Shown: positions 1 through 28,420 of the stretch, piece after piece
How the letters are laid out: each line of letters opens with the position of its first letter
Position numbering within the stretch: position 1 is the first letter of the stretch
Assembly: GCA_014816205.1 (NCBI GenBank)
Contig: GCA_014816205.1_4096.1
DNA from: a phage
Direction: 5' to 3' (one strand)
Length of the DNA stretch: 28,420 nt
Translations under genes and position numbers: made by a program
The notes under the pieces: generated by a model
The model's input: only the letters and a program-made list of their open reading frames with translations
The model's database searches: none
What the model was told of the DNA's origin: nothing

Positions 1-255
1 TCATCGTCTGTTAAGTATTTCATTTTCATTTACTTTTTCCTTAATAGTGATTTTAAGATATCTAATCATACGTGCAACATATTCCTCTTGTCTATCAGTT
101 CCCAGAAGATATGGTAGTGATTGGAATAATACTTCTGCACTCCTTTCTGCTGGGGTTTGGTTTAGGTCAATTGGACGTTTATTGGTATATCTCTTGGCAC
201 GAACTAATCTCTCGACGTATTCATTATAGGTTAAGTATATCATTTCATTTTGCAT
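1..255 (-). CDS. small protein, tandem paralog family 1 (LGTNYQ-motif family)
   Basis: ORF track; ATG at 255 with AAGGA about 8 nt upstream; motif LPYLLGTDRQEEYV; start overlaps stop of next gene upstream. Confidence 0.6.
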   Translation of the reverse strand: MQNEMIYLTYNEYVERLVRAKRYTNKRPIDLNQTPAERSAEVLFQSLPYLLGTDRQEEYVARMIRYLKITIKEKVNENEILNRR

Positions 256-475
256 TTACTTTTTCCTTAATACTCATTATAAGATGTTCAATCATATTTT
301 GAACCATAAATTCTTGTTTATCAGTTCCAAGAACGTATGGTAGCTTCTGAAACAATACATTTGCAGATACTTCAGATATTGATTGATTTGGAACGAACTT
401 AAGAGTAATGTTTTTGGTTTTTAACATCTTCTCTTGAAATTCTTCATTCGTTAAGTATATCATTTCATTTTGCAT
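245..475 (-). CDS. small protein, paralog family 1
   Basis: ORF track; N-terminus MQNEMIYLT nearly identical to 1..255; motif LPYVLGTDKQEFMV. Confidence 0.6.
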   Translation of the reverse strand: MQNEMIYLTNEEFQEKMLKTKNITLKFVPNQSISEVSANVLFQKLPYVLGTDKQEFMVQNMIEHLIMSIKEKVNAK

Positions 476-691
476 TTACATTCTCTCATATATATTTTGG
501 GTTAAAAGGTCAATCCAGATTTCCACATATCGTTGTTGGTGTTGCGTCCCTAACAGTACACCCAACTTAGCTTCACACTCTAATAACAATCTGGTTTTGT
601 ATGGTAGACTTTGGAATCCTATAGTAGCATCTAATTTGGTAATTGCATAGTTGATTCGGATGAATCTTTCTTGCAATGTGATGTTGTTCAT
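476..691 (-). CDS. small protein, paralog family 1
   Basis: ORF track; motif LLGTQHQQRYV; ATGA stop/start overlap with 688.. gene. Confidence 0.6.
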   Translation of the reverse strand: MNNITLQERFIRINYAITKLDATIGFQSLPYKTRLLLECEAKLGVLLGTQHQQRYVEIWIDLLTQNIYERM

Positions 692-951
692 TTCTTAGTA
701 CACCTCAGTGGTTGGGTCATTTGATAAAAGTACAGCTTACCTTTGATTTCCAGTAGTAACTCCGCGATTAAGCGATTTACTTCTGTATCTTGATAGTTTG
801 TTCCTAAGAATACACCCATCTTTAACTCACGCATCATAATCATTTTCTTACTGTGTTGAATTTCTGGGTTGTGATAGATTGTATTACGTTTGTGCGTAAT
901 TTTTGTCATACGCTCGGTATATTCATCTTTACTTAAATTGATCATTTGCAT
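688..951 (-). CDS. small protein, paralog family 1
   Basis: ORF track 688..978 trimmed to internal ATG at 951 (track M1 is a TTG); GAGG 9 nt upstream; N-terminus MQMINLSKDEY matches family; motif FLGTNYQDTEV. Confidence 0.55.
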   Translation of the reverse strand: MQMINLSKDEYTERMTKITHKRNTIYHNPEIQHSKKMIMMRELKMGVFLGTNYQDTEVNRLIAELLLEIKGKLYFYQMTQPLRCTKK

Positions 952-980
952 GTTCATCAACCTCACATTTATTTTCAATA

Positions 981-1220
981 CTATTCTTTAGTTTGTAGAT
1001 ATAGTTTTCTTCCAATGTATCTCTTAAGTGCGATTATGTATTCATCTACATAATACTCCTGATAGTTTGTTCCTATGAATGCACCCACCTTTAACTCAAG
1101 TTTCATAATCATCTTATTTCCGTGTTTAATGACTTCTCCGTGATGGATTTCATTAAGTCCAGGTGCAATTTTCACCAGGCGTTCTTTATATTTTGCTTGA
1201 GATAATTTAATCATTTTCAT
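981..1220 (-). CDS. small protein, paralog family 1
   Basis: ORF track 981..1247 trimmed to ATG at 1220 (AAGGG upstream); N-terminus MKMIKLSQAKY; motif FIGTNYQEYYV. Confidence 0.55.
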   Translation of the reverse strand: MKMIKLSQAKYKERLVKIAPGLNEIHHGEVIKHGNKMIMKLELKVGAFIGTNYQEYYVDEYIIALKRYIGRKLYLQTKE

Positions 1221-1221
1221 G

Positions 1222-1452
1222 TTAATTACCCTTACATTTATTTTCAATACTATTCATGAGTTCTATAAGATAGTTTTCTACCTTACCTTCCTGATAGTTA
1301 GTCCCTAGGAAGTTGCACAACACGGCTTCTATGATTTTGATTTTCCTGATATCAGGCTTCAATCTTTTGTTATTGAATATTTGAATCCTTATATCTCTGG
1401 ATGCATTTAAACGTTTTTGATATTCATGGTAAGTTAAATGAATCATTTTCAT
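1222..1452 (-). CDS. small protein, paralog family 1
   Basis: ORF track; N-terminus MKMIHLTYHEY; motif FLGTNYQEGKV. Confidence 0.6.
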   Translation of the reverse strand: MKMIHLTYHEYQKRLNASRDIRIQIFNNKRLKPDIRKIKIIEAVLCNFLGTNYQEGKVENYLIELMNSIENKCKGN

Positions 1453-1667
1453 TTACGTTTAACCTCTCGCTGGAGGGCATCAATTAACATCAGTACAGCA
1501 TTCTCTTGATAGTTTGTTCCTAAGACTGAAAGCATCTTTATCTCATTTACTAAAATCAACTTCTTTGAGGGTTCAATAATGTGACTATCATAAACGGCCT
1601 TACGTGCTGGATAAGTTTTCGCCAGTATAACATAAAATTCGTCTTTACTTAAATTAATCATTTGCAT
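1449..1667 (-). CDS. small protein, paralog family 1
   Basis: ORF track; N-terminus MQMINLSKDEF; motif VLGTNYQENAV; ATGA overlap. Confidence 0.6.
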   Translation of the reverse strand: MQMINLSKDEFYVILAKTYPARKAVYDSHIIEPSKKLILVNEIKMLSVLGTNYQENAVLMLIDALQREVKRK

Positions 1668-1876
1668 TTACTTTTAACCTCTTTCTGTAGAGCGTCAATC
1701 CATAGATCTACATACATTTGTTGATAGTTTGTGCCTAAGAGTGCACCTACATAGAGTTCAGTTACTAGTGCGTGCTTAAGGTTAGCTTGGATGCTCTTAT
1801 CGCTTGATATCATTCTCCTTCTGCTTCCACATGTTTTCAGGAGTCTGATGTATTCAAAGCCTTGTAAATTTCTCAT
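1658..1876 (-). CDS. small protein, paralog family 1
   Basis: ORF track; motif LLGTNYQQMYV. Confidence 0.55.
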   Translation of the reverse strand: MRNLQGFEYIRLLKTCGSRRRMISSDKSIQANLKHALVTELYVGALLGTNYQQMYVDLWIDALQKEVKSKCK

Positions 1877-2088
1877 ATTTTGGATACCACCTTGTTACGT
1901 AAGGAACTTAATAATACGTCAGTGTAGATGTTTTGATAGTTTGTCCCTACGAATACACCCAACTTCATTTCAGCTATTATAACACATTTGTCCTCTTGTG
2001 CAATAGATTTGTTTAACACAATACTATACACTTTTGATTTGATAGTTTGTAACCTCCAATGATACTGATACTCATTAAGGATTATCAT
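1873..2088 (-). CDS. small protein, paralog family 1
   Basis: ORF track; motif FVGTNYQNIYT; ATGA overlap. Confidence 0.6.
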   Translation of the reverse strand: MIILNEYQYHWRLQTIKSKVYSIVLNKSIAQEDKCVIIAEMKLGVFVGTNYQNIYTDVLLSSLRNKVVSKI

Positions 2089-2335
2089 TCTCTTTCCTCC
2101 AGATTTCGGTTCTCATGTGTTGGCAGTGTGCATCAATATATTGCTCTATCGATCTGGCGATTGCTGTTTTATCAGTGCCTGTCATCAGTACAAGCATCTC
2201 GGCCTCACAGTGAAGTAAACGCATGATATCATAGGGTAATATTTCAGATACCGTGTCATAGTGTTTCTGTGCCAGTGTCTGCAATAGTTTACAATACATT
2301 TTGTGATTTAGTCTTTGTCGCATTGTTTCTTCCAT
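2075..2335 (-). CDS. small protein, divergent member of paralog family 1
   Basis: ORF track; degenerate motif LMTGTDKTAIARS; start uncertain (alternative ATG at 2323). Confidence 0.45.
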   Translation of the reverse strand: MEETMRQRLNHKMYCKLLQTLAQKHYDTVSEILPYDIMRLLHCEAEMLVLMTGTDKTAIARSIEQYIDAHCQHMRTEIWRKENDNP

Positions 2336-2580
2336 TCTCTTCTGGCTTGGCGGGTTTTATCTGATATTTCGTTTCTCAATGCAGAGATATATCGTAGAGT
2401 GAACAGTTCTTGATAGTTAGTCCCTATGAATTTATTAAGATATACATCAGCGTTGACGATATCAGCTTCACGGGAATTATAAAGTTTATTGTTAGTGCGA
2501 AGGGTGTTTAGAAGAGAGAAGAGGGCAGTCTGATACTCAGTGCTTGATAAAGTTTTCATATTTTTCCACAATTCGTTCAT
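2308..2580 (-). CDS. small protein, paralog family 1
   Basis: ORF track; motif FIGTNYQELFT; start uncertain (alternative ATG at 2559, MKTLSSTEY). Confidence 0.5.
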   Translation of the reverse strand: MNELWKNMKTLSSTEYQTALFSLLNTLRTNNKLYNSREADIVNADVYLNKFIGTNYQELFTLRYISALRNEISDKTRQARREWKKQCDKD

Positions 2581-2734
2581 TTAGTTTTATCTGTATAAGA
2601 TCCATTAGTTGTTCAAGATAATCGGTACAATATTTCTCTTGATATTGGGTTCCCACAAAGTACAGCAACCATAGCTCATGAACTTTAACTTTCATCTCGT
2701 TCCATGAAAGTGCATCGTCCGTCAAGTGTTTCAT
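2537..2734 (-). CDS. small protein, paralog family 1
   Basis: ORF track; motif FVGTQYQEKYC. Confidence 0.55.
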   Translation of the reverse strand: MKHLTDDALSWNEMKVKVHELWLLYFVGTQYQEKYCTDYLEQLMDLIQIKLNERIVEKYENFIKH

Positions 2735-2889
2735 TTACATTTATCCCTTATTAGATTTGTGAGTGCAACTATGTGTTCATGGATATAAAAATTTTGATGA
2801 GAAGTTCCAAGAAAGTACAGCATCCATCCCTCACTCTGCTCGACTTCTAGTTTAGTATCGAGTTGGTCAGATATGTTAATGAAAACCAT
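2731..2889 (-). CDS. small protein (52 aa), paralog family 1; absent from ORF track
   Basis: Hand translation codon by codon: MVFINISDQLDTKLEVEQSEGWMLYFLGTSHQNFYIHEHIVALTNLIRDKCK; ATG overlaps upstream stop; TGA overlaps start of 2537..2734. Confidence 0.5.
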   Translation of the reverse strand: MVFINISDQLDTKLEVEQSEGWMLYFLGTSHQNFYIHEHIVALTNLIRDKCK

Positions 2890-3113
2890 TAGTTCTTTTC
2901 CTTTCTTTCTATTTGTTTCATAAGAACATCGATATACTCACCCGCAAACCTATTCTGATACTGCGTCCCCATGAATTCCAACATCCATACTTCAGCAACC
3001 TTTTCTTCAATTTCAGTCCATTGTAAGTACATCATAGTGAAGTAAATGGTGTTCTCTTTTTTTCTGGCACTCTTAGCACGGGCCTCGTATTCAAAGTTAT
3101 TAATGATGTTCAT
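2889..3113 (-). CDS. small protein, paralog family 1
   Basis: ORF track 2889..3146 trimmed to ATG at 3113 (track M1 is a TTG); motif FMGTQYQNRFA. Confidence 0.5.
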   Translation of the reverse strand: MNIINNFEYEARAKSARKKENTIYFTMMYLQWTEIEEKVAEVWMLEFMGTQYQNRFAGEYIDVLMKQIERKEKN

Positions 3114-3327
3114 TACATTTGTCCATAATGTAATTCTTGAGTGCAACTATGTGTGCAATAACATACTCTTCCTGGAAGTTCGTCCCCAGTACAGCCAACA
3201 TGCGTACATCGGTGGTGTTTATCTTGTGTTCCAATCGAGTTAAACCTTTTATTTGTAAAAGGGTATCGTATTTGTTTAATGCATCAATGATAATTCTCAT
3301 CTTCTCAATATTACTTAAATGTTTCAT
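3100..3327 (-). CDS. small protein, paralog family 1
   Basis: ORF track; motif VLGTNFQEEYV. Confidence 0.6.
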   Translation of the reverse strand: MKHLSNIEKMRIIIDALNKYDTLLQIKGLTRLEHKINTTDVRMLAVLGTNFQEEYVIAHIVALKNYIMDKCNEHH

Positions 3328-3536
3328 AGTTTACTCTTAATGTAGTTCTGAAGTTCAATTAAGTATTTCCCTACATAATACTCCTGAAAGTCTGTATCCA
3401 AAAATGCACCCATAAGTAAATCCTTCTCCATTGCCCTTGATAAGTTAAGGTCTGCATTTGAAAGGTATATAAGTAATATTTCAGTCTGGACAGAATTAAA
3501 ACGTTTCTTATATTCTTCAGGTGTTAATATAATCAT
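3324..3536 (-). CDS. small protein, paralog family 1
   Basis: ORF track; motif FLDTDFQEYYV; ATGA overlap. Confidence 0.6.
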   Translation of the reverse strand: MIILTPEEYKKRFNSVQTEILLIYLSNADLNLSRAMEKDLLMGAFLDTDFQEYYVGKYLIELQNYIKSKL

Positions 3537-3748
3537 AATTTGCTCCTGATGTATTTCTCAAGAGATGACAAATACTTTTCCTCATAATACTCCTGATAGT
3601 CTGTTCCCAAGAATGCACCCAAAAGTATTTCATTTTCCAATACCTCGGCTAAGTTTAAATCAGACGTCTCTTCGTATATTATGAGGATTTCAAGTTGTCT
3701 GGCAGCGATGCGTTCAGTATATTGATATGAGTTTTCTATAATAATCAT
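3533..3748 (-). CDS. small protein, paralog family 1
   Basis: ORF track; motif FLGTDYQEYYE; close paralog of 3324..3536. Confidence 0.6.
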   Translation of the reverse strand: MIIIENSYQYTERIAARQLEILIIYEETSDLNLAEVLENEILLGAFLGTDYQEYYEEKYLSSLEKYIRSKL

Positions 3749-3954
3749 ATTTTACTCTTAATATCTTCTATTAAAAATCGAATCCATTCTTCAACATAAT
3801 CTTCCTGATGGTTTGTGTTCAGTACAGCCAACATGCGGATCTCTGCTCTTGCAACTTCAATTTCAGTTTTAGGCAGGTCTTTGCTGATATCCACCATTAA
3901 GTCCATGTATTTCAAGATAAGACCGTATGATTGGGTTCGTGTTATAGTTTTCAT
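3745..3954 (-). CDS. small protein, paralog family 1
   Basis: ORF track; motif VLNTNHQEDYV. Confidence 0.6.
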   Translation of the reverse strand: MKTITRTQSYGLILKYMDLMVDISKDLPKTEIEVARAEIRMLAVLNTNHQEDYVEEWIRFLIEDIKSKI

Positions 3955-4151
3955 TGTTTCCTCGTGGACAATATTTTATTTTTCAATGTATCCATATATT
4001 GCCACACCCATCTACCCTGATAGTTTGTTCCCAATGTAATCAAAAGGTATAACTCCATTCGTTCTACGTGTGTGTCTGTGTTGTAAATCTTTACGTAGTT
4101 TTTACGTAACAGTGATTGATATTCTTCTTTATTTAAAATACGCATTTTCAT
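3951..4151 (-). CDS. small protein, paralog family 1
   Basis: ORF track; N-terminus MKMRILNKEEY; motif TLGTNYQGRWV. Confidence 0.6.
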   Translation of the reverse strand: MKMRILNKEEYQSLLRKNYVKIYNTDTHVERMELYLLITLGTNYQGRWVWQYMDTLKNKILSTRKQ

Positions 4152-4345
4152 AGTTTACTCGTTATATCTTCAATTAAATACCAAATCCAATCGTTGACAT
4201 ACCTTTCCTGAAAGTTAGTTCCAATGAATAGTGCCATAATTAATTCACGCTTATAGGCAATACCACGGTCATGGGACTTATACATTATCATAGCCATGTT
4301 ATTGATAAGTCTTTCGTGGTGCTGTTCTTTAGTTAAAATACGCAT
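4148..4345 (-). CDS. small protein, paralog family 1; first gene of the array
   Basis: ORF track 4148..4375 trimmed to ATG at 4345 with AAGGGAG 5 nt upstream; motif FIGTNFQERYV. Confidence 0.6.
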   Translation of the reverse strand: MRILTKEQHHERLINNMAMIMYKSHDRGIAYKRELIMALFIGTNFQERYVNDWIWYLIEDITSKL

Positions 4346-4375
4346 AGGGACTCCCTTAAAATTAATATCAATCAT

Positions 4376-4403
4376 ATTTTATACGATTCATATAAAAAGT
4401 CAA
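4376..4403 (-). promoter_or_regulatory. sigma70-like promoter for the family-1 array
   Basis: Minus strand reads TTGACT, 16 bp, TAAAAT directly upstream of the first array gene. Confidence 0.45.
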
Positions 4404-4594
4404 TAACATTTTATTCGTAATACCCCTTTATCGAAGTCGCTAAGGTTACCCGCCCTTTAGCCCCCTACGCATTTTGCCATAGTCCAATCCCTTTTATTTC
4501 AAAAAAGTCAAGGGATTACCTATGCATTTTTTTAACGCATAATTTTAAAAACGCCTTGACTTTTTTCTGAATCAGTACTAGATCACTTTACGCA

Positions 4595-4804
4595 TTAATC
4601 CTTCGTTACGCTAACGATTATCTGTGTATCCCCGTAGTCCTGCCATACTTCCACGCCATCGGTCGCCCTGGTTAGTCGTGCTGTCATCTGCTTAATGGTC
4701 TTAGGCTTTAGTGGAACCTGTTGCAGTACTGTACGCATAGCATCATTGACGTTATCATGTACGCCTGCAATAGTACCTAGAACGCTGTATACTGTATAGA
4801 ACAT
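4595..4804 (-). CDS. hypothetical protein (69 aa)
   Basis: ORF track; AGGAGG 8 nt upstream of ATG. Confidence 0.6.
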   Translation of the reverse strand: MFYTVYSVLGTIAGVHDNVNDAMRTVLQQVPLKPKTIKQMTARLTRATDGVEVWQDYGDTQIIVSVTKD

Positions 4805-4829
4805 ATGTATGCCCTCCTGATATAGTTAA

Positions 4830-4847
4830 GGCCGCTACAAGGCGGCC
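4830..4847 (-). terminator. hairpin (GGCCGC/GCGGCC) followed on minus strand by TTAACTATAT
   Basis: Inverted repeat just downstream of the 4873.. gene; U-rich tail is weak. Confidence 0.35.
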
Positions 4848-4872
4848 TATGATGTTTGGTGATGTGTAACGC

Positions 4873-5274
4873 TTACAGTCCTAAGATAGTGCGTGCTTCG
4901 TTACGTTCCGTACACAGCTGCATGATGTGAGCAAGTAAGTCCTTGCTAATGTATCCGGTGTTCATAGCTTCACGAATAGATACATCATACGCACCGAACC
5001 CCGTGCGAACGATACGCACATCATTCAGGTTAGTATTATAGATACCGCCGAGATCAACGGCTTCGAATACTACATCAACAGAATATTCATTGTTGCCATC
5101 GTGGAAGTTTTCCAGTGCAATAGTATTGGATACCGCCCAACGTTTGCAGTTTCCAATGATGCGGCACTGTTCCGGTTGGATAGTACCATTACTTACAGCG
5201 TACTCCAGTGCATCTTTACCAAAAGTCCGAGCCAGTACTAAAACGTCAGCGAAGGAATTGATTGAGAAGGTCAT
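4873..5274 (-). CDS. hypothetical protein (133 aa)
   Basis: ORF track 4873..5307 trimmed to ATG at 5274 with AGGAG upstream; track N-terminus reads through the promoter cassette. Confidence 0.6.
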   Translation of the reverse strand: MTFSINSFADVLVLARTFGKDALEYAVSNGTIQPEQCRIIGNCKRWAVSNTIALENFHDGNNEYSVDVVFEAVDLGGIYNTNLNDVRIVRTGFGAYDVSIREAMNTGYISKDLLAHIMQLCTERNEARTILGL

Positions 5275-5363
5275 GATAAAACTCCTTAATTTAGGAGGGA
5301 GAACCATTTCCCCCTCTCTATGTAAAACATTATACTTGATTCTAAGTACTATGCAAGTACTTT
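5275..5363 (-). promoter_or_regulatory. PeSL-like cassette: promoter (TTGCAT...TATAAT), leader hairpin, RBS
   Basis: RC of atgcaa at 5351-5356 and attata at 5329-5334; GC-rich inverted repeat about 5296-5316. Confidence 0.5.
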
Positions 5364-5696
5364 TTACATTTTAATACCTGGATTCAGATAGCGGTGAGAA
5401 CCATATTCTGGATCGGTTTCGGTCCAGTACTGTAAATCGATAGTACCTTTCGCGTTAATCTTGTCTACCAGCTTATTCATCTTAGCGTATACTACGTCAG
5501 CATCGATGCGTTTAAAGCCAGTAGCTTTAGTGAAGTAGTAGTGATTTGCTTCACTATCATTAAGGATATACCGAGCACCGTTTGCAGTCTGTGCGATAAT
5601 GATTGAGTATTCTACTTCCCGATCCAGACCGTCGATGAATACAGATGAAACATTGGTACGGATGAAAGCTTTAACGATAGCGATTGAAGTACTCAT
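5364..5696 (-). CDS. hypothetical protein (110 aa)
   Basis: ORF track; AGGAG upstream of ATG at 5696. Confidence 0.6.
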   Translation of the reverse strand: MSTSIAIVKAFIRTNVSSVFIDGLDREVEYSIIIAQTANGARYILNDSEANHYYFTKATGFKRIDADVVYAKMNKLVDKINAKGTIDLQYWTETDPEYGSHRYLNPGIKM

Positions 5697-5844
5697 TTTG
5701 AATCTCCTAACTTTGTGGACCGTCGCACCATTGCCGCCCTACGAGATACATTATTGCAGTACTGATATACTTTGTCAATACTTTTTATTAATAGTTTTCA
5801 CTCCACCAGCAGATAGTTACTCACCGTTATTAACTATATATTTT

Positions 5845-5930
5845 AGATACACCTATGCACCCTGTGGGCTAGTTTTTGTCTATGCGTATATAATAGCAAA
5901 GGGACTGACCGGAGTCAATCCCTTTTTTAT
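5845..5930. repeat. composite intergenic repeat, copy 1 (19-nt motif + terminator hairpin)
   Basis: tgcaccctgtgggctagt about 5857-5874; hairpin gggactgaccggagtcaatccc 5901-5922 followed by tttttt. Confidence 0.6.
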
Positions 5931-5939
5931 TCTTTTTTG

Positions 5940-6140
5940 TTAGATGATTCTCCAATCTTCTACGATGATTGTAAGATACCGGACCAACGATTCTAGTGAT
6001 TCGTGTTCTCGATAGTCTGCCGCTCCACCAGCGGTACAAGTACAGCCGATTAAACCATTTTGCAATTCCTTAATCTGTACATCGATAAGGTTGGCTTTAG
6101 CTTCTTTCAGTACTTCAACCAGGGCGAGAGCGATAGACAT
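5940..6140 (-). CDS. hypothetical protein (66 aa)
   Basis: ORF track; GGAG upstream. Confidence 0.55.
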   Translation of the reverse strand: MSIALALVEVLKEAKANLIDVQIKELQNGLIGCTCTAGGAADYREHESLESLVRYLTIIVEDWRII

Positions 6141-6230
6141 AATGTTTTACTCCAAACTATTGGCGGGAGAACTATTCCCCCGCTCTATGTAAAACATTAT
6201 ACATTACTGGTTAGTACTGTCAAATAGTTT
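6141..6230 (-). promoter_or_regulatory. PeSL-like promoter/hairpin cassette
   Basis: Minus strand TTGACA, 16 bp, TATAAT, then hairpin GCGGGGGAATAGTTCTCCCGC. Confidence 0.5.
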
Positions 6231-6488
6231 TTATGAAATATCTTCGATGTAGTCGGCCCATTTCATTTTTTCAGTACTGTCAATTGCTACCGGATTATTT
6301 GGATCAAACCATTCACCATTACCGCAGTACATACCAACGGCAACGGTTTTATAGCCATCCTGGGCAGTACTCCACGCCATCGCACGATAGATATGGCCTT
6401 TAACTGGTTGCAGTACTGGTAACGTTTTATGGTCTTCTACGTAGGCCATAGCTTGAGGATTTACCCGATATTGTGTGAATTGTTCCAT
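6231..6488 (-). CDS. hypothetical protein (85 aa)
   Basis: ORF track 6231..6521 trimmed to ATG at 6488 with AGGGGA upstream. Confidence 0.55.
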   Translation of the reverse strand: MEQFTQYRVNPQAMAYVEDHKTLPVLQPVKGHIYRAMAWSTAQDGYKTVAVGMYCGNGEWFDPNNPVAIDSTEKMKWADYIEDIS

Positions 6489-6563
6489 GATGTTTCCCCT
6501 TGTAGTTAGTAAAGTTATCATATCAGTACTATCAAGCTATGTCAATAGTACTGAAATAAAACT

Positions 6564-6788
6564 TTAGATTAGATTATTGATGCCGTTGATGGTAGACTCG
6601 CTTTCTTCTTTCTCCCATTGGCGGTAGTACTTCCATGCTTCATGATATGTGGCGATTAGTTCATCTTTTTGATCCTGAGTACATGCCAGTACTGAATCAC
6701 GATGAGCGGTGTTATAGATAGAATCGAATGATTTCTTCTCTTCTGCCAGGTTAGCTACTTCCCGCATCAGTTCATCAAAGTTAGCCAT
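6564..6788 (-). CDS. hypothetical protein (74 aa)
   Basis: ORF track; AAGGAG upstream; starts MA. Confidence 0.6.
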   Translation of the reverse strand: MANFDELMREVANLAEEKKSFDSIYNTAHRDSVLACTQDQKDELIATYHEAWKYYRQWEKEESESTINGINNLI

Positions 6789-6852
6789 TTTAGTACTCCT
6801 TTTAGTGGGGGAGGATATCTCCCCCTATGCAAAACATTATACTTTGTTTTAG
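6789..6852 (-). promoter_or_regulatory. PeSL-like promoter/hairpin cassette
   Basis: Minus strand TTGCAA...TATAAT then hairpin GGGGGAGATATCCTCCCCC. Confidence 0.5.
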
Positions 6853-7119
6853 TTACTTTGCAAGTACTTTTTTCATATAAAGATTATATTCTACACCGCC
6901 GTAACCTTCTAAGATGATATGTTTTGCGTTATCACGTTTGCACATAGTGAAACCGTTGTTGATGTGTTCTGCATTTTCCAGGGCTACATCACCGATTGCA
7001 GCACATACAGCACTTACAACGGTATTCCGCAAAGTACTGGTATCATTAGCGGTCATAGTAGTTTGCAGTACTACGTTGTCGTATACGTGTGCATTGATAG
7101 TGATTTCGATAGTGTTCAT
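6853..7119 (-). CDS. hypothetical protein (88 aa)
   Basis: ORF track. Confidence 0.55.
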   Translation of the reverse strand: MNTIEITINAHVYDNVVLQTTMTANDTSTLRNTVVSAVCAAIGDVALENAEHINNGFTMCKRDNAKHIILEGYGGVEYNLYMKKVLAK

Positions 7120-7205
7120 GGTGTATCTCCCGGACTGGCGGGAGAACTATTCCCCCGCTCTATGTAAAACATTATACGTTAATCTAACTACAATGCAAGT
7201 ACTTT
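7120..7205 (-). promoter_or_regulatory. PeSL-like promoter/hairpin cassette
   Basis: gcgggagaactattcccccgc hairpin plus RC of TATAAT and TTGCAT. Confidence 0.5.
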
Positions 7206-7397
7206 TTAAATTTTATTTCCGATATAGTCCGGTCTATTCTTTTCGGTCATACGCTTTGCTAATGTTTGCATATGGCTTATTGCGTTTAATGTGTCTTCCT
7301 CCAGGGATGAATCAACATAATCAGGATCATTCTTAACCTTGCAATGGTTATGATAGCGTAGTACTGCCAGTACTTTTTTAACTTCTTCAACTGTCAT
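7206..7397 (-). CDS. hypothetical protein (63 aa)
   Basis: ORF track; ATGA overlap with 7394.. gene. Confidence 0.55.
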   Translation of the reverse strand: MTVEEVKKVLAVLRYHNHCKVKNDPDYVDSSLEEDTLNAISHMQTLAKRMTEKNRPDYIGNKI

Positions 7398-7666
7398 AAT
7401 AAGTATTCCACTTCGTTAGCTTTCAGGTTAGTATCAATCATCAGTGGATTTTTGTAGTTCACAAAACGATTAGTTTTCTCGATAGCGAATCCCATATAAT
7501 CCAGCTTACTAACAGTACATTCATTCTTAAAAACTTCTTTCGCTGCATTGATGGCTGATTCAATTGATAACCGACCATCTAAGTTAATGTTTCCAAATGA
7601 TCCACCAGCAGAAGTAGGATTACCGTTCATATCTTTAATGATCATAGTAGCGGAGTAGCTAGACAT
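7394..7666 (-). CDS. hypothetical protein (90 aa)
   Basis: ORF track. Confidence 0.6.
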   Translation of the reverse strand: MSSYSATMIIKDMNGNPTSAGGSFGNINLDGRLSIESAINAAKEVFKNECTVSKLDYMGFAIEKTNRFVNYKNPLMIDTNLKANEVEYLL

Positions 7667-7750
7667 AATTTTGTTTCCTTTTAGTATCGGGGAGAACTAT
7701 TCTCCCCTTGATGTAAACTATTATACAGTACTAAGATACTTTGTCAATAC
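7667..7750 (-). promoter_or_regulatory. PeSL-like promoter/hairpin cassette
   Basis: ggggagaactattctcccc hairpin; minus strand TTGACA, 16 bp, TATAAT; 3' part shared with cassettes at 10524 and 10795. Confidence 0.55.
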
Positions 7751-7972
7751 TTAATTACGTTTAAAATGATATGTGCCTTTATCATCCTGTACGCCCCATA
7801 CTGATTTACCATCAACACCAGTGAAACCGGATTGTAATTCAATATGGAAACCATTATTATCAACTACAAAAACTTTTTTATTTTCATCCCGATAACATTG
7901 ATATTCTGAATCAACATTAAAGGCCGCATCATTCAGAAGATTGGAAGCGTAAATGCAAGTCATTGTAGTCAT
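7751..7972 (-). CDS. hypothetical protein (73 aa)
   Basis: ORF track 7751..8047 trimmed to ATG at 7972 with AAGGA upstream; track N-terminus is the translated hairpin. Confidence 0.55.
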   Translation of the reverse strand: MTTMTCIYASNLLNDAAFNVDSEYQCYRDENKKVFVVDNNGFHIELQSGFTGVDGKSVWGVQDDKGTYHFKRN

Positions 7973-8107
7973 GATTTTATTCCTTATTGCCAGGGAGAAC
8001 CATTTCCCCCTCTCGATATAAAACATTATACTTGATTCTAAGTACAATGCAAGTACTTTTTATCAAATACTTTAAAATAGTTTTCAGTACTGAATACTTA
8101 TATAATA

Positions 8108-8197
8108 GATACACTTATGCACCCTGTGGGTCAGTGAGTTATCTCTCAATGAATATATATTAGCAAAGGGACTGACCGGAGTCAATCCCTTTTTTAA
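8108..8197. repeat. composite intergenic repeat, copy 2
   Basis: tgcaccctgtgggtcagtg 8118-8136; hairpin gggactgaccggagtcaatccc 8168-8189 plus tttttt. Confidence 0.6.
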
Positions 8198-8203
8198 TCT
8201 TTT

Positions 8204-8788
8204 TTATCGTGTTATAGTTACGGCTTTTACATCACGCTTTTTATAGTACTGATTCCAGATATTGCGGGTTAAACCGTAATCAAGTACTTTAATAAGTCCA
8301 TTACGATCCTGGCCGATATTCTGTTTTCTGATATCTCTTATCGTTAGTGTTGATAATGTATCATCGACGTGTTGTAGTGCATCAGCAAAGCGGTGCTGGC
8401 GTTCAATGGCATTACGTTTAATATTGTACTTTAATTCGTTGCACGCGTTAACGTGCTTCACACTGCCTTTACTTGCAGTACTCAACCGATCCATAACGAT
8501 AAACATATTATCAGGATCGCATAAATGCATATGCACCTTTGCAAAGTACTGTTTCAATTGAGGGCGGTCATAGTCTAAAAAATTCCATACCTTACATTCA
8601 GTTTCATTTTGTTCTACACCCGCATCACAATTGGCGACCTTAATCACTAACCGATCATTTAAAGCGAATACAATACGGGAAGAACCCGCACCGATGATCT
8701 CCAGACCAGCTAACCGACAAGCTGAAAGGATCTCTTTGTTGGTTTCCATTTCTGACAGGGTACGGATGAATTTAGTATAATTACGCAT
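8204..8788 (-). CDS. minimal protein-kinase-like protein (194 aa)
   Basis: ORF track 8204..8845 trimmed to ATG at 8788 with AAGGAG upstream; motifs IGAGSSRIVF (Gly loop), VIKVA (Lys), IRDIRKQNIG (catalytic loop), KVLDYGL (DFG-like). Confidence 0.55.
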   Translation of the reverse strand: MRNYTKFIRTLSEMETNKEILSACRLAGLEIIGAGSSRIVFALNDRLVIKVANCDAGVEQNETECKVWNFLDYDRPQLKQYFAKVHMHLCDPDNMFIVMDRLSTASKGSVKHVNACNELKYNIKRNAIERQHRFADALQHVDDTLSTLTIRDIRKQNIGQDRNGLIKVLDYGLTRNIWNQYYKKRDVKAVTITR

Positions 8789-8819
8789 TGCATGTTCTCC
8801 TTGAGTTAATGAAACTATC

Positions 8820-9062
8820 TTACAGTACTTTACTATCAATGGCAACCACTTTTTTCACACTAACCGCGTGAATCACTTCCTTAGTGTTTTTAGTACTGAA
8901 TACTTTCGCTGTTCCATGTTCTACTGCAATGCGATAACGACCGTTAACATCAACCATATTAATAAAGTCCGGTGTACTAAACCGAGTAGTACGGCATTTC
9001 AGTACTGTTAACAGTTCCACCAGCGATGTAGTTTCTTTGATACGTTTTTCTAAAGTAATCAT
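8820..9062 (-). CDS. hypothetical protein (80 aa)
   Basis: ORF track 8820..9119 trimmed to ATG at 9062; track N-terminus MTVLKCF... is the translated promoter region. Confidence 0.55.
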   Translation of the reverse strand: MITLEKRIKETTSLVELLTVLKCRTTRFSTPDFINMVDVNGRYRIAVEHGTAKVFSTKNTKEVIHAVSVKKVVAIDSKVL

Positions 9063-9119
9063 TTTGTTTTCCCCGTGTTGGTATGTACATATAGTACTAA
9101 AACATTTGAGTACTGTCAA

Positions 9120-9338
9120 TTAGATAATTGCATATTTCTTTAAAGATAATGCGTCTTGGGTTGGCTGATACTCAATGCCGTTACCGTTATCTACTTTAAC
9201 TAATAAACCTTTGTCAATTAGTTTTTTAATAGTCCTTTGGCCTTGTTGAAAATTGGTAAAATGTGAATCATTACGAAAGGTATAACCGTGCTTAACTGCT
9301 TCATCAATAGTTTTCTTTTCGATTTTAGATAATTTCAT
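9120..9338 (-). CDS. hypothetical protein (72 aa)
   Basis: ORF track 9120..9395 trimmed to ATG at 9338; same promoter-module artefact as 8820 gene. Confidence 0.55.
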   Translation of the reverse strand: MKLSKIEKKTIDEAVKHGYTFRNDSHFTNFQQGQRTIKKLIDKGLLVKVDNGNGIEYQPTQDALSLKKYAII

Positions 9339-9391
9339 TTTGTTTCTCCCGTGTTGGTATGTGTACATAATACTAAAACAATTGAGTACTG

Positions 9392-9646
9392 TCAACGTGA
9401 TATTAGTTTTATTTTCTTATTATATTGTTGATGTTCATAAAGGTTTATCTTTCCTGTGTTCTCTATTACTATTCTGTTGTTAGTGTCTACATCGATTACA
9501 CGCAGTTTTCCGTTGCTTAACTTCCTTGGTAATAGGTTACCATTAATAAACTCATTAGCAAGCTGTACGGCCTTTGTGATGATTCTCTGTGGTGCTTTAT
9601 AGTGTACCCGCAAGATATTATCTTTAGATAGTTGTACCTTAATCAT
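9392..9646 (-). CDS. hypothetical protein (84 aa)
   Basis: ORF track; AGGAT upstream. Confidence 0.55.
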   Translation of the reverse strand: MIKVQLSKDNILRVHYKAPQRIITKAVQLANEFINGNLLPRKLSNGKLRVIDVDTNNRIVIENTGKINLYEHQQYNKKIKLISR

Positions 9647-9661
9647 TTTAGTTTATCCTAT

Positions 9662-9686
9662 AAAAAAGGCGGGAACTGATCCCGCC
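9662..9686 (-). terminator. rho-independent terminator
   Basis: Hairpin ggcgggaactgatcccgcc 9668-9686 followed on minus strand by TTTTTT; immediately downstream of 9709.. gene. Confidence 0.65.
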
Positions 9687-9708
9687 GTGTTGTTAGTACT
9701 GCAAGTTA

Positions 9709-10104
9709 TTAGATAACCTGGCGGCGTTTACTGTATACTGTTACACGATTACCCTTACGGTCGTGTCGGATCTCTTTCTGGTTGCGTACCAGTTCACTTG
9801 GACGCTTAAGGTTTGCCAGGTGATCCGCGTGAGTCCAAGCGGTATGGTTTGTCTGTACTTTGATATCAGAATCAGCGATAAATTCATCTTGTGCGTTAAG
9901 TACTGCCGCCAGTAAATCCGCTCGTTTTAGTTCTGCTGCTGTTAGTACTGGCTCCGGTGAATTCACAATATCAGAGATTTCTTTGAACTGTACGGCCCAG
10001 CGTTGGCCTTTCGGTGCATCTTTGCCCATGTCTTTAAATGCTGCTCCTTCCTCGCGTGCAACAATACGGGCAGCTTCACGGGTAGCGTAGAATTTAGTAA
10101 TCAT
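9709..10104 (-). CDS. hypothetical protein (131 aa); paralog of 22751..23014
   Basis: ORF track trimmed to ATG at 10104 with AGGA 8 nt upstream; shares KFYATREAARI...FKDMG and RKGNRVTVY with 22751 gene. Confidence 0.6.
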   Translation of the reverse strand: MITKFYATREAARIVAREEGAAFKDMGKDAPKGQRWAVQFKEISDIVNSPEPVLTAAELKRADLLAAVLNAQDEFIADSDIKVQTNHTAWTHADHLANLKRPSELVRNQKEIRHDRKGNRVTVYSKRRQVI

Positions 10105-10199
10105 GGTATACATCCTATTAGTTAAGTTAGTACTACAAGTTAGAGTCTATTATAAAGTACTATCTGGGCAATGTCAAATAGTACTTTAAATGGATTCTA

Positions 10200-10523
10200 T
10201 TACATATCTTTCTTACGTTTTACATCGTAGTATCGAACTGTTATTTCTTTGTTAATCTCTTTTTCGATGCGGTGAATAACTTTTTCTTTCGGGTTGAAAC
10301 CTATAACGGTTTCTTTAATGATCTCCAAGCCCGTGTATTCGCCTTGTGTGCCGTAACCGTATGTAAAGGTTTCATGTCCCAGGTCTTCCCAACGATCACC
10401 AATTAACGCAGACACGTAGCAAGAGTGGTAAGTATTGCCGTGTGAATCAGTCCACCGATTAACTTTAATGTCAAAGGAGGTTACAATTTTCAGTTCTACT
10501 TTCTGGGCAAGGATCATAGCCAT
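10200..10523 (-). CDS. hypothetical protein (107 aa); paralog of 16617..16940
   Basis: ORF track trimmed to ATG at 10523; shares RWTDSxGNTYHSC and FTYGY and KRKKD with 16617 gene. Confidence 0.6.
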   Translation of the reverse strand: MAMILAQKVELKIVTSFDIKVNRWTDSHGNTYHSCYVSALIGDRWEDLGHETFTYGYGTQGEYTGLEIIKETVIGFNPKEKVIHRIEKEINKEITVRYYDVKRKKDM

Positions 10524-10616
10524 TTTTATTTCTCTCTCTTTGTTAGGAGGGGAACCGTTTCCCCTCACTTGATGTAAACTATTATACAGTACTAAGATAC
10601 TTTGTCAATACTTATT
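10519..10616 (-). promoter_or_regulatory. PeSL-like cassette, near-identical direct repeat of 10790-10886
   Basis: About 95 bp matching the cassette at 10790-10886 except in the hairpin arms. Confidence 0.6.
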
Positions 10617-10794
10617 TTTTGGAAAGTTTACGCATTAATTCTACGCTTTCTTGTGAACGTTTTGCTACCTGGCAAGCTGCATGGACAGTAAACATTTTTG
10701 TATAGTCTGACGGTTTGTCACCGAACCGAGCGGCACGTTCACGGGCACTTGGAACTAATACGATTTCTTTCTTACAGATAGTGCATTTAGCCAT
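10612..10794 (-). CDS. small Cys-containing protein (60 aa), possible zinc-binding
   Basis: ORF track; CTIC...HAAC pattern. Confidence 0.5.
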   Translation of the reverse strand: MAKCTICKKEIVLVPSARERAARFGDKPSDYTKMFTVHAACQVAKRSQESVELMRKLSKK

Positions 10795-10886
10795 TTTTAT
10801 TTCTCTCTCTTTGTTAGGAGGGGAACCATTCCCCCTCTCGATGTAAACTATTATACAGTACTAAGATACTTTGTCAATACTTAATT
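10790..10886 (-). promoter_or_regulatory. PeSL-like cassette, direct repeat of 10519-10616
   Basis: Minus strand TTGACA...TATAAT, hairpin GGGGAATGGTTCCCC, leader AACAAAGAGAGAGAAATAAAAATG. Confidence 0.6.
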
Positions 10887-11156
10887 ATTGTAAATGTCGT
10901 GAATAGTGATAAAGTTTTTACGACCGTAAACCTGCAAATCAATATCAATGTAGTGCTTATCTAGTACATCCTCGACGCTTAACGCGGTGTCGTGGATATC
11001 TTCGTAGAATTGAGGATCTACAATCTTGCTTAAGTCATCCGGCGTTAACTCATCGTTAAGCCGTTGAACCGCCTGGATATCTGCTTCACGTTTCCAGTCT
11101 TCCAGGTTAGTAGTCAGTACTTGTTCGATTTCGTTAGCTGTCAGTAGAATCCGCAT
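10881..11156 (-). CDS. hypothetical acidic protein (91 aa)
   Basis: ORF track. Confidence 0.55.
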   Translation of the reverse strand: MRILLTANEIEQVLTTNLEDWKREADIQAVQRLNDELTPDDLSKIVDPQFYEDIHDTALSVEDVLDKHYIDIDLQVYGRKNFITIHDIYNN

Positions 11157-11225
11157 TTTAATGTTTCCTTATCAGTGGTTGATGTAAGTATTATACTCGT
11201 TTACTTTCTATTGTCAAACTATTTT

Positions 11226-11298
11226 ATCAGGGGAGGTTTTCTTATGTCTTACTCCTGGACTACTTAACGGGGTTACTTGTTTCGTTCCCCGTCCTGAT
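11226..11298 (-). promoter_or_regulatory. structured leader element, copy 1
   Basis: Closing stem ATCAGG/CCTGAT enclosing hairpin ACGGGG...CCCCGT; sits between two tandem minus-strand promoters. Confidence 0.4.
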
Positions 11299-11379
11299 GT
11301 AAAACATTATACTTGATTCTAAGTACAATGCAAGTACTTTTTTAAAAATAGTTTTCAGTACTAGCCACCAGCAAACAAT

Positions 11380-11466
11380 AGATACATTTATGCACCCTGT
11401 GGGCTGATTTGTTTCTATGCGTATATAATAGCAAAGGGACTGACCGGAGTCAATCCCTTTTTCAAT
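11380..11466. repeat. composite intergenic repeat, copy 3
   Basis: tgcaccctgtgggctgatt 11391-11409; hairpin 11436-11457 plus ttttt. Confidence 0.6.
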
Positions 11467-11471
11467 TATTT

Positions 11472-11621
11472 TTAAACTTGTTTCGGGTTGCGATAGGTGA
11501 TAGCGTTCGGGTACATTTGTTTAATGTTATTCCATGCCTGGTTAACATTGTAACCACTTGAGCGAATCAGTTGGTTGCTACCGACACCTTGAAACACTAC
11601 TTCGAATAAGAATTCTTTCAT
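11472..11621 (-). CDS. small protein (49 aa), absent from ORF track
   Basis: Hand translation codon by codon: MKEFLFEVVFQGVGSNQLIRSSGYNVNQAWNNIKQMYPNAITYRNPKQV; start overlaps upstream TGA. Confidence 0.45.
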   Translation of the reverse strand: MKEFLFEVVFQGVGSNQLIRSSGYNVNQAWNNIKQMYPNAITYRNPKQV

Positions 11622-11791
11622 GCTTTCACCTCGCTATCTGCTTTACCTTTACGCCAGGACATTACTAATTGTTCGCGTTGCCATAAGTCGAGTGATACAA
11701 AAAGTTTTGCGGTATCACTTTTAGGATACTCGCCATTAGTACCTAACCGATAAAACAGATCTTTCAGTACTGATAATTCTACTTGAATCAT
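11618..11791 (-). CDS. small protein (57 aa), absent from ORF track
   Basis: Hand translation: MIQVELSVLKDLFYRLGTNGEYPKSDTAKLFVSLDLWQREQLVMSWRKGKADSEVKA; ATGA overlap with upstream gene. Confidence 0.45.
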   Translation of the reverse strand: MIQVELSVLKDLFYRLGTNGEYPKSDTAKLFVSLDLWQREQLVMSWRKGKADSEVKA

Positions 11792-11880
11792 TTTATTACT
11801 CCTGATTGCGTTAATACTTCTACTATTGCATGAATGATCATAAGTACAGCTAAAACAATAATCATCGGATTCATTTGCAT
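11788..11880 (-). CDS. small hydrophobic peptide (30 aa), absent from ORF track
   Basis: Hand translation: MQMNPMIIVLAVLMIIHAIVEVLTQSGVIK; AAGGAG 8 nt upstream; first of three coupled small genes. Confidence 0.4.
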   Translation of the reverse strand: MQMNPMIIVLAVLMIIHAIVEVLTQSGVIK

Positions 11881-11897
11881 AAGCTGTACTCCTTATA

Positions 11898-12110
11898 TTA
11901 ATCTTTCAGCCAATGATCCTGAATGAATTTTTCGCCGGAACCTTGCTGCATTGTTTGTAACAGACGTTCACGATGAGCGGCGGCGAATTGCTCAGTACTA
12001 TGCGTTACGCCAGGCTGATAACGTGATACCCCATCCGGTCCGATGTATTGTACATCCCACGGTTTAGCGTTAGTATCAGACCATTTACGAACGATTAGTT
12101 GACCTTGCAT
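11898..12110 (-). CDS. hypothetical protein (70 aa)
   Basis: ORF track; GAGAGGAAAG upstream. Confidence 0.6.
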   Translation of the reverse strand: MQGQLIVRKWSDTNAKPWDVQYIGPDGVSRYQPGVTHSTEQFAAAHRERLLQTMQQGSGEKFIQDHWLKD

Positions 12111-12195
12111 TTTTCTTTCCTCTCAGTGGGGAGAATCATTTCTCCCCTTCATGTAACTTATTATACAGTACTATAATCTATTGTCAAATACTTTT
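12111..12195 (-). promoter_or_regulatory. PeSL-like promoter/hairpin cassette
   Basis: ggggagaatcatttctcccc hairpin; minus strand TTGACA...TATAAT. Confidence 0.5.
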
Positions 12196-12384
12196 TTAAA
12201 GTTTATGAATCAATTCTTTATCTAAGCGATAGCGTACATTATTAATGGTAACAGCATTATTTTTAATGCTACGCTGTACAGGTCCACCAGCAATAACAAA
12301 TGTTGCTTTATTACCCCGAACAATGATAGCACTTCCAGGATTACCGAAATCATCTTGTACTAAAATACTTGATAAGTTTTCCAT
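12196..12384 (-). CDS. hypothetical protein (62 aa)
   Basis: ORF track 12196..12390 trimmed to second ATG (12384), which has GAGGA at proper spacing. Confidence 0.55.
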   Translation of the reverse strand: MENLSSILVQDDFGNPGSAIIVRGNKATFVIAGGPVQRSIKNNAVTINNVRYRLDKELIHKL

Positions 12385-12462
12385 TTTCATTTCCTCTTAG
12401 TAGGGGAAGATGTTTCCCCTTGATGTAAGTACTATAACACTACTGAAAACTAAATGCAAGTA

Positions 12463-12819
12463 CTATGATAAAATCATGATAGGATATTCACTATCGATCA
12501 GTACCTCGAATCCGAAACCTTCGTACCATTCTTTAAGATTGAAGGCGTTATCTTCTCCTGTATCGCATTCTAAAATGATACAATCTGAATCATCGGCGGC
12601 ATCAATAAAGGCATTCATTAATTCGTTACCTTCACCATTGCCCCGACTATCAGGATCAACATAAAGAGAATCAATAAACGCTACACGGTCATAATCAAGA
12701 TCCGGTGCAATGATTCCACGTTTAACAAACCAGTACTGCAATTGTGCTACTTTGCCCTGTACTTGATAACCAGTGATCTCGCCATTGTCAGTAGTACGCG
12801 TGATATGTTGTATTCCCAT
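12463..12819 (-). CDS. GNAT-family acetyltransferase-like protein (118 aa)
   Basis: ORF track; RGNGEG resembles the acetyl-CoA-binding motif and WYEGFGFE the C-terminal GNAT motif; GAGGA upstream. Confidence 0.5.
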   Translation of the reverse strand: MGIQHITRTTDNGEITGYQVQGKVAQLQYWFVKRGIIAPDLDYDRVAFIDSLYVDPDSRGNGEGNELMNAFIDAADDSDCIILECDTGEDNAFNLKEWYEGFGFEVLIDSEYPIMILS

Positions 12820-12882
12820 GATTTCTATCCTCAGTTAAGATATAAAACATTATACACTATCTTTCAGTACTGTCAATACTTT

Positions 12883-13140
12883 TTATCTCATAGATCTATG
12901 CCAACAATTACGCGGGGGACGTTTAAAAGTACTATCATGATCCTCCTGGCAAGTTATGCAGTACTTACATCCCTTAACGGCCTGGCGTCGTTTCTCAGGG
13001 ATTATATCGCCGCAGTCGAGGCAATGTATCAGTGATTCTATTTGTGCGTTAATTTGCTTTCTAGCGTGGTTAACGGCGGCCTGAATCACTGCGTTGATCT
13101 CGTCTTGTTCGGCCCCGTCTTTCGCGTATCCTACTGCCAT
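12883..13140 (-). CDS. TraR/DksA-family C4 zinc-finger protein (85 aa)
   Basis: ORF track; CLDCGDIIPEKRR...CKYCITCQ matches the CxxC-x17-CxxC TraR/DksA zinc-finger pattern. Confidence 0.55.
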   Translation of the reverse strand: MAVGYAKDGAEQDEINAVIQAAVNHARKQINAQIESLIHCLDCGDIIPEKRRQAVKGCKYCITCQEDHDSTFKRPPRNCWHRSMR

Positions 13141-13471
13141 TATTTTAACCTCATTATAAAAATACTATAGTACTGTAATGCGACAATAATATTACTTGTT
13201 CTTACTTTTTCCAATCCACATGATACCACATATTCATCCCCATATGTGCGAAACGATACACCATGAAAATTTTTATACACTTGCACTACTAATCATAACC
13301 TTTCGTCTAACCAACTGCATAGAATTATACTACTTTACGCAAATTGATCAAGTATTGATCAGATCATTTTTTGATCAATATTATACAGTTACATTTGTGC
13401 ACCCTATGGGTTAGTGACGTTCTCGTCTTGATGTAAGTATTATGCCAGTACTGGATGATATTGTCAATAGA

Positions 13472-13669
13472 TTATTTTAATTTTTTTCTGTCATTGATTA
13501 ATGCTTTCAGTACTATACTAATGATTTGCAATGATTCATCAATGACTATAAAATTATTCTCTTTCATTAGATGATAGTTACCATTGATTGTATATTCTAA
13601 GGAGTACTGTTTACGTTTAATTTTTGATAATGTTTCTATTTGTTTTTGTACTGATTTCATGCTAATCAT
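13472..13669 (-). CDS. hypothetical protein (65 aa)
   Basis: ORF track; AGGA 9 nt upstream. Confidence 0.55.
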   Translation of the reverse strand: MISMKSVQKQIETLSKIKRKQYSLEYTINGNYHLMKENNFIVIDESLQIISIVLKALINDRKKLK

Positions 13670-13774
13670 TGTTAAACGTCCTGTAACGCATTCTAACGAG
13701 ATAAACGGTTTAGTACTGGCATTGTATAGGGTAATGAATTAAAGTCCACCAGCGTTAACCAGTGGGCTATAATC

Positions 13775-13918
13775 TTACATCTTGCGGATAATCTTAACAG
13801 TATCTTTCACCGATTTACCGTCCTGTTGACATTGTTCGATCATCGCGTATTGTTCTGCGGTCAGATCCTCGCCAGTTTTTGCCAGTACTGCGTCGATGAA
13901 TGAATCCAGTGCGATCAT
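13775..13918 (-). CDS. small protein (47 aa), absent from ORF track
   Basis: Hand translation: MIALDSFIDAVLAKTGEDLTAEQYAMIEQCQQDGKSVKDTVKIIRKM; AGAGAGAAATAAA leader; promoter cassette 13919-14017. Confidence 0.45.
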   Translation of the reverse strand: MIALDSFIDAVLAKTGEDLTAEQYAMIEQCQQDGKSVKDTVKIIRKM

Positions 13919-14017
13919 TTTATTTCTCTCTTAGGTTAAGTTAACTACTGTTTATAAAACTTATTATACAGTACTATCAAACGTTGTCAATATCTTTAAT
14001 AGTACTGGTAATATATT

Positions 14018-14197
14018 TTAGCGGTAATCGTCGTATGCTTTATTCACCTGGCGAATGTAACTTTCAAAGGCTTCGTCTACCGTTTCATACTCCCGAACAT
14101 AATCACCATAGGAAACTACATACATACCTTTTTGATCTTCAAACGACATGATGATAGAATCCAGGCCGATGATTTCAGTTTTTGCGATGATAGCCAT
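14018..14197 (-). CDS. hypothetical protein (59 aa)
   Basis: ORF track 14018..14260 trimmed to ATG at 14197 with AAGGA upstream. Confidence 0.55.
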   Translation of the reverse strand: MAIIAKTEIIGLDSIIMSFEDQKGMYVVSYGDYVREYETVDEAFESYIRQVNKAYDDYR

Positions 14198-14289
14198 TTT
14201 TAATTCCTTAGTAGTGTAGTTGATAAAAGTTATTATGCCAGTACTATCAATCAGTGTCAATAGCTTTGATAGTACTGTGATAATATTTT

Positions 14290-14502
14290 TTAGTTAATAA
14301 TAGTCAGTGTAAAATTGTAATCACCACAGCGATATAGCACGTTATTCCCAAATGTTCCAACTAATCGCACATCACACAAAACTCCGGTTTTTTCTTTTAC
14401 CTCCTTGATACTTGTAACTCCTGTAATATCTTTATTAAAGTATTCATGATCTGAAAATAAAACTTGTTTTGCATTTTTTAATTTCGACCGGATATTAGCC
14501 AT
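14290..14502 (-). CDS. hypothetical protein (70 aa)
   Basis: ORF track; start context AAAATGGCT. Confidence 0.6.
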   Translation of the reverse strand: MANIRSKLKNAKQVLFSDHEYFNKDITGVTSIKEVKEKTGVLCDVRLVGTFGNNVLYRCGDYNFTLTIIN

Positions 14503-14595
14503 TTTGTTTTCTCTCTGTTAGTGGGGAGAACTATTCTCCCCTTCATGTAAAACATTATACAGTACTATAATCTATTGTCAAACTATTTTTTAATA
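14503..14595 (-). promoter_or_regulatory. PeSL-like promoter/hairpin cassette (consensus example)
   Basis: Minus strand TTGACA, 16 bp, TATAAT, GTTTTACATGAAG, hairpin GGGGAGAATAGTTCTCCCC, then AGAGAGAAAACAAAATG. Confidence 0.6.
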
Positions 14596-14937
14596 TTATT
14601 CGAAATCTTCTGGACCGGACTGATAATCATCTTCACCGTATGCACTTTCTAACCGCTCGCCAGTTTGATCATCAGTTAGTGAGTCATCCTCATAGTTCAC
14701 GTCTACGCCTACAATGTAAAACTGGCTATCGTCTGGATCATTGAAATTAATTTTCTGAATGTTTACAATAACTGTATTGATGCCCAGGACACAGCCATCA
14801 GCCGTTACAAAGTACTGATATTTTTCACAACCGCCTGAATTGAAACCGTAATTGATTTCGGCCCGACCATCATTTAAACGCAGTGCCTGAGCGATGATTT
14901 CGTTTTCAAAGTTAGATTGAGCAATTGAGATAGTCAT
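14596..14937 (-). CDS. hypothetical protein with acidic C-terminus (113 aa)
   Basis: ORF track; AAGGA upstream. Confidence 0.6.
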   Translation of the reverse strand: MTISIAQSNFENEIIAQALRLNDGRAEINYGFNSGGCEKYQYFVTADGCVLGINTVIVNIQKINFNDPDDSQFYIVGVDVNYEDDSLTDDQTGERLESAYGEDDYQSGPEDFE

Positions 14938-15071
14938 GATTCGTTTCCTTATTACCAGGGGAAACCGTTTCCCCTTTCGATGTAAAACATTATACGCCTA
15001 TTGAGATAGTTTGCAAGTACTTTTTATCAAATACTTTAAAATAGTTTTCAGTACTCAAACATTATACAATA

Positions 15072-15160
15072 GATACACTCCTGCACCCTGTGGGCTAGTG
15101 AGCTATCTCTCAATGAATATATAATAGCAAAATGGCTGACCGAAGTCAACCACTTTTTTC
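15072..15160. repeat. composite intergenic repeat, copy 4 (variant hairpin)
   Basis: tgcaccctgtgggctagtg 15082-15100; hairpin tggctgaccgaagtcaacca 15133-15152 plus tttttt; arm changes preserve pairing relative to other copies. Confidence 0.55.
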
Positions 15161-15162
15161 AT

Positions 15163-15297
15163 TTATTTTTTAGCTTTAAGTACTGCGGCCTTTCGTGTCA
15201 TTCCTTGTTTGATGTACTCCTTTACTTTCGCTTTTTTAGCGTTTACCTTGTCTGCTTTCGTTTTAGGAGTACTGTAAATTATACCGTTAGGATTCAT
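15163..15297 (-). CDS. small Lys-rich protein (44 aa), absent from ORF track
   Basis: Hand translation: MNPNGIIYSTPKTKADKVNAKKAKVKEYIKQGMTRKAAVLKAKK; start overlaps upstream stop. Confidence 0.45.
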   Translation of the reverse strand: MNPNGIIYSTPKTKADKVNAKKAKVKEYIKQGMTRKAAVLKAKK

Positions 15298-15387
15298 TTA
15301 AATCACCATAAAGAATAGATAGGTTACTAACAATGCCGCGATCAATGCACCGACCAGGGCCGAACTGTAATAAGCCAATGATTTCAT
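15298..15387 (-). CDS. small hydrophobic peptide (29 aa), absent from ORF track
   Basis: Hand translation: MKSLAYYSSALVGALIAALLVTYLFFMVI; ATGA overlap with 15384.. gene. Confidence 0.4.
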   Translation of the reverse strand: MKSLAYYSSALVGALIAALLVTYLFFMVI

Positions 15388-15536
15388 TTTTTAGCCTGAA
15401 AGTAATGTTTAATTTGTGCGGCGGTCAGTGCACAATTACGCAGGAAGTTTTCTGTATAACTGCGTCGAGTACTGAAAGAAAATTGACCTTTGCCGTTACC
15501 GATAGTAACATCAAACCGAGCATTATATTGTTTCAT
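15384..15536 (-). CDS. hypothetical protein (50 aa)
   Basis: ORF track 15384..15566 trimmed to ATG at 15536; track N-terminus is the translated leader hairpin. Confidence 0.5.
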   Translation of the reverse strand: MKQYNARFDVTIGNGKGQFSFSTRRSYTENFLRNCALTAAQIKHYFQAKK

Positions 15537-15617
15537 TTTGTTTCTCCTGATAGTGGGGAGAATCATTTCTCCCCTTGATGTAAAACATTATACAGTACTG
15601 AAAACTAATTGCAAGTA
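15537..15617 (-). promoter_or_regulatory. PeSL-like promoter/hairpin cassette
   Basis: RC of ttgcaa 15609-15614 and attata 15587-15592 (16-bp spacer); hairpin ggggagaatcatttctcccc 15555-15574. Confidence 0.6.
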
Positions 15618-15764
15618 TTATTTTTTAGATTTACGCAAACTTTCTACCATCTCAGGAGTAAGGCCCGGCGGGTAGGAAACCACTTCATCAACGAAACGTA
15701 AAGGGAATACCCCAGCGAAAGGTGAACATGCTTTCTTAGTATTACTCTTTTTTGATGCTTTCAT
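15618..15764 (-). CDS. small basic protein (48 aa), absent from ORF track
   Basis: Hand translation: MKASKKSNTKKACSPFAGVFPLRFVDEVVSYPPGLTPEMVESLRKSKK; AAGGA upstream. Confidence 0.45.
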   Translation of the reverse strand: MKASKKSNTKKACSPFAGVFPLRFVDEVVSYPPGLTPEMVESLRKSKK

Positions 15765-15833
15765 TTCATATTCCTTAATTAGTGGGGAGTACTATTTCTC
15801 CCCTTCATGTAAAACATTATACAGTACTGAAAA
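15765..15833 (-). promoter_or_regulatory. PeSL-like promoter/hairpin cassette
   Basis: ggggagtactatttctcccc hairpin; same promoter module as 15537-15617. Confidence 0.55.
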
Positions 15834-16043
15834 CTAATTGCAAGTACTATTTGAAAGTAAATGCTCATACGCTGCATTAACTACATTTTCAATAACCGAC
15901 TGTACAGAAAGATCCCCCACGTCCTGGCTATAGTAGAAATTGCTTACAGTGGTGTCATCGTATGCAAATACTTTACCAGGTACGGCATCAATCACATACA
16001 TATTAACCTTTAAGATGTCGATCTTATCCTGTACAGTAAGCAT
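15834..16043 (-). CDS. hypothetical protein (69 aa)
   Basis: ORF track 15834..16157 trimmed to ATG at 16043; the track N-terminus overlaps a better gene in another frame. Confidence 0.5.
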   Translation of the reverse strand: MLTVQDKIDILKVNMYVIDAVPGKVFAYDDTTVSNFYYSQDVGDLSVQSVIENVVNAAYEHLLSNSTCN

Positions 16044-16044
16044 A

Positions 16045-16215
16045 TTACGCCGCCTTATCAGTACTGGCAACCGGACGGATACGGGCCATTTCCTGGGCTT
16101 GTTCCACACTGTAACGCTCATAAAGGCGGCATTCTTCCGGTGTAGGAACAGCATCAATACGCTTCATCGGTTTAATGATTCTTTCGATCTCATTCAGTAC
16201 TTGATTAACGTTCAT
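16045..16215 (-). CDS. small protein (56 aa), absent from ORF track
   Basis: Hand translation: MNVNQVLNEIERIIKPMKRIDAVPTPEECRLYERYSVEQAQEMARIRPVASTDKAA; GGGGA 7 nt upstream. Confidence 0.45.
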   Translation of the reverse strand: MNVNQVLNEIERIIKPMKRIDAVPTPEECRLYERYSVEQAQEMARIRPVASTDKAA

Positions 16216-16266
16216 GGTATAATCCCCAATATAAGCGGCCTAAATCGACCACTAACGATGATTTGA

Positions 16267-16536
16267 TCAATAGGTGTATGGTTGACGCTCAAACAATGAT
16301 TGCACGTTGTACGCCCCGCTTATGGGCTTCGCTGGCAAATCAATTTTATATTGTTCACGCTTAAAGATAATAAAACGGCAATTGTTTTTAACATCAAAAT
16401 TGATTGAACGTTCCAGGAGTTTACCATCGTGCACAAATACAAGATAACCGCTTGGTACTTGTTTTGTAGAACTGGTTGCAACCATAGACCGACGAACATG
16501 TGTACCTGCATCGATTAAAGTACTGATATTTTTCAT
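16267..16536 (-). CDS. hypothetical protein (89 aa)
   Basis: ORF track; AAGAGGAAAG upstream. Confidence 0.6.
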   Translation of the reverse strand: MKNISTLIDAGTHVRRSMVATSSTKQVPSGYLVFVHDGKLLERSINFDVKNNCRFIIFKREQYKIDLPAKPISGAYNVQSLFERQPYTY

Positions 16537-16616
16537 TTTACTTTCCTCTTAAGTTGATTTAATTTCTTTCCCCTATGCAGACACTATATCAAAGTATCTG
16601 CATAAAGTAAAGCTAA

Positions 16617-16940
16617 TTAAAGATCTTTTTTGCGTTTAACATTCTGTACAGTACAATGCAACGGGATATTAAGATCATTGCACAAACGATAGAGGGAGGT
16701 TTCAACAGTATCAAGCCCGTCTACTGATTCCTTTAAGAGTGATACCGCCGTTTGTTGATATGCATCCTCATAGCCATAAGTAAATGATTCAACCGCCAGA
16801 TCATTCAAGCCGTTATCCAGTTCAACGCTTACATGACAAGAATGATAAGTATTGCCATATGAATCAGTCCAACGTTTACCGTCAACATTGATTGCATGGA
16901 TTGCAGCCAGGGAAACGGTGTTGATGATAGTTTTAGCCAT
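16617..16940 (-). CDS. hypothetical protein (107 aa); paralog of 10200..10523
   Basis: ORF track; shared RWTDSYGNTYHSC and FTYGY and KRKKD motifs. Confidence 0.6.
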   Translation of the reverse strand: MAKTIINTVSLAAIHAINVDGKRWTDSYGNTYHSCHVSVELDNGLNDLAVESFTYGYEDAYQQTAVSLLKESVDGLDTVETSLYRLCNDLNIPLHCTVQNVKRKKDL

Positions 16941-16968
16941 TTTAGTATTCCTTAAATTAATATGTGTC

Positions 16969-17042
16969 GTCTTGATAAAATCTATTATGCCAGTACTATC
17001 AAACTATGTCAATAGTACTGTGATAATATTTTTACTTACTTT
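16969..17042 (-). repeat. about 74-bp direct repeat, copy A (promoter module)
   Basis: Identical to 17263-17336; contains RC of TTGACA and CATAAT. Confidence 0.65.
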
Positions 17043-17244
17043 CTTTTGATGCTTTATATGTTGCCACTGCCATAACCACATCAGCACGAACAAAGTTTTT
17101 AACCGTGTCAGTGTAGTAATTGATTGCATCGTCTACATCTGTGAACGTCCGATACATACCGCACCAAGATACTTTATAACCTTCTTTCACTTGTTCAAGT
17201 TTAACCAGTGTTTTGTTTACTTTAATTTTAGTAATGATAGCCAT
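17032..17244 (-). CDS. hypothetical protein (70 aa)
   Basis: ORF track. Confidence 0.6.
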   Translation of the reverse strand: MAIITKIKVNKTLVKLEQVKEGYKVSWCGMYRTFTDVDDAINYYTDTVKNFVRADVVMAVATYKASKESK

Positions 17245-17262
17245 TATTGTTTCCTCTTAGTT

Positions 17263-17336
17263 GTCTTGATAAAATCTATTATGCCAGTACTATCAAACTA
17301 TGTCAATAGTACTGTGATAATATTTTTACTTACTTT
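17263..17336 (-). repeat. about 74-bp direct repeat, copy B
   Basis: Identical to 16969-17042; the two copies flank the 17032..17244 gene. Confidence 0.65.
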
Positions 17337-17469
17337 TTTCTTTCTTAATTGCTTCCACCTGGTCGGCCCATTCTTTACCCCATACTTGTAAATTATAATG
17401 GTACTGGCAAAGAGCAACGCCCCGCTTTAAACCAGTAATAGATTTTGTACCACATTGACAAGTTTTCAT
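17326..17469 (-). CDS. small Cys-rich protein (47 aa), possible zinc ribbon; absent from ORF track
   Basis: Hand translation: MKTCQCGTKSITGLKRGVALCQYHYNLQVWGKEWADQVEAIKKEKSK; preceded by cassette 17470-17554. Confidence 0.45.
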   Translation of the reverse strand: MKTCQCGTKSITGLKRGVALCQYHYNLQVWGKEWADQVEAIKKEKSK

Positions 17470-17554
17470 ATTAGTTTCCTTGTAGTGGGGAGAATCATTT
17501 CTCCCCTTGATGTAATGTATTATACTTTATTCGATTTACTTTGCAAGTACTTTT
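17470..17554 (-). promoter_or_regulatory. PeSL-like promoter/hairpin cassette
   Basis: ggggagaatcatttctcccc hairpin; RC of TATAAT and TTGCAA. Confidence 0.55.
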
Positions 17555-17782
17555 TTAATTTAATTCATCCAGGCAAAGGATACGTTCCACACCAAGATCC
17601 GTTAAACTAATGGTCGGTACTTGATAGGTTTCAATGTATGCTACACTTGCCCACTGACCGAACTCATTAACGGCCCAGGTATTCATTGCATTTTGCAATT
17701 CCACACCTTCCTTGTTGGTAATGACTGCAACTACTTGTTCGTTGCCAGTAGTACCAGATACGCGAGTAATGATAATAGCCAT
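17555..17782 (-). CDS. hypothetical protein (75 aa)
   Basis: ORF track. Confidence 0.6.
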   Translation of the reverse strand: MAIIITRVSGTTGNEQVVAVITNKEGVELQNAMNTWAVNEFGQWASVAYIETYQVPTISLTDLGVERILCLDELN

Positions 17783-18231
17783 TTTTTAATTCCTATTCAG
17801 TAGTTGATGTATGTATTATGTCAGTACTTAAAACTATTGTCAAACTATTTTTTAAAATTTATCAATGATTGATGCCGTTTCATTGATAGTCTTGCCGTGT
17901 TTTGCACACGCGATAACTGCTTTAAATTCCTTTGATGACCAATCTTTCTTGCTGCATACTGACATTACTTGTAACGTGAAACAATCCAGTTCATAAGTAT
18001 TCATCTTTAAATCCTCAGTTAGTTAAGGTGTCTCGCCTTGATGTAATTAATTATACGCTAATCTCTTAATCGTGCAAGTACTTTTTATTACTTTTTGTAA
18101 AATACTTTAAACACTCTCAATCGCTTTCTAACGTCCTTAACGCCACCAGCTAGGGCAATGTATCAGATAATCAGTTTAATGCGTTAGAATCGATTCTAGG
18201 CGGTGCTAGTGGACTGGAATACTATAGACAC

Positions 18232-18258
18232 AAAAAAGCCCACTGTTTAAGGTGGGCT
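18232..18258 (-). terminator. rho-independent terminator
   Basis: Hairpin agcccactgtttaaggtgggct followed on minus strand by TTTTTT; directly downstream of 18280.. gene. Confidence 0.65.
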
Positions 18259-18279
18259 AGTGATTCAGTACTTTAATTG

Positions 18280-18762
18280 TTATGCTTCAACTTTGCGATG
18301 AGCTTCGATCCATTCCTCGCGAGTCAATCCGCTTTCTTTGATAGCATCCAGTACTACCGCAATGCAGTTACCGCGTACAGGAATCATATGTTCTTCCCCG
18401 TTATCAAGTACTACAGTAACACGTTCTTGAATCCATTTTTTAGGTTTAGATTCTGGCTTATCTTCACCATACTTAACCGCCAGGGCTTTATGTGCCATTT
18501 CTACAACTACTTCCAGATCCAATCCAGACACCGCCGCCTGGATACTTTCGATTGTTGCTTGCAGTTCGGCTTCACGGGCTTTTTTCTGTTCTTCCAGTTC
18601 TGCTACCTTTTTGGCTTGCAGTTCTTTAGCTTCACTGTACGCAATGTTAAAATTGTTGCGTACTGCTTTCATGGTATCGTTATCCAGGTCAGCCAGCAAT
18701 TCAGCAGCAATAACAGTATCGTTTGAAATCAGTGCTTTCAGGAATGATTTTACATTAGCCAT
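18280..18762 (-). CDS. hypothetical protein (160 aa) with Glu/Lys/Ala-rich central segment
   Basis: ORF track 18280..18777 trimmed to ATG at 18762 with GAGGA 9 nt upstream. Confidence 0.6.
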   Translation of the reverse strand: MANVKSFLKALISNDTVIAAELLADLDNDTMKAVRNNFNIAYSEAKELQAKKVAELEEQKKAREAELQATIESIQAAVSGLDLEVVVEMAHKALAVKYGEDKPESKPKKWIQERVTVVLDNGEEHMIPVRGNCIAVVLDAIKESGLTREEWIEAHRKVEA

Positions 18763-18816
18763 TTTATAAATCCTCAATTAAAGTTTAGTTTACGTTTATT
18801 AGTGTATCAAAGTTTT

Positions 18817-18878
18817 ATCGACGTGTCCAGTTTTTCGTTCGACTTACTGGCGGTCTACTTAGTGCTCCCCGTCTTGAT
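18817..18878 (-). promoter_or_regulatory. structured leader element, copy 3 (long 5' UTR)
   Basis: Minus strand begins ACATCAAGACGGGGA and contains TAAGTAGACC, as in copies at 11226 and 22074; promoter TTGACA/TAGAAAT at 18886-18914. Confidence 0.4.
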
Positions 18879-18965
18879 GTAATACATTCTACGCCTTTTT
18901 GTGGTAATGTCAACTACTATTTTAAAACTATTTTTAAAGTATGCAGTACTACGATAATACAAAAA

Positions 18966-18992
18966 CAAAAAAGCCCACTGTATAAGTGGGCT
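18966..18992 (-). terminator. rho-independent terminator (duplicate of the 18232 module)
   Basis: Hairpin agcccactgtataagtgggct followed on minus strand by T-run; downstream of 19010.. gene. Confidence 0.65.
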
Positions 18993-19009
18993 AGTGATTC
19001 AGTACTATA

Positions 19010-19309
19010 TTATAAACAGTTAATTACTCCGGTGTGCGTTACTTTCTCAGTATCCATAACAGTGACCGAACCGCGTTTAGTACTTGCATCGTAATAAATT
19101 GTCGTGCTACCTTTTTCGTCTTCTTCATGGAACGGCCCGTTTTTAAATGCTTCTGGCTGGATCTCTAAATCCTTTAAAACAATCTCGCCAGTACTTTCAT
19201 TGGTCATCGCTACAGTGCACTGAATGAATTTTTCACTACTTACATCTAACGACGCATTAACAGCGAAAGAGGAAACAGATAAAGCCAGGGCGATGATTGC
19301 AATTTTCAT
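19010..19309 (-). CDS. secreted or periplasmic small protein with N-terminal signal peptide (99 aa)
   Basis: ORF track; MKIAIIALALSVSSFAVNA has a hydrophobic core and an AxA-type cleavage site. Confidence 0.6.
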   Translation of the reverse strand: MKIAIIALALSVSSFAVNASLDVSSEKFIQCTVAMTNESTGEIVLKDLEIQPEAFKNGPFHEEDEKGSTTIYYDASTKRGSVTVMDTEKVTHTGVINCL

Positions 19310-19393
19310 TTGATTATCCTTAGTTACCAGGGGGAACCGCTCCCCCTTGCGATGTAAAATATTATACAGTACTAAAAACTATTATCAAGTACT
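19310..19393 (-). promoter_or_regulatory. PeSL-like promoter/hairpin cassette
   Basis: gggggaaccgctccccc hairpin; RC of TATAAT. Confidence 0.5.
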
Positions 19394-19630
19394 TTATGAT
19401 TTTTTATAAAACATTTCGGCAGTGATATTTTTACCCGTTGGTTGTACTTTATCCAGAATTTTTTGATGCCCTGGCCGTCCAAATGAATATGATCCGTAAA
19501 CCGTAAACCAGTAGTTACCCTCAGTGTTTACATGTACAGCACAATAGGGAACGCCCCGCGATTCATCACTAGTAAAGTGTGATACCGTTCCCGTTACATT
19601 CGCAGACGTTGATTTGATTTGTTCGAGCAT
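19394..19630 (-). CDS. hypothetical protein (78 aa)
   Basis: ORF track. Confidence 0.6.
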   Translation of the reverse strand: MLEQIKSTSANVTGTVSHFTSDESRGVPYCAVHVNTEGNYWFTVYGSYSFGRPGHQKILDKVQPTGKNITAEMFYKKS

Positions 19631-19738
19631 TTTCTTATTCCTTAGTTACCAGGGGAACCGCTCCCCCTATGCAAAACATTATACGCGTTTAAAAACTAAT
19701 TGCAAGTATTTTAATAAAAAGTATTTGAAAAATAATTG

Positions 19739-19767
19739 TTGACAACTGCATCCAGTACTGGCATAAT
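19739..19767 (+). promoter_or_regulatory. plus-strand sigma70-like promoter
   Basis: ttgaca 19739-19744, 17-bp spacer, cataat 19762-19767; no plus-strand ORF follows. Confidence 0.45.
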
Positions 19768-19773
19768 TACTAC

Positions 19774-19880
19774 ATAAAGACGATACAGTCACTAACCCAC
19801 AGGGTGCATAGATCCGTCTATTAAATGATTCAGTACTGAAAAAGTAACGGGGAGTTATTATCTCCCCGCGTTGTTATTTG
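19774..19880 (+). ncRNA. candidate small non-coding RNA (about 100 nt)
   Basis: Runs from the 19739 promoter to hairpin cggggagttattatctccccg (19848-19868) plus U-rich tail; contains the 19-nt motif; only a 4-codon ORF. Confidence 0.3.
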
Positions 19881-20095
19881 GTAAGGTATAAACAGAAGTC
19901 ACCTTTATTTGCTACGCCGCCAGTGTAACGCGATGAATAGTTAGAAATATCTTGTACTTCTGCTATTACCAGTGTATCATCATTCATTTCGTCGCAGAAG
20001 CAAACGGCTGGATCTTTTACGCCGATATTGTCGGCATGTTCCCGCATAGATTTAACCAGTGCTTCCAGTTGAGAAAGAGTAGTGATATTAGCCAT
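19874..20095 (-). CDS. hypothetical protein (73 aa)
   Basis: ORF track 19874..20125 trimmed to ATG at 20095. Confidence 0.55.
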   Translation of the reverse strand: MANITTLSQLEALVKSMREHADNIGVKDPAVCFCDEMNDDTLVIAEVQDISNYSSRYTGGVANKGDFCLYLTK

Positions 20096-20179
20096 TGTAT
20101 TTTCCTCATTACCAGGGAGAACCATTTCTCCCCTCTATGTAAACTATTATACAGTACTAAAAACTAATTGCAAGTACTT
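20096..20179 (-). promoter_or_regulatory. PeSL-like promoter/hairpin cassette
   Basis: gggagaaccatttctccc hairpin; RC of TATAAT and TTGCAA. Confidence 0.5.
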
Positions 20180-20365
20180 TTAATTAAATTTTGTACCGTC
20201 CAGTAATGAAGCATTACGCATCATTCGCCCAGCACGATCCCAGCTAGTAGGATCGGGAATCCCTTGCAACTCGTTAGGGGAGATCTCAATCTTGATCCCT
20301 ACATTGATAACAGTCATTCCAGCCTTTGCAGCTTGCTCTCGGATAACCTCAGATAATGTTGTCAT
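20180..20365 (-). CDS. hypothetical protein (61 aa)
   Basis: ORF track 20180..20407 trimmed to ATG at 20365 with AGGAG 8 nt upstream; track M1 is a TTG. Confidence 0.55.
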   Translation of the reverse strand: MTTLSEVIREQAAKAGMTVINVGIKIEISPNELQGIPDPTSWDRAGRMMRNASLLDGTKFN

Positions 20366-20426
20366 GATTAAAGCTCCTGTATCGCTTATAATGTTTGTCA
20401 GTACCAATATAAAGTATTATACGCCT

Positions 20427-20639
20427 TTATTGCTTAGTGTCCAGTACTTTTAAAACATAATCAAAGACACCACGCACATCATTGATCATCGCCTGGCGGT
20501 TAGCAGGTAACGCATCAGGATCGCCACTATCCCAGGCATTAATAAAGCCACCTAAATCATGGAATACTTTATTCTGTAAGCCGATTAACTGTAATTCTTT
20601 TTCTTCAAGCTCTTTGATGCGGTCGATTAAATCACTCAT
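20427..20639 (-). CDS. hypothetical protein (70 aa)
   Basis: ORF track 20427..20675 trimmed to ATG at 20639 with GAGGATTATCTAATG context. Confidence 0.55.
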   Translation of the reverse strand: MSDLIDRIKELEEKELQLIGLQNKVFHDLGGFINAWDSGDPDALPANRQAMINDVRGVFDYVLKVLDTKQ

Positions 20640-20656
20640 TAGATAATCCTCAGTAC

Positions 20657-20941
20657 TTAACTGTAAGATCCGCAACGGTCGCAGTAGTGCCCGTCCTCGT
20701 CATCGTCAACGAATTGACCGACGAAATGATCTACTTTCGCTTTGAGGTTATTATAATCGTTTTCTACTTCCTTTAAACGTTCCTGGTAGTATTCCAGTGC
20801 CTTAAGATACGCCGCCTCAGTCGTTTTCTCACGCATAGCTAAATTCATTCCACGCGTTTCATCAAATAGCCAATAACCATCGGTGCATTGACTGATAGAT
20901 AATGACTTGCTTAGTACTGTATAGTTAATTACTTTACCCAT
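20657..20941 (-). CDS. hypothetical protein (94 aa)
   Basis: ORF track; same GAGGATTATCTAATG start context as 20427 gene; C-terminal HYCDRCG. Confidence 0.6.
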   Translation of the reverse strand: MGKVINYTVLSKSLSISQCTDGYWLFDETRGMNLAMREKTTEAAYLKALEYYQERLKEVENDYNNLKAKVDHFVGQFVDDDEDGHYCDRCGSYS

Positions 20942-21033
20942 TAGATAATCCTCAGTAAAGGCGGGAACTATTCCCCGCCTCGATATAAAGTATTATACGT
21001 TAATCTAACTACAATGCAAGTACTTTTTAAATT
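20942..21033 (-). promoter_or_regulatory. PeSL-like promoter/hairpin cassette
   Basis: gcgggaactattccccgc hairpin; RC of TATAAT and TTGCAT. Confidence 0.5.
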
Positions 21034-21300
21034 TTATAATCCTTTTACTGCATCAGGTGCGACTACGCCATCAATGTATTGAACATCGTTTTCCACTTCA
21101 CGGGCGGCATCATTCAGCAGATCAAAATTAAATTCCATTTCTTCCAGATCATCGAAATCAGGCTCATAACCATTAATTGTTGAATAAGTCCAAGTACCTT
21201 TTTCATAAGTTACGACACTTACATCAGGGAAGAAATCTTGCACATGATCCATCGCATCCCGAACCAATTGATGTGCAGTTGTGATATTTAAAGTTTTCAT
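21034..21300 (-). CDS. hypothetical acidic protein (88 aa)
   Basis: ORF track. Confidence 0.6.
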   Translation of the reverse strand: MKTLNITTAHQLVRDAMDHVQDFFPDVSVVTYEKGTWTYSTINGYEPDFDDLEEMEFNFDLLNDAAREVENDVQYIDGVVAPDAVKGL

Positions 21301-21393
21301 TTTGTTGCCCTTTTAGTGTGAGCGGGGAACCATTCCCCGCCTCGATATAAAGTATTATACGCTTTTAAACTTAGTTTGCAAGTACTTTTTGAA
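21301..21393 (-). promoter_or_regulatory. PeSL-like promoter/hairpin cassette
   Basis: gcggggaaccattccccgc hairpin; RC of TATAAT and TTGCAA. Confidence 0.5.
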
Positions 21394-22005
21394 TTAATAT
21401 TCGATTGATTCTACTACGCCATCAATAACATTGAATTGATACTCGTTACCCTCAATCAGTGCTACGATGTTTTCAGTAGTGAATTGATCCTCATATGCAT
21501 TCTCTAAATCACGGTACAACTTGCGTGACAATTCACGAATAGTTTCAGTGAGTAGTTCCTCAAGCTCATTAACTAACGTTTCTTGTTTTGCGGTTAAATC
21601 AGTGTAAGCCGATTCAATGTACCCGCTTACAGTGTTCTCATGCGAGTAGTGAGAGTGAGAACGCTTTACACTCATCGCCAAATCATCTTCATTCAGCAGG
21701 TGACGGATTGAGCGATACTTAGTTAATGCTCTTACCTTGCGTAAAAACTTCACTGCGTCAACGTGGTCAGTACTGATTGATGCACCGTCACCCTGGGACC
21801 AAAAACCACTGAATTGTATTTCAGCGTCATTAATGCCATATTCCGGTAGTACTGTTTCTTTATAGTATTCAATTTCACTTTCAGAAAAATAATCATCGTT
21901 TAAGTTTTTTTCACGTTCCCGAACCAGTTCGATAGCTGACGTTTTTTGTTCTGCGTTCAATTCAGAAAAAGCCATAACATAAGTAGTAGTAGTGATAGTT
22001 TTCAT
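21394..22005 (-). CDS. hypothetical protein (203 aa)
   Basis: ORF track; GAGGG 8 nt upstream; preceded by an unusually long multi-promoter leader. Confidence 0.65.
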   Translation of the reverse strand: MKTITTTTYVMAFSELNAEQKTSAIELVREREKNLNDDYFSESEIEYYKETVLPEYGINDAEIQFSGFWSQGDGASISTDHVDAVKFLRKVRALTKYRSIRHLLNEDDLAMSVKRSHSHYSHENTVSGYIESAYTDLTAKQETLVNELEELLTETIRELSRKLYRDLENAYEDQFTTENIVALIEGNEYQFNVIDGVVESIEY

Positions 22006-22073
22006 TTTGTAACCCTCATTCAGTAGTTGATGTAAGTATTATACGCTTTTAAAAACAATTGTCAAACTATTTT

Positions 22074-22147
22074 ATCAGGGGAGTTTTTCGTGTGCCTTAC
22101 TCCTGGGCTACTTAACGGGCAGTTACTTATTTCGTCCCCCGTCCTGA
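22074..22147 (-). promoter_or_regulatory. structured leader element, copy 2
   Basis: About 85% identical to 11226-11298, same closing stem ATCAGG/CCTGAT; again between two tandem promoters. Confidence 0.4.
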
Positions 22148-22230
22148 TGTAAAACATTATACGCCTTTAAACATAGTTTGCAAGTACTTTTTATCAAATA
22201 GTTTTCAGTACTGAATAGTAAAAAAAAGTA

Positions 22231-22259
22231 TTGACAGCACTATCCAGTACTGGTATAAT
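22231..22259 (+). promoter_or_regulatory. plus-strand sigma70-like promoter
   Basis: ttgaca 22231-22236, 17-bp spacer, tataat 22254-22259; two copies of the 19-nt motif downstream in opposite orientation. Confidence 0.45.
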
Positions 22260-22382
22260 ATACCCCATGACAACAGCTAACCCACCGGGTGCACAATTGT
22301 AACTGTACTAAACTACTTTTTCTATAGATACACTCCCGCACCCTATGGGCTACGGCTTATCTGCCAATGAATACATTATGCC

Positions 22383-22413
22383 AGTATTGACAAAATAAGT
22401 CAATACTGGCAAT
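22383..22413. other. perfect 12-bp-stem hairpin
   Basis: gccagtattgac aaaataa gtcaatactggc; stem contains TTGACT, which with CATAAT 17 bp away forms a minus-strand promoter-like site. Confidence 0.5.
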
Positions 22414-22433
22414 TGTAAAGATTTGTAAACTGA

Positions 22434-22664
22434 TTATACTGCAATCGCGTCCAGGCTATAATAATAATAAGTGCCGTATTGGTGTACTTTATTACCTTTT
22501 ATTTCAGTACTGAATGAATCCGAACGATTGGCATATGATGTTAATTTAAAGTACTTTGTTTTGCTGATACGTTGCCATACACCGCAGATCCGCTGTAAGT
22601 AAGTAGTTTTATTAGTGGTAGTATCTTTTACGGTTTTAACTTCAGTCATATACATATTGGTCAT
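22434..22664 (-). CDS. hypothetical protein (76 aa)
   Basis: ORF track; AAGGAG upstream. Confidence 0.6.
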   Translation of the reverse strand: MTNMYMTEVKTVKDTTTNKTTYLQRICGVWQRISKTKYFKLTSYANRSDSFSTEIKGNKVHQYGTYYYYSLDAIAV

Positions 22665-22750
22665 TTTTTTACTCCTTGCTTTAGTGGGGAACTATTCCCC
22701 ACCTGATATAAAGTATTATACGCGTTTAAACTTAGTTTGCAAGTACTTTT
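22665..22750 (-). promoter_or_regulatory. PeSL-like promoter/hairpin cassette
   Basis: ggggaactattcccc hairpin; RC of TATAAT and TTGCAA. Confidence 0.5.
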
Positions 22751-23014
22751 TTATAGTACTGCTATCTTTTTAGTACGGTACACGGTAACACGATTCCCCT
22801 TACGGTCGAGCTTTATTTCTACCACTCGACGCGATACACTAGCAGGACTTTTTAAAGCTGATAGCCAGTACTGTAATGATCTGGCTGTACTACGCTTTAC
22901 AATGGCCCAACGTTTACCACTTGCCGATCCCGCTCCCATATCTTTAAACGTTGCCCCGTCCTGGCGTGCGGCGATCCGAGCTTGTTCACGCGTCGCAAAA
23001 TACTTAATATTCAT
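22751..23014 (-). CDS. hypothetical protein (87 aa); short paralog of 9709..10104
   Basis: ORF track; shared FATREQARIAARQDGATFKDMG and DRKGNRVTVY motifs; AAGGG upstream. Confidence 0.6.
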   Translation of the reverse strand: MNIKYFATREQARIAARQDGATFKDMGAGSASGKRWAIVKRSTARSLQYWLSALKSPASVSRRVVEIKLDRKGNRVTVYRTKKIAVL

Positions 23015-23050
23015 GCTGTTACCCTTATCGTTGGTGTATGAATAAAATCC

Positions 23051-23073
23051 TATTATAAAGTACTATCACCGTG
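23051..23073. promoter_or_regulatory. palindromic operator-like site in promoter region
   Basis: Perfect palindrome agtactatcaccgtgatagtact just upstream of TATAAT; approximate coordinates. Confidence 0.35.
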
Positions 23074-23095
23074 ATAGTACTTTAAATCTATTCTA

Positions 23096-23335
23096 TTACA
23101 TTCCAACCATTGCAGCACGGATCGCCGTAGTGCTATACTTAAAGCCGTCCGGCGTTTTATCTTGTCCAGTCTGTTCTAAAAATAGCATCATATGACGGGC
23201 CGCATCATTGCGATTAGTGTTAGCGGCAATAAAGTCCTGGGCCAACCGGTATAATGATTCATCGTTATTAATCCAAAGGCTTACATTCCATTGAGTTTTG
23301 TTAGCGTGACCTAAGAACATTTTTGATTTAGCCAT
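23096..23335 (-). CDS. hypothetical protein (79 aa)
   Basis: ORF track. Confidence 0.6.
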   Translation of the reverse strand: MAKSKMFLGHANKTQWNVSLWINNDESLYRLAQDFIAANTNRNDAARHMMLFLEQTGQDKTPDGFKYSTTAIRAAMVGM

Positions 23336-23427
23336 TTTTTAATCCTCTTATATAGTGGGGAACTATTCCCCACCTGATGTAAAACATTATACGCTTTTAA
23401 ACTTAGTTTGCAAGTACTTTATTAAAC
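23336..23427 (-). promoter_or_regulatory. PeSL-like promoter/hairpin cassette
   Basis: ggggaactattcccc hairpin; near-duplicate of 22665-22750. Confidence 0.5.
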
Positions 23428-23790
23428 TTATTCGTAAATTTTGCCACTATCAGCCCATACCAGGAAACGAGGCATATTATCCCATGCATCTTGCTTTAAA
23501 TTTAAACCGTGTAATACTTCTGTACTTTCCATTCCTGGTACTGGTTTACTATACACCGCGAACAATTCACCCATATACTGATACGCCATCGTCAAATCAC
23601 TGGCGATCATCTTATGGATCATCGCATCAAGCATCACGGTAGCGGCGTATTGTTCACGCTTAAGCGGTAACATTGCAATAAGTTCCCGATAAGCTGAAAT
23701 GTGAATTTTTACCGTTTCTGCCGGAAGATCTTTCATCTCGTCGCGGAAGTTAACCAGGTTAGCAATAATTTTATTGATTTGAGTCGCCAT
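23428..23790 (-). CDS. hypothetical protein (120 aa)
   Basis: ORF track 23428..23847 trimmed to ATG at 23790; track N-terminus is the translated hairpin. Confidence 0.6.
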   Translation of the reverse strand: MATQINKIIANLVNFRDEMKDLPAETVKIHISAYRELIAMLPLKREQYAATVMLDAMIHKMIASDLTMAYQYMGELFAVYSKPVPGMESTEVLHGLNLKQDAWDNMPRFLVWADSGKIYE

Positions 23791-23880
23791 CGTTTTAATC
23801 TCTCTTAATGTGTAGCGGGAAGTGTTCCCGCTCTCGATGTAAAACATTATACGCTTTTAAACATAGTTTGCAAGTACTTT
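23791..23880 (-). promoter_or_regulatory. PeSL-like promoter/hairpin cassette
   Basis: gcgggaagtgttcccgc hairpin; RC of TATAAT and TTGCAA. Confidence 0.5.
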
Positions 23881-24128
23881 CTACATGTACTTTTAAAATA
23901 GTTTTCTTTCTATATAGGAGTACTATTATTCAGTACTACCAACAACCAGGGGAACTATCTTTCAGTACTGAATCAACCAAATCACTACTACACCCCATAA
24001 AACGGCCTCAGACGCATTCTAACGCATTAATACACCTAAGCTATACATTTGCACCGCCACCAGCTAACCAGGGCTTTACAGACCGTTTAAACGCGTTAAA
24101 TTATTTTCAATTATTTTGTTTTTAGCTA

Positions 24129-24156
24129 TTGACTCAGTACTAAAAAAGCGTATAAT
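24129..24156 (+). promoter_or_regulatory. plus-strand sigma70-like promoter
   Basis: ttgact 24129-24134, 16-bp spacer, tataat 24151-24156. Confidence 0.45.
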
Positions 24157-24343
24157 TACTACATAGACGCGAGAAAGCGGATACCCCAGGGGGTGCCGAG
24201 ATCCGTCCAAAATTCATAAAATTTAAAAAGAATACACTCCCGCACCCTAGCAGGTCAACGCACTTTCTCAGTACTGAATTATAGTACCATAGTACGGCCC
24301 AGGATAGCAAGCAAATTAATTAAAACTTTTTTCATCCAGGGTA

Positions 24344-24371
24344 TTGCTTTATTTTTCCAGTACTGTATAAT
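24344..24371 (+). promoter_or_regulatory. plus-strand sigma70-like promoter (extended -10)
   Basis: ttgctt 24344-24349, 16-bp spacer, tgtataat ending 24371. Confidence 0.45.
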
Positions 24372-24468
24372 AGTTCCATCAAGTCGAGAAAGACTCCAGC
24401 CCACCGGGTGCATAGTTACGCCCAAAATTCAGTACTGAAAAAATTTTTAAAAATATCCGTCCAGGCCG

Positions 24469-24497
24469 TTGACATTGCCCCCAGTTTATAAGATAAT
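24469..24497 (+). promoter_or_regulatory. plus-strand sigma70-like promoter
   Basis: ttgaca 24469-24474, 17-bp spacer, gataat 24492-24497; points into the repeat array. Confidence 0.4.
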
Positions 24498-24594
24498 GAT
24501 TCCAGATTCAGAAAAATCTAACTCCAGATACTGCGGGGAAACTATCCCCACGCGGTAGGGGAACTATTGGAAAAAACAAAATAAAATTTTGATT

Positions 24595-24697
24595 TAGCCG
24601 TCTATACTTCCAGACGTGTAACCATCTAGCCGTTTAGCCGTCCAAACGTCTAGCCATCCAGAAATCTAGCCGTTTAGCCGTCTAGATGGATAGCCAT
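24595..24697. repeat. iteron-like array of 7 TAGCC(G/A)T units
   Basis: TAGCC at 24595, 24627, 24635, 24651, 24667, 24675, 24691; spacings all multiples of 8 bp. Confidence 0.55.
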
Positions 24698-24896
24698 CTT
24701 TACTTCCAGACTTCTGGAGGGCTAGACATATCTACGTCCAAAATCCATCCAGGGTAACTACGCCCAAAATCCGTCAGTACTATACCATAGATCTATCTTT
24801 TGAAAGGGAGTATTCAGTACTGCCATCATAGCCCTCACTATGTTACCCTAGGAGGATGAAGACTATCATGTAGTACTGAATACTGTTAGAGGGAAC

Positions 24897-24916
24897 CCAC
24901 CAGCACAAGCTGGTGG
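24897..24916. other. hairpin whose two arms are the Chi octamer and its complement
   Basis: ccaccagc acaa gctggtgg, a perfect 8-bp stem. Confidence 0.6.
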
Positions 24917-25100
24917 CATAATGATTTAGATTAAAATCAGTACTGACACCATTCTGTTAATATCAGTACTGTTATTACGATTTTCATATGAGGTTCAAAA
25001 AGATGTACCACCACAGGAGGAACTATCTTTTCTGTACTGTCTCACGACAGGAGGTAGAGTAAATGAATTGTTCGCAGCAACTCATCACCCTATGTAGAAC

Positions 25101-25128
25101 ATTATACAGTACTGAATCATAATGTCAA
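25101..25128 (-). promoter_or_regulatory. minus-strand sigma70-like promoter facing the repeat array
   Basis: RC of tgtcaa 25123-25128 and attata 25101-25106 with 16-bp spacer; no gene downstream for over 1 kb. Confidence 0.45.
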
Positions 25129-25746
25129 TAGCTTTCTTTCATTATTCAGTACTGATATTCTTGAGAACTACCCGACTACAAACATCATTATATCCCACAA
25201 ATCATAAACGTCCCAACGTAAATTTCAACTTTCGAAGATCCAACTTTTATTTCATAGGTACTCCAAAATTTTTAGGATCGAGATTTAGGATGGAGTACTA
25301 ACCAACTTTTTGCTGGAGCCTCAAGGGGTAATGGAATTTTACCCCGAAGGGTAAAGGGGTAATTGAAATTAAGGTGAAAGTAATAATTCAGTACTAATCA
25401 TTGCGTGATTACTTTTGATTACATTTGATGTAATTTGCAAAATGGAAAAGGAGCTTGGAAACTACAAAGTACGGCAGACTTCCTCTGCCTACTTAGTGAC
25501 ATATCAGTACTGCTACGTTCTTGATTAAACGTGAACATTCCTGTACTCTAGTACTCACCACTGATCACTACAGTGATTATAAATGATTACTTAAATGTTT
25601 ATATATGATTACTTATGACTACCTATGATTACGGGGTTTAGCCTGGGGAGAATCCTAGTGATCGCATTTGTCCAGGCTGAATTTTAACAATTCGCCTGTA
25701 CATAAAGGTTGTTCACTAGGAGCTTCCCCTGTCTACTTGTGTTTAA

Positions 25747-25938
25747 TTACTTCCTATATATAAGCATTAAGATATAGTAGTACTGATTATACTGTACATT
25801 CTCTTTAATATTATAAGGGTCTATAGCAATCTCGGTACATCTGTTAAATGCATATCTATTAAATGCCAGTGGAATTATAGATCTAATCCATACTTGTTCA
25901 TTTTCTTTTAGTTTACTTATATAGAAGTTTTTATACAT
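25747..25938 (-). CDS. small protein, tandem paralog family 2
   Basis: ORF track; N-terminus MYKNFYISKL, C-terminus LMLIYRK. Confidence 0.5.
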   Translation of the reverse strand: MYKNFYISKLKENEQVWIRSIIPLAFNRYAFNRCTEIAIDPYNIKENVQYNQYYYILMLIYRK

Positions 25939-25953
25939 AGTATTCTCTATTAA

Positions 25954-26136
25954 TTAATATGATAGTACTAGTGTTAGTACTGAGCACAATTTTTCTTTAT
26001 AGTTCTTAGGGTATATAGAATCTTTTATGCACTCATTGAAGTGCCATAGGTATAATCTTGGGTCGCATTCTTTATATATTCTTACGGGGACGAATGTTAG
26101 TTTTCGTATATAGAATTCTTTATGTTCTTTATTCAT
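25954..26136 (-). CDS. small protein, paralog family 2 (divergent)
   Basis: ORF track; KEFYIRKL near N-terminus. Confidence 0.45.
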   Translation of the reverse strand: MNKEHKEFYIRKLTFVPVRIYKECDPRLYLWHFNECIKDSIYPKNYKEKLCSVLTLVLSY

Positions 26137-26141
26137 ATTAG

Positions 26142-26327
26142 TTAGTGTCTGTATATAAGTAATAGTAAGAATACGTACTGCACATCTTCATCTTTAGTAT
26201 TGAGTACTGTACGTATTGCGTCATTAAACAAGAATATAGTACTTGGGTCATGAAAATTTAAAGGGGTTCTGGGTACGGCATGTTTGTAGTTCCCGTTAAC
26301 AAATTGTGTGTAGTATTCTCTATGCAT
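26142..26327 (-). CDS. small protein, paralog family 2
   Basis: ORF track; MHREYYTQFV ... LLLLIYRH. Confidence 0.5.
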   Translation of the reverse strand: MHREYYTQFVNGNYKHAVPRTPLNFHDPSTIFLFNDAIRTVLNTKDEDVQYVFLLLLIYRH

Positions 26328-26328
26328 A

Positions 26329-26514
26329 TTAGTACCTATATATTAGGGCGAGAATGTAGTACAATTCATATGGAATGTAATTTGGGGTGATCGCACACTG
26401 TGTATGGTAAATGAATTGTTCGGTATTTTTCTTATCCTTGATATCTATTGGGATTTGTGGTATAAGCATTTGGGAGTTTAGATCGAGATGGCTTAAGTAG
26501 AATTCTTTATGCAT
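26329..26514 (-). CDS. small protein, paralog family 2
   Basis: ORF track; MHKEFYLSHL ... LALIYRY. Confidence 0.5.
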   Translation of the reverse strand: MHKEFYLSHLDLNSQMLIPQIPIDIKDKKNTEQFIYHTQCAITPNYIPYELYYILALIYRY

Positions 26515-26523
26515 ATTGTTCTC

Positions 26524-26712
26524 TTAGAATACGAAAGCTAGGTACAGGGTATGATACAGTACTTGATTATAGTTGTAATAATTTATCACGCATTTAGTGC
26601 ACGTAATGAAGTAGTCTTTTTTGTAGTTTATTTCTATACCGCTAGGTTCATCTTCTAACAGATTACCTTGAAGGTGCGGAGGTAAATCTTTTATGTAGTA
26701 TTCTTTATGCAT
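26524..26712 (-). CDS. small protein, paralog family 2
   Basis: ORF track 26524..26757 trimmed to ATG at 26712 (MHKEYYIKDL); close paralog of 27093 gene. Confidence 0.5.
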   Translation of the reverse strand: MHKEYYIKDLPPHLQGNLLEDEPSGIEINYKKDYFITCTKCVINYYNYNQVLYHTLYLAFVF

Positions 26713-26713
26713 G

Positions 26714-26896
26714 TTAGTACCTGAATATAAGTAGGATAGTGTTATATAGCTGGTCATAACTACTACTATTTTCTATACTTCGTTCTATGCAGTTATTGAA
26801 TCCCAGTACTGCCAAATCGTTATCCATAGGGACTTTATATCTGGCGTAGTGTTCAAAAATGCTGGGGAGAAATTGTGTGTAGTATTCTTTGTGCAT
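26714..26896 (-). CDS. small protein, paralog family 2
   Basis: ORF track; MHKEYYTQFL ... ILLIFRY. Confidence 0.5.
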   Translation of the reverse strand: MHKEYYTQFLPSIFEHYARYKVPMDNDLAVLGFNNCIERSIENSSSYDQLYNTILLIFRY

Positions 26897-26897
26897 A

Positions 26898-27083
26898 TTA
26901 GTACCTATATATTAGTAAAAGGATGTGATACAGTACTCGATTATAGTCGTCAATATATATCGAGGATTTAGTGCACTGAATGAAGTAGTCTTTTTCGTAG
27001 TTTTTTTCTATACCCAATGGTTCTGTTGGTACAAGGTGTTGGAGATACATTGGGAGTTTCTCTATGTAGTATTCTTTGTACAT
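26898..27083 (-). CDS. small protein, paralog family 2
   Basis: ORF track; MYKEYYIEKL ... LLLIYRY. Confidence 0.5.
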   Translation of the reverse strand: MYKEYYIEKLPMYLQHLVPTEPLGIEKNYEKDYFIQCTKSSIYIDDYNRVLYHILLLIYRY

Positions 27084-27092
27084 ATATTATCC

Positions 27093-27293
27093 TTAGTACT
27101 GGAACGCAAGGTACAGGGTGTGGTACAGTTGTACTTGATAATTGTTTTCATTAGCTTCTTCATTAAGTACTTGTTCAGTACATGTACGGAAGTAATCAGC
27201 TTCATATATACAGTCAATACCGCGAGGTTCATCTTCTAATAGATTTCCTTGTAGAAACTTTGGTAGTTCTTTTATGTAGAATTCTTTATACAT
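27093..27293 (-). CDS. small protein, paralog family 2
   Basis: ORF track 27093..27356 trimmed to ATG at 27293 (MYKEFYIKEL). Confidence 0.5.
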   Translation of the reverse strand: MYKEFYIKELPKFLQGNLLEDEPRGIDCIYEADYFRTCTEQVLNEEANENNYQVQLYHTLYLAFQY

Positions 27294-27957
27294 AGTTTGT
27301 AATATACGTAATGAGGTGATGCATTTTCTTATCAGTACTGATAATGTCCTGTACATGTTTTGTCAGATTGTACGCGTTTTTATAGAGTACTGGATTATCG
27401 ATTACAGTACTGTACATGAATAGTTCTTCCTCGGATAATTCTTTGCCTTGTAATTCTTTGAGGAATTGTAGTACTGTATCAGTTTCTTCTGTACGTTGTG
27501 CTTGCCAGAAGTGCATATTCTCGTGTACTTTTTCTGCATCAGTAGAGTATATGCCACCCATTTGGAATTGTGCTGTATTGACATCGTGGGAGGTGTTACA
27601 ATTCCCGAAGAAGTATGTATTCCCGAAGTATAGCATTAAAGTGCACGGGGTATTATCCAACTGCATATTGATGATGAAGGATGCGTTCTTTAGTACCTTT
27701 GTGCTCGTATTAGTACTCAATACTTTTAAATCAGTATTATAGATATTCATATAATGAACAGCTATATTATTTTTCTTCATGTACAATTCAAGGTTCTTTG
27801 ATACGTTAACTCCATTTGTACTGGATTTTTCCTTTTTGTTTCGTTTCTTTAGTACATTCGGGTGATACGTATATGCAGATGTAACTGATTCTGCCTGAAT
27901 ACTATTGAGGTACTTAAAGTGCTTAAGGTATTGTTTGCTGTGTGCATTAAGTTTCAT
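27286..27957 (-). CDS. hypothetical Asn/Lys-rich protein (223 aa)
   Basis: ORF track; longest ORF in the window; embedded in the family-2 array. Confidence 0.5.
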   Translation of the reverse strand: MKLNAHSKQYLKHFKYLNSIQAESVTSAYTYHPNVLKKRNKKEKSSTNGVNVSKNLELYMKKNNIAVHYMNIYNTDLKVLSTNTSTKVLKNASFIINMQLDNTPCTLMLYFGNTYFFGNCNTSHDVNTAQFQMGGIYSTDAEKVHENMHFWQAQRTEETDTVLQFLKELQGKELSEEELFMYSTVIDNPVLYKNAYNLTKHVQDIISTDKKMHHLITYITNYV

Positions 27958-27967
27958 TTGGTTTCCT

Positions 27968-28147
27968 TTATATAGATGCCAGGGCGAGGATTTCCCTGTA
28001 GGGATTATCTTGTGTTAGTACAGCATAAATGCAGTTATTGAGATTAATATTTTTAGTACTTTTTGTTCCTAGTTTGTAGTACTTCACGAAGGTGTCGTAC
28101 ATGAAACGGTCTTTTATGGTTATACGTTCTCTATAGAATTGTTGCAT
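27968..28147 (-). CDS. small protein (59 aa), family-2-like; absent from ORF track
   Basis: Hand translation: MQQFYRERITIKDRFMYDTFVKYYKLGTKSTKNINLNNCIYAVLTQDNPYREILALASI; AAGGA 6 nt upstream. Confidence 0.4.
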   Translation of the reverse strand: MQQFYRERITIKDRFMYDTFVKYYKLGTKSTKNINLNNCIYAVLTQDNPYREILALASI

Positions 28148-28155
28148 AGTATTCC

Positions 28156-28338
28156 TTAAATAGCGATTAGTTTCATTACTTCTCTGTATGTGTACTTTTC
28201 GTTTTGTGCATCTCTTGTGACGACATATAGGAAGGTGTGTTTATCTTTTTTGTTCCCGCAATTGTAGAAAATATTGAACTTATTGAAGTTGAATCTTTCG
28301 GCGTGTTGTAGTTTAGTTAAATAGAATTCTATGTTCAT
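28156..28338 (-). CDS. small protein, family-2-like
   Basis: ORF track; N-terminus MNIEFYLTKL. Confidence 0.45.
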   Translation of the reverse strand: MNIEFYLTKLQHAERFNFNKFNIFYNCGNKKDKHTFLYVVTRDAQNEKYTYREVMKLIAI

Positions 28339-28420
28339 TTTCTTCCTTACATTTCAATAAGTTTCAGTACTGCTCGGTACGTGTACTTAGTTGTCAGTGC
28401 TTCTTTAATAGAAATACAGA

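Follow-up and report, generated by a model that had tools for sequence, protein, structure and literature searches.

Positions 1-4375 of the window analyzed here (28,420 nucleotides) hold the 20 genes nearest the promoter in a tandem array of roughly 31 genes, the members of which are, by profile comparison, all paralogs of one protein family, PHROG 4148, with no assigned function. The window derives from an Asteriusvirus jumbo coliphage (PBECO4/121Q/G17-type; 99.9% identical to Sharanji and G17), and the 20 genes are contiguous minus-strand ORFs of 52-90 aa. The same array in Sharanji comprises 29 contiguous members plus two more (31 in all), with 11 further members downstream of gene 1; the array thus continues past the window edge, which sets the count of 20. 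Coordinates are given in Table 1.

Table 1. Features of the array and its surroundings (E values for HMM refer to the family profile).
Feature	Position	Strand	Product and core motif	Remarks
Inner boundary of the ~21-kb direct terminal repeat (DTR; 4443-25493)	4443			G17 record ends and vB_Ec-M-J annotation
Predicted sigma-70-type promoter	4376..4403	-	TTGACT-N16-TAAAAT	Sequence and conservation among relatives
Shine-Dalgarno sequence of gene 20	4351..4357	-	AAGGGAG	5 nt upstream of ATG 4345; kept in JNE01
Gene 20	4148..4345	-	65 aa (MRILTKEQ...FIGTNFQ...)	HMM E 3e-19; phrog_4148 E 7e-20; ORF formally open to 4375
Gene 19	3951..4151	-	66 aa (TLGTNYQ)	HMM E 1e-18; ATGA overlap with gene 20
Gene 18	3745..3954	-	69 aa (VLNTNHQ)	HMM E 2e-22; ATGA overlap
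Gene 17	3533..3748	-	71 aa (FLGTDYQ), pI 4.3	HMM E 2e-18; phrog_4148 E 1e-18
Gene 16	3324..3536	-	70 aa (FLDTDFQ)	HMM E 9e-22
Gene 15	3100..3327	-	75 aa (VLGTNFQ)	HMM E 4e-23; 3' end is one crossover-repeat arm
Gene 14	2889..3113	-	74 aa (FMGTQYQ)	HMM E 3e-22; inside 379-bp indel, missing from phAPEC6
Gene 13	2731..2889	-	52 aa, N-terminally short (FLGTSHQ)	HMM E 2e-17, columns 14-72; phrog_4148 E 2e-10; missing or fused in phAPEC6
45-nt paralogous repeat D15, crossover arm	2735..2779			Other arm 3113-3157, 80% identical; phAPEC6 joins exactly here
Gene 12	2537..2734	-	65 aa (FVGTQYQ)	HMM match columns 25-73 vs 1-73 in Sharanji
Gene 11	2308..2580	-	90 aa (FIGTNYQ)	HMM E 4e-19; phrog_4148 E 2e-18; 44-nt overlap with gene 12
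Gene 10	2075..2323	-	82 aa, most divergent (MTGTDKTAIARSIEQY; Q replaced, 6-aa insertion)	HMM E 3e-19
Gene 9	1873..2088	-	71 aa (FVGTNYQ)	HMM E 5e-23
Gene 8	1658..1876	-	72 aa (LLGTNYQ)	HMM E 3e-24
Gene 7	1449..1667	-	72 aa (VLGTNYQ)	Modelled member; phrog_4148 E 3e-21
Gene 6	1222..1452	-	76 aa (FLGTNYQ)	HMM E 4e-25; 3' end carries 22-nt run copy 1234-1255
Gene 5	981..1220	-	79 aa (FIGTNYQ)	HMM E 7e-25; nearest paralog gene 4
Spacer, sole real intergenic gap (genes 5/4)	952..980	-	29 nt	Part of 22-nt run 965-986
Gene 4	688..951	-	87 aa (FLGTNYQ)	HMM E 4e-24
Gene 3	476..691	-	71 aa (LLGTQHQ)	HMM E 2e-20
Gene 2	245..475	-	76 aa (VLGTDKQ)	HMM E 2e-20; 30-nt exact repeat in common with start of gene 1
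Gene 1	1..255	-	84 aa (LLGTDRQ), complete	HMM E 6e-23

The array is the first gene block in unique DNA, with its promoter 40 bp from the DTR boundary, and points inward, as do the terminal-repeat genes. The first and last bases of the G17 record fall at window positions 4443 and 25493, and the DTR end annotated in vB_Ec-M-J falls at about 4444; DTRs of about 20-21 kb have been reported (PMC11895373, PMC13070987, PMC6563267). This genomic position would be consistent with a host-range, exclusion or anti-defence role.

A 73-column family HMM, built from an alignment that includes these 20 sequences, matches all 20 genes (E 1e-17 to 1e-25), in 18 of them over essentially the whole profile. As an independent check, seven of eight members tested match phrog_4148 (E 1e-10 to 5e-24) across nearly the whole 74-position profile. 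The likeness therefore reaches well beyond the short motif, and the preliminary description of a single multigene family without a named domain agrees with these results: no relative was found in Pfam, PADLOC or PDB. The LGTNYQ core described there is looser than written; T is present in 20/20 members, Q at +3 in 19/20 and G-T in 18/20, but the literal GTNYQ in only 8/20. Gene 10 has no PHROG match at E 0.01, although the family profile does pick up its orthologs (P0083, E 1e-11). The gene 12 product, 85 aa in Sharanji and G17, is shortened by a 60-bp in-frame deletion between two GACGATG repeats.

Only RaK2-like jumbo phages carry the family (84 clusters out of 1.84 billion representatives), and it was not found in 5,426 complete E. 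coli genomes. RaK2 encodes about 12 weak members, scattered in small groups with no single long array, and in phage UB and RaK2 the domain is fused ahead of unrelated C-terminal extensions; fusion proteins and a RaK2 member also match phrog_4148. That PHROG entry covers the same protein family, with gene 10 below its threshold, but gives neither function nor context, and the array layout, DTR-boundary position, fold and evolutionary pattern are described neither there nor in the literature found.

Structure prediction suggests that the members are small, soluble four-helix domains without a recognizable fold relative. The AF2 model of gene 7 (pLDDT 96.1, pTM 0.82) has helices at residues 8-17, 19-27, 33-47 and 54-71, and that of the divergent gene 10 (pLDDT 78) shows three long helices arranged in the same way. 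A BFVD structure search with the predicted domain returned other family members only (TM 0.8-0.9), with no match to a known fold; the paralog models, predicted independently of one another, superpose, pointing to a common fold and adding to the case for one family. No transmembrane segment was predicted in any member. Conserved positions in helix 4 are spaced i, i+3/4, which suggests a buried face, and the positions between them vary; we infer a conserved scaffold with a variable surface.

An alternative is that the members share a functional interface, formed by the conserved LGTxxQ and helix 4 region. Each protein would then act as an adaptor, with the conserved N-terminal strand, the LGTxxQ turn and helix 4 docking on one hub while helices 1-3 recruit or block clients. 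Such a hub might be, for example, host RNA polymerase, the ribosome or a protease. Conservation does lie in one contiguous C-terminal element (T invariant, Q and L near-invariant), length variation and deletions are restricted to helices 1-3, and the fusions in UB and RaK2 are also in keeping with an adaptor. We nevertheless regard it as unlikely, as hydrophobic residues with heptad-like spacing occupy the conserved helix 4 positions, a pattern expected of a buried core and not of an exposed face, and there is no known hub candidate.

Across the 20 members, pI ranges from 4.3 to 9.8 and net charge from -8 to +7. About half are basic (pI 9.3-9.8), which, together with the position in the early region and the precedent that jumbo phages offer in expanded families of putative transcription factors (PMC7824862), would suit regulators of the phage's own program, for example small nucleic-acid-binding proteins or modulators of transcription or translation. 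The nearest parallel to such regulators would be the ~35-copy zinc-ribbon expansion of phage G. We consider such a role quite improbable, given that 7/20 members are acidic (pI 4.3-6.6) and two near-neutral (7.0, 7.9), and that the members are without metal-binding residues.

The predicted promoter, already noted in the preliminary description, is the sole TTGAC-N16-18-TAnnnT site on the minus strand within 1-4442, and is kept in 121Q, M-J, UE-S1 and Sharanji, and also in JNE01, whose array content is replaced. The terminal repeat carries 21 near-consensus sigma-70 promoters, the array just this conserved one; a relative, phage CBB, has RpoD-like promoters that mark out its presumed early region (PMC5259590). 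Inside the array, neither a terminator nor an excess of promoter-like sites was found, nor any other strong promoter, and transcription of the whole unit from one promoter, as first proposed, is plausible; read-through from upstream terminal-repeat promoters may also occur. For gene 20, the ATG at 4375 lies directly against the -10 element and lacks conservation in JNE01. The true start is the ATG at 4345 (65 aa), which follows the Shine-Dalgarno sequence AAGGGAG; JNE01 keeps that sequence and has GTG as the start codon. This 198-bp form of the gene is the one annotated in G17 and phAPEC6.

The genes are tightly packed. Of the 19 junctions, 17 show either overlap or abutment, with offsets from -44 to +1 nt: 15 are true overlaps and two are abutting pairs (0 and +1 nt). 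Nine overlaps are exact ATGA, so that "mostly" ATGA, as they were first described, is slightly generous; genes 14 and 13 overlap by one base. The earlier gene count, sizes and close packing hold, apart from the 29-nt gap between genes 5 and 4. In 13/20 genes a Shine-Dalgarno sequence lies 4-11 nt upstream, and the remaining genes have ATGA-type overlaps; many of the Shine-Dalgarno sequences fall within conserved codons for the C-terminus of the gene before. This packing supports the proposed translational coupling.

Paralogs are 12-56% identical, with adjacent members more alike than members overall (30.5% vs. 24.5%; permutation p = 2e-4). The 29-nt spacer preserves a fragment of the 3' end of a copy resembling gene 6, which shows that the duplicated unit was the tail of the upstream gene plus a gene; the array grew by tandem duplication of such units, and neighbors are most alike. 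The closest paralog pairs have dS of 0.85-1.9 (genes 16 and 17, nearest paralogs for gene 16, are 51% identical with dS 1.9) and omega of 0.2-0.5; with dS of at least 0.85 even in these pairs, the duplications are old. A 22-nt identical run had been taken as evidence of recent recombination between members. The run exists (965-986 and 1234-1255, the second copy lying one base from the position first given), but it is not the longest exact repeat, which is 30 nt (230-259 and 450-479). It falls at a gene junction within the duplicated unit D3 (788-1013 vs. 1057-1282; 226 nt, 74% nucleotide identity). The chance probability of a run this long is estimated at roughly 0.08, and recent exchange is not required to explain it.

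The original proposal of a rapidly diversifying family under diversifying selection fared less well. Orthologs between phages have a pooled omega of 0.32-0.35 (about 0.33), which indicates purifying selection on the retained genes, and per-gene diversifying selection is not borne out. A young array with fast turnover by duplication and recombination, each member being in an arms race under positive selection, is accordingly an improbable account, although some observations lean that way. The repertoire differs between phages, omega is about twice that of adjacent terminal-repeat genes (0.16), and a few ortholog pairs have omega >1, on very few substitutions. Against it stand the age of the duplications, the statistical weakness of the 22-nt run as a sign of recent exchange, the low omega of the closest paralogs, and the lack of any hypervariable patch, substitutions being spread evenly over the protein's length; change between orthologs follows the variability among paralogs (rho 0.62). 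Taken alone, omega <1 with evenly spread substitutions would give no sign of an arms race, a reservation that applies to the reading favored below as well.

Copy number varies between 18 and 31 among related phages (31, 25, about 28, at least 27 and about 20; the phAPEC6 equivalent of the window has 18 members vs. 20). A 379-bp two-gene indel (genes 13 and 14) separates the window from phAPEC6 at the 45-nt paralogous repeat, and arose by unequal crossover between paralogs. JNE01 array members average 37% identity to their best match, versus 82-98% for flanking terminal-repeat genes; the repertoire is evidently plastic, with the set almost wholly replaced in JNE01. Variable copy number and the tandem head-to-tail layout might also be expected of gene-dosage amplification of one function (a 'genomic accordion') or of non-functional repeats that stay open by chance. 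Both are very improbable and, in view of paralog identity, purifying omega and dS, largely refuted: the copies are too diverged for extra dosage, each has a conserved ortholog under purifying selection, and 20/20 reading frames are unbroken, their coupling signals being conserved and their predicted folds confident.

The reading we favor, with about even confidence, is that the products are early, non-structural binders for host takeover or counter-defence, each copy with its own target. No homology, fold match or domain fusion pointed to an activity or partner, and none of the phAPEC6 array members, gp472c-489c, was found in the 62-protein virion proteome, where mass spectrometry easily misses small proteins. 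Host RNA polymerase would start at the predicted promoter (4403-4376) and produce one long polycistronic early mRNA, along which ribosomes would move from gene to gene via overlapping stop/start codons. Unequal crossover between paralogs remodels the array; each kept gene is under purifying selection, but the repertoire differs from phage to phage and has been exchanged almost completely in some lineages. The products would be non-virion, non-enzymatic early proteins in which the LGTxxQ turn, together with a hydrophobic core that is conserved, keeps the scaffold stable, while exposed helix faces and net charge vary from copy to copy, so that each probably binds or modulates a different host or competitor target.

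The host-takeover module of Bacillus phage SPO1, the T5 pre-early region and the T4 early clusters likewise group numerous small genes, most of them orphans, at one end of the genome, transcribed by host polymerase from sigma-70/sigma-A-type promoters right after infection and encoding non-structural products. Those modules consist of unrelated genes, with no sequence or fold relationship to the array, whereas here one family is expanded; they also lie inside the terminal repeat with many promoters, while in this phage the promoter-rich block is the repeat and the array lies outside it behind one. Diverged paralog arrays by terminal repeats are also known from ASFV (MGF110/360/505) and from the ankyrin and Bcl-2-like families of poxviruses, the latter being small helical scaffolds with varied surfaces, each with a different host target. 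The likeness extends to repeat-adjacent arrays, copy change by unequal recombination and strain-specific repertoires, but is analogy only, with no homology and a different host domain, and any host-range or immune-evasion role carried over from it is likewise by analogy. Among jumbo phages, the ~35-copy zinc-ribbon expansion of phage G is the same general phenomenon at a scale similar to the 31 copies here. The present family has a different fold and no metal ligands and was not singled out or described in the papers on such expansions. The array thus varies between related phages, and most likely serves as a repertoire of early host-interaction proteins.

By megablast, the window falls within Asteriusvirus, a genus of jumbo coliphages: over positions 1-4600, identity is 99.9% with Sharanji and G17, 99.4% with slurp01 and 82-97% with about 30 other records, and every matched gene is annotated as 'hypothetical protein'. 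The 20 successive minus-strand genes (52-90 aa) of the preliminary description were recovered in an ORF list and by separate extraction; they are numbered here from the window edge, with gene 20 nearest the promoter. The tight ATGA coupling attributed to them holds in a looser form, with 17 of the 19 junctions lying within -44 to +1 nt but only nine showing the exact ATGA overlap; genes 5 and 4 alone are truly separated, by a 29-nt spacer. The LGTNYQ core, said to be kept in every gene, is also less strict: the threonine is invariant, but the glutamine is found in 19 of 20 genes, G-T in 18 and literal GTNYQ in 8 (hence LGTxxQ family). For gene 20, the ATG at 4375 abuts the -10 hexamer and is not conserved in JNE01, while the start codon position at 4345 is conserved together with its Shine-Dalgarno (SD) sequence AAGGGAG, and G17 and phAPEC6 carry the gene annotated as this 65-aa form.

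The array comprises 20 genes in the window, as described, but this number is set by the window edge. In Sharanji the array continues with nine contiguous members, a few genes of another family and two more members, giving 31 in total; seeming intergenic gaps in the Sharanji record arise because two intact members are unannotated in GenBank (see table). Gene 12 (2537-2734) differs from its counterpart in Sharanji and G17, which otherwise match at 99.9%, by a 60-bp in-frame deletion at ~2713 flanked by two GACGATG direct repeats. The deletion removes 20 aa of helices 1-2 (65 aa here vs. 85 aa in Sharanji/G17), along with a chance promoter-like site, TTGACG-N17-TAGAAT.

Coordinates of the array, the terminal repeat and associated gene families (L numbers are our labels for the comparison sequences; all other positions refer to the window).
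Feature	Sequence	Position	Strand	Details
LGTxxQ array	window	1-4375	minus	20 genes
Array promoter (predicted)	window	4376-4403	minus	in unique DNA
Entire terminal repeat	window	4443-25493		inner boundary 40 bp beyond promoter
Unique DNA, other genome end	window	25494-28420
LGTxxQ member unannotated in GenBank	L001 (Sharanji, OR545507)	4530-4748		72 aa, intact, HMM E 5e-20
LGTxxQ member unannotated in GenBank	L001 (Sharanji, OR545507)	7340-7570		76 aa, intact, HMM E 2e-18
'EEYFQ' family	L001 (Sharanji, OR545507)	256-6059		9 HMM matches
'EEYFQ' family	L004 (RaK2)	~10.5-39.7 kb		20 HMM matches
'EEYFQ' family	L007 (JNE01, OR670491)	16.7-26.1 kb		14 HMM matches
'EEYFQ' family	L009 (metagenomic contig)	~1.2-17.2 kb		13 HMM matches

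The array genes are homologous well beyond the shared motif. A family HMM of 73 columns, built from an alignment (A1) that itself contains the 20 genes scored, matched all 20 (E 1e-17 to 1e-25), covering columns 1-3 through 70-73 in 18 of them, and the homology of all 20 is also seen in a MAFFT alignment. As an independent check, seven of eight tested members matched phrog_4148 (E 2e-10 to 5e-24; profile positions 1-73 of 74), which represents the same family and has no assigned function; because the HMM and phrog_4148 matches span the full length, the similarity is not confined to the motif. The exception was the divergent gene 10, which gave no match to phrog_4148 at E 0.01 and whose orthologs are retrieved by the family profile.

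Genes 7 and 10 were modelled with AlphaFold2. The gene 7 product (47-sequence alignment; pLDDT 96.1, pTM 0.82) is predicted to form a four-helix domain (helices 8-17, 19-27, 33-47 and 54-71) in which a small bridge joins N-terminal residues and the LGT turn, and gene 10, the most divergent member, gives a model of lower confidence (pLDDT 78) with the same helix order and helices 1 and 2 merged. The common fold is independently supported, since the gene 7 model superposes on BFVD models of other members with TM scores of 0.80-0.90; Asteriusvirus family members were the only BFVD matches found by Foldseek. Within helix 4 the conserved positions are hydrophobic with i, i+3/4 spacing and the residues between them vary, which suggests a conserved core with variable exposed faces. 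A rival reading of the conservation is an adaptor model, in which a conserved element would dock every member onto a common hub. The maximum Kyte-Doolittle hydropathy for any 19-residue window of the array proteins is 1.01, and pI ranges from 4.3 to 9.8 with net charges of -8 to +7; these properties point to soluble proteins with varied surfaces.

That the motif belongs to no named domain was confirmed with Pfam, which returned only sub-threshold noise for eight and then for 47 members. The best Foldseek match in the PDB had an E of only 1.3, a PDB sequence-profile search yielded zero matches even at E up to 10, and the fold match to AcrIIC4 scored a TM of 0.29. Array members have no significant match among catalogued defence and anti-defence families (PADLOC, anti-CRISPRs); PADLOC models gave sub-threshold matches, the best being typeIV_Cas11 (E 0.0018) in 8 of 47 members, and AcrFinder had found no known anti-CRISPR in Sharanji (PMC11895373). 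Rfam matched nothing in the window.

The family is narrowly distributed. A word-indexed search of 5.8 billion clusters returned 119 matches, all of the Asteriusvirus type, and an exhaustive profile search of 1.84 billion representatives found just 84 clusters at E up to 1e-3. Weak matches came from the Klebsiella phages RaK2, K64-1 and KP13-7 (Alcyoneusvirus), with ~12 scattered members in RaK2, and from metagenomic contigs, one of which, a phage fragment of 29% GC, carries at least 11 members in scattered positions; neither the exhaustive HMM search nor the word-index search found the family outside RaK2-like jumbo phages. Among 5,426 complete E. coli genomes (RefSeq), none matches the array. 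Many members are deposited as 'Escherichia coli' on contigs of ~345-358 kb, which look like whole Asteriusvirus genomes within bacterial assemblies. P0190 (phage UB, 269 aa), P0193 (RaK2_00362, 121 aa) and P0177 (122 aa) are fusions in which an N-terminal LGTxxQ domain precedes a longer C-terminal portion; none of these portions matches Pfam or PHROG.

The phAPEC6 counterparts of the array genes are gp472c-489c. The virion proteome of this phage comprises 62 proteins, none between gp347 and gp549 (PMC7247149), and gp472c-489c are accordingly absent from the list, with the caveat that small proteins may escape mass spectrometry. The LGTxxQ family is undescribed in the Asteriusvirus, Sharanji, RaK2, CBB, phAPEC6, fEgEco12 and G17 papers and in jumbo-phage reviews. 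On paralogy, the RaK2 paper states only that ~10% of gene products are paralogues, and the comparative review by Iyer and colleagues reports a ~35-copy zinc-ribbon expansion in phage G and does not feature the LGTxxQ family.

The array lies immediately inward of the terminal repeat of the genome. Direct terminal repeats of ~20-21 kb were reported for Sharanji using PhageTerm (PMC11895373), for fEgEco12 with confirmation by restriction digests (PMC13070987) and for G17 from read coverage (PMC6563267). The first and last bases of the G17 record correspond to window positions 4443 and 25493, and vB_Ec-M-J has an annotated direct terminal repeat at 1-21525, with its first array gene starting at 21624; these two estimates of the inner boundary, based on deposited record ends and annotation, differ by no more than one base. 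The array thus starts in unique DNA, 40 bp outside the repeat boundary at 4443, and repeat and array genes all share one orientation, inward from the terminus. The sign of GC skew changes near 26 kb in the window. Across five phages with arrays that diverge by 13-17%, the 219-bp intergenic region spanning the repeat boundary (4376-4594) retains 94% identity. This region folds far better than shuffled controls (z -4.7) and holds three copies of TTGACTTTTT or its complement, together with the conserved sequence of the terminus, GGGTAACCT|TAGC; the region may serve in packaging or terminus recognition.

A single promoter for the array is plausible, in that 4403-4376 is the only TTGAC-N16-18-TAnnnT site in 1-4442; this promoter and the SD are kept even in JNE01. 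A generic scan of the array found no excess of promoter-like sites (31 vs. 25.9 expected) and no terminator. In Sharanji, comparable promoters next occur ~440 bp past the window edge, still within the array, and farther on in the few intergenic gaps that follow it. An SD sequence is present 4-11 nt upstream of 13 of the 20 genes, often within the conserved C-terminal codons of the preceding gene. With overlapping or abutting junctions, a single upstream promoter and no terminator, the array is predicted to be an operon. The coding strand of the repeat carries 21 TTGAC-N16-18-TAnnnT sites, about one per one or two genes, and most are perfect TTGACA-N16-TATAAT; in the related phage CBB, RpoD-like promoters mark the presumed early region (PMC5259590). 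We infer that the array is probably expressed early from the host polymerase, as a polycistronic message with translational coupling; no Asteriusvirus transcriptome was found in the literature. A rival reading of such products is that they are phage-internal regulators.

The 21 predicted, near-perfect sigma-70 promoters of the repeat (5890-25128, minus strand) form two repeated cassettes, neither of which has an Rfam match. In the first, the promoter is followed by the leader hairpin GGGGAGAATAGTTCTCCCC (e.g., at 7689 and 14523; variants occur at 6164 and 7139). The second consists of AAAAAGGGA-TTGACT-N17-TATTAT (TAATAT at 8185) followed by GCCCACAGGGTGCA, and is found at 5856, 8118, 11391 and 15082 and, on the plus strand, at 19795 and 24399.

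Paralogs within the array are 12-56% identical (mean 24.5%). Immediate neighbours are more similar, at 30.5% (permutation p = 2e-4), and for 13 of the 31 Sharanji genes the closest paralog is the direct neighbour; the genes arose by tandem duplications of old date. What remains of the 3' end of a gene-6-like copy forms the 29-nt spacer upstream of gene 4, and therefore the duplicated unit comprised an upstream gene tail plus a gene. The 22-nt identical segment that had been offered as proof of recent exchange exists, at 965-986 and 1234-1255 (one base from the second position first given), and the longest exact repeat in the array is 30 nt (230-259 and 450-479). Recent exchange is not demonstrated by these repeats, which have an estimated chance probability of ~0.06-0.08 at a background identity of 74-85%.

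Copy number varies among phages, as had been anticipated: 31 in Sharanji, 25 in 121Q, ~28 in UE-S1, at least 27 in M-J and ~20 in JNE01, for an overall range of 18-31 when the phAPEC6 stretch is included. phAPEC6 is ~95% identical to the window at the DNA level, yet its 18 genes correspond to 20 in the window. The 3' ends of genes 13 and 15 share a 45-nt repeat (80% identity), and the 379-bp difference, which covers genes 13 and 14, is joined precisely there; such a join at a paralogous repeat is the signature of unequal crossover. Between one pair of genomes, dS ranges from 0 to ~1.0 among adjacent array genes, indicating recombinational mosaicism. CMSTMSU was left out of the comparison, as its record is unverified and its array is split into pieces in a way consistent with frameshift errors.

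The preliminary description had read the family as rapidly diversifying, in the pattern expected for host-range, superinfection-exclusion or anti-defence functions under diversifying selection. Reciprocal orthologs of 22-26 of the 31 Sharanji genes are present in 121Q, UE-S1 and M-J, and pooled omega (simple pairwise Nei-Gojobori estimates, as for all values here) is 0.33, 0.32 and 0.35, respectively; the closest paralog pairs have dS of 0.85-1.9 and omega of 0.19-0.47. For comparison, omega is 0.16 for 19 adjacent terminal-repeat genes and 0.35 for the downstream second family. Substitutions between orthologs are evenly spread along the protein, with no cluster of sites, and track paralog variability (Spearman 0.62). 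Positive selection on individual genes is not supported, because whole-gene omega is low and substitutions are even; at the whole-gene level an arms-race version of that reading is contradicted by these values, and purifying selection acts on the retained array genes. As explanations of the array, gene dosage and junk DNA are largely excluded.

Gene repertoire can turn over almost completely. In JNE01, the seven repeat proteins adjoining the array share 82-98% identity with their window counterparts, whereas 19 array members average 37% identity to their best match, only two of them exceeding 60%, and genes downstream of the array are ~25% identical; the switch from conserved to hypervariable sequence therefore falls at the terminal-repeat boundary. 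The JNE01 array (L007, 11866-17272) can be viewed as an alternative 'haplotype' of ~19-20 members, with two clear orthologs of the Sharanji-type set and with the same promoter and SD, and tblastn detects it in Turkey5 as well. There is no obvious correlation between haplotype and listed host; other O157-infecting phages have a Sharanji-type array.

A second expanded family, 'EEYFQ', resides directly downstream of, or is interleaved with, LGTxxQ genes in every lineage examined (see table; 121Q has 13 HMM matches). Its members, of ~100-190 aa, share an 'EEYFQxSLV' motif with an invariant F-Q and correspond to phrog_33775 and phrog_13866, which have no assigned function. By hhalign the two families are unrelated (probability 0.2%). 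Their co-occurrence across genera may reflect a functional link.

These data firmly establish a real, uncharacterised and lineage-restricted multigene family on one predicted four-helix scaffold, its tandem organisation with coupled reading frames and its position immediately inward of the terminal repeat. It is equally firm that the family grew by tandem duplications of old date, was remodelled through unequal crossover and turns over its repertoire between phages. For function, our tentative reading, to which we give at best an even chance, is that the products would be early, non-structural binders, each with its own target, serving host takeover or counter-defence. A close functional analogy, and not a class to which the array belongs, is offered by SPO1, T5 and T4 with their host-takeover and pre-early gene blocks: T5/SPO1-type modules have their genes within the terminal repeat, whereas the array begins outside the boundary, and of their early transcription by host RNA polymerase and host shut-off activity the array shows only a conserved, predicted sigma-70-like promoter. 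A more striking parallel is with the terminal multigene families of poxviruses and ASFV, which share with the array both adjacency to terminal repeats and strain-variable copy number and repertoire; they have no homology to it, and the likeness is one of analogy only. By that analogy the array could be an exchangeable library on a single phage-specific four-helix scaffold at the terminal-repeat junction, the phage counterpart of those families, whose copies would neutralise different targets in host immunity or physiology and whose repertoire swaps (Sharanji vs. JNE01 type) would set which E. coli strains can be exploited; we consider this unlikely. Such a library may act jointly with the 'EEYFQ' family.

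With ~30 members, the array holds roughly 5% of all genes in a 350-kb phage. Asteriusviruses are under consideration for therapy, although ~83% of the proteins they encode are unknown. Should the array prove to be a repertoire of small inhibitors, it would be a compact and experimentally tractable source of new E. coli protein binders, with copies that are 65-90 aa, soluble and confidently folded, and would also mark differences in host range between Asteriusviruses. The likeness to the terminal families of large eukaryotic DNA viruses would have general evolutionary interest. At the repeat boundary, the sharp switch from conserved genes to hypervariable ones marks a plastic place in these genomes, and even if dispensable, the array documents how tandem families grow and shrink in phage genomes.

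What the first reader, a model, noticed from the sequence alone, without database searches (positions are those of the whole stretch)
4404..4594. Mutually exclusive hairpins between the 4595 gene and the family-1 promoter
Seen in sequence (minus-strand reading): stem GTCAAGG...CCTTGAC encloses a 40-nt loop that itself contains a TATGC/GCATA hairpin, and is followed by TTTTTTG, so it looks like a terminator. The 3' arm CCCTTGAC can instead pair with downstream AAGGGATT (8 bp). The two structures share a segment and cannot both form. Inference: an attenuator or antiterminator-like switch, or simply a degenerate copy of the composite repeat's terminator (the plus strand reads caatcccttttatttc). 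It would control read-through from upstream genes into the paralog array.
Basis: inference. Interest (0 to 1): 0.4.

Follow-up and report, generated by a model that had tools for sequence, protein, structure and literature searches.

The report
Terminal-repeat boundary with terminator-like hairpin
The two "competing hairpins" lie on the inner edge of this jumbo phage's 21-kb terminal repeat: the large one looks like an oddly shaped transcription stop, the small one is a by-product of conserved DNA signals that mark where the genome end is cut, and there is no evidence of a regulatory switch.

Summary
The window is an Asteriusvirus (121Q/PBECO4/G17-like) jumbo coliphage. Only the large hairpin (4498-4566, minus strand, -22.7 kcal/mol, z -5.3, followed by U6) exceeds chance. 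The 8-bp alternative (AAUCCCUU/AAGGGAUU) is weak (z -1.25; equilibrium probability 0.0006). Its partner lies 3' of the U-tract, so it cannot decide termination. It is absent in several relatives.

The main result is positional. The interval straddles the right boundary of the ~21-kb direct terminal repeat (DTR). Linear GenBank records and published PhageTerm and restriction data place the physical genome end at window 4443|4442, 152 nt after the last DTR gene.

The last ~85 nt before the cut align without gaps across four or more genera. They contain ATGCATAGGTAATCCCTT, then TGGACTATG exactly 35 nt from the cut, then CT|TAGC. The 9-mer GTCRCTA|AG occurs only twice in the window, at the two DTR ends and facing inward. 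This fits the classical staggered-nick model.

Best reading: an atypical terminator-like hairpin closing the last DTR operon, followed by the cis-acting genome-end signal, then the promoter of the paralog array. The switch idea is not supported.

The parts
4595..4804 (-). Last gene of the direct terminal repeat (69 aa, unknown function). With the 144-aa gene at 4873-5307 it forms the last DTR operon, driven by a promoter near 5360.
   Evidence: ORF list. phrog_17833 and phrog_10173, both of unknown function. Orthologues in the same position before the DTR end in fENko-Kae01, Munch, EJP2, A4 and two IMG/VR genomes.
4498..4566 (-). Large hairpin plus U-run. Outer stem 4566-4554 / 4513-4501, conserved inner stem 4553-4547 / 4531-4525, loop 4546-4532, bulge 4524-4514, U6 4506-4501. 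Proposed atypical intrinsic terminator of the last DTR operon.
   Evidence: Fold -22.7 kcal/mol, z -5.26. Core -15.9 kcal/mol and probability 0.999. Pair counts on six variants including the Klebsiella phage: inner stem 100% paired, and two outer-stem pairs changed on both sides in fENko-Kae01. Not listed by the simple terminator scan and not annotated by ARNOLD in G17.
4486..4517 (-).
   Evidence: I8. Weak and not above chance. Probability 0.0006. Partner absent in CBB, EJP2 and Kae01.
4443..4527 (-). Conserved terminus module, the last ~85 nt of the DTR. B1 is ATGCATAGGTAATCCCTT (4527-4510). A TTGACTTTTTT run follows (4511-4501). B2 is GATTGGACTATG (4489-4478), which ends exactly 35 nt before the cut. 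B3 is CTAAAGGGCGGGTAACCT (4460-4443).
   Evidence: Gap-free alignment anchored at the cut: window-CBB 55/90 (z 7.5), window-EJP2 53/90, EJP2-CBB 61/90. The 35-nt spacing holds in the window, Turkey5, JNE01, EJP2, Kae01, CBB, L050, L171 and L172.
4436..4444 (+). Right DTR cut site: GTCGCTA|AG on the plus strand, which reads AACCT|TAGCGAC on the minus strand. The physical genome end lies between 4443 and 4442.
   Evidence: The records of G17, vB_Ec-M-J, CRJP21 and E9.1 end or begin exactly at 4443. WPEC5 and WPEC3 show the same 152-nt tail. The annotated DTR 1..21525 in vB_Ec-M-J agrees. fEgEco12 has a DTR of 20,993 bp by PhageTerm and restriction digests, which also gives a 152-nt tail. The 9-mer occurs only twice in the window.
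4376..4403 (-). Sigma-70-type promoter (TTGACT, 16 nt, TAAAAT) of the paralog array. It lies 40 nt outside the DTR. The first array gene starts at ATG 4345 (RBS AAGGGAG), not at 4375.
   Evidence: Promoter scan. G17 annotates a 198-nt gene. A promoter at this position is kept in most relatives.
25492..25500 (-). Left DTR cut site: GTCACTA|AG on the minus strand, with the cut between 25494 and 25493. It is the inverted counterpart of the right site. The DTR spans 4443-25493 (21,051 bp).
   Evidence: The records begin at window 25493. Motif search. Left junction CCCCTTCCGCTA|TATC is conserved in Kae01, CBB and four IMG/VR jumbo genomes.

Best explanation
The interval is the right-hand (inner) boundary of the phage's ~21-kb direct terminal repeat. 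On the coding (minus) strand the order is as follows.

1. The stop codon of the last DTR gene.
2. A stable long hairpin that runs into U6. It most likely acts as an architecturally atypical intrinsic terminator. It would close the last DTR operon, keep polymerase from running off the right genome end, and in the left copy keep it from reading into the neighbouring unit.
3. An ~85-bp cis-acting genome-end signal with blocks at fixed distances from the cut. The DNA is cut after GCTA on the plus strand (GTCGCTA|AG).
4. Forty nucleotides further, the promoter of the paralog array.

An inverted copy of the cut motif (GTCACTA|AG) marks the other DTR end. One site-specific nicking activity, presumably terminase, could therefore nick opposite strands 21 kb apart, and 3'-end extension would then duplicate the repeat.

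The 'alternative hairpin' is incidental complementarity between two blocks of the end signal and does not regulate anything.

Shown: the position of the genome end, the conservation and spacing of the blocks, the motif at both ends, and the fold statistics. Inferred: termination at the hairpin, nicking at GCTA, and which protein reads the blocks.
For: **Genome end**
- Four linear records stop exactly at 4443 and start at 25493.
- vB_Ec-M-J carries a DTR annotation.
- Published data agree: fEgEco12 20,993 bp by PhageTerm plus digests, Sharanji 20,668 bp, G17 about 20 kb, fENko-Kae01 19,736 bp, CBB 22,456 bp.

**Conserved signal**
- All right junctions read CT|TAGC.
- TGGACTATG sits exactly 35 nt from the cut in nine lineages.
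- Gap-free identity has z up to 8.1 against other offsets.
- GTCRCTAAG occurs only at the two ends, facing inward, against 0.21 expected in the whole window.
- GCTA| lies at the left junction of six other large genomes whose upstream flanks are unrelated.
- The staggered-nick and extension model for DTRs is the textbook one (PMC5557969).

**Terminator**
- Hairpin z is -5.3, followed by U6.
- The core stem is fully formed when the U-run emerges.
- Wobble-tolerant changes keep the inner stem on the sense strand only.
- The plus-strand fold is weaker, -16.3 kcal/mol.
- Most lineages have some hairpin of different sequence between the stop codon and block B1. Eight of eleven are stable, and most are followed by four or more U.
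- A promoter follows the boundary in most relatives.
Against: **Against the terminator reading**
- The hairpin is not a canonical terminator. It has 40 nt between the arms and an 11-nt bulge.
- It was missed by the consensus scan and by the ARNOLD annotation of G17.
- The same DTR holds compact canonical terminators, for example at 9686-9668 and 18992-18972.
- The 3' arm and T-run lie inside the block conserved at the DNA level, so their conservation may not be due to RNA function.
- JNE01 and L050 lack a stable hairpin.
- Salmonella SD-15 phages have lost the downstream promoter, so they would need read-through.
- There are no transcript data.

**Against the nick-site reading**
- Apart from the cut motif, the two DTR ends show no significant inverted similarity.
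- PhageTerm positions could be off by a base.
- Some GenBank records may have been oriented by copying earlier ones.
Confidence: 0.62

Rival explanations
1. Attenuator or antiterminator switch. The 3' arm alternates between the terminator stem and the downstream AAGGGAUU, and this tunes read-through into the paralog array.
For: The two pairings share 4510-4513 and cannot coexist. The 8-bp pairing also occurs in a CBB-like contig, L050, and in shifted form in Turkey5 and JNE01.
Against: The partner lies 3' of the U-tract, so it is made after the termination decision. Its probability is 0.0006 against 0.999, and it forms only if the 5' arm is blocked artificially. z is -1.25. The partner is absent in CBB, EJP2 and Kae01. 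There is no Rfam match. The stop codon is 35 nt from GUCAAGG, too far for a ribosome to mask it.
Confidence: 0.04
2. The inverted repeat acts on DNA, not RNA. It would be a cruciform or single-strand hairpin used when the genome end is made or packaged (as proposed for a T7 hairpin intermediate), or during injection (as for the palindrome-rich T5 stop signal). The U-run would then be part of the protein-recognised module.
For: The repeat lies 55-123 nt inside the physical end. The hairpin-to-cut distance is 64 nt in the window and 65 nt in Kae01. TTGAC/GTCAA arms recur in the window, Kae01, CBB and A4 with loops of 7-48 nt, which fits a hairpin rather than a B-DNA dimer site. The T-run and 3' arm lie in the gap-free conserved block. 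The T5 DTR end is likewise non-coding and palindrome-rich (10.1101/866236).
Against: The 5' arm lies in the variable part. Turkey5, JNE01, EJP2 and L050 keep the same cut site and blocks without this inverted repeat. Wobble pairs are tolerated only on the sense strand. The left end has no counterpart beyond a small 6-bp repeat.
Confidence: 0.2
3. A relic without function. The hairpin and the alternative pairing would be debris from recombination among the many promoter/terminator composite repeats and paralog gene starts in this region.
For: TTGACTTTTT is shared with the -35 region of the neighbouring promoter and occurs in both arms (D4 and I4). GAAATAAAAGGGATTGGACT resembles the 5' arm of the composite repeat. 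AAATGCRTAGG occurs three times and resembles the paralog start ATGCGTA. The region is a recombination hotspot, with different sequence in Turkey5, A4 and EJP2, a deletion in SD-15 and a replacement in PBECO4.
Against: A homologous hairpin with compensatory changes is present in a different genus. The blocks are at fixed distance from the cut in four or more genera. The hairpin z-score is -5.3.
Confidence: 0.1

Closest known systems
Fixed-end direct terminal repeats made by staggered nicks and 3' extension (T7/T3; long DTRs of T5 and SPO1), as summarised in the PhageTerm paper (PMC5557969)
   Same: Exact, reproducible ends. A repeat present once per concatemer junction. Here the same short motif lies at both boundaries on opposite strands, which is what a staggered-nick mechanism predicts. 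Early genes with host-type promoters fill the repeat and point away from the left end, as in T5.
   Different: The repeat is 21 kb in a 350-kb myovirus whose packaging enzymes have not been studied. No cut-site or recognition sequence has been reported for this group in the papers I could read. Nicking, as opposed to double-strand cutting, is inferred and not shown.
Lambda cos (cosQ-cosN-cosB): a multipartite end signal with subsites at fixed spacing
   Same: Several short conserved blocks lie in fixed register next to the cut, on one side of it. The cut is placed at a set distance (35 nt) from a recognition block.
   Different: There are no cohesive ends and no sequence similarity. The proteins that would bind are unknown. 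This comparison rests on my knowledge of lambda and was not tested here.
Intrinsic (rho-independent) terminators, including bidirectional ones with A-run / hairpin / U-run
   Same: Stable hairpin directly followed by U6. A symmetric A6 upstream, so both strands read hairpin plus U-run. Position just after a stop codon and before a new promoter.
   Different: The 40-nt structured interior and 11-nt bulge are far outside the usual 3-10-nt loop. Standard predictors do not call it. The phage's other terminators are compact.
Non-coding, palindrome-rich inner end of the T5 left terminal repeat (injection stop signal region; 10.1101/866236)
   Same: A non-coding stretch with inverted repeats at the inner end of a long DTR full of early genes. 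It is conserved among relatives while neighbouring genes vary.
   Different: The T5 region is about 1.6 kb with DnaA boxes and many repeat families. Here it is 152 nt with one hairpin. Two-step injection is not known for these phages.
Transcription attenuators (trp-type leader, T-box, riboswitch expression platforms)
   Same: Two mutually exclusive helices share one strand of a terminator stem.
   Different: In attenuators the competitor lies upstream and forms first, and a sensor decides. Here the competitor lies downstream of the U-tract, is about 16 kcal/mol weaker taken alone, and no sensor is present.

Membership tests
Intrinsic terminator | Stable stem directly followed by a U-run on the transcribed strand | tested here: met
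   Core stem GUCAAGG/CCUUGAC with four G-C pairs, then U6. -15.9 kcal/mol when the U-run emerges.
Intrinsic terminator | Compact hairpin (loop about 3-10 nt) that standard predictors recognise | tested here: not met
   40 nt between the arms. Not in the consensus scan. No ARNOLD terminator annotated here in G17, although neighbouring ones are.
Intrinsic terminator | Located at the end of a transcription unit, with the next unit having its own promoter | tested here: met
   28 nt after the stop codon of the 69-aa gene. Promoter at 4403-4376. A promoter is kept after the boundary in most relatives.
Intrinsic terminator | Transcript 3' ends at the U-run in vivo | not testable with these tools
   No transcript data found for this group of phages.
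Attenuator / antiterminator switch | The competing helix forms before the terminator (partner 5' of the terminator) | tested here: not met
   Partner AAGGGAUU (4493-4486) lies 8-15 nt beyond the end of the U-run.
Attenuator / antiterminator switch | The two conformers have comparable stability | tested here: not met
   Probability 0.999 against 0.0006. The alternative alone is -6.6 kcal/mol with z -1.25.
Attenuator / antiterminator switch | Both helices conserved in relatives | tested here: not met
   The alternative partner is absent in CBB, EJP2 and fENko-Kae01. The large hairpin is absent in Turkey5, JNE01 and EJP2.
Attenuator / antiterminator switch | A sensor (leader peptide, aptamer or protein site) | tested here: inconclusive
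   No Rfam match even at E <= 1. No leader ORF placed to mask the 5' arm. A protein site cannot be excluded.
Fixed genome end of a DTR phage | Coincides with experimentally determined physical ends | tested here: met
   Record ends at 4443 and 25493. fEgEco12 by PhageTerm and restriction digests gives the same 152-nt tail. PhageTerm for Sharanji and Kae01.
Fixed genome end of a DTR phage | Sequence around the cut conserved among relatives, more than the flanks | tested here: met
   CT|TAGC invariant. TGGACTATG then 35 nt to the cut in nine lineages. Gap-free z up to 8.1. Left junction conserved with unrelated flanks.
Fixed genome end of a DTR phage | Same recognition or cut motif at both repeat boundaries | tested here: met
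   GTCRCTA|AG occurs only at 4436-4444 (+) and 25500-25492 (-). GCTA| at both ends in Kae01 and CBB.
Fixed genome end of a DTR phage | Cleavage or nicking by the phage terminase at this site | not testable with these tools
   Needs biochemistry or genetics.
Composite promoter/terminator repeat of this genome (5925, 8192, 11460, 15156) | Complete hairpin AAAGGGATTGACTCCGGTCAGTCCCTTT followed by GCTATTATAT | tested here: not met
   Only about 20 nt resembling the 5' arm (GAAATAAAAGGGATTGGACT). No 3' arm and no -10 element.

The most novel reading that the evidence does not exclude
The 152-nt tail would be the cis-acting end-making and packaging signal of the RaK2-like jumbo phages. An inward-facing GCTA| nick site would mark each DTR boundary. 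At the right boundary the site would be positioned by a 'ruler' (TGGACTATG, then exactly 35 nt, then the cut) and by the block ATGCATAGGTAATCCCTT. The terminator-like hairpin and U-run would be physically built into this signal, so transcription termination or pausing could be coupled to end formation, as T7 RNA polymerase pausing is at the T7 concatemer junction (that comparison is from my own knowledge).
Probability: 0.35. Interest if true: 0.6.

Novelty: new member of a known kind. Interest (0 to 1): 0.38.

Why it matters
As a regulatory switch the finding is ordinary and probably wrong. What is there is more useful. It gives a base-precise, cross-genus description of where and in what sequence context a group of 350-kb phages makes its genome ends.

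No cut-site motif or recognition block was reported in the genome papers I could read. Those papers give only repeat lengths.

- The inward-facing GCTA| motif is sequence-level support for the staggered-nick model in phages with very long repeats, and it makes that model directly testable.
- The conserved CTATG-N35-TAGC signature lets the ends of related genomes and metagenomic contigs be placed without read-level data. Many deposited genomes of this group are arbitrarily permuted.
- For phage engineering it marks a short region that probably must not be disturbed.

Tried and rejected
- **tRNA/tmRNA and Rfam scans.** Nothing found, neither at gathering score on the whole window nor at E <= 1 on 4300-4700.
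- **Hairpin arms as -35 elements of real promoters.** Neither TTGACT has a usable -10 at 16-18 nt, in the window, Kae01 or CBB (sequence read).
- **GTAATC(A) as a shared end-binding motif.** It clusters only at the left end (five copies at 25412-25632), with a single copy at the right end.
- **Inverted similarity between the first 110 nt inside the two DTR ends.** Not significant: 68/500, 19/500 and 437/500 shuffles.
- **The 23-nt, 19/23 complementarity between 4510-4532 and the RBS/start of the first paralog gene.** Marginal, 9/200 shuffles, and relevant only to read-through RNA.
- **IMG/VR scan with the 14-mer ATAGGTAATCCCTT.** The 16-base spaced pattern gave two true relatives out of 20.
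- **Protein families of the flanking genes.** Only families of unknown function.
- **The predicted inner stem TATGC/GCATA.** Rejected as the conserved structure in favour of CGUUUUU/AAAAAUG.
- **RaK2.** It has the 69-aa homologue but no non-coding tail after it, so it was uninformative.

Full report
**What the window is.** A 1.5-kb stretch around the finding is 99.9% identical to Escherichia phages vB_EcoM_G17 and Sharanji. It is 92-99% identical to about 40 other Asteriusvirus jumbo phages, including 121Q, PBECO4 and slurp01. All genes in the region are on the minus strand. The finding interval 4404-4594 is the 219-nt gap between a 69-aa gene (4595-4804) and a head-to-tail array of small paralogous genes. 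The first of these really starts at ATG 4345, not at 4375.

**Checking the observation.**
- The large hairpin is real and longer than reported. AAAAAAGTCAAGG (4566-4554) pairs perfectly with CCTTGACTTTTTT (4513-4501), with 40 nt in between.
- As RNA the 69-nt element folds at -22.7 kcal/mol (z = -5.26; none of 200 shuffles as good). The opposite strand gives only -16.3 kcal/mol.
- The 8-bp alternative, AAUCCCUU (4517-4510) with AAGGGAUU (4493-4486), is present. It gives -6.6 kcal/mol, z = -1.25, and 23 of 200 shuffles do as well.
- Over the whole segment, the ensemble gives the large hairpin a probability of 0.999 and the alternative 0.0006. The alternative appears only when the 5' arm is artificially blocked.

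**Why it is not a switch.**
- The competitor lies 3' of the U-run. Polymerase would already have passed the termination point before AAGGGAUU is made. Known antiterminators act from the 5' side.
- The stop codon is 35 nt from GUCAAGG, too far for a terminating ribosome to mask the arm.
- Rfam finds nothing, even at E <= 1.
- The partner AAGGGATT is missing in Pectobacterium phage CBB, Escherichia phage EJP2 and Klebsiella phage fENko-Kae01. CBB and EJP2 keep the AATCCCTT-side block; in fENko-Kae01 that block has diverged.

**The key fact: this is the end of the genome.**
- In phage vB_Ec-M-J the annotated 'Direct Terminal Repeats' feature (1..21525) ends inside the interval.
- The linear records of G17, vB_Ec-M-J, CRJP21 and E9.1 all stop (or, in the other orientation, start) exactly at window 4443...GGGCGGGTAACCT | TAGCGACTTCG... 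on the minus strand. Their other end maps to window 25493.
- WPEC5 and WPEC3 have the same 152-nt tail after the 69-aa gene.
- Published work reports:
  - 20,993-bp repeats in fEgEco12 by PhageTerm, confirmed by restriction digests (PMC13070987). With the gene position this again gives a 152-nt tail.
  - 20,668 bp in Sharanji by PhageTerm (PMC11895373), equal to the value I compute for G17.
  - About 20 kb in G17 from coverage (PMC6563267).
- In the window the repeat therefore spans 4443-25493 (21,051 bp). The paralog array and its promoter (4403-4376) are the first unique sequence next to the left repeat copy. Positions 25494-28420 are the other unique end, joined as in a concatemer.

**Comparison with relatives.**
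- Within Asteriusvirus the large hairpin is kept in the main clade. It is replaced by unrelated sequence in Turkey5/JNE01, A4 and EJP2.
- A different inner stem, CGUUUUU/AAAAAUG, is paired in all six variants, with G.U to A-U and C-G to U.G changes.
- fENko-Kae01 shares only about 29% nucleotide identity with this genus and has a 19,736-bp repeat by PhageTerm (PMC11218385). It has orthologues of the last two genes, a 145-nt tail, and a homologous long hairpin followed by UUUUCUAU. Two outer-stem pairs are changed on both sides.
- Most lineages have some stable hairpin between the stop codon and the conserved block (8 of 11), and most of these are followed by four or more U.

**The conserved end signal.** I anchored ten sequences at the cut: five Asteriusvirus lineages, fENko-Kae01, CBB (repeat of 22,456 bp from read depth, PMC5259590) and three IMG/VR contigs.
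- The last ~85 nt line up without gaps: window-CBB 55/90 identical (z 7.5 against other offsets), window-EJP2 53/90, EJP2-CBB 61/90 (z 8.1).
- ATGCATAGGTAATCCCTT (4527-4510) is identical in the window and CBB.
- TGGACTATG (4486-4478) is followed by exactly 35 nt to the cut in nine lineages, although those 35 nt differ.
- The junction always reads CT|TAGC.
The 5' arm of the large hairpin does not.

**Both ends carry the same cut motif.**
- The reverse complement of the right junction is GTCGCTA|AG. The left junction reads GTCACTA|AG.
- GTCRCTAAG occurs exactly twice in the 28,420-nt window, at 4436-4444 (+) and 25500-25492 (-). That is at the two cuts, in the same register and facing inward. 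Only 0.21 copies are expected anywhere in the window.
- In fENko-Kae01 and CBB both ends also read GCTA|.
- The left junction CCCCTTCCGCTA|TATC is conserved in six large genomes whose upstream flanks are unrelated.
[quoted passage not shown] A nick after GCTA on each strand would create both mature 5' ends (5'-AGTAGG... and 5'-AGGTTACC...).
- Nicking itself is inferred. Beyond the motif, the two ends are not significantly similar.

**What the hairpin most likely does.** I favour an intrinsic terminator for the last operon of the repeat.
- In favour: it is stable, it runs into U6, it is fully formed when the U-run emerges, it tolerates wobble changes only on the sense strand, and a fresh promoter follows it.
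- Against:
  - Its shape is far from canonical.
  - Neither the consensus scan nor ARNOLD in the G17 record calls it.
  - The repeat contains ordinary compact terminators elsewhere.
  - Its 3' arm and T-run may be conserved for DNA-level reasons.
  - The Salmonella SD-15 phages have lost the downstream promoter.
- A DNA-level role in end formation is the main rival, by analogy with a T7 hairpin intermediate (from my own knowledge) or the palindrome-rich end of the T5 repeat (10.1101/866236). Several lineages keep the cut site and blocks without this inverted repeat, which argues against that role.

**Verdict.**
- Observation: partly confirmed. Both pairings are there, but only one is meaningful.
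- Interpretation: partly supported. Terminator-like, yes. Switch, no.
- What is really there: the right boundary of the terminal repeat, with a conserved multi-block genome-end signal and an inward-facing cut motif shared with the other end.
- My rough confidences are: position of the genome end about 0.95, no switch about 0.9, hairpin terminates transcription about 0.55, GCTA| is the actual nick site about 0.5.

Noticed in passing
window 24595-24685: Tandem array with nested periods of 8, 16 and 32 bp (unit TAGCCGTC / TCCAGACGTCTAGCCA). It lies in the ORF-free first ~1.4 kb of the terminal repeat, about 800-900 nt from the left genome end.
   Followed up: no
window 25406-25429 and 25574-25632: Repeats of TGATTAC(A/T)T (GTAATCA on the minus strand) phased at 10 bp, on both sides of the left genome end. 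There are five copies within 220 nt and none elsewhere on that strand. This could be a protein-binding array at the left cut.
   Followed up: partly
window 25473-25489; L022 1-23; L181, L184: A small inverted repeat sits at the extreme left end of the genome: GGCAGAggaagTCTGCC, 4 nt from the end. fENko-Kae01 and two IMG/VR genomes have TATCTTCTCT..AGAGAAG(T)ATA starting at base 1. The position is conserved but the sequence is not.
   Followed up: partly
window 4335-4357 versus 4510-4532: A 23-nt stretch in the 3' half of the hairpin is 19/23 complementary to the ribosome-binding site and start codon of the first paralog gene. This is marginal (9 of 200 shuffles) and could matter only on read-through transcripts.
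   Followed up: partly
window 5298-25144 (16-22 copies): A repeated module of a strong sigma-70-type promoter, then GTTTTACAT, then a 5'-UTR hairpin (GGGGAGAAnnnTTCTCCCC), then an RBS. It precedes most small genes of the terminal repeat (families D1-D7).
   Followed up: no
window 5898-5925, ~8165-8192, 11433-11460, 15129-15156: Composite repeat whose hairpin AAAGGGATTGACTCCGGTCAGTCCCTTT contains a -35 hexamer (TTGACT) and is followed by an extended -10 (TGCTATTAT). G17 annotates it as a terminator. So a terminator-like hairpin and a promoter are superimposed.
   Followed up: no
L019 (Salmonella phage SD-15_S21), L014 (PBECO4): About 20 nt beyond the cut site, homology breaks. SD-15 phages have lost the paralog-array promoter by a deletion between AAAGG repeats. 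PBECO4 carries a different promoter and gene there. The repeat boundary is a recombination hotspot.
   Followed up: partly
L011 (Escherichia phage Turkey5): Tandem duplication of about 80 nt covering the end of the 69-aa gene and a small ATGCAT..ATGCAT+U6 hairpin. A second ACCTTAGCG copy lies 64 nt upstream of the real junction in both Turkey5 and JNE01.
   Followed up: no
window 1-4375: About 20 overlapping head-to-tail genes of 65-96 aa form one paralog family (phrog_4148, unknown function), directly adjacent to the left repeat copy.
   Followed up: no

Follow-up and report, generated by a model that had tools for sequence, protein, structure and literature searches.

Repeated promoter and leader-hairpin cassettes fill the terminal repeat of a jumbo coliphage of the Asteriusvirus type

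Location and gene content of the cassette array

The DNA analyzed here (the window, 28,420 nt) belongs to an Asteriusvirus-type jumbo coliphage, as sequence comparison of the window gave 98% identity to phage slurp01. The annotated 21,525-bp direct terminal repeat (DTR) of phage vB_Ec-M-J aligns to the window from position 25493 down to about 4440, and the limits given here are those of this alignment:

4440-25493, minus: direct terminal repeat (DTR), by homology to the annotated DTR of vB_Ec-M-J

DTRs of about 20 kb have been determined by PhageTerm in related phages, and for fEgEco12 restriction digests agree with PhageTerm (PMC13070987, PMC11218385). The cassette array described below spans the whole DTR (~21 kb, window ~4440-25493). 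It comprises about 52 very small genes, all of them on the minus strand, and the median intergenic gap is of 86 bp within the DTR versus -4 bp outside. Pfam searches of the DTR genes returned a GNAT acetyltransferase and a DksA/TraR zinc finger above cut-off, together with a weak kinase match below cut-off. The cassettes are interspersed with ORFans, and the region is hypervariable. The gene block resembles an early 'host-takeover' block.

A self-contained expression unit precedes most genes

Most DTR genes have their own copy of a cassette, a self-contained expression unit of about 85-95 bp. An A-rich upstream tract is followed by a host sigma-70 promoter close to consensus (TTGACA or TTGCAA, 16 bp, TATAAT) and by a conserved start region, GTTTTACAT, the A of CAT being the predicted transcription start. 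In 23 cassettes a GC-rich, 6-10-bp hairpin comes next, spanning roughly +2 to +28 of the predicted transcript. The remaining leader is A-rich and unstructured and carries a Shine-Dalgarno sequence; it leads to the ATG, after which the second codon is often GCU or AAA. Loops of these 23 canonical hairpins are of 3-8 nt, and dG ranges from -10.6 to -16.7 kcal/mol. Between orthologues, divergence is lowest in the -10 box (1.3%) and in the upstream A-tract (1.8%).

5275-5364, minus: canonical cassette; -10 5329-5334, predicted start 5321, hairpin 5295-5316, ATG 5274
6141-6231, minus: canonical cassette; -10 6196-6201, hairpin 6163-6183, ATG 6140
6789-6871, minus: canonical cassette; -10 6836-6841, hairpin 6807-6825, ATG 6788
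7120-7206, minus: canonical cassette; -10 7171-7176, hairpin 7138-7158, ATG 7119
7667-7755, minus: canonical cassette; -10 7720-7725, hairpin 7689-7707, ATG 7666
7973-8060, minus: canonical cassette; -10 8025-8030, hairpin 7992-8011, ATG 7972
10524-10616, minus: canonical cassette, full AACAAAGAGAGAGAAATAAAA leader; -10 10581-10586, hairpin 10547-10566, ATG 10523
10795-10885, minus: canonical cassette, full AACAAAGAGAGAGAAATAAAA leader; -10 10850-10855, hairpin 10818-10837, ATG 10794
12111-12195, minus: canonical cassette; -10 12160-12165, hairpin 12128-12147, ATG 12110
12391-12466, minus: cassette with degenerate -10 (TATAGT 12431-12436) and 17-bp spacer; hairpin 12402-12420, ATG 12390
14503-14589, minus: canonical cassette; -10 14554-14559, hairpin 14523-14541, ATG 14502
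14938-15024, minus: canonical cassette; -10 14989-14994, hairpin 14957-14975, ATG 14937
15537-15622, minus: canonical cassette; -10 15587-15592, hairpin 15555-15574, ATG 15536
15765-15851, minus: canonical cassette; -10 15816-15821, hairpin 15784-15803 (6-bp stem, 8-nt loop), ATG 15764
17470-17554, minus: canonical cassette; -10 17519-17524, hairpin 17487-17506, ATG 17469
19310-19396, minus: canonical cassette; -10 19361-19366, hairpin 19329-19347, ATG 19309
19631-19713, minus: canonical cassette; -10 19678-19683, hairpin 19650-19669, ATG 19630
20096-20181, minus: canonical cassette; -10 20146-20151, hairpin 20114-20133, ATG 20095
20942-21027, minus: canonical cassette; -10 20992-20997, hairpin 20958-20981, ATG 20941
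21301-21389, minus: canonical cassette; -10 21354-21359, hairpin 21321-21341, ATG 21300
22665-22750, minus: canonical cassette; -10 22715-22720, hairpin 22683-22703, ATG 22664
23336-23421, minus: canonical cassette; -10 23386-23391, hairpin 23354-23374, ATG 23335
23791-23881, minus: canonical cassette; -10 23846-23851, hairpin 23814-23832, ATG 23790

The repetition is genuine: at up to 3 mismatches, TATAATGTTTTACAT has 35 matches in the window, 30 of them on the minus strand, versus 4.8 +/- 2.0 in shuffles. An independent repeat search recovered families of 16-22 copies, 50-97 nt long, spanning hairpin, -10, spacer and -35. When the window was scanned for promoters of the type TTGACA or TTGCAA, mostly 16-bp spacer and TATAAT, about 41 near-consensus sigma-70-type promoters were found on the minus strand, with consensus scores of 12/12 or 10-11/12 and on the coding strand throughout. 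The canonical GC hairpin is present at 23 of them. About 18 promoters of the same array lack it and manage without one, an observation that counts against the stabilizing or insulating role considered below. Under a looser promoter definition, 24 promoter-plus-hairpin units were counted on the minus strand and none on the plus strand.

The initial annotation had reported more than 25 copies between 5275 and 23880. That span corresponds to the interval from the first canonical cassette (5275-5364) to the last (23791-23881), and the number holds for the promoter (about 41) but is slightly generous for promoter plus hairpin (23). Some of the details described there need correction: the leader AACAAAGAGAGAGAAATAAAAATGGCT is complete at two sites only (10586 and 10855); AGTACTG closes the spacer of about 11 TATAAT promoters and of the GCATAAT class; and Met-Ala starts are found in 11-13 of the about 52 DTR genes versus 0 of 27 outside. 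The excess of AGTACT had been attributed to the cassette, which does not account for it. The motif is indeed 17 times over-represented in the window (156 copies), but only 49 of the 156 sites lie in cassette intervals and 107 outside, 48 of the latter in coding sequence and in all three frames; in a relative's genome AGTACT is about 9 times enriched across 47 kb outside the repeat.

Variant and additional elements

Other promoters and hairpins of the array are as follows:

25062-25128, minus: cassette-type promoter TTGACA-16-TATAAT, GTTCTACAT; -10 at 25106; different, AT-richer 9-bp hairpin at 25062-25086
22076-22183, minus: cassette promoter with a long structured non-coding leader replacing the simple hairpin; -10 22156-22161; repeat family D12
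11205-11333, minus: cassette promoter with a ~75-nt leader; -10 11306-11311
18886-18913, minus: promoter TTGACA-16-TAGAAT with long leader, variant of the type at 11311 and 22161; -10 at 18891
16984-17012, minus: hairpin-free promoter class, AGTACTATTGACA, 17 bp ending AGTACTGG, CATAAT; repeat family D8
17278-17306, 17815-17843, 14232-14260, 13439-13467, 22375-22403, minus: more copies of the AGTACTATTGACA/CATAAT class
13963-13990, minus: consensus promoter without leader hairpin
12849-12876, 10149-10177, 20416-20443, 18050-18077, 9367-9395, 9091-9119, 6517-6545, 5750-5778, minus: more consensus promoters without leader hairpin
11433-11460, minus: four-copy element with a 12-bp-stem hairpin, AAAGGGATTGAC...GTCAGTCCCTTT; repeat family D9
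5898-5925, 8165-8192, 15129-15156, minus: remaining copies of the four-copy element
9668-9686, minus: canonical intrinsic terminator (GC hairpin and T-tract)
18972-18992, 18237-18258, 19847-19869, minus: other canonical intrinsic terminators

Of the cassette-type promoters, the one at 25062-25128 is closest to the inferred end of the genome, from which it lies about 390 bp inward. Second promoters follow those at 22076-22183 and 11205-11333 (at 22038-22065 and 11190-11217, respectively). The leader of 11205-11333, the only one of the three long leaders that was folded, is structured, with its first 6 nt paired.

The hairpin is a base-paired element of the leader

The canonical hairpin begins 9-15 nt downstream of the -10 box (n=23) and, as the predicted start site lies 6-9 nt past the -10 (YA being conserved at positions 7-8), it would lie beyond any plausible start site. 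Its position is uniform: the loop is centred 22.8 +/- 1.3 nt past the -10 and 29.1 +/- 2.6 nt ahead of the ATG. Nineteen of the 30 strongest minus-strand GC hairpins lie immediately downstream of a cassette promoter, and among the strongest GC hairpins of the window no hairpin of this family was found without a promoter. Neither a T-tract after the hairpin nor a terminator-like call was found in any of the 23, though true T-tract terminators exist nearby. Being downstream of the -10 and devoid of a T-tract, the hairpin is predicted to belong to the leader rather than to act as an intrinsic terminator, in line with the initial annotation.

The covariation analysis that the initial annotation suggested supports the base-paired structure. 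Among the 60 distinct hairpins compared, which come from 9 loci, pairing is 100% at the inner 6 pairs, and two-sided changes occur at 10 of 11 stem pairs. The covariation score was 0.394 compared with 0.196 +/- 0.013 for shuffles (none out of 500 attains 0.394) and at most 0.19 in slid registers, values inflated by an alignment anchored on detected hairpins and by copies that are related paralogues. Where the inner six pairs of this alignment depart from Watson-Crick pairing, the cells are all G·U (26), with no A·C, a pattern that would fit pairing in the sense-strand RNA and not in duplex DNA; an unbiased mismatch tally shows a modest surplus of G·U (9, versus 4 A·C or C·A). Orthologues diverge by 3.6-3.8% in the stems, 6.3% in the leader, 6.4% in the spacer, 7.6% in the initial transcribed region and 16.7% in the loop. 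When 12 predicted 5' ends were folded, the minimum-energy structure contained the hairpin in 11, and in most folds the SD/AUG region was mostly unpaired. Judged from sequence, selection maintains the hairpin as a base-paired structure of the transcribed strand, one that is always linked to a promoter and is not an intrinsic terminator.

Comparison with PeSL cassettes

The array had been termed PeSL-like. The comparison holds for setting and recombination role: in both, early-promoter cassettes recur among the ORFans of a hypervariable region and sit at indel or replacement junctions. It fails for anatomy. In PeSLs, the stem-loop may precede the promoter boxes, sit between them, overlap them or come immediately ahead of the start site, and its role is that of a terminator (PMC2839356, PMC4122927), whereas the cassette hairpin is downstream of the -10, inside the predicted transcript and without a T-tract. 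The separate four-copy element does have PeSL anatomy: the 5' arm of its hairpin contains the -35 box belonging to a TTGACT-17-(TG)TATTAT promoter; this element carries a terminator annotation in UE-S1 and G17.

Recombination and spread of the cassette

Among the relatives, no single aligned piece covers 80% or more of the DTR. Cassette intervals, which make up 18.9% of the DTR, hold 24 of the 37 distinct homology-block junctions with relatives (binomial p about 1e-9); a cruder test run earlier gave no significant result (15 of 40 junctions in intergenic DNA, p = 0.17). It should be taken into account that any viable gene-level mosaic is expected to have its junctions at gene boundaries. Several indels of a gene with its cassette are bordered by cassette copies (window 7654-7752, 23339-23418 and 17042-17238). 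The cassette at 7667-7755 is duplicated in vB_Ec-M-J and G17, and that at 23336-23421 in vB_Ec-M-J, in each case flanking an extra gene. In this comparison, related phages differ by gene-sized insertions, deletions and replacements that start and stop in cassettes, and because cassette copies are similar over tens of bases they may serve as portable homology.

The same cassette type was found in the repeats of the jumbo phages Munch and fENko-Kae01. Copies 95-96% identical to the cassette at 17470-17554 are present in the Vequintavirinae W70 and A73, adjoined in W70 by a homologous gene, and cassettes of the same layout (promoter, leader hairpin, SD) exist elsewhere in W70 and in the Mooglevirus Sf14. 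To judge from these matches, the cassette has reached unrelated phage lineages along with homologous small genes.

Possible roles of the hairpin

Most likely, the hairpin would stabilize or insulate the 5' end of early mRNAs. Near the 5' end, it could hinder 5'-end-dependent mRNA decay; it could keep the fold of the leader independent of whatever gene comes next; and in read-through transcripts it could block 3' exonucleases. Counting against a stabilizing role, 2-7 (mostly 5) unpaired nt precede the hairpin, given the predicted start, and classical 5'-terminal protection, reportedly described by Emory, Bouvet and Belasco in 1992, is said to require a stem almost at the transcript end. The stabilizing role is also uncertain because simple stem-loops orthogonal to the RNase E path are readily bypassed by RNase E (PMC9943677).

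Such a tail, ill-suited to pure 5'-end protection, would be compatible with recognition of the hairpin by an RNA-binding protein or a nuclease, encoded by the phage (or the host), which we consider unlikely. The same factor would hit all early messages together, for instance by translational repression or targeted decay at an early-to-middle switch; T4 RegA and RegB act on early mRNAs in a comparable manner. The uniform position in 23 leaders, the nearly invariant top of the stem (GGAA/UUCC) and the retention of the element in distant genera suit such a factor, but the loop evolves fastest (16.7% divergence, lengths 3-8 nt), the lower stem is free to vary with compensation, many stems lack GGAG and no candidate protein was identified. 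That the hairpin is functionless, a passenger of cassette spread and of homogenization by duplication and recombination, seems to us improbable: the copies are clearly of common descent, about 18 promoters work hairpin-free and identical hairpins recur (GGGGAGAA-ATGA-TTCTCCCC in four copies, for example), but this reading leaves unexplained the compensatory changes, stems evolving more slowly than the flanking leader, a loop evolving four times faster than the stems and the persistence of the element in genera with only about 29% shared nucleotide identity.

Termination or attenuation of transcription coming from upstream, as by the RB49 and phi1 PeSL stem-loops, is very improbable. True terminators are few between the about 41 promoters, one hairpin (the orthologue of 20958-20981, followed by TTT) has an ARNold terminator call in G17 and PeSL stem-loops terminated in a reporter (PMC2839356). 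Nevertheless, all 23 hairpins lack a T-tract, canonical T-tract terminators serve elsewhere in the region where needed and, the hairpin being preceded by its own promoter, efficient termination would abort the transcript at about +25. Even slimmer is the chance that the inverted repeat acts as DNA, either as a dimeric-repressor operator at +2 to +28 or as a cruciform or recombinase target. The palindrome occupies a classical operator position (lacO spans +1 to +21), GGGG...CCCC stems were suggested speculatively by the PeSL authors as possible targets of recombination proteins, and homology junctions are concentrated in the cassettes. An operator, however, would not need the outer stem to change on both sides with complementarity kept; the tolerated inner-stem mismatches are G·U, which pair in RNA only, and the distance separating the arms ranges between 3 and 8 nt.

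Taken as a whole, the reading that we moderately favor is that the DTR would be an early gene block in which most genes are served by their own cassette, with the hairpin as 5' stabilizer or insulator and the cassettes as portable homology.

The cassette array occupies a long terminal repeat

Megablast assigned the window to the ~350-kb jumbo coliphages of the Asteriusvirus group, among them PBECO4, 121Q and slurp01; its best match has 98% identity. All plausible genes of the window are on its minus strand. The annotated 21,525-bp direct terminal repeat of phage vB_Ec-M-J aligns onto window positions 25493 down to ~4440, and it is by this homology that the boundaries of the terminal repeat are set for the present phage. 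Repeats of ~20 kb have been found by PhageTerm in fEgEco12 and fENko-Kae01, and restriction digests confirm that of fEgEco12. The median intergenic gap is 86 bp within the repeat, whereas outside it genes overlap by ~4 bp. This contrast and the alignment make the cassettes described below a matter of the architecture of the terminal repeat.

The repeat carries ~52 genes with a median length of 81 aa (first-ATG gene model). Small genes with strong promoters and ribosome-binding sites inside a direct terminal repeat are what is expected of a host-takeover or pre-early block. Family matches among them (GNAT, a DksA/TraR zinc finger and a weak kinase match) are only hints of action on the host. 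A tRNA/tmRNA scan found none.

Some further features of the repeat and its surroundings were observed. The outermost ~1.6 kb (23900–25500, minus strand) is devoid of a convincing ORF and contains dense short repeats (for example, GGACGGCTAAACGGCTAGAT variants at ~24600–24720) as well as divergent promoters and AGTACT sites, and may serve in packaging or in recognition of the terminus. Directly upstream of the right terminal repeat in relatives, about 14 paralogous RCC1-like ("regulator of chromosome condensation") genes form a tandem array on the opposite strand:

L010 (vB_Ec-M-J locus) 23207–40768, opposite strand, RCC1-like array
L008 (121Q locus) 1–5256, opposite strand, RCC1-like array

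Anatomy of the cassette

The repeated promoter-plus-hairpin unit claimed in the initial annotation is real. Searching with TATAATGTTTTACAT at ≤3 mismatches gave 35 matches, against 4.8 ± 2.0 in shuffled sequences, and a repeat search returned families of 16–22 copies covering the hairpin, the -10 box, the spacer and the -35 box. The minus strand holds ~41 near-consensus sigma-70 promoters, most with a 16-bp spacer; TTGACA or TTGCAA, 16 bp and TATAAT, with AAAAAGTAC or AAAATAG upstream, is the type of promoter that PeSL cassettes have. A canonical hairpin (stem 6–10 bp, loop 3–8 nt, dG -10.6 to -16.7 kcal/mol) is present on 23 of these promoters, where it begins 9–15 nt past the -10 box and ends 11–23 nt ahead of the ATG. 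Under a looser promoter definition, 24 promoter-plus-hairpin units were found on the minus strand and none on the plus strand, and eight related loci (143 cassettes, ~60 distinct hairpins) are equally one-sided. When the 30 strongest GC hairpins of the minus strand were inspected, 19 were directly 3′ of a cassette promoter; the remainder include true terminators and a separate hairpin/promoter element, and no family hairpin lacking a promoter was found among the 30.

Several details reported for the unit hold in part. The long GAGAGAGA leader exists, but is complete in two copies only, and the spacer end CAGTACTG is found in a minority of the promoters. Met-Ala starts, described as frequent, amount to 11–13 of ~52 genes, yet there are none among the 27 genes outside.

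The ATG within AATGG or AATGA hairpin loops is in frame with several downstream genes and misleads ORF callers into gene starts inside the leader. Mechanical calls thus start within the hairpin at 5307 for 5274, 15566 for 15536 and 20125 for 20095. Annotations of related genomes may contain the same N-terminal over-extensions.

The hairpin is part of the predicted leader

Past the -10 box the sequence reads GTTTTAC-A-T, and its variants retain a pyrimidine–A step at positions 7–8. E. coli RNA polymerase starts 6–9 nt past the -10 box, with a pyrimidine at -1 and a purine at +1. On account of these rules and of the pyrimidine–A step, +1 is predicted to be the A of CAT, which would leave an unpaired 5′ tail of 2–7 nt (mode 5) ahead of the stem. 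The earlier placement of the hairpin in the leader, and not at a transcript end, agrees with this: it is located inside the predicted transcript, and none of the 23 hairpins has a T-tract. An intrinsic (Rho-independent) terminator was also rejected by a terminator scan, which none of the 23 passed. The same scan accepted four canonical terminators in the same region:

9686, canonical terminator
18258, canonical terminator
18992, canonical terminator
19869, canonical terminator

An efficient terminator ~25 nt past its own promoter would moreover be self-defeating.

Other identities were considered. A lambda-type nut site (boxA plus boxB) was rejected on the basis of the loops, which are varied, 3–8 nt long and the fastest-evolving part, and of the lack of an Rfam match. 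Known RNase III substrates are stems much longer than 6–10 bp; an RNase III site was rejected by this reasoning only, the cassette stems being far below that size.

The hairpin is under selection as a structure, most likely one of RNA

Covariation across the copies, which the initial annotation had named as a check on the hairpin, was analyzed in an alignment of 60 distinct hairpins, with the register set on the loop-closing pair and the loops swapped for a placeholder. The inner six pairs are paired in all 60, and both-sided changes occur in 10 of the 11 stem pairs. The covariation score was 0.394, against 0.196 ± 0.013 in shuffles (0/500) and ≤0.19 in slid registers; it is to be read knowing that the register comes from hairpins detected with G·U permitted and that the copies are paralogues. 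All 26 non-Watson–Crick cells of the inner six pairs are G·U, none A·C. Counted without bias, the mismatches give a weaker contrast: 9 are G·U, and the 4 that are A·C or C·A are found at the edges of the stem.

Divergence was also compared part by part, using orthologous cassettes in five relatives.

Divergence of cassette parts and neighbouring coding sequence
-10 box, 1.3%
Upstream A-tract, 1.8%
Stems, 3.6–3.8%
Neighbouring coding sequence, ~5%
Leader, 6.3%
Spacer, 6.4%
Initial transcribed region, 7.6%
Loop, 16.7%

A stem that is conserved around a loop free to change would fit a structural role and not loop-specific recognition. The distance between hairpin and promoter varies less (sd 1.3 nt) than that between hairpin and start codon (sd 2.6 nt). 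The minimum-energy folds keep the hairpin in 11 of 12 predicted 5′ ends, the SD/AUG region being mostly unpaired in most folds; together with the dG values and the covariation, this is the stable 5′-UTR stem-loop that a stabilizing leader has. The hairpin is thus under selection as a structure, and most likely acts in RNA.

Rfam searches returned no family at gathering thresholds over the whole window nor at E ≤ 1 over 4300–25800, with chance-level hits only. No general extension of the stem by pairing of the 5′ tail with bases past it was found; the exceptions are the 5334 cassette (cassettes are named by the position of their -10 box), with a bulged 3-bp extension seen by eye, and the long-leader variant 11311, whose first 6 nt are paired.

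AGTACT is enriched beyond the cassettes

The palindrome AGTACT, often as (C)AGTACT(G), is the commonest hexamer of the window, with 156 copies or 17 times the composition expectation. Its excess had been attributed to its being part of the cassette, an explanation that fails, as only 49 of the 156 copies are in cassette intervals and about two thirds are outside. The 49 are either fused with the -35 box (AAAAGTACTTGCAA) or adjoin the -10 box (CAGTACTG-TATAAT). A further 48 are within coding regions of the repeat, where they occupy all three frames, 39 in other non-coding DNA and 20 in 25494–28420; window positions 1–4439 have none. In five relatives, distant genera included, the repeats have ~6 copies of the hexamer per kb; an enrichment of 3–7 per kb, with sharp local deserts, extends over the terminal repeats of distant relatives and over 47 kb beyond the repeat (loci L003, L005–L008 and L010). 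In the 47 kb ahead of the right repeat of vB_Ec-M-J it mostly occurs at ~3 per kb, ~9 times the expectation, climbing in the last ~5 kb. Because AGTACT is enriched outside the cassettes, in relatives and beyond the repeat, its excess is a property of the DNA of this phage group, with local deserts.

Two known sites were compared with the palindrome. The SlmA consensus GTGAGTACTCAC requires G, T, A and G at positions 1, 2, 4 and 5 and a purine at position 3 (PMC3020112); SlmA sites were rejected, as there are no matches to GTRAGYRCTYAC and the commonest flank has C at position 3. A LexA box was discarded by eye, the second half-site being absent.

Cassettes coincide with homology junctions

No relative spans at least 80% of the terminal repeat in one aligned piece. 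When junctions of homology blocks with five relatives were mapped, 24 of 37 fell in cassette intervals, which make up 18.9% of the repeat (p ~1e-9, a value to be read in the light of the test having been designed after the result of an earlier one). In that earlier test, with intergenic DNA defined by first-ATG ORFs, 15 of 40 junctions were intergenic against 29% (p = 0.17, not significant). We think that the gene model was at fault, because stops overlap the cassette A-tract and some ORF starts are mis-called in hairpin loops. The junction offsets cluster at the 5′ edge of the cassette (+27 to +35 from the -10 box) and from the -10 box to the ATG. Junctions at gene boundaries would also be expected from selection for intact genes.

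Individual events were seen at several cassettes. In vB_Ec-M-J and G17 the 7725 cassette is present twice, once on either side of an extra gene, and the blocks of the alignment overlap at 7654–7752; the same pattern of flanking copies is seen at 23339–23418. The window has an extra gene and promoter of its own, with flanking repeats at 17042–17238. In G17 a deletion extends from position 12445, 9 nt upstream of one -10 box, to position 12866, 12 nt upstream of another.

Two pairs of paralogous small genes were observed inside the repeat, 10200–10523 with 16617–16940 and 9709–10113 with 22751–23014; both genes of the former pair carry a "W/TDSxGNTYHSC" motif. Such pairs are consistent with duplication and shuffling of gene-plus-cassette units.

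Salmonella phage Munch and Klebsiella phage fENko-Kae01 also have this cassette type in their terminal repeats; the identity of these phages with Asteriusvirus genomes is only ~29%. Within Vequintavirinae (the subgroup concerned comprises W70, A73, A7_1, A5-4, LTH01 and UPEC06), W70 and A73 have cassette copies that are 95–96% identical, and in W70 a homologous gene adjoins. W70 also has its own version of the cassette (AAAAGTAGTTGAC..., GTAAATT, ACATCA, GGCGGGG-loop-CCCGC, AAAGAGA, ATGGCT), to which cassettes of Mooglevirus Sf14 are 76% similar. In Sf14, promoter-CATCAAC-GC hairpin-SD units are interspersed in turn with true PeSL-like units.

At ~6200–7800 of the W70 locus (L004), a ~1.6-kb block of four small genes and cassettes has 83–96% identity with Asteriusvirus terminal repeats, and AGTACT in W70 is confined to it. 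The block is found in a few Vequintavirinae; shorter matches occur in Phapecoctavirus and Justusliebigvirus records. It points to early genes having recently been exchanged by phages of unrelated families.

Other elements in the window

A separate hairpin/promoter element is present in four copies:

5898–5925, minus strand, hairpin/promoter element
8165–8192, minus strand, hairpin/promoter element
11433–11460, minus strand, hairpin/promoter element
15129–15156, minus strand, hairpin/promoter element

It consists of a hairpin with a 12-bp stem, AAAGGGATTGAC-TCCG-GTCAGTCCCTTT, whose 5′ arm holds the -35 box of a TTGACT-17-TG-TATTAT promoter, and it carries a terminator annotation in two relatives (UE-S1 and G17). 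Its predicted anatomy is that of a true PeSL-type terminator/promoter.

The motif CCCACAGGGTGCAT occurs nine times, against ~1 expected, in both orientations:

5855–5868, minus strand, CCCACAGGGTGCAT motif
8117–8130, minus strand, CCCACAGGGTGCAT motif
11390–11403, minus strand, CCCACAGGGTGCAT motif
13397–13410, minus strand, CCCACAGGGTGCAT motif
15081–15094, minus strand, CCCACAGGGTGCAT motif
22336–22349, minus strand, CCCACAGGGTGCAT motif
19796–19809, plus strand, CCCACAGGGTGCAT motif
22281–22294, plus strand, CCCACAGGGTGCAT motif
24400–24413, plus strand, CCCACAGGGTGCAT motif

Eight of the nine start ~22–29 nt past the -10 box of a sigma-70-like extended -10 promoter; upstream of the copy at 24400–24413 no promoter was identified. 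The motif may mark short non-coding transcripts or be a regulatory site.

A non-coding leader of ~75 nt between two promoters is conserved, with two copies in the window and one in W70, an unrelated phage:

11205–11298, minus strand, ~75-nt leader
22076–22148, minus strand, ~75-nt leader
W70 locus L004 ~7700–7790, ~75-nt leader

It has a closed fold with its first six bases paired (AUCAGG...CCUGAU; dG -19.1, z = -2.4), and is a candidate small RNA or structured leader. A perfect inverted repeat was also noted:

22379–22411, 13-bp perfect inverted repeat TGCCAGTATTGAC-N7-GTCAATACTGGCA

Both of its arms hold a TTGAC -35-like element, that of the minus strand being the -35 box of a TTGACT-17-CATAAT promoter at 22375–22403.

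Discussion

The hairpin is best read as a putative 5′-proximal element that stabilizes or insulates early mRNAs; where transcripts read through it, it would be a barrier to 3′ exonucleases. Counting against a stabilizer are the predicted 5′ tail, which exceeds the classical protection limit, and the ~18 promoters of the array that have no hairpin. A further weak point is that RNase E readily gets past simple orthogonal stem-loops (PMC9943677). Among four alternatives, the one with most weight is that a protein recognizes the hairpin and so controls early messages in a coordinated way, a role to which the conserved GGAA/UUCC top of the stem would lend itself but the variable loop would not. A functionless passenger comes next, and against it stand the covariation and the conservation across genera. 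Less weight still is given to a terminator, given that T-tracts are missing from all 23 hairpins, and least to a DNA operator or cruciform, for which compensated changes in the outer stem, G·U pairs and a variable spacing of the arms would not be expected.

A broader reading joins several of these ideas: a dedicated factor of the phage would recognize the leader hairpin, which together with AGTACT would form a two-part code switching the ~50 terminal-repeat genes on or off as a block, while, separately, the cassette would be a plug-and-play expression unit moving ORFans between unrelated virulent enterobacterial phage families. We consider this joint reading improbable.

PeSL cassettes were described in T4-type phages (RB49/phi1, PST/T4 and nt-1/KVP40; Arbiol et al., 2010, PMC2839356; Comeau et al., 2014, PMC4122927). 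Their stem-loops vary among five positions, none of them past the start site; they lie ahead of the two promoter boxes (-35 and -10), between them, across them or shortly before the start site (PMC2839356, PMC4122927), and their ability to terminate transcription has been demonstrated (PMC2839356). Both kinds of unit are intergenic repeats of ~60–100 bp in which an AT-rich tract and a GC stem-loop are combined with a strong early promoter of the sigma-70 type, an SD and a start codon, both are clustered among small ORFans of a hyperplastic region, and both are located at insertion, deletion or replacement junctions of close relatives. The initial annotation called the cassettes PeSL-like, and the likeness stands for their setting and recombination role. 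It does not stand for their anatomy: in all 23 the hairpin starts 9–15 nt past the -10 box, at one fixed site inside the predicted transcript, whereas the position of the PeSL stem-loop varies. The cassette hairpin has no T-tract and would not be expected to be an efficient terminator for its own promoter. The cassette also belongs to another phage lineage (Asteriusvirus and relatives), where the array fills the terminal repeat. As the anatomy differs, we class the cassette as a variant within the wider kind to which PeSL belongs, and not as PeSL itself.

The closest analogues of the leader hairpin are the 5′-terminal stabilizing stem-loops of the ompA and papA leaders and of the T7 gene 10 leader GGGAGACCACAACGGUUUCCC (GGGAGACC...GGUUUCCC). 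Those hairpins begin 0–4 nt from the 5′ end, compared with the 2–7 nt predicted for the cassette. References on such stem-loops are listed in PMC3997798. What they have in common with the cassette is a short GC hairpin, its 5′ arm rich in purines, close to the (for the cassette, predicted) beginning of a strongly expressed message; an unstructured leader and a strong SD come after it. The T5 promoter PN25 (TATAAT-AGATTC-A+1-TAAATTTGAGAGAGGAG) resembles the cassette in its consensus hexamers, the A-rich tract upstream of them, the A of CAT as start and a purine-rich GAGAG leader; its initial transcribed region, unlike that of the cassettes, has no hairpin. As for the array, a similar case is the pre-early region of T5 in the terminal repeat of that phage. 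According to a 1998 study cited in PMC6873191, SPO1 has a long terminal repeat full of small early genes, with promoters and ribosome-binding sites typical of high expression. What these phages share with the present one is a long terminal repeat packed with small, strongly equipped genes, early timing being assumed here. The SPO1 account (PMC6873191) places the genes in operons, unlike those of the cassette array, and mentions no repeated leader hairpin. The concept of repeated early-promoter modules mediating gene shuffling, as well as that of 5′ hairpins on phage messages, is already known. A description of this cassette was not found in the literature on Asteriusvirus, RaK2-like, rV5-like and fENko-Kae01-type phages, coverage of which was incomplete and is no proof of absence.

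Jumbo phages of the Asteriusvirus group have been proposed for therapy, and more than 80% of their genes are without known function. The ~50 genes of the terminal repeat are the most variable of all. Each of them is apparently a self-standing, strongly expressed unit, and the units are exchanged at a linker they have in common, even across phage families. The cassette is a simple handle to find and catalogue such genes in other genomes, and its fixed leader hairpin is a testable early-mRNA element and a ready-made part for expression design. Exchange at the shared cassette linker would account for the turnover of the "host-takeover" repertoire of these phages.

Follow-up and report, generated by a model that had tools for sequence, protein, structure and literature searches.

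The direct terminal repeat (DTR) of a jumbo coliphage contains an array of Chi octamers that is probably selected, confined to the repeat and directed at the RecBCD of the host at either end of the linear genome. The window analyzed here, the whole stretch of 28,420 nucleotides, comes from an Asteriusvirus of the 121Q/PBECO4/G17 group, a virulent 350-kb myovirus of E. coli. It holds ten copies of GCTGGTGG on the minus strand, each of which appears as CCACCAGC on the plus strand, and one on the plus strand, all 11 within the DTR. By analogy with phage P1, we infer that the array is a Chi device that would tame RecBCD at the ends and promote RecA-mediated recombination between the repeats.

The Chi sites lie within the direct terminal repeat

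The repeat was located by sequence match, the G17 DTR matching with its first 60 nt at window position 4443 and with its last 60 nt at 25434-25493. It measures 20,668 bp in G17, whose two copies are identical, and 21,525 bp as annotated in vB_Ec-M-J. A DTR is backed by PhageTerm and restriction digests in fEgEco12 (PMC13070987), by PhageTerm in Sharanji and by sequence coverage in G17. In the window, the DTR carries many repeat families and about 50 short early genes, every one of which is on the minus strand and has its own sigma70-like promoter module. It found no match among 5,426 E. coli genomes and is thus not host DNA. The features are as follows.

1-4442, minus strand: unique DNA abutting the right-hand DTR copy, with tightly packed paralogous genes of ~70 aa; no Chi
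4443-25493, no strand: DTR, 21,051 bp, at both virion DNA ends, a single collapsed copy in the window
5803-5810, minus strand: Chi 1, intergenic, between a terminator and the next promoter; invariant in 5 relatives
6025-6032, minus strand: Chi 2, coding, frame GCT-GGT-GG (Ala-Gly-Gly), ORF 5940-6140; kept in 4/5 relatives, missing from 121Q
7602-7609, minus strand: Chi 3, coding, GCT-GGT-GG, ORF 7394-7666
9017-9024, minus strand: Chi 4, coding, in the other frame, n-CTG-GTG-G, ORF 8820-9062
11365-11372, minus strand: Chi 5, intergenic, ~32 nt upstream of a -35 box
12284-12291, minus strand: Chi 6, coding, GCT-GGT-GG, ORF 12196-12390
13746-13753, minus strand: Chi 7, intergenic, 3′ arm of the RNA hairpin CCACUGGU-UAAC-GCUGGUGG
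18143-18150, minus strand: Chi 8, intergenic
18205-18212, plus strand: one-mismatch remnant of a plus-strand Chi, GCTAGTGG, from comparison with relatives
24057-24064, minus strand: Chi 9, intergenic, 3′ arm of an imperfect hairpin
24414-25493, no strand: outermost kilobase of the DTR, lacking genes; candidate signal region for packaging or injection
24897-24916, no strand: Chi/anti-Chi palindrome CCACCAGC-ACAA-GCTGGTGG, a hairpin; invariant in 5 relatives
24897-24904, minus strand: Chi 10, one arm of the palindrome
24909-24916, plus strand: sole plus-strand Chi, other arm of the palindrome
25494-28420, minus strand: unique DNA after the left-hand DTR copy; no Chi

The first-pass annotation had listed these eleven octamers, with the plus-strand copy at 24909 as partner arm of the 24897 hairpin, and every coordinate proved exact. 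Its division of sites between intergenic DNA and genes also stood (six and four of the ten minus-strand sites, respectively), but not its placing of several copies in repeat modules: repeated promoter or hairpin modules do not carry the octamer, given that the flanks differ among sites, being unrelated and not conserved, and that one-mismatch variants on the minus strand number two against ten exact copies. Copies within genes use two reading frames, others lie in intergenic spacers or hairpin arms, and in Salmonella phage Munch some also occupy promoter spacers; the selected unit appears to be the octamer itself.

Three of the six intergenic sites form 3′ arms of stable RNA hairpins, and seven of the ten sites lie outside hairpins. 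ARNOLD called two of the three Chi-bearing hairpins terminators in G17, and the T-run of intrinsic terminators is absent from them. The Chi 7 hairpin, whose 5′ arm pairs through G·U wobbles so that the opposite strand lacks Chi, is a terminator in the G17 annotation, and the same motif recurs at Munch position 20913. The gene-free outer kilobase contains an 8-bp tandem array (TAGCCGTC, 11 copies, 24595-24685) and, near the DTR boundary, TGATTA-type 10-bp repeats; in relatives, the first gene likewise begins 1.3-1.8 kb from the genome end.

Enrichment, strand bias and conservation

Chi counts were compared with dinucleotide shuffles of the window and with strand-specific Markov models of orders 0-4, and the comparison was repeated with the sites masked. 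Shuffled windows carried a mean of 0.31 Chi on both strands together and a maximum of 2, compared with 11 observed, so that the excess estimated roughly in the first reading held under a composition-matched check. The Markov expectation (orders 0-4) for the minus strand was 0.11-0.40 against ten observed (p = 1e-11 to 1e-16), and that for the plus strand was 0.01-0.1 against the one Chi observed in the DTR. With sites masked (orders 0-3), Chi was enriched 49-92x on the minus and 13-31x on the plus strand, that is, at least 10-fold in both orientations. Among all octamers of the DTR coding strand Chi ranked 15, those above it all deriving from the promoter module or the palindrome CAGTACTG, and no other G+C-rich octamer on that strand was enriched to a similar degree.

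The strand bias claimed from the same counts is real as a 10:1 ratio, but part of it is explained by composition, which alone favors the G-rich coding strand for Chi at 58-80%. When four lineages were pooled (36:6), the excess bias was significant against mononucleotide (p = 1e-4) and dinucleotide models (p = 0.012) and non-significant against tri- or tetranucleotide models (p = 0.14). Since the bias does not clearly exceed higher-order Markov prediction, the difference between the ends may not be a designed feature.

The array is restricted to the repeat. The complete G17 genome has 10 Chi per DTR copy (0.48/kb), compared with 19 (9 plus, 10 minus; 0.058/kb), without strand bias, in its 329-kb unique part; 10 of the 29 sites thus fall within the 5.9% of sequence represented by one DTR copy (P = 3.6e-6). 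Chi is absent from both window flanks (1-4442 and 25494-28420) and from the flanks of 121Q and SD-1_S14 (~27-29 kb each). The sites themselves appear to be under purifying selection; eight of the ten on the minus strand are invariant in five relatives, as opposed to 33.6% of random DTR octamers (P = 0.0036). Some Chi turnover occurs among relatives while the total stays constant: Chi 9 is found only in the window and 121Q among the relatives compared, which indicates turnover, and vB_Ec-M-J, CRJP21 and Salmonella phage SD-1_S14 retain an intact version of the plus-strand Chi at 18205-18212.

Equivalent clusters occur in three further genera, represented by Munch, Klebsiella phage RaK2 and Mimasvirus XbC2, whose hosts are enteric or enteric-like. 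The PhageTerm-defined 21,296-bp DTR of Munch has 11 + 2 Chi (p = 3e-11), with 7 in the other 79 kb sampled; the syntenic block of RaK2 has 8 + 1 (p = 4e-8) and the first 20 kb of XbC2 has 7 + 2. No window site has an ortholog among the Munch or RaK2 sites. The opposite-orientation Chi lies 577 nt from the outer end in the window, 484 nt in Munch and 216 nt in XbC2, and in Munch an equivalent palindrome occupies 484-503 nt from the DTR end. XbC2 is reported on Xanthomonas yet has the same octamer cluster, so that its natural host must be enteric-like or the tie between octamer and host less strict than supposed. Collectively, the coincidence with the DTR, the absence from flanks and unique DNA, the conservation and the three-genus recurrence strongly support the earlier proposal of RecBCD-related selection, in which the array would serve protection or recombination.

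Proposed action at the genome ends

The first-pass annotation took the co-oriented sites to be active for RecBCD entering from the low-coordinate side. This geometry is right, and that side coincides with a physical genome end solely because the DTR boundary is at position 4443. A correctly oriented Chi lies within 0.6-1.4 kb of either physical end. RecBCD would load at a free end and degrade or unwind inward. Entering at 4443, the end that transcription of the DTR genes points to, it would meet ten Chi, the first being Chi 1 at 1.36 kb (1,360 nt from the boundary); from the end at 25493, it would meet one, at 0.58 kb (577 nt), the plus-strand arm of the palindrome and the only Chi for an enzyme entering there. 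Chi would switch RecBCD from destruction to RecA loading on a 3′ tail, and the loss would be limited to DNA that has a second copy. Because the tail would be DTR sequence, it could invade the second DTR copy, whether on its own molecule or on a sister, giving the circles or concatemers required for replication and packaging. A cell has few RecBCD molecules, and their inactivation, triggered by Chi, may in addition keep the remainder of the genome intact. Entry of the ten-site end into the cell first, as in T5 first-step transfer, is speculative. Ordinary restriction enzymes cut fEgEco12 DNA as predicted (PMC13070987), so Chi should be readable.

Several observations weigh against this proposal. 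These phages encode their own UvsX/RecA-like recombinase, gp46/47-like nuclease, endonuclease VII and RecD/Dda-like helicase, and Zheng et al. 2025 (PMC12315714) found high Chi density to accompany the lack of a Rec module in phages. They also identified no phage inhibited by RecBCD, which makes the need for protection uncertain. One Chi at one end would halt only a minority of RecBCD molecules. As three intergenic sites are also RNA hairpin arms, some may be kept for transcription termination.

RecBCD recognizes a given Chi site with a frequency of 30-40%, from which we calculate a cumulative recognition of 97-99% over ten sites. This would fit an array that only stops RecBCD from degrading incoming pre-early DNA, with no recombination role, while the phage's UvsX-type machinery performs all recombination; the array may in addition inactivate RecBCD in trans and shorten the stretch available for spacer harvest in CRISPR adaptation. 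That the phage is Rec+, that the array spans an early-gene block expressed before any phage-encoded inhibitor could exist, and that Chi is reported to act in trans in cells all fit such a shield, which we nevertheless regard as rather unlikely. Limitation of Chi to duplicated DNA is a prediction of the recombination role that a shield alone does not need, one end has a single Chi, and Zheng et al. found RecBCD inhibiting no phage (PMC12315714); sequence data alone do not separate the two readings.

It is improbable that the octamer serves another reader or structure, such as a DNA-binding protein of the phage or host or the arm of a terminator hairpin, its identity with Chi being coincidental. 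The hairpin-borne sites and ARNOLD calls described above point that way, as do the motif CCACTGGTTAACGCTGGTGG common to the window and Munch and the retention of the octamer in XbC2, nominally a Xanthomonas phage. The majority of sites are not hairpin-borne, however, the hairpins lack a T-run, the four coding sites use two frames, several Munch sites occupy promoter spacers, and it would be a striking coincidence if four phage genera shared by chance an octamer identical to the Chi of E. coli, Salmonella and Klebsiella. Least credible is a functionless by-product of G+C content, G-rich coding strand, codon usage, repeat-module duplication or captured host DNA, a reading that the sequence data have already largely refuted. 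Although the DTR of G17 is richer in G+C (38.4% vs 33.8% in the rest of the genome), the coding strand is favored by composition and repeat families abound, the enrichment persists with masking, other G+C-rich octamers do not share it, exact copies outnumber one-mismatch variants amid unrelated flanks, and Chi is only ~2x enriched in the 329 kb of mostly same-strand genes. The DTR is moreover without similarity to E. coli genomes, and the Munch and RaK2 clusters sit at non-orthologous positions. We retain RecBCD as the inferred reader, the benefit being end protection and DTR recombination as proposed for P1.

Comparison with known systems

Protection by Chi is familiar from lambda red gam chi+, plasmid rolling-circle tails and Chi-flanked linear templates. 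There, as proposed for the window, linear DNA withstands RecBCD when Chi lies close to a free double-strand end in the correct orientation; those molecules are engineered or mutant with one or few sites, whereas the window has a natural, conserved array of many sites. Dabert et al. 1992 and Kuzminov et al. 1994 are said to have reported that Chi protects linear DNA from RecBCD.

In the P1 family (P1, P7, D6), a concentration of Chi sites near the ends serves RecBCD/RecA-dependent cyclization of terminally redundant DNA (Subramaniam & Smith, 10.1101/2021.07.08.451572; Zheng et al. 2025, PMC12315714). The window phage shares with them a linear genome with terminal redundancy, Chi at ~1 per 2 kb within the redundant region, in non-coding and coding DNA, active Chi met from either end, and proposed terminal-repeat recombination. 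P1, however, is temperate, with headful packaging and variable permuted redundancy, and its Chi, the most frequent octamer of P1, is spread across ~40 kb in near-random orientation. The window phage, by contrast, is virulent, a 350-kb myovirus that has its own recombinase and a 21-kb DTR that is exact and invariant; its array stays within the DTR, and most sites share the orientation of the DTR genes (10:1; 36:6 when four lineages are pooled). The RecBCD/RecA dependence of P1 is experimental, whereas the window phage is known from sequence.

The lambdoid LLS has 23 Chi, 20/23 co-oriented and clustered at one end, and its growth is helped by RecBCD (Zheng et al. 2025, PMC12315714); lambdoids with high Chi and no Rec module are also attributed there to Bobay et al. 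2013. LLS resembles the window phage in its many co-oriented Chi toward the RecBCD entry end and its density of ~1 per 1.9 kb, but is a cos phage that lacks terminal redundancy, any recombination module and a RecBCD inhibitor, whereas the jumbo phages are Rec+ and keep the array out of 94% of the genome. T5 likewise has a long exact DTR, short pre-early genes with host-type promoters pointing toward the terminus, and, at the far side of its repeat, a gene-free repeat-rich stretch (the "injection stop signal"); the sequence and protein comparisons made here showed no homology between the two phages. T5, the model long-DTR phage, differs in having just two Chi in its repeat, oriented for the other, last-entering end.

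The Chi strategy is known in phage P1 and some lambda-like phages, with no report for giant lytic phages. Our findings suggest that the host's "stop degrading, start recombining" signal may be the means by which this phage protects and joins its DNA ends.

Chi sites are concentrated in a collapsed terminal repeat

By megablast, the closest kin of the window were Asteriusvirus jumbo coliphages (121Q, PBECO4, G17, CRJP21 and others; 90-98% identity), and the closest relatives had been isolated on E. coli and Salmonella. A 21,525-bp direct terminal repeat (DTR) is annotated in the homologous stretch of the vB_Ec-M-J record, and in the complete G17 genome the right end repeats the first 20,668 bp with zero differences. 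Matches to the edges of the G17 DTR place its opening 60 nt at window position 4443 and its final 60 nt at 25434-25493, and the 60 nt just before its right-hand copy correspond to 4383-4442; the window therefore represents an assembly in which the repeat was collapsed. DTRs in this group are backed by sequence coverage in G17 (PMC6563267), by PhageTerm and restriction digests in fEgEco12 (PMC13070987), and by PhageTerm in Sharanji (PMC11895373).

Layout of the window, based on the G17 edge matches
1-4442: unique DNA abutting the right DTR copy
4443-25493: DTR, 21,051 bp
25494-28420: unique DNA after the left DTR copy

The DTR carries approximately 50 short genes, on the minus strand throughout, each preceded by a repeated sigma70-type promoter and 5'-hairpin module. 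An exact pattern search of the window returned 11 matches to GCTGGTGG, the Chi octamer of E. coli, one of the hosts of the closest relatives, and agreed at 11 of 11 coordinates with a first-pass annotation made from the sequence alone.

Chi octamers in the window (exact pattern search)
Minus strand (n = 10): 5803, 6025, 7602, 9017, 11365, 12284, 13746, 18143, 24057, 24897
Plus strand (n = 1): 24909

All of them lay within 5803-24916, inside the DTR, and none in the 7.4 kb of flanking unique DNA. As had been proposed, the plus-strand copy is the partner arm of the hairpin at 24897, the two forming a perfect palindrome, CCACCAGC-ACAA-GCTGGTGG, with ACAA as its loop. The claimed excess over composition was borne out by 100 dinucleotide-preserving shuffles, which yielded a mean of 0.31 Chi and never more than 2. 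Markov models of orders 0-4 predicted 0.11-0.40 sites on the DTR minus strand (p = 1e-11 to 1e-16), and DTR Chi were enriched 49-92-fold over Markov expectation. A whole-genome count in G17 likewise confined the cluster to the DTR: each DTR copy holds 9 minus-strand and 1 plus-strand Chi, whereas the unique part (329,481 bp) holds 10 and 9, with no strand bias, so that 10 of 29 Chi fall inside 5.9% of the sequence (P = 3.6e-6). Density was 0.48/kb in the DTR and 0.058/kb in unique DNA (8-fold lower), where Chi was only about 2-fold above the order 3-4 Markov expectation.

The octamer itself is the unit under selection

The DTR contains many promoter and hairpin families, and the first-pass annotation had placed several Chi copies in such intergenic repeat modules; the sequence around the ten minus-strand Chi is nevertheless unrelated between sites, and a repeat-module origin was rejected. 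Six of the sites are intergenic and four coding, the latter in two different frames. Three intergenic Chi (13746, 24057 and 24897) form the 3' arm of an RNA hairpin, the 5' arm being a perfect complement at 24897 and pairing through G.U wobbles at 13746 and 24057, so that at these two sites the hairpin is retained and no opposite-strand Chi is created. An origin in codon usage or composition was rejected on the Markov models, masked and unmasked, on the octamer ranking, and on the sparseness of Chi across 329 kb of same-strand genes. Among octamers of the DTR coding strand, Chi ranked 15th by over-representation; those outranking it all derive from the promoter module or from CAGTACTG, a palindrome, several being far commoner in raw count (up to 34 versus 10 for Chi), and no other G+C-rich octamer came near Chi's over-representation. 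Exact Chi outnumbered all 24 one-mismatch variants combined by 10 to 2 on one strand, and only 3 such variants occurred within the DTR. Finally, megablast of the DTR against 5,426 complete E. coli genomes gave no match, and the DTR is therefore not captured host DNA. The unit under selection is the octamer itself.

The Chi cluster is conserved and recurs at different positions

Among five relatives compared (vB_Ec-M-J, G17, CRJP21, 121Q and Salmonella phage SD-1_S14), invariance across all five was seen for eight of the ten minus-strand Chi and for the plus-strand Chi, against 33.6% of random DTR octamers (binomial P = 0.0036). Chi 6025 is missing from 121Q, Chi 24057 is present only in the window and 121Q, and three relatives have an intact plus-strand Chi where the window reads GCTAGTGG (18205); despite this turnover, the total per genome stays at 10-11.

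In Salmonella phage Munch, the coding strand of the DTR has 11 Chi and the opposite strand 2 (p = 3e-11), with a Chi/anti-Chi palindrome 484-503 nt from the DTR end and 7 Chi in the other 79 kb sampled. In Klebsiella phage RaK2, a syntenic 20-kb block, rich in promoters and elevated in G+C, has 8 + 1 Chi, and the other 30 kb sampled have 1. By blastn, alignment to the window DTR covered only ~13% of the Munch and RaK2 blocks, and no Chi position was common to the window and either phage. Xanthomonas phage XbC2 was considered as a host-specificity control and dropped: it is a Mimasvirus near Cronobacter phage GAP32 and has the same Chi cluster. Its initial 20 kb contain 7 + 2 Chi, one of which lies 216 nt from where the record begins, and the following 25 kb contain 3. 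The pattern is therefore more general, and XbC2 is worthless as a negative control. Three or more genera thus maintain the same design with differing site positions, a strong argument for selection. Salmonella and Klebsiella are reported (McKittrick and Smith, 1989) to use the same Chi octamer; the Pseudomonas Chi, GCTGGCGC, differs from GCTGGTGG. An IMG/VR scan for CCACCAGC-N4-GCTGGTGG returned 46 scattered contigs, of which only 121Q was a jumbo phage; by a rough estimate this is approximately the chance level for a collection of such size, which makes the scan uninformative.

As a separate observation, the Munch Chi at 3711, 18398 and 20279 occupy the spacer between the -35 and -10 elements of early promoters, a sequence-neutral position, as if the octamer were set wherever sequence is free to vary. 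In each of the four lineages, the early or terminal-repeat block was also richer in G+C than the remainder of the genome (G17, 38.4% versus 33.8%; Munch, ~37% versus 34%; RaK2, 35-37% versus 26-29%; XbC2, 41% versus 35%).

Orientation of Chi relative to the genome ends

RecBCD recognizes Chi only when it comes from the Chi 3' side (10.1101/2021.07.08.451572). The minus-strand Chi face the 4443 end, which is the left end of G17 and toward which DTR transcription heads, and the plus-strand Chi faces the 25493 end. The earlier proposal that the array would be active for RecBCD entering from the low-coordinate side thus holds for the geometry, with 4443 now identified as a DTR boundary: an enzyme from this end has ten correctly oriented Chi ahead, the first at 1,360 bp and seven inside the first 9.3 kb. 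From the 25493 end a single Chi lies ahead, beyond 577 bp of gene-free DNA, and in G17 none similarly oriented follows for ~60 kb. A single Chi is recognized by RecBCD with a probability of approximately 30-40%, at which rate ten sites give a computed cumulative capture of 97-99%. Of the 21 Chi pooled from the window and Munch, the proximal half had 15 (p = 0.039; KS p = 0.07), which is no more than suggestive of a skew toward the entry end.

The strand bias noted at first pass stands as a count within the DTR (10:1) and does not clearly exceed composition at higher Markov orders. With sites masked, composition already favored the G-rich coding strand (58-80%, depending on Markov order); the pooled split of 36:6 across four lineages was above composition at orders 0-1 (p = 1e-4 and 0.012) and showed no significant excess at orders 2-3 (p = 0.14), at which orientation-specific selection is not established. 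The minority orientation was itself enriched 11-49-fold (pooled, 6 versus ~0.3 expected; p ~1e-6), and both orientations therefore appear to be under selection. The count asymmetry is relevant to RecBCD; that it is deliberate is not proven. Collectively, the first-pass interpretation was essentially right, the deciding context being the terminal repeat.

Other features of the repeat and its flanks

Annotated features of the DTR and flanking DNA
1-4375; 25747-28338: paralogous small-gene arrays (repeat families D8, D11, D14, D15)
5298-25144, minus strand: promoter-module repeat families D1-D7
5757-5764; 10587-10594; 12166-12173: examples of the palindrome CAGTACTG
8204-8845, minus strand: 213-aa DTR protein, sub-threshold protein-kinase match (Pkinase E = 0.003)
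12463-12819: GNAT acetyltransferase, DTR-encoded
12883-13140: DksA/TraR zinc-finger protein, DTR-encoded
24595-24685: 8-bp tandem array TAGCCGTC, ~11 copies, within the outer, gene-free kilobase of the DTR
25406-25429; 25574-25632: TGATTA-type 10-bp repeats, flanking the 25493 DTR boundary

Downstream of each copy of the promoter module (16-22 minus-strand copies: TTGCAA/TTGACA, 17 nt, TATAAT, TGTTTTACAT), and directly ahead of the ribosome-binding site, lies a G-rich 5'-UTR stem-loop (GGGGAGAA...TTCTCCCC). Together they make up a closely spaced series of almost identical early transcription units. The palindrome CAGTACTG, which includes a ScaI site (AGTACT), is the most over-represented octamer in the DTR (32 versus ~4.6 expected); it usually adjoins promoter modules and may be an operator or other protein-binding site. 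The 8-bp array and the TGATTA-type repeats are candidate terminase or injection signals. On either side of the DTR lie tightly packed tandem paralogous genes of ~60-90 aa; these lack individual promoters and are therefore probably expressed through read-through from DTR promoters, which for the 1-4375 array would presuppose either the right-hand copy of the DTR or circular or concatemeric DNA. Profile matches among the larger DTR ORFs were confined to the GNAT, the DksA/TraR zinc-finger and the sub-threshold kinase-like protein, which the annotation of phage Turkey3 calls a Ser/Thr kinase; all three are possible host-takeover functions.

Comparison with known systems

Among known cases, the P1 family and the lambdoid LLS-type phages come closest. 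In the P1 family, Chi are concentrated near the genome ends, and RecBCD and RecA are required to circularize the terminal redundancy (PMC12315714; 10.1101/2021.07.08.451572); LLS-type phages have ~20 co-oriented, end-clustered Chi, and their growth is aided by RecBCD (PMC12315714). As in these phages, Chi density in the window DTR is far beyond compositional expectation, and the sites cluster at the genome ends, here within the DTR. Unlike them, Asteriusvirus-type jumbo phages are virulent, have an exact long DTR and exclude Chi from the remaining 94% of the genome, and Chi is not the top octamer of the DTR, its 15th place referring to over-representation and not raw frequency. They also carry their own recombinase and nucleases, in conflict with the 'no Rec module, high Chi' rule from the literature; the G17 and Sharanji annotations list a RecA/UvsX-like recombinase, an SbcCD/gp46-47-like nuclease, endonuclease VII and a RecD-like helicase.

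The window DTR resembles the first-step-transfer repeat of T5 in layout only, with short host-promoter genes aimed at the terminus and a gene-free, repeat-rich kilobase on the far side. In T5 (NC_005859), Chi occur at 8127 and 8689 on the plus strand, both within the 10.2-kb terminal repeat, and the next 40 kb contain zero, making these the only Chi in the first 50 kb. In contrast to the window array, there are just two, and they are oriented for RecBCD from the right-hand end, not the first-entering left end; T5 is thus a weak and ambiguous parallel.

Discussion

The differences from the known cases point to a role before phage gene expression. In that role the array would protect the incoming early-gene block, inactivate RecBCD, seed DTR-DTR recombination, or do several of these. 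A proteinaceous guard was also sought: no T4 gp2-like end protector was found beside the gp4 homologue, whose neighbors are tail-tube proteins, and the 13 proteins scanned included neither a known RecBCD inhibitor nor a gp2-like protein. The fEgEco12 authors guessed that the DTR circularizes via homologous recombination, with Chi and RecBCD unmentioned (PMC13070987). The literature searched contained nothing linking Chi to jumbo-phage terminal repeats and no data on RecBCD or RecA helping the growth of Asteriusvirus-type phages.

If the T5 analogy is valid, the ten-site (4443) end would enter the cell first, which is speculation. A broader and unlikely reading is that RaK2-like jumbo phages have a T5-style, first-entering pre-early DTR whose exposed end would be guarded by a protein-free Chi array instead of an inhibitor protein. 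The array would switch off the few RecBCD per cell without tripping inhibition-sensing defenses such as retron-type guards, and would limit CRISPR spacer capture from the entering end. It would further program one-ended, RecA-mediated invasion of the other DTR copy, so that the 350-kb genome could be circularized before the phage's own recombinase exists. Were this broader reading true, array orientation would foretell which genome end enters first.

Host Chi restricted to a terminal repeat is a simple sequence signature that could locate termini, suggest the entering end and, for uncultured jumbo phages, hint at the host clade. The system offers a tractable test of the disputed threat that RecBCD poses to incoming phage DNA, and is relevant to the engineering and therapeutic use of Asteriusvirus-type phages, for example in designing synthetic or rebooted linear genomes. 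Until now, Chi-rich phages have been temperate or lambdoid and without recombination genes of their own. If the finding holds, the host-Chi strategy would extend to virulent giant phages that possess recombinases, and the need for it would lie in the opening minutes of infection, when phage genes are not yet active.

Follow-up and report, generated by a model that had tools for sequence, protein, structure and literature searches.

What signal is carried by a composite repeat that recurs directly behind genes in the early region of a large phage, and on which strand does it act? A first-pass annotation had described five copies, each joining a 19-nt motif, an A/T-rich segment and a hairpin with a T-run, and had read them as a terminator that stops antisense, plus-strand transcription strongly and minus-strand transcription at most weakly. 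Here we analyze these copies in the window (the whole 28,420-nucleotide stretch, contig GCA_014816205.1_4096.1) and in related phages.

Results and Discussion

Genome context and copies of the repeat

The window shares 90–98% identity with Asteriusvirus genomes, and its segment from ∼3.9 to 25.4 kb is the counterpart of what is annotated in vB_Ec-M-J as a direct terminal repeat; in fEgEco12 a repeat of ∼21 kb has been experimentally confirmed (PMC13070987). Judged by this similarity, the window comes from an Asteriusvirus jumbo coliphage (host E. coli) and represents its terminal-repeat early region of ∼21 kb, in which the genes lie on the minus strand.

All five reported copies are present where they had been placed, far above chance expectation. 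The hairpin core TTGACTYCGGTCAG (minus strand) has four exact occurrences versus 0.16 expected at up to two mismatches, the motif core CCCAYAGGGTGC has nine at up to one mismatch versus 0.07 expected, and a repeat search groups the copies into families D18–D20. Their placement just 3' of minus-strand genes was also correctly noted, as each copy begins 7–23 nt past an ORF stop (5940, 8204, 11472, 15163 and 22434 for copies 1–5).

The hairpin is selected on the gene strand

Read on the minus strand, the hairpin of copy 1, AAAGGGAUUGAC-UCCG-GUCAGUCCCUUU (5898–5925), lies 15 nt past the stop of ORF 5940–6140, and its homolog is annotated in the G17 record as an ARNold terminator. Those of copies 2 (8165–8192) and 3 (11433–11460) each lie 12 nt past a stop, of ORF 8204–8845 and of the 49-aa ORF 11472–11621, respectively. 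The compensated stem of copy 4, AAAGUGGUUGAC-UUCG-GUCAGCCAUUUU (15129–15156), follows the 44-aa ORF 15163–15297 by 7 nt, and copy 5, GCCAGUAUUGAC-UUAUUUU-GUCAAUACUGGC (22380–22410), is a perfect palindrome 23 nt past the stop of ORF 22434–22664 that has no U-run on either strand.

The minus-strand RNA folds more stably than the plus-strand RNA in copies 1 and 2 (−21.2 versus −15.1 kcal/mol), copy 3 (−21.3 versus −13.4 kcal/mol) and copy 4 (−16.3 versus −6.4 kcal/mol), and copy 5 gives −23.5 and −22.9 kcal/mol on its two strands. In a set of 50 homologous hairpins that spans some seven genera of RaK2-like phages, 49 fold more stably as sense RNA and none does so as antisense RNA (means of −16.1 versus −10.0 kcal/mol). 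Across these hairpins, 86 pairs that are G·U in the sense RNA mismatch as C·A in plus-strand RNA, the sense-strand loop is UNCG in 30 of the 50, and the stems covary around an invariant TTGAC, which upholds the proposal of a terminator-type hairpin whose pairing is under selection. Of 48 hairpin-type promoters, 47 have the end of a same-strand ORF no more than 30 nt upstream, as against 6 of 29 promoters without a hairpin. On this comparative sequence evidence, the RNA under selection is that of the minus (gene) strand and not that of the plus strand.

Plus-strand termination as the main role is very unlikely. It would draw on the clean T6–T7 run behind the hairpin on that strand and on the convergent promoter pairs of relatives, whose transcripts would meet such hairpins antisense; the asymmetry in stability, the 86 mismatches, UNCG loops that are correct on the sense strand only and the tie to sense-strand gene ends all contradict it, and the T-run is accounted for by an A-tract upstream of the −35 box described below. 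Strong plus-strand promoters aimed at copies 1–4 are absent from the window, and the leader-type ones at 19739, 22231, 24129 and 24344 all lie to the right of these copies and face away. Copy 4 had been offered as the key structural evidence. Its arm substitutions are real and recur in phage 121Q, but full pairing is kept on the minus strand only, through G·U wobbles; in plus-strand RNA they bring in a second C·A mismatch, leaving a fold no better than shuffles (z = −1.35) and the weakest plus-strand hairpin of all. With plus-strand folds still at −13 to −15 kcal/mol and a T6 run, copies 1–3 may nevertheless cause some termination on that strand.

As terminators, the hairpins are already annotated in GenBank records and form the ordinary part of the finding: the vB_EcoM_G17 and GAP32 records mark the same sites on the same strand as ARNold terminators or stem-loops. 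The U-tract behind the hairpin is interrupted (UUUGCUAUUAU), copy 2 was not called in a scan of the window for signals, and several GAP32 homologs are labeled merely “stem_loop”; therefore termination on the gene strand may be partial.

A predicted promoter overlaps the hairpin

The −35 hexamer TTGACT sits within the 5' arm of the hairpin. Read in the opposite direction, the T-run becomes the A-tract of a strong minus-strand promoter, TATATAAT its −10 box, and half the hairpin its −35 box with spacer. What had been taken for an A/T-rich terminator segment is thus a TG-extended −10 box read backwards, and the supposed terminator T-tract is the upstream A-tract. Copies 1 (5890–5918, with its A-tract at 5926–5943), 3 (11425–11453) and 4 (15121–15149) share TTGACT, a 17-nt spacer and a TG-extended TATTAT, scoring 10 of 12; direct sequence reading gives TAATAT in copy 2 (8157–8185), and copy 5 has CATAAT (22375–22403), both again TG-extended with TTGACT and a 17-nt spacer. 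Each copy is thus predicted to be a strong sigma-70 promoter that overlaps the hairpin on the minus strand. From the spacing to the −10 box, we infer transcription starts near 5883, 8150, 11418, 15114 and 22368 for copies 1–5.

A palindrome in this position could instead be DNA, an operator through which a dimeric repressor would shut down the early promoters, with no RNA signal involved. The inverted repeat has its center over the −35 box and spacer, where operators typically lie, and another palindrome, CAGTACTG, occupies the spacers of other promoters in the window (37 occurrences versus 0.32 expected). Yet the arm sequences vary freely between copies and genera with pairing kept, where a protein site would conserve sequence; the imperfections are of the G·U type on one strand only, and UNCG tetraloops and a tight tie to upstream gene ends are present. 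We regard the operator as most improbable.

In all 81 distinct instances of the 19-nt motif in the window and its relatives, a promoter in the same orientation ends 20–30 nt before the motif; 31 of these 81 promoters, in relatives, have no hairpin, and hairpin and motif are separable. The motif is no terminator part; it lies at the core of a 5' leader RNA of ∼50 nt predicted to be transcribed from this promoter.

A conserved leader RNA follows the promoter

A covariance model of the leader extends the motif beyond five copies: the window has 11 matches (minus strand, seven; plus strand, four), and RaK2-like loci totaling 314 kb have 114. Copies 2 (8101–8153; 66.4 bits, E = 3e-16) and 4 (15065–15117; 62.2 bits, E = 5e-15) have the long form, which in copy 2 reads UGAG-AGAUAA-CUCA (H1), ACCC-ACA-GGGU (H2) and then GC-N5-UGUA. 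The short form is found in copy 1 (5839–5880, motif core 5857–5868, 3-bp H1; 37.9 bits, E = 3e-8) and copy 3 (11374–11421; 32.4 bits, E = 1e-6). The leader of copy 5 (22320–22371; 54.6 bits) is half of a convergent pair, and its plus-strand partner (22231–22310) comprises a TTGACA-17-TATAAT promoter (22231–22259) and a leader (22269–22310; 25.2 bits, E = 1e-4); the two leaders fold as one long hairpin of −53.6 kcal/mol. A sixth minus-strand unit (13381–13467), missed earlier, combines a TTGACA-17-CATAAT promoter (13439–13467) lacking the GC hairpin with a leader at 13381–13432 (44.1 bits, E = 6e-10). On the plus strand, the unit at 19739–19869 consists of a promoter (19739–19767), a leader (19784–19825; 37.5 bits) and a bidirectional terminator-like hairpin (19847–19869), and is possibly a stand-alone RNA of ∼100 nt. 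Two further plus-strand promoter-leader units (24129–24429, leaders 24162–24214 and 24378–24429) and a degenerate minus-strand leader (24224–24278) lie near the inferred genome end, with leader scores of 17.4, 28.1 and 18.7 bits.

H1 is a variable 3–5-bp stem closed by a conserved purine-rich loop (GCGAAA, GAGAAA, AGAUAA or AGAACAA). In the covariance-model alignment, which is biased towards the modeled structure, 95.5% of H1 cells are paired, each pair shows 34–43 double compensatory changes, and the H1 covariation of 0.464 (versus 0.140±0.010) was reached by none of 500 shuffles; an unbiased count finds stems of at least 4 bp in 48 of 77 leaders, versus 23.1±3.4 in shuffles. A 4-nt linker leads to H2, formed by R-CCC, an AYA loop and GGG-U and followed at strictly fixed spacing by G-C-N5-T-G/C-Y-R, and the 3' half of the leader is free of indels in 76 sequences. 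H2 is paired in 99% of cells, but its sequence is so nearly invariant that covariation barely tests the pairing: the outer pair is A-U in 64 sequences and G·U in 38, and the inner pair C-G in 103 and U-A in 2.

This near-invariance, with C-G in 103–105 of 105 sequences at three pairs, is what would be expected if CCCAYAGGGTGC worked as double-stranded DNA, for instance as a roadblock or repressor site just past the start, and the partial dyad ACCC-N3-GGGT and a rare double change to CCT/AGG are compatible with a symmetric protein site. We consider this quite unlikely, since the orientation of the motif is locked to the promoter in every instance, the neighboring H1 shows clear RNA-type covariation, the outer pair of H2 switches between A-U and G·U, and the conserved downstream positions fit an asymmetric pause consensus in register.

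That consensus, the elemental pause of E. coli, is g−11 G−10 t−3 g−2 Y−1 G+1 (PMC11077087), and pause hairpins end at −11 (PMC11077087; PMC9291695). In the leaders, H2 ends at −11, with G−10 in 77 of 77, T−3 in 72, G−2 in 46, and Y−1 and a purine at +1 in all 77; the full G−10 Y−1 G+1 stands 8 or 10 nt past H2 in 63 of 77, versus 19.3±3.7 in local shuffles. Counting against a pause, 53 of 77 leaders have A at +1, whereas G+1 has been reported to matter most among the pause positions (PMC9291695), and a GGUG/YRYC helix fits the same columns with 92–100% compatibility. Also unaccounted for is the conservation of C at −9, of the AYA loop and of the TCTAT that comes next. Sequence conservation in this register points to pausing or factor loading as the probable function of the leader; for phages of this clade, the literature searched holds no maps of transcript starts, transcript ends or pauses.

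Alternatively, the leader could simply stabilize the 5' end against RNase E and RppH by a hairpin with SD-like purines, with neither pausing nor factor loading. Such 5' stabilizers are known from the E. coli ompA 5' UTR, a stem-loop, and from the polypurine element in early RNA of Bacillus phage SP82, and the leader resembles them in its hairpin a few nucleotides from the 5' end (H1 starts 2–3 nt from the predicted start) and, as a phage early leader, in its purine-rich stretch. In 31 of 87 leaders, GGGUGC is followed by an SD-like tetramer (8.9±2.6 in shuffles), and a gene starts within 150 nt downstream in 27 of 55 non-convergent cases. However, conservation goes far beyond the needs of a protective stem, which alone would suffice and would leave the invariant H2, the conserved H1 loops and the fixed, indel-free T-G-Y-R spacing unexplained; the SD-like stretch is missing from two thirds of the leaders, and some leaders, in convergent pairs or right before a terminator, have no gene that they could protect. 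Stabilization as the sole role is therefore unlikely.

Relation to known systems

Pausing at the leader would resemble the class I pauses of hisL and leuL, in which a short nascent-RNA hairpin extending to −11 is followed by G−10, T−3, G−2 and Y−1 in the same register. Unlike these, the leader lies 36–45 nt from the promoter, lacks a leader peptide, recurs in 10–20 copies per genome and has A at +1 in two thirds of cases, and its pausing is predicted. With lambda nut (boxA + boxB), HK022 put and ops/RfaH it shares a promoter-proximal position on early transcripts of a region rich in terminators. Like boxB, H1 is a small hairpin whose stem varies and whose purine-rich loop is conserved, and the pause could, as at ops, serve as a loading point. 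In contrast to boxB, H1 loops have 6–7 nt and are not GNRA-like pentaloops, and the order of elements differs. BoxA occurs in none of 105 leaders and at chance level in the window, and we identified no N, Q or RfaH-like partner.

The ARNold annotations of vB_EcoM_G17, GAP32 and UE-S1 mark these hairpins, likewise on the gene strand, directly after small early genes, and 74 Rho-independent terminators are reported for CBB. The related records do not mention that the hairpin houses the −35 box and the spacer for the promoter that follows, that selection is on one strand only or that a conserved leader lies downstream. The host-takeover module of Bacillus phage SPO1 and the pre-early, first-step-transfer module of coliphage T5 also lie in terminal repeats and, like the window, combine a long repeat, many very small early genes and strong host-sigma promoters interspersed with terminators. 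For these modules we know of no report of terminators that share bases with the next promoter, nor of a dispersed, conserved, structured leader behind a subset of promoters.

A probable stop-and-restart cassette

The first-pass reading is thus partly supported; it had the strand wrong and missed two of the three parts that follow. Polymerase arriving from the upstream gene would transcribe a 9–12-bp hairpin with a UNCG tetraloop and then UUUGCUAUUAU, which would end the upstream transcript or at least attenuate and 3'-protect it. The same DNA would act as a strong host sigma-70 promoter, with the −35 TTGACT reaching from the 5' arm into the first base of the loop, the 17-bp spacer made up of loop and 3' arm, the TG-extended −10 box next and the A-tract as a UP-like element. 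Transcription would start ∼7 nt past the −10 box, and transcripts would therefore open with the ∼50-nt leader of H1, linker and H2. H2 and the bases downstream most likely form a hairpin-stabilized promoter-proximal pause ∼36–45 nt from the start, which would hold polymerase in place with H1 exposed and could permit a factor to load, as in polymerase modification of the nut or ops type; alternatively, the pause could meter traffic into a second promoter and gene 50–100 nt downstream.

The leader RNA, which matches no Rfam family and is not described in the literature searched, looks new, conserved and folded. Together, hairpin, overlapping promoter and leader probably make each copy a cassette that stops and restarts early transcription on the minus strand of this jumbo coliphage.

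A probable gene-strand terminator hairpin shares its DNA with the next promoter

The composite repeat recurs at about 5845–5930, 8108–8197, 11380–11466 and 15072–15160 (copies 1–4) and, in rearranged form, at 22320–22430 (copy 5), exactly where the first-pass annotation had located it, and both of its cores are far more frequent than expected. The hairpin core has 4 exact matches in the window vs 0.16 expected (an expectation calculated for up to two mismatches), and the motif core CCCAYAGGGTGC has 9 matches at no more than one mismatch vs 0.07 expected. The placement of each copy just 3′ of a minus-strand gene also holds: a minus-strand ORF stops 7–23 nt ahead of every copy, the ORFs at copies 3 and 4 encoding 49 and 44 aa.

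The hairpin had been interpreted as a selected terminator that acts strongly on plus-strand, antisense transcripts. Selection for pairing is borne out, but on the minus strand, and the interpretation overlooked a promoter and a transcribed leader. Minus-strand fold energies for copies 1–4 are −21.2, −21.2, −21.3 and −16.3 kcal/mol (z = −5 to −6.7), and the corresponding plus-strand values are −15.1, −15.1, −13.4 and −6.4 kcal/mol, the last of which is not significant. A U-tract does exist on the plus strand, but the plus-strand stem has a C·A mismatch where the minus strand pairs U·G, and the substitutions in copy 4 add a second C·A position; the changes once described as compensatory thus keep pairing in the minus-strand RNA only. 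On that strand the loops are UCCG and UUCG, classic UNCG tetraloops, and the stem is followed by the U-tract UUUGCUAUUAU, in which five or more of the eight bases scanned are U. A terminator scan called copies 1, 3 and 4 and did not call copy 2, while copy 5 lacks a U-tract after the hairpin. The tract is interrupted, and termination may be partial; minus-strand transcript 3′ ends are predicted within UUUGCUAUU, right behind each hairpin. A literature search for Term-seq or RNA-seq data from the Asteriusvirus/RaK2 clade turned up none.

The minus strand of copy 1 reads AAAAAAGGGATTGACTCCGGTCAGTCCCTTTGCTATTATATACGCATAG..., an A-tract followed by the −35 box TTGACT, which falls within the hairpin's 5′ arm; loop and 3′ arm make up the 17-bp promoter spacer. 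The plus-strand T-run, previously assigned to a terminator, is this same A-tract upstream of the −35 box, and the A/T-rich segment TATATAAT is the TG-extended −10 box TATTAT in reverse reading. The arrangement TTGACT-17-TATTAT with TG is present in copies 1, 3 and 4, and the −10 box is TAATAT in copy 2 (8162–8157, minus strand, located in the sequence) and CATAAT in copy 5. A promoter scan placed the minus-strand promoters of copies 1, 3, 4 and 5 at 5918–5890, 11453–11425, 15149–15121 and 22403–22375, respectively. Judged by spacing alone, the first transcribed base would be the A of CAT(T/A)G. The copies in the window have a second promoter 50–100 nt beyond the leader.

To extend the comparison we used a 108-nt element that matched at 72–80% identity in RaK2, K64-1, GAP32, CBB, Serratia BF, and Erwinia, Yersinia and Salmonella jumbo phages; the window together with loci from these relatives and from IMG/VR supplied 81 distinct motif-bearing promoters, every distinct motif instance being preceded by a promoter (81/81). 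A stable hairpin spans the −35 box and spacer in 50 of the 81. The sense strand is the more stable in 49 of these 50 hairpins and the antisense strand in none (means of −16.1 vs −10.0 kcal/mol), with 86 G·U pairs in the sense folds and UNCG loops in 30/50. Across the same 50, the stems covary (GGGA/TCCC, GTAC/GTAC, GGGG/CCCC, AAGG/CCTT, GTGG/CCAT) around an invariant TTGAC. Of the hairpin-type promoters, 47/48 have the end of a same-strand ORF no more than 30 nt upstream (median 7 nt), compared with only 6/29 hairpin-less promoters. Gene-strand annotations of the hairpin sites, as ARNold terminators or stem-loops, already exist in the G17 and GAP32 records; the G17 homologs were accepted by ARNold, and the GAP32 annotators labelled some only stem_loop.

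We conclude that the hairpin is most probably a gene-strand, terminator-type RNA structure that uses the same DNA as the next promoter, and we hold the predicted minus-strand terminator–promoter architecture with high confidence. Plus-strand termination is not needed at copies 1–4; the strong leader-bearing plus-strand promoters (19739, 22231, 24129 and 24344) all lie to the right of these copies and point away from them. Copies 1–3 could stop part of the plus-strand RNA in vitro.

The promoter is followed by a probable structured leader RNA

The 19-nt motif, formerly counted as part of a terminator repeat, is instead the core of a predicted leader of about 50 nt at the 5′ end of the transcript. 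It also occurs behind plus-strand promoters (motif sites at 19796, 22281 and 24400), and all copies in the window, on either strand, lie 20–30 nt past the −10 box of a co-oriented promoter. Between the predicted start and the motif sits a first hairpin, H1, in which 31 distinct stem pairs share a fixed geometry, with conserved, purine-rich loops (GCGAAA in 16, AGAUAA in 10, GAGAAA in 8, AGAACAA in 7) and a 4-nt linker. H1 stems of at least 4 bp occur in 48/77 leaders vs 23.1±3.4 in shuffles, a count that is independent of any model. With a covariance model trained on 24 leaders, the window gave 11 matches and related loci totalling 314 kb gave 114; five unrelated contigs that fitted the search pattern by chance gave no match. 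In the resulting alignment, which comprises 105 distinct sequences, pairing in H1 reaches 95.5%, the four H1 pairs each show 34–43 double compensatory changes, and its covariation of 0.464 (vs 0.140±0.010) was reached by 0/500 shuffles; since this alignment was fitted to the model, the 48/77 stem count is the safer figure. Short leader forms, such as those of copies 1 and 3, have H1 reduced to 3 bp.

The second hairpin, H2 (R-CCC, loop AYA, GGG-U), is 99% paired in the 105 sequences, with an outer pair that is A-U in 64 and G·U in 38 and a CG-to-UA double change in two. The 3′ half of the leader shows zero indels in 76 sequences, and a gene starts within 150 nt past the leader in 27/55 non-convergent cases. 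The leader is predicted, with good though lesser confidence than the terminator–promoter architecture, to be a functional structured RNA. Single-sequence folds suggested a long-range stem joining AGAUA of the H1 loop to UAUCU behind the motif; this stem was rejected, being confined to the AGAUAA loop class and devoid of covariation.

Tests of other roles for the leader lent these no support. Rfam 15 gave no match in the window at the gathering threshold, and permissive scans of two elements reached at best 10–21 bits vs thresholds of 38–167. A lambda-type nut site gains no support from boxA, which is absent next to the leader hairpin: CGCUCUUA-like sequences occur in 0/105 leaders, and the 16 near-matches in the window (15.1 expected) all lie outside leaders. 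H1, with its variable stem and purine-rich loops of 6–7 nt, bears a resemblance, no more, to lambda boxB, a hairpin with a GNRA-like purine pentaloop that binds N. A Shine-Dalgarno-like stabiliser was discarded in that the corresponding stretch, although enriched, is limited to about a third of leaders (31/87), and by-eye likenesses to a CsrA site, preQ1 and sigma-54 were dropped on mismatches at key positions. Most leaders are not stand-alone small RNAs, since just 9/55 non-convergent leaders have a terminator-like hairpin in the next 100 nt. Separately, at 19739–19885 on the plus strand, a promoter and a leader precede a bidirectional terminator-like hairpin (19847–19869); this unit is antisense to early genes and would yield a candidate small RNA of about 100 nt.

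Conserved bases after H2 resemble a transcriptional pause

Counting from the closing U of H2, positions +1 and +2 are G and C in 77/77 leaders, +3 to +7 are variable, +8 is mostly T (72/77) and +9 often G (46/77), and +10 and +11 are a pyrimidine and a purine, respectively, in 77/77. The E. coli consensus elemental pause is g-11 G-10 t-3 g-2 Y-1 G+1, with pause hairpins looked for at RNA positions −50 to −11 (PMC11077087); the pause-hairpin spacer is 10 nt, and of all positions G+1 is reported to matter most (PMC9291695). In pause numbering the leaders carry G-10 in 77/77, T-3 in 72/77, G-2 in 46/77 and Y-1 in 77/77, and the pause +1 position is G in 24 and A in 53 of the 77. As a pause hairpin we considered a nascent-RNA hairpin of at least 4 bp that ends about 10–11 nt before the pause 3′ end (PMC11077087, PMC9291695); H2, with 4 bp, ends exactly 10 nt ahead of the invariant Y. 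The full G-10 Y-1 G+1 combination, 8 or 10 nt beyond H2, occurs in 63/77 leaders, vs 19.3±3.7 in local shuffles (maximum 31 in 1000). At the level of sequence, the bases conserved after H2 largely match the published consensus, except for the predominance of A at +1.

The same leader columns are 92–100% compatible with a GGUG/YRYC helix, one side of which is invariant and which would exclude H2; this helix is a putative alternative to the pause. The reading we favour, tentatively and with reservations, is that the leader may work as a pause signal. A hairpin-stabilised pause would fall about 36–45 nt from the start, leaving H1 exposed as a possible factor-binding handle. More speculatively, and in our judgement improbably, H1, H2 and the pause-consensus bases together might form a new class of promoter-proximal control element of RaK2-like jumbo phages, which would stall host RNA polymerase ~40 nt past strong early promoters while the exposed H1 loop loads a phage or host factor that reprogrammes elongation, with convergent pairs serving as head-to-head roadblocks that confine transcription. 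The loaded factor could, for example, let polymerase pass the numerous terminators in the terminal repeat.

Among the leaders, 16/71 face another leader on the opposite strand, about 62–80 nt from start to start. The window holds two such convergent pairs, 22269–22310 (+) with 22371–22320 (−) and 24162–24214 (+) with 24278–24224 (−), and a transcript across a convergent pair folds as a single long hairpin (−53.6 kcal/mol). Head-to-head pausing is one idea for what these pairs give. Face-to-face promoter–leader units are conserved across genera (window 22231–22410 and 24129–24278; related-phage loci L004 985–1099 and 3795–3909, L003 3766–3880 and 6595–6709, and L029 754–885); each is an imperfect palindrome of ~130–150 bp whose transcripts would form a hairpin of ~50 bp.

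Promoter-dense surroundings and the terminal repeat

The window is 90–98% identical to the Asteriusvirus E. coli jumbo phages CRJP21, slurp01, G17, phAPEC6, PBECO4 and 121Q. Its ORFs are almost all small and on the minus strand, and a tRNA/tmRNA scan of the window found none. Sigma-70-type promoters crowd the minus strand (115 promoter-like sites vs 68.7±8.4 in shuffles), a dozen of the 115 being perfect TTGACA-16/17-TATAAT. For phage CBB, RpoD-like promoters with UP-like elements in the early region and 74 predicted terminators in the genome have been reported (PMC5259590).

Other repeats are also linked to promoters. A second and more abundant minus-strand promoter cassette is present in 16–22 copies (repeat families D1–D7; for example, 6165–6239, 7140–7214, 7994–8068, 14958–15032, 20115–20189 and 23352–23442). 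It consists of AAAAGTAC-TTGCAA/TTGACA-16-TATAAT-GTTTTACATC, a conserved G+C hairpin (GGGGAGAAnnnTTCTCCCC), a ribosome-binding site and a start codon, and its 5′-UTR hairpin is a class distinct from the leader. Four promoters of repeat family D13 (6499–6578, 14214–14293, 16966–17045 and 17260–17339; two copies 98% identical) read TTGACA-17-CATAAT/TATGAT with TG, have the −35 box flanked by the inverted repeat CAGTACTAT...ATAGTACTG, and carry no leader motif. The palindrome CAGTACTG has 37 sites in the window vs 0.32 expected (e.g., 5757, 8085, 13446, 19753, 22245 and 24358), often in promoter spacers right ahead of the −10 box (CCAGTACTGGCATAAT, CAGTACTGTATAAT) and also as TTCAGTACTGAAAA behind leaders; it may bind a protein or mark a class of promoters. 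Some leader promoters, in different genera, carry the motif AATCTTTACAA 10–20 nt upstream of the −35 box (window 22412–22425, and before several −35 boxes in related-phage loci L002, L003 and L029–L031).

In vB_Ec-M-J, the copy-2 homolog lies at 17.3 kb, within an annotated direct terminal repeat (1–21525), and from this position we infer that the terminal repeat would cover roughly 3.9–25.4 kb of the window; a repeat of ~21 kb was confirmed via restriction mapping in fEgEco12 (PMC13070987). By the vB_Ec-M-J alignment, the ORF-poor 1.6-kb stretch at 24100–25750, kept in 42 related phages, should hold the physical genome end or the terminal-repeat boundary, and it may act as a signal in packaging, injection or replication. 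This stretch contains about 11 tandem copies of a TAGCCGTC-like 8-bp unit (24595–24685) and 10–12-bp repeats (25406–25632), and its promoters point outward on the plus strand. Outside the dense-promoter part, small paralogous genes of about 60–90 aa on the minus strand form two arrays (476–4375 and 26140–28340; repeat families D8, D11, D14 and D16).

Novelty and implications

The terminator and the promoter are ordinary as such and partly in public annotation already; what appears to be undescribed is their overlap, together with the leader. Neither the motif nor the terminator–promoter overlap is described in the papers searched, in which the literature on Asteriusvirus/RaK2 promoters and transcriptomes offers merely generic RpoD-like promoters and, for CBB, ARNold terminators. 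A literature search with the motif string returned unrelated primer matches only, and the leader was not found by blastn in 5,426 E. coli genomes or by exact-pattern search in 185,579 species genomes.

The design is compact, as the terminator stem and U-tract share bases with the −35 box, spacer and −10 box of the next promoter. It is kept in at least seven phage genera, and insulated transcription units at high density could be modelled on it. Found in 10–20 copies per genome in this phage clade only and with no Rfam entry, the leader offers a concrete way to test how giant phages that lack an RNA polymerase of their own direct that of the host just after infection begins, within minutes; for the RaK2/Asteriusvirus group, very little is known of this process. 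Should the leader prove to be a pause or loading site, elongation control would gain a new example.

Follow-up and report, generated by a model that had tools for sequence, protein, structure and literature searches.

Within a 28,420-nucleotide window of phage DNA (contig GCA_014816205.1_4096.1), the minus strand at positions 8204..8788 encodes a 194-amino-acid protein that, we are highly confident, has a kinase fold and a kinase active site. This is a real gene for a divergent member of the kinase-like superfamily and, as far as can be read from the sequence, its product is probably an early host-directed phosphotransferase.

The kinase assignment is already public, and the present result confirms the existing database annotation. 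Homologues are labelled 'putative protein kinase' in Salmonella phage Munch, SE_PL, Klebsiella phage Muenster and fENko-Kae01, and the note on the Muenster homologue (36% identical), an independent annotation, reads 'putative protein kinase; HHpred 6J5T_M 99.9%'. Other labels are 'protein kinase domain-containing protein' (ph0011), 'PknA' (Turkey3), 'PRP4' (fEgEco12) and 'protein kinase' (K64-1, RefSeq), and UniProt L7TKF0 is likewise kinase-like. The Sharanji paper counts the orthologue WNN14351.1 as that phage's second kinase and describes it as 'another protein kinase, which function is unknown'. A functional study of the family to which these proteins belong, phrog_4301, was not found in the literature. 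New here are a high-confidence structural model, a conservation pattern for the whole family that brings out its non-canonical positions, an account of how large phrog_4301 is and how varied its architectures are, and the exclusion of both RIO/Bud32 and T7K membership.

Reading frame, conservation and predicted fold

The gene starts with ATG at 8786-8788 (minus strand), and the sequence contains a Shine-Dalgarno motif, AAGGAG (8797..8802, minus strand), 8 nt before it. The program-made open reading frame reaches further, to a TTG at 8845, but since all homologues begin at MRNY we consider 194 aa to be the correct length. Based on megablast, the window comes from an Asteriusvirus jumbo phage: its region is 93-99% identical to members of the group formed by slurp01, PBECO4, 121Q, G17 and phAPEC6. 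Phages phAPEC6 (gp500c), slurp01 and UB encode a protein with 100% identity to the window protein, and Sharanji gp063 (WNN14351.1) is its orthologue. Matches by tblastn are confined to Rak2-like phages of ~350 kb, whose hosts are Escherichia, Salmonella, Klebsiella, Erwinia, Xanthomonas, Yersinia and Pectobacterium. Pairwise dN/dS values among seven Asteriusvirus orthologues are 0.01-0.18, indicating purifying selection, and the gene is therefore functional. No second copy of the kinase-like domain was found within the window. The CMSTMSU orthologue (L018, MH494197.1, 1201-1778) contains several frameshifts and has no annotation. We considered a pseudogene or gene loss in that phage and rejected it: the record is flagged UNVERIFIED_ORG, which makes sequencing error the likelier cause.

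Single-sequence searches detect the kinase relationship at the margin. The Pfam Pkinase model (PF00069) scores 17.9 bits, below its gathering score of 31.7 (E 0.0022), and of 12 close homologues only 7 give so much as a weak Pkinase match. A search of NCBIfam returned nothing meaningful. A phmmer search of the PDB with the protein retrieved kinases only (best E 0.013). With a family profile the best match among PDB sequences is MKK4 (E 1.9e-4); of the 60 matches listed, nearly all are kinases and two are haemoglobin alpha. The defence kinase model PD-T4-6 of PADLOC gave weak matches (best E 2e-4), which we set aside as generic kinase similarity.

The structural evidence is strong. AlphaFold2 (AF2) run with the 12 close homologues gave a pLDDT of 49, and with 91 diverse homologues a model with pLDDT 95.1 and pTM 0.90. 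Its Foldseek matches in the PDB are kinases, aminoglycoside phosphotransferase (APH) enzymes and SAICAR synthase. TM-scores against every solved structure are below 0.5 (<=0.47, Foldseek), and the protein has no close relative among solved families. Matches to viral models include T7-type 'protein kinase' entries (TMq 0.56-0.57). Thus the suggestion of an earlier note, made from the sequence alone, that the gene encodes a protein-kinase-like fold is borne out by a predicted structure with the full set of ATP-binding and catalytic residues. The same note described the product as unusually small, which it is: the chain, at 194 aa, ends 22 residues past the DYG motif.

In the model, two extra helices (aa 4-12 and 17-26) precede an N-lobe made of beta1-beta3, helix C (aa 55-73) and beta4/5. 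Half of a C-lobe is present, comprising helices D and E, the catalytic loop, beta7/8, DYG and one short helix. This last helix (aa 175-182 in the model's secondary structure) lies in the C-terminal 22 residues (8207..8272, minus strand) and carries a conserved aromatic pair, Y181-Y182, with Y182 found in 77 of 91 sequences. The model has no activation segment, no APE/P+1 loop and no helices F-I (Hanks subdomains VIII-XI). Compared with Hanks kinases, the protein keeps the beta3 Lys, the helix-C Glu and the DFG Asp but lacks the APE segment.

Active-site residues across the family

All five motif strings that had been listed for the 194-aa product are present in canonical order and spacing: IGAGSSRIVF (aa 32-41), VIKVA (aa 48-52), NETECK (aa 61-66), IRDIRKQNIG (aa 150-159) and KVLDYGL (aa 167-173). 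We evaluated their conservation in an alignment of 91 sequences, whose identity to the window protein ranges from 19 to 45%. R38, K50, Q60, E64, G159, D170 and G172 are invariant, and G35, S36, S37, V48, A52, G57, N61 and D152 are at least 90% conserved.

The Gly-rich loop G33-A-G35-S36-S37-R38 (8675..8692, minus strand) is carried by beta1-beta2 in the AF2 model. Its columns read G71/S15, G87, S90, S82 and R91 (out of 91); the first two glycines of GxGxxG are kept (G33 and G35), and the third is an invariant arginine, R38. The ATP-anchoring Lys of beta3, K50 in V48-I-K50-V-A52 (8639..8641, minus strand), is Lys in 91/91 sequences and lies in a modelled strand spanning residues 47-52. A HMMER local alignment of the N-lobe to MKK7 put K50 four residues off the VAIK Lys. 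This shifted register was rejected because of the AF2 strand assignment and the complete conservation of K50. In helix C (residues 55-73), the motif Q60-N61-x-x-E64 (8597..8611, minus strand) has Q in 91/91, N in 90/91 and E in 91/91 sequences. E64 is the Lys-pairing Glu, and Q60 and N61 form a signature specific to the phrog_4301 family.

In the C-lobe, the catalytic loop D152-I-R-K-Q-N157 (8318..8335, minus strand) has Asp in 90/91 sequences at its first position. The metal-binding DFG equivalent D170-Y-G172 (8273..8281, minus strand) has D in 91/91, Y or F (Y77/F13) and G in 91/91. Alignment of the 91-sequence profile to PKA with hhalign (83% probability, E 8.9e-6) sets D152 against D166, R154 against K168, N157 against N171 and D170 against D184, and the 18 residues from D152 to D170 equal the PKA D166-D184 distance. 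The catalytic Lys (91 of 91 sequences) and the catalytic Asp (90 of 91) are both preserved when the sequences are accurately aligned.

The catalytic loop departs from the D-x-K-x-x-N pattern first ascribed to it. The actual sequence is D152-I-R154-K155-Q-N157, so that Arg occupies D+2, the canonical Lys position. Across the 91 sequences this position is not conserved (R21/K17/V12/H10), and it is Ser in close orthologues. The His of H-R-D-x-K-x-x-N is also missing, while D152 and N157 are present. At position 157, where the window protein has Asn, the family has H44/N28/S10/Q5/T4; the metal-binding Asn is thus replaced by His, Ser, Gln or Thr in 63 of 91 sequences (~70%). From the alignment we infer that R38 takes the position of the third Gly and that the invariant G159 stands at the C-spine position held by L173 in PKA. 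With such substitutions, nucleotide binding or chemistry may be non-canonical.

One explanation for a divergent kinase of this kind is that it has lost catalysis altogether and, as a pseudokinase, binds a host protein for which it serves as scaffold, decoy or inhibitor. The sub-threshold Pfam Pkinase score would fit it. Minimal kinase folds can also work without catalysis, as in NleH, whose binding to RPS3 does not depend on kinase activity (PMC12756638). Across sequences as little as 19% and at most 45% identical to the window protein, however, the catalytic residues are invariant or nearly so, which is not the pattern of a pseudokinase, and we regard this explanation as very improbable.

The phrog_4301 family and its relation to known kinases

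The protein matches phrog_4301 of PHROGs v4 with an E value of 7.9e-42 over residues 3-188, and it has length, motifs and placement in a terminal repeat in common with the family members already annotated. PHROGs v4 labels this family 'unknown function', and we found no Pfam family for its members. Ten diverse relatives match phrog_4301 and no other PHROG. An exhaustive profile search retrieved 2,065 representatives of clusters formed at 50% identity with E <=1e-3, and 248 with E <=1e-10. The median length is 225 aa for members with a single domain, and tandem arrays of 2-4 domains make up 30 of the 279 family proteins fetched (11%). Such 'poly-kinase' chains are unusual. Six metagenomic proteins (P0021, P0023, P0028, P0030, P0032 and P0036) consist of 3-4 tandem minimal kinase-like domains; in the first three, each copy keeps GSSR, K, QN..E, D and DYG when inspected by eye. 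Larger fusions also occur. P0134 (3,248 aa) has two kinase-like domains within a tape-measure-type protein (PhageMin_Tail), and P0111 (2,130 aa) joins one such domain to a GNAT domain (weak Pfam match), a 2H phosphoesterase and a CCA-adding enzyme.

The genomic neighbourhoods are equally varied. On Rak2-like contigs, family members are found in arrays of small early genes. On two related contigs they are accompanied by genes for a Pnk-like protein (AAA_33), a NUDIX protein and T4 RNA ligase 1 (Rnl1). On one contig the family member immediately follows the major capsid gene, and on another it is flanked by neck and sheath genes. No conserved partner gene was found across the genomic contexts examined.

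These neighbourhoods bear on the possibility that the enzyme phosphorylates a substrate other than protein (a small molecule, a nucleotide, an RNA end or an envelope sugar) using the same ATP site and an open pocket left by the truncated C-lobe. APH, RIO and Kdo-type kinases typically have a D-x-x-x-x-N loop in which the D+2 Lys is missing, and the window protein has such a loop. The proximity of wider-family members to the AAA_33 polynucleotide-kinase-like, NUDIX and T4 RNA ligase 1 genes points the same way, as does the fusion to a 2H phosphoesterase and CCA-adding enzyme in P0111. On the other hand, no Pfam APH, Kdo or choline-kinase match was obtained at E <=10, and because the window protein ends after DYG it has nothing equivalent to the helical subdomain with which APH enzymes bind their substrates. 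The RNA-repair neighbourhood is moreover limited to one lineage, which does not include the Rak2-like phages. With one lineage and one fusion protein behind it, we set aside a link to RNA repair as the main reading and keep it as a part of this alternative, which we consider unlikely overall.

Less likely still is a partner-dependent ATPase or switch, or another nucleotide transfer such as AMPylation, comparable to Bud32, RIO, COQ8 or SelO, in which no substrate would be phosphorylated. It would account for the unusual pocket (R38 for the third Gly, G159 at the C-spine, and H/N/S at the metal position) and for the absence of a peptide-binding lobe from the model, and the 11% of tandem arrays suggests domain-domain assemblies. 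COQ8 is described as a kinase-like ATPase (PMC13418538). Conservation of the base D152 together with the full K/E/D set, however, is what phosphotransfer would lead one to expect, and the genomic contexts examined offer no conserved partner gene on which such a switch could depend.

Membership in the established phage and atypical kinase families was evaluated directly. Kinship with T7 gp0.7, which the earlier note had named as an example of a phage kinase, does not hold at the family level: the protein belongs to phrog_4301, with DYG, and not to PHROG 2828 (T7K), with DPV, and no match to PHROG 2828 was obtained at E <=1. In the T7K family DPV replaces DFG, and the T7 enzyme acts early and promiscuously against host defences (PMC13645617). 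According to the literature, jumbo phages including G17 and Munch carry a separate T7K homologue elsewhere in the genome, which is a different gene. What the window protein and T7 gp0.7 have in common is a kinase fold encoded by a phage, in an early region that the RNA polymerase of the host transcribes; T7 gp0.7 serves as a model for the proposed anti-defence or takeover role, but the window protein has no counterpart of its C-terminal shut-off/DNA-binding domain.

Membership in the RIO/Bud32 type, whose motif set the earlier note had mentioned, was likewise not borne out. Searches for RIO1 and Kdo-type Pfam matches were negative at E <=10 for the protein and at E <=1 for 12 homologues, and RIO/Bud32 kinases were not found among the closest structural neighbours of the model. 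Both lack an activation loop and have a D-x-x-x-x-N motif without the D+2 Lys, a common trait that is not proof of membership.

In architecture the protein parallels bacterial effectors. OspG and NleH are active kinases that lack Hanks subdomains VIII-XI (PMC12756638). Like OspG and NleH1/2, the window protein is in the range of ~190-200 aa and combines an N-lobe, catalytic loop and DFG motif without an activation segment or helices F-I; like them, it would be supplied by an invader for action in the host cell. Neither homology nor a close structural match to OspG/NleH was detected. [quoted passage not shown] Like the window protein it is small and atypical, shares limited sequence similarity with the kinases of eukaryotes and resembles aminoglycoside phosphotransferases (PMC9950578). 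HopBF1 is not among the best structural matches and homology to it is undetectable; nothing seen in the window protein corresponds to the HSP90 substrate of HopBF1 or to the client mimicry by which it works. The best structural matches are aminoglycoside 2''-phosphotransferases and the Legionella kinase Lpg2603 (TMq <=0.47, identity 14-20%). These are ~100 residues longer and have substrate-binding C-terminal subdomains, which the window protein lacks.

A broader and more speculative proposal, which we advance tentatively and hold to be improbable as a whole, is that phrog_4301 is a large class of kinase-fold enzymes, stripped down and confined to phages, which are placed in the host at the onset of infection, and that the altered pocket may give them a non-canonical activity or substrate. 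Some members would be encoded in terminal repeats, some built into tape-measure proteins or located among structural genes, and some joined into arrays of 2-4 domains. Candidate activities would then be phosphorylation of nucleic acids or nucleotides, AMPylation-like transfer, or partner-activated, hyper-promiscuous protein phosphorylation. Any of these would differ from the activity of the T7K-type kinase reported in the literature for these jumbo phages, and would complement it.

Terminal-repeat setting and proposed role

The gene is located in a region whose counterpart in related phages is annotated as a direct terminal repeat of ~21 kb. The window from ~4444 to 25493 is collinear with the direct terminal repeat of vB_Ec-M-J, whose orthologue lies inside the annotated 21.5-kb repeat, and the Muenster and fENko-Kae01 homologues are inside terminal repeats predicted by PhageTerm. 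The genes in this part of the window are all oriented from the terminus inward. They are small and spaced, each with its own promoter and 5'-UTR. Outside the repeat-collinear stretch (245-4375 and 25747-28338), the open reading frames are ~60-90 aa, tightly packed and overlapping.

Within the 9 kb between window positions 4000 and 13000 there are eight perfect TTGACA-N16/17-TATAAT sigma-70 consensus sites on the coding (minus) strand. A consensus scan placed them at 12876-12849, 12187-12160, 11217-11190, 10877-10850, 10608-10581, 10177-10149, 7747-7720 and 6223-6196. The scan returned 42 promoter-like sites in total, compared with 31 expected by chance. The perfect promoters sit in repeated modules of 37-88 nt with a GC-rich hairpin (families D1, D2, D4 and D5), which look like a duplicated early promoter/leader cassette. 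The promoter-like site of the kinase-like gene itself is weak. Based on the same scan, the nearest strong upstream site is TTGACA-17-TACTAT at 9091..9119 (minus strand), beyond an 80-aa open reading frame (8820-9062) that is separated from the kinase-like gene by 31 nt. To judge by this arrangement, the promoter at 9119-9091 probably drives both genes on one transcript.

Three neighbours have recognizable domains, all encoded on the minus strand: a DksA/TraR C4 zinc-finger protein (12883-13140; PF01258, E 1.5e-10), a small GNAT acetyltransferase (12463-12819; PF00583, E 4e-9) and an 84-aa protein with a ParE-like toxin domain (9392-9646; PF24732, E 6e-11). The GNAT and DksA/TraR genes adjoin in the terminal-repeat region, and the product of each is a candidate for modifying transcription or proteins of the host. 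The ParE-like counterpart in Klebsiella phage Muenster is annotated as a YafQ-like toxin; no antitoxin for the ParE-like gene was identified. A ParE-like gene precedes the kinase-like gene on its own strand in the window, in Muenster and also in three relatives from metagenomes, at spacings from 4 nt to 2.4 kb and with other genes between. A toxin-antitoxin pairing of the two was considered and rejected. Because the spacing varies and the ParE-like gene is absent near a 34%-identical relative, the association is better described as inherited synteny of the early region than as an operon.

We infer early timing of the kinase-like gene from its position and from the promoter consensus. Phages SPO1 and T5 carry host-takeover modules in their terminal redundancy. 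The layout of the window region resembles these modules, and by that analogy early host-directed action would be the most economical reading. An early host-directed role is plausible because the gene lies in the terminal-repeat region among strong sigma-70 promoters.

On balance we lean towards a minimal phosphotransferase that is active and constitutively 'open'. It would most likely be produced just as infection begins, with host proteins or co-injected phage proteins as its substrates. The narrower statement that it is a protein kinase acting on host proteins we regard as evenly poised. In the proposed mechanism, ATP would be bound by the Gly-rich loop, V48 and the K50-E64 pair, metal by N157 and D170, and D152 would act as the base. 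A protein without an activation loop could not be regulated by phosphorylation of that loop, and without an APE/P+1 loop and helices F-I it would have no canonical peptide groove. Substrates would then have to be selected through a different surface, by oligomerisation or with the help of a partner, as happens in other minimal kinases, and the family-specific cluster R38/Q60/N61 may contribute to this selection. The early position in a terminal repeat, the sigma-70 promoters and the DksA/TraR-like, GNAT and ParE-like genes would together suit a host-takeover or anti-defence role. The tape-measure-type protein P0134 and the family members found in structural modules also favour early or host-directed action. 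The T7K-type kinase of the same phages could be the main host-directed kinase.

The significance of such an enzyme lies in the recent demonstration that phage kinases (T7K) are broad anti-defence weapons. According to the literature, Rak2-like jumbo phages carry a second and unrelated kinase-like gene, which would lie in the DNA that is first to enter the cell. Definition of its substrate would show how minimal kinases choose their targets, whether phages in general rely on minimal kinases that lack a substrate-binding lobe, and whether phosphorylation works at two levels in these therapy-relevant phages of E. coli, Klebsiella and Salmonella.

Several smaller features of the region were recorded. 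Directly past the stop codon of the kinase-like gene lies a 95-nt copy of repeat family D3 (8111..8205, minus strand), which holds the hairpin AAAGGGATTGACTCCGGTCAGTCCCTTT; this hairpin embeds a promoter-like TTGACT-17-TAATAT. The D3 element has three copies in the window (5844-5938, 8111-8205 and 11379-11473), with 64-89% identity to the reference copy. The copies contain the hairpin AAAGGGACTGACCGGAGTCAATCCCTTT followed by a T-run on the plus strand, and this hairpin embeds TTGACT-17-TATTAT on the minus strand (TAATAT in the 8111-8205 copy). D3 elements may be bidirectional terminators fused to a promoter, and the copy at 8111..8205 is probably a terminator/promoter junction.

Two 93-nt promoter/leader regions, at 9059-9151 and 9335-9427, belong to the genes at 8820-9062 and 9120-9338 and are 76% identical. 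It is because of this identity that the program-made open reading frames of both small genes start with MTVL(K/N)CFS...YQHG, and the longer open reading frames annotated for these genes in some relatives (fEgEco12) are probably wrong. Further along the repeat, a 113-aa open reading frame (14596-14937, minus strand) appears, from the gene order, to be the counterpart of what is labelled 'DNA ligase' in vB_Ec-M-J. This label looks doubtful, since the reading frame has no Pfam match at E <=0.01 and a ligase would be much longer.

What the first reader, a model, noticed from the sequence alone, without database searches (positions are those of the whole stretch)
9709..23095. Duplicated gene pairs far apart, one under a perfect palindromic operator-like site
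Seen in sequence: 9709..10104 and 22751..23014 share N-terminal KFYATRE(A/Q)ARIxAR..GAxFKDMG and C-terminal RKGNRVTVY; the second lacks the central segment. 10200..10523 and 16617..16940 share RWTDSxGNTYHSC, FTYGY and KRKKD. Upstream of 22751..23014 the promoter contains the perfect 22-bp palindrome AGTACTATCACCGTGATAGTACT; its half-site TATCACCG resembles lambda-type operator half-sites, which may be coincidental. The paralog at 10114-10199 carries only a degenerate version. Inference: a repressor-controlled early gene and its unregulated or differently regulated duplicate.
Basis: partly seen in the sequence, partly recalled or inferred. Interest (0 to 1): 0.5.

Follow-up and report, generated by a model that had tools for sequence, protein, structure and literature searches.

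The report
Promoter stem-loop cassette, not an operator
The two duplicated gene pairs are real, but the "operator-like" palindrome is a shrunken copy of a promoter-plus-hairpin cassette repeated about 35 times in this giant E. coli phage's early region, so the finding is largely ordinary.

Summary
The window is the early region of a 121Q/PBECO4-like (Asteriusvirus) jumbo coliphage. In the relative vB_Ec-M-J this region is annotated as a direct terminal repeat.

Both paralog pairs are real (BLASTP E=3e-19 and 1e-27). The palindrome is real and longer than reported: 14+1+14 bp at 23056-23084, abutting a consensus TATAAT.

It is not a conserved operator:
- **It is private to this genome.** There is one copy in the window, none in IMG/VR, and none in 50,697 GenBank phage genomes.
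- **Only the outer arms are conserved.** In 12 aligned orthologous sites AAAGTACTAT and GATAGTACTTTATAAT are invariant. The centre varies from 6 to 11 nt here, and is 13 nt in the paralog, where it holds a consensus TTGACA.
- **The arms are generic.** They are two copies of AGTACT, which occurs 156 times in the window against 9 expected. They sit where six other promoters in the window carry them, flanking the -35.
- **The perfect symmetry comes from a 2-bp deletion** in the variable loop.
- **No DNA-binding domain was found** in any of 58 window proteins scanned against Pfam.

Best reading: a member of a PeSL-like composite promoter/stem-loop cassette family that has lost its -35. The duplicates probably do differ in promoter strength, but repressor control is unsupported.

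The clade-wide AGTACT excess is the more interesting lead.

The parts
9709..10104 (-). Paralog A1, long form (131 aa, phrog_8127, function unknown)
   Evidence: BLASTP vs A2 E=3e-19. phrog_8127 E=2.7e-35. 100% identical protein in slurp01, ECO103 4-12-1 and CRJP21.
22751..23014 (-). Paralog A2, short form (87 aa). It lacks the central ~45-residue linker.
   Evidence: An orthologous 88-aa CDS is annotated in slurp01, phAPEC6, vB_Ec-M-J, SHEFM2K, PBECO4 and 121Q.
10200..10523 (-). Paralog B1 (107 aa, phrog_6246, function unknown)
   Evidence: BLASTP vs B2 E=1e-27. phrog_6246 E=1.6e-36.
16617..16940 (-). Paralog B2 (107 aa, phrog_6246)
23056..23084 (.). Perfect inverted repeat TAAAGTACTATCAC-G-GTGATAGTACTTTA (14+1+14). 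It is made of two AGTACT boxes 17 bp apart plus a collapsed loop.
   Evidence: I9. RNA fold -17.3 kcal/mol, z=-4.8.
23052..23057 (-). Consensus -10 (TATAAT) of the A2 cassette. There is no -35: best match GTACTA, 2/6.
10149..10187 (-). A1 cassette. Arm AAAGTACTAT (10187-10178), -35 TTGACA (10177-10172), arm ATAGTACTTT (10163-10154), -10 TATAAT (10154-10149).
   Evidence: The arms plus the upstream stop region are 93-95% identical to the A2 cassette, against 53% for the 5'UTR and 65-71% for the coding DNA.
9668..9686 (-). Canonical intrinsic terminator right after A1 (GGCGGGATCAGTTCCCGCC + TTTTTT)
23096..23335 (-). Upstream gene (DUF7249, 79 aa). Its transcript would read through the palindrome into A2.
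   Evidence: Pfam PF23907 E=6.4e-12.
23386..23413 (-). Class A early promoter (AAAGTAC-TTGCAA-16-TATAAT) of the DUF7249 gene. It is the likely source of read-through transcription of A2.
16984..17019 (-). Class B promoter of B2: AGTACT-A-TTGACA-N9-AGTACT-GG-CATAAT (AGTACTAT / GATAGTACT arms around the -35)
17278..17313 (-). Identical class B promoter in front of the unrelated gene 17032-17244
   Evidence: (I2/I3).
14232..14276 (-). Class B promoter, AGTACT boxes 31 bp apart
13963..14006 (-). Class B promoter, AGTACT boxes 31 bp apart
6517..6552 (-). Class B promoter, AGTACT boxes 22 bp apart, -10 TATGAT
10581..10608 (-). Promoter of B1 (TTGACA-16-TATAAT, AGTACT box next to the -10), followed by a G/C-rich 5'UTR hairpin (GAGGGGAAACGGTTCCCCTC). 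Nearly identical to the cassette at 10850-10877.

Best explanation
**What it is.** The palindrome is the stem-loop part of a composite early-promoter/stem-loop intergenic cassette. The closest described analogue is the PeSL of T4-type phages. Between about 4.8 and 23.9 kb of the window, roughly 35 small genes each carry a stereotyped 80-95-nt upstream cassette. It runs: stop codon, A-rich tract, AGTACT box, -35, spacer with a second AGTACT box 7-8 nt upstream of the -10, TATAAT, often a G/C-rich 5'UTR hairpin, ribosome-binding site, ATG.

**The subclass.** In seven cassettes the two boxes are extended to inverted arms, AGTACTAT ... (G)ATAGTACT. These arms enclose the -35 hexamer in the loop of a potential hairpin. 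I call these class B. The A1 cassette is an intact member (TTGACA-17-TATAAT).

**What happened at A2.** The A2 cassette is a decayed member. In all Asteriusvirus orthologs the loop has lost a usable -35. In this genome a further 2-bp (TG) deletion brought CAC opposite GTG, which made the repeat perfect.

**Likely consequence (inferred).**
- A1 is an autonomous, strongly transcribed early unit with its own terminator.
- A2 is transcribed weakly from a -10-only promoter, and/or by read-through from the promoter at 23413-23386.
- The AU-rich hairpin would then sit in the read-through RNA, perhaps as an attenuator or insulator.

**The paralogs.** They are old duplications of genes of unknown function, confined to RaK2-like jumbo phages. 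Their promoter arms are kept far more similar than the genes themselves, by selection or by recombination between cassettes.

**Shown versus inferred.** Shown: sequence architecture, copy numbers, conservation pattern, absence elsewhere. Inferred: promoter strengths, read-through, any hairpin function, and the mechanism of dispersal.
For: **Setting.**
- The window is Asteriusvirus early-region DNA.
- The orthologous site lies inside the 21.5-kb direct terminal repeat annotated in vB_Ec-M-J.

**Repeated cassettes.**
- The scan found 96 promoter-like sites against 52.9 +/- 7 in shuffles.
- 34 sites on the - strand match at least 10/12 consensus positions.
- Per-gene table of cassettes.

**Class B architecture.**
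- It recurs at 17313, 17019, 14276, 14006, 6552, 10185 and 23081, with AGTACT boxes 22, 22, 31, 31, 22, 24 and 17 bp apart.
- vB_Ec-M-J has 7 such sites in one copy of its terminal repeat.

**Ortholog alignment.**
- The arms and the -10 are invariant in all 14 sequences.
- The loop is 6, 8, 10 or 11 nt in orthologs and 13 nt in the paralog.
- No ortholog has a -35.

**Privacy of the perfect palindrome.**
- No exact copy in IMG/VR.
- No exact copy in 50,697 phage records. The best hit, phage A4, carries the 2-nt insertion.

**A likely ancestral form.**
- Yersinia phage fHe-Yen9-03 (Eneladusvirus) has the same arms around TTGCAT-17-TATAAT.
- There they sit in front of a gene with no evident similarity to A1/A2 (by eye; not compared with a tool).

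**Cassette versus gene conservation.** Cassette arms are 93-95% identical between the paralogs, against 53% for the 5'UTR and 65-71% for coding DNA.

**Hairpin potential.** All versions fold at -17 to -20 kcal/mol, z = -4.8 to -8.

**Published analogue.** PeSL stem-loops are reported between, or overlapping, the -35 and -10 boxes (PMC2839356; PMC4122927).
Against: - No expression data exist for this phage group. Promoter activity, read-through and hairpin function are all inferred.
- The invariance of the arms and of TATAAT across about 38 genomes and both paralogs is stronger than expected for a dead promoter. Something is under selection. A protein-binding role for the AGTACT boxes fits that as well as a hairpin role does.
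- The arms never vary, so there is no covariation to support a hairpin.
- PeSLs were defined in T4-type phages, with terminator activity and mini-circle formation shown experimentally. Neither can be tested here.
- The stem is AU-rich and the - strand version was not called terminator-like by the scan.
Confidence: 0.68

Rival explanations
1. **Global AGTACT-box regulator.** The (C)AGTACT(G) boxes are binding sites for a clade-specific or host dimeric DNA-binding protein. Boxes placed just upstream of the -10 and next to the -35 would let it modulate all early promoters, for example to shut them off. The A2 palindrome would simply be a site where two boxes lie unusually close.
For: - AGTACT occurs 156 times against 9.3 expected in the window.
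- It is 7-12-fold enriched in vB_Ec-M-J, 121Q and Klebsiella phage RaK2, and runs at 6.3 per kb in the Yersinia phage locus.
- Sites are retained between the window and vB_Ec-M-J in 131/147 cases. Control hexamers 10 nt away are retained in 209/292 (Fisher p=2e-5).
- Placement is position-specific: 17 cassettes have a box 7-8 nt upstream of the -10, and at least 12 have one fused to the -35.
- Density is 11 per kb in non-coding DNA against 3.6 per kb in coding DNA.
Against: - No candidate protein was identified.
- Most sites lie inside genes, far from promoters.
- Box-to-box spacing varies from 17 to 31 bp, so the pair is not a fixed bipartite operator.
- The enrichment could reflect DNA modification, packaging or another DNA-level function unrelated to transcription.
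- No literature was found on it.
Confidence: 0.15
2. **Dedicated operator.** A specific repressor binds the 23-29-bp palindrome and controls A2, while A1 escapes control.
For: - A perfect palindrome overlaps the promoter.
- Palindromes of this size are typical of dimeric repressor sites (my own knowledge).
- The A1 version is interrupted.
Against: - It is private to one genome.
- The centre is not conserved, and spacing varies by up to 7 bp among orthologs and the paralog.
- It is a single copy.
- Its right half is a generic promoter element.
- No HTH or repressor domain was found in 58 window proteins.
- TATCAC/GTGATA spacing is 13 bp, not the 17 bp of lambda operators (my own knowledge).
Confidence: 0.04
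3. **Terminator, attenuator or RNA-processing hairpin.** The repeat acts mainly in RNA, ending or processing the upstream DUF7249 transcript. The TATAAT would be incidental, or simply part of the extended stem.
For: - Stable hairpins are predicted in every ortholog, with symmetry extending into the flanking A- and T-rich tracts.
- In ECO103-type sequences the inner pairs are G-U wobbles, which work only on the sense RNA.
- vB_Ec-M-J has a perfect CCAGTACTAT-A-ATAGTACTGG palindrome between the convergent genes EcMJ_570 and EcMJ_571, flanked by A- and T-tracts.
- PeSL stem-loops act as terminators (PMC2839356).
Against: - The stem has only 3 G-C pairs.
- The - strand tail (TAATAGGA) is not U-rich, so the scan called the site only on the + strand.
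- slurp01 and CMSTMSU break the inner pairs.
- The same region uses canonical GC-rich terminators elsewhere.
Confidence: 0.13

Closest known systems
PeSLs (promoter-early stem-loops) of T4-type phages RB49/phi1, PST and nt-1 (Arbiol et al. 2010, PMC2839356; Comeau et al. 2014, PMC4122927)
   Same: [quoted passage not shown]
- An A/T-rich tract, a near-consensus sigma-70 promoter and a stem-loop whose position varies relative to the -35 and -10 (between them, overlapping either, or downstream).
- G-run/C-run hairpins.
- Dense repetition in regions full of small genes of unknown function.
- Cassettes more conserved than the genes they flank.
   Different: - The host phage is a RaK2-like jumbo phage, not a T4-type phage in the strict sense. 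In the relative vB_Ec-M-J the region is annotated as a direct terminal repeat.
- One stem class is built from the clade's hyper-abundant AGTACT box and is AU-rich.
- Terminator activity and mini-circle formation, shown experimentally for PeSLs, are untested here.
Lambda-type CI/Cro operators (OR/OL)
   Same: A partial sequence resemblance (TATCACCG on the + strand) and overlap with a promoter.
   Different: - Here TATCAC and GTGATA span 13 bp. Lambda operators are 17 bp (my own knowledge).
- Single copy rather than tandem triplets.
- No repressor gene detected.
- The resemblance disappears in all relatives.
Morons: autonomous promoter-gene-terminator units in phage genomes
   Same: A1 has its own consensus promoter and its own canonical terminator.
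   Different: Here almost every gene in the region has such a promoter, and the promoters share homologous cassette sequence. That fits cassette-based shuffling better than isolated insertion.
SlmA binding site of E. coli (GTGAGTACTCAC; recalled from memory)
   Same: The central hexamer, AGTACT, is identical.
   Different: The phage motif is flanked by C/A/T at -1 and G/A/T at +1. The G at -1 that SlmA sites need is the rarest base there (8 of 156).

Membership tests
Lambda-type repressor operator | 17-bp pseudo-symmetric site with consensus half-sites at fixed spacing | tested here: not met
   TATCAC-C-GTGATA spans 13 bp. The 17-bp requirement is from my own knowledge of lambda OR/OL.
Lambda-type repressor operator | Several operator copies in the same control region or genome | tested here: not met
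   One match in the window with up to 3 mismatches. None in IMG/VR or in 50,697 phage records. The rest of this phage's own genome was not available.
Lambda-type repressor operator | Cognate DNA-binding repressor encoded nearby | tested here: not met
   No HTH or repressor Pfam domain in 58 window proteins. Novel folds among the unannotated small proteins cannot be excluded.
Lambda-type repressor operator | Site conserved, with fixed geometry, in related phages | tested here: not met
   Inter-arm spacer is 6, 8, 10, 11 or 13 nt with unrelated sequences.
PeSL-like promoter/stem-loop cassette | Sigma-70-like early promoter with an A/T-rich upstream tract in a short conserved intergenic cassette | tested here: met
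   The A2 copy itself keeps only the -10 and the A/T tract.
PeSL-like promoter/stem-loop cassette | Stem-loop within the cassette, at a variable position relative to the -35 and -10 | tested here: met
   AGTACTAT/ATAGTACT arms enclose the -35 in 7 cassettes. G/C-rich (G-run ... C-run) hairpins lie downstream of the -10 in about 20 cassettes. GC-rich hairpins enclose TTGACT in 4 more. Folds.
PeSL-like promoter/stem-loop cassette | Many copies clustered in a variable region of small genes of unknown function, differing between close relatives | tested here: met
   About 35 cassettes in 19 kb. Relatives cover only 30-61% of 9000-24000 at 90-95% identity, in many separate pieces.
PeSL-like promoter/stem-loop cassette | Stem-loop terminates transcription; cassettes recombine to give mini-circles | not testable with these tools
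   These are experimental properties (PMC2839356). The one suggestive case: phage EJP2 has, at the A2 position, a 125-aa long form with an A2-like C-terminus and an A1-like N-terminus and 5'UTR. It could be an ancestral intermediate or a recombinant.
PeSL-like promoter/stem-loop cassette | Host phage is a T4-type myovirus | tested here: not met
   The relatives are Asteriusvirus. So this is an analogue in another lineage, not a member of the described set.
Intrinsic (rho-independent) terminator | GC-rich stem immediately followed by a U-tract on the transcribed strand | tested here: inconclusive
   The scan calls the site only on the + strand, with 3 G-C pairs of 13. The extended fold ends in UUUUAUU.

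The most novel reading that the evidence does not exclude
The hyper-abundant, selectively retained (C)AGTACT(G) box of RaK2-like jumbo phages is the recognition site of an undescribed genome-wide DNA-binding or DNA-modifying system. Its fixed placement beside the -35 and -10 of the early promoters would make it a global switch for early transcription. The A2 palindrome would then be an unusually strong double site, operator-like after all, but belonging to a genome-wide system rather than a gene-specific one.
Probability: 0.12. Interest if true: 0.6.

Novelty: new member of a known kind. Interest (0 to 1): 0.25.

Why it matters
For the finding as stated, little. It removes a false lead (a lambda-like operator in a lytic jumbo phage). 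It also shows that the early region of Asteriusvirus phages is organised as PeSL-like promoter/stem-loop cassettes. That extends a concept described for T4-type phages to the RaK2-like jumbo phages, and gives a simple account of how small early genes are duplicated and re-promoted.

The by-product may matter more. A palindromic hexamer is 7-17-fold over-represented across several jumbo-phage genera. It is preferentially retained between relatives and positioned precisely in early promoters. It has no published explanation that I could find. It is directly testable by restriction digestion, methylation-aware sequencing and protein pull-down.

Tried and rejected
**Function of the A family (phrog_8127): nothing found.**
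- No Pfam hit, no NCBIfam hit above cut-off, no PDB sequence match.
- The AlphaFold2 model from 24 sequences reached pLDDT 71.6 and pTM 0.31. It shows a beta-alpha-beta-beta N-domain and a C-terminal beta-hairpin.
- Foldseek against the PDB gave no hit with E <= 0.001.

**Function of the B family (phrog_6246): nothing found.** No Pfam, NCBIfam or PDB match.

**Known RNA families: none.**
- No Rfam family at gathering score anywhere in the window.
- Only chance-level hits at the palindrome and at one CCCAYAGGGTGC element.
- No tRNA genes.

**Literature: nothing on the motif.**
- No paper links AGTACT, CAGTACTG or the promoter strings to these phages.
- Searches for 121Q/PBECO4 + promoter and phAPEC6 + promoter returned no paper on Asteriusvirus promoters.
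- The one paper I read, on the related phage CBB, describes RpoD-like early promoters with UP-like elements but not this motif.

**Consensus RNA structure for the CCCAYAGGGTGC elements:** weak, with no covariation.

**Ideas rejected from memory, not tested**
- SlmA site: the flanks are wrong.
- LexA, CRP and tetO resemblances: spacing or orientation do not fit.
- Mom-type modification target: the sequence does not fit.

**A reading I revised.** I first read the EJP2 gene at the A2 position as a cassette swap. The protein comparison shows a chimera-like long form, which could equally be ancestral.

Full report
**1. Where the window comes from**

Megablast of 9000-24000 finds 159 phage records. 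The best are 350-385-kb E. coli jumbo phages of the 121Q/PBECO4 group (Asteriusvirus). They match at 90-95% identity but cover only 30-61% of the query, in many pieces.

Essentially all genes are on the - strand. In vB_Ec-M-J the orthologous stretch lies inside the annotated 21.5-kb direct terminal repeat. Genes there are small and each is separated by about 80-100 nt. A paper on the related phage CBB describes such regions as early, with RpoD-like promoters preceded by UP-like elements (PMC5259590).

**2.

- Pair A (9709-10104 and 22751-23014) aligns with E=3e-19. The short copy lacks 45 central residues.
- Pair B (10200-10523 and 16617-16940) aligns end to end with E=1e-27.
- Each pair falls in one PHROG family of unknown function.
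- An all-against-all BLAST shows these are two of several paralog families in the window. There are also tandem arrays at 1-4375 and 25747-27356.
- The palindrome is real. It is a perfect 14+1+14 inverted repeat at 23056-23084, unique in the window even with three mismatches allowed. Its last two bases overlap a consensus TATAAT.

**3. The palindrome is a variant of a repeated cassette**

Listing every TATAAT on the - strand, and then every gene's upstream region, shows a stereotyped cassette in front of about 35 genes between 4.8 and 23.9 kb.
- The common form (class A) is AAAAAGTAC-TTGCAA-N16-TATAAT-gttTTACAT. It is often followed by a G-run ... C-run hairpin (for example GGGGAATAGTTCCCC or GGGGGAATGGTTCCCC), a ribosome-binding site and the ATG.
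- The promoter scan finds 96 sites against 52.9 +/- 7 in shuffles. Of these, 34 on the - strand match at least 10/12 positions.
- AGTACT occupies two fixed positions. In at least 12 cassettes it is fused to the -35. In 17 cassettes it lies 7-8 nt upstream of the -10.

In seven cassettes the two boxes are extended into inverted arms, AGTACTAT ... (G)ATAGTACT, with the -35 hexamer in the loop. I call these class B.
- They start at 17313, 17019, 14276, 14006, 6552, 10185 and 23081.
- The boxes are 22, 22, 31, 31, 22, 24 and 17 bp apart.
- The A1 cassette (10185) is an intact member with TTGACA-17-TATAAT, 12/12.
- The A2 cassette (23081) is the only one with no -35 (GTACTA, 2/6).
- Its right half, TGATAGTACT, is the same string found upstream of the -10 in five other class B promoters.

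**4. Relatives show the perfect symmetry is an accident**

I fetched the orthologous site from 12 Asteriusvirus genomes and aligned them with both window copies. ATTTAAAGTACTAT and GATAGTACTTTATAATAG are essentially invariant in all 14 sequences. Only 121Q differs, at one base of each flank, outside the arms and the -10. The stretch between them varies:

| Sequence | Inter-arm stretch |
|---|---|
| This window (A2) | CACGGT |
| ECO103, UB, 121Q, TH47 | TGCACGGT |
| slurp01, vB_Ec-M-J | TGCACGGG |
| CMSTMSU | TGCACGAT |
| phAPEC6, PBECO4, Salmonella SD-2 | CATTTTTTGC |
| SHEFM2K | CATTTTTTTGC (one more T) |
| EJP2 | CATTCTATGC |
| Paralog A1 | TTGACATTGCCCA |

- No ortholog has a usable -35.
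- The window differs from its nearest type by a 2-bp (TG) deletion. That deletion brings CAC opposite GTG.
- The exact palindrome is absent from IMG/VR and from 50,697 GenBank phage genomes. The best hit, phage A4, has the two extra bases.
- Yersinia phage fHe-Yen9-03 belongs to another genus. It has the same arms around TTGCAT-17-TATAAT, in front of a gene with no evident similarity to A1/A2 (judged by eye, not compared with a tool).
- That looks like the intact ancestor. The Asteriusvirus TGCACGGT form looks like it with 4 bp deleted.

The lambda-like TATCAC half-site is therefore not conserved, and the half-site spacing is not fixed. I could find no DNA-binding domain in 58 window proteins.

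**5. What is conserved, and what it may do**

Between the two paralogs the cassette arms, plus the last codon and stop of the upstream gene, are 93-95% identical. The 5'UTRs are 53% identical and the coding DNA 65-71%. So the cassette is maintained independently of the genes.

Every version folds into a hairpin of -17 to -20 kcal/mol (z = -4.8 to -8). The symmetry extends into a mirrored -10 and the flanking A/T tracts.

vB_Ec-M-J also has a perfect CCAGTACTAT-A-ATAGTACTGG palindrome between two convergent genes, a terminator-like setting.

This matches the published description of PeSLs. Those are conserved cassettes from stop codon to ATG, with strong sigma-70 promoters and stem-loops that may lie between or overlap the -35 and -10 boxes. 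They are proposed to attenuate upstream transcription and to mediate gene shuffling (PMC2839356; PMC4122927).

I therefore read the site as a PeSL-like cassette whose promoter has decayed.
- A1 is an autonomous unit with a consensus promoter and a canonical terminator at 9686-9668.
- A2 probably depends on a weak -10-only promoter and/or read-through from 23413-23386.
- These functional steps are inferences. There are no expression data.

**6. History of the paralogs**

The A family is confined to RaK2-like jumbo phages.
- Asteriusvirus genomes have two loci each. They show four when both terminal repeats are in the record.
- RaK2, K64-1, GAP32 and the Erwinia, Serratia and Yersinia relatives have one locus.
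- The family alignment shows a conserved N-terminal domain of about 40 residues, a linker of variable length and a conserved C-terminal motif. The short form is a linker deletion.
- EJP2 carries a 125-aa long form at the A2 position. Its C-terminus matches A2, and its N-terminus, centre and 5'UTR match A1. It is either an intermediate or a recombinant.
- The B paralogs sit behind different cassette classes. Near-identical cassettes precede unrelated genes: 17019 and 17313, and 10586 and 10855. This fits cassette-level recombination.

**7. The AGTACT excess**

- AGTACT occurs 156 times in the window against 9.3 expected. It is absent from 1-4573.
- The extended consensus is CAGTACTG. Density is 11 per kb in non-coding DNA and 3.6 per kb in coding DNA, with no reading-frame preference.
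- It is among the two most over-represented hexamers, with CAGTAC, in vB_Ec-M-J (206 and 184 per 50 kb) and 121Q (133). In Klebsiella phage RaK2 (114) it ranks third, behind CAGTAC and ACCACC. The Yersinia phage locus has 63 per 10 kb.
- Between the window and vB_Ec-M-J, 131 of 147 sites are retained. That compares with 68% of all hexamers and 69-74% of control hexamers 10 nt away (Fisher p=2e-5). There were 16 losses and 14 gains.
- I found no literature on it.

This is why the palindrome's arms are so conserved. It also leaves open a global protein-binding role for the boxes, which is the main rival and the most novel reading.

**8. Limits**

- I had only the window for this phage.
- From relatives I had about 110 kb in four 50-kb pieces plus short loci.
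- Pfam cannot exclude new DNA-binding folds among the small unannotated proteins.
- The arms never vary, so hairpin and protein-site readings cannot be separated by covariation.

**Verdict**

The feature is a new example of a known kind of element.

Noticed in passing
Whole window from 4574 to 28366; also L013, L014 (vB_Ec-M-J), L015 (RaK2), L016 (121Q), L017 (Yersinia phage fHe-Yen9-03): AGTACT (extended CAGTACTG) is 7-17-fold over-represented across RaK2-like jumbo phages. It is retained preferentially between relatives (131/147 against about 70% for controls) and sits at fixed positions in early promoters. G at -1 is avoided, so it is not an SlmA site. I found no published explanation.
   Followed up: partly
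window 1-4375 and 25747-27356: Two tandem arrays of paralogous 60-90-aa genes with overlapping stop and start codons. The first (about 20 copies) contains no AGTACT at all (Poisson p=7e-8 at the coding density). It corresponds to the array just past the terminal repeat in vB_Ec-M-J, which is also an AGTACT desert.
   Followed up: partly
- strand boxes at 22348, 15093, 13409, 11402, 8129 and 5867; + strand boxes at 19797 and about 22290: Eight copies of a non-coding element with no ORF. Each has its own strong promoter, often with TTGACT inside a 12-bp-stem hairpin and a TG-extended -10. About 30 nt downstream lies an invariant CCCA(C/T)(A/C)GGGTGC box followed by TGTATCTAT. Two copies converge at 22230-22410. 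This could be a small RNA, a leader or a DNA site. There is no Rfam match and no convincing consensus fold.
   Followed up: partly
window 11200-11330 and 22050-22180 (- strand): Paralogous non-coding leaders upstream of genes 10881-11156 and 21394-22005. Each has a class A promoter, a long hairpin (CAGGACGGGG...CCCGTTAAGTAG.CCAGGAG), and then a third consensus promoter, TTGACA-16-TATAATACTTACATCAAC.
   Followed up: no
window 24425-25747: About 1.3 kb with no ORF of 40 aa or more on the coding strand. By synteny it corresponds to the left physical end of the terminal repeat in vB_Ec-M-J, where the first 1.76 kb of the record has no CDS. The window may therefore span a collapsed terminal-repeat junction.
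   Followed up: no
window 9392-9646, 12883-13140, 12463-12819, 8204-8788: The few recognisable early proteins are a ParE-like toxin domain (E=6e-11), a DksA/TraR zinc finger (E=1.5e-10), a GNAT acetyltransferase (E=4e-9) and a weak, sub-threshold protein-kinase-like match. The ParE-like gene has no promoter of its own and sits directly behind the A1 terminator.
   Followed up: no
L014 about 23181 (vB_Ec-M-J 333180): A perfect 21-bp palindrome, CCAGTACTAT-A-ATAGTACTGG, flanked by A- and T-tracts, lies between the convergent genes EcMJ_570 and EcMJ_571. It is an AGTACT-based hairpin in a terminator-like position.
   Followed up: no
window 22231-22259 (+) and 19739-19767 (+): Consensus or near-consensus sigma-70 promoters (12/12 and 11/12, both with a TG-extended -10) on the otherwise non-coding + strand, pointing antisense to the early genes.
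   Followed up: no
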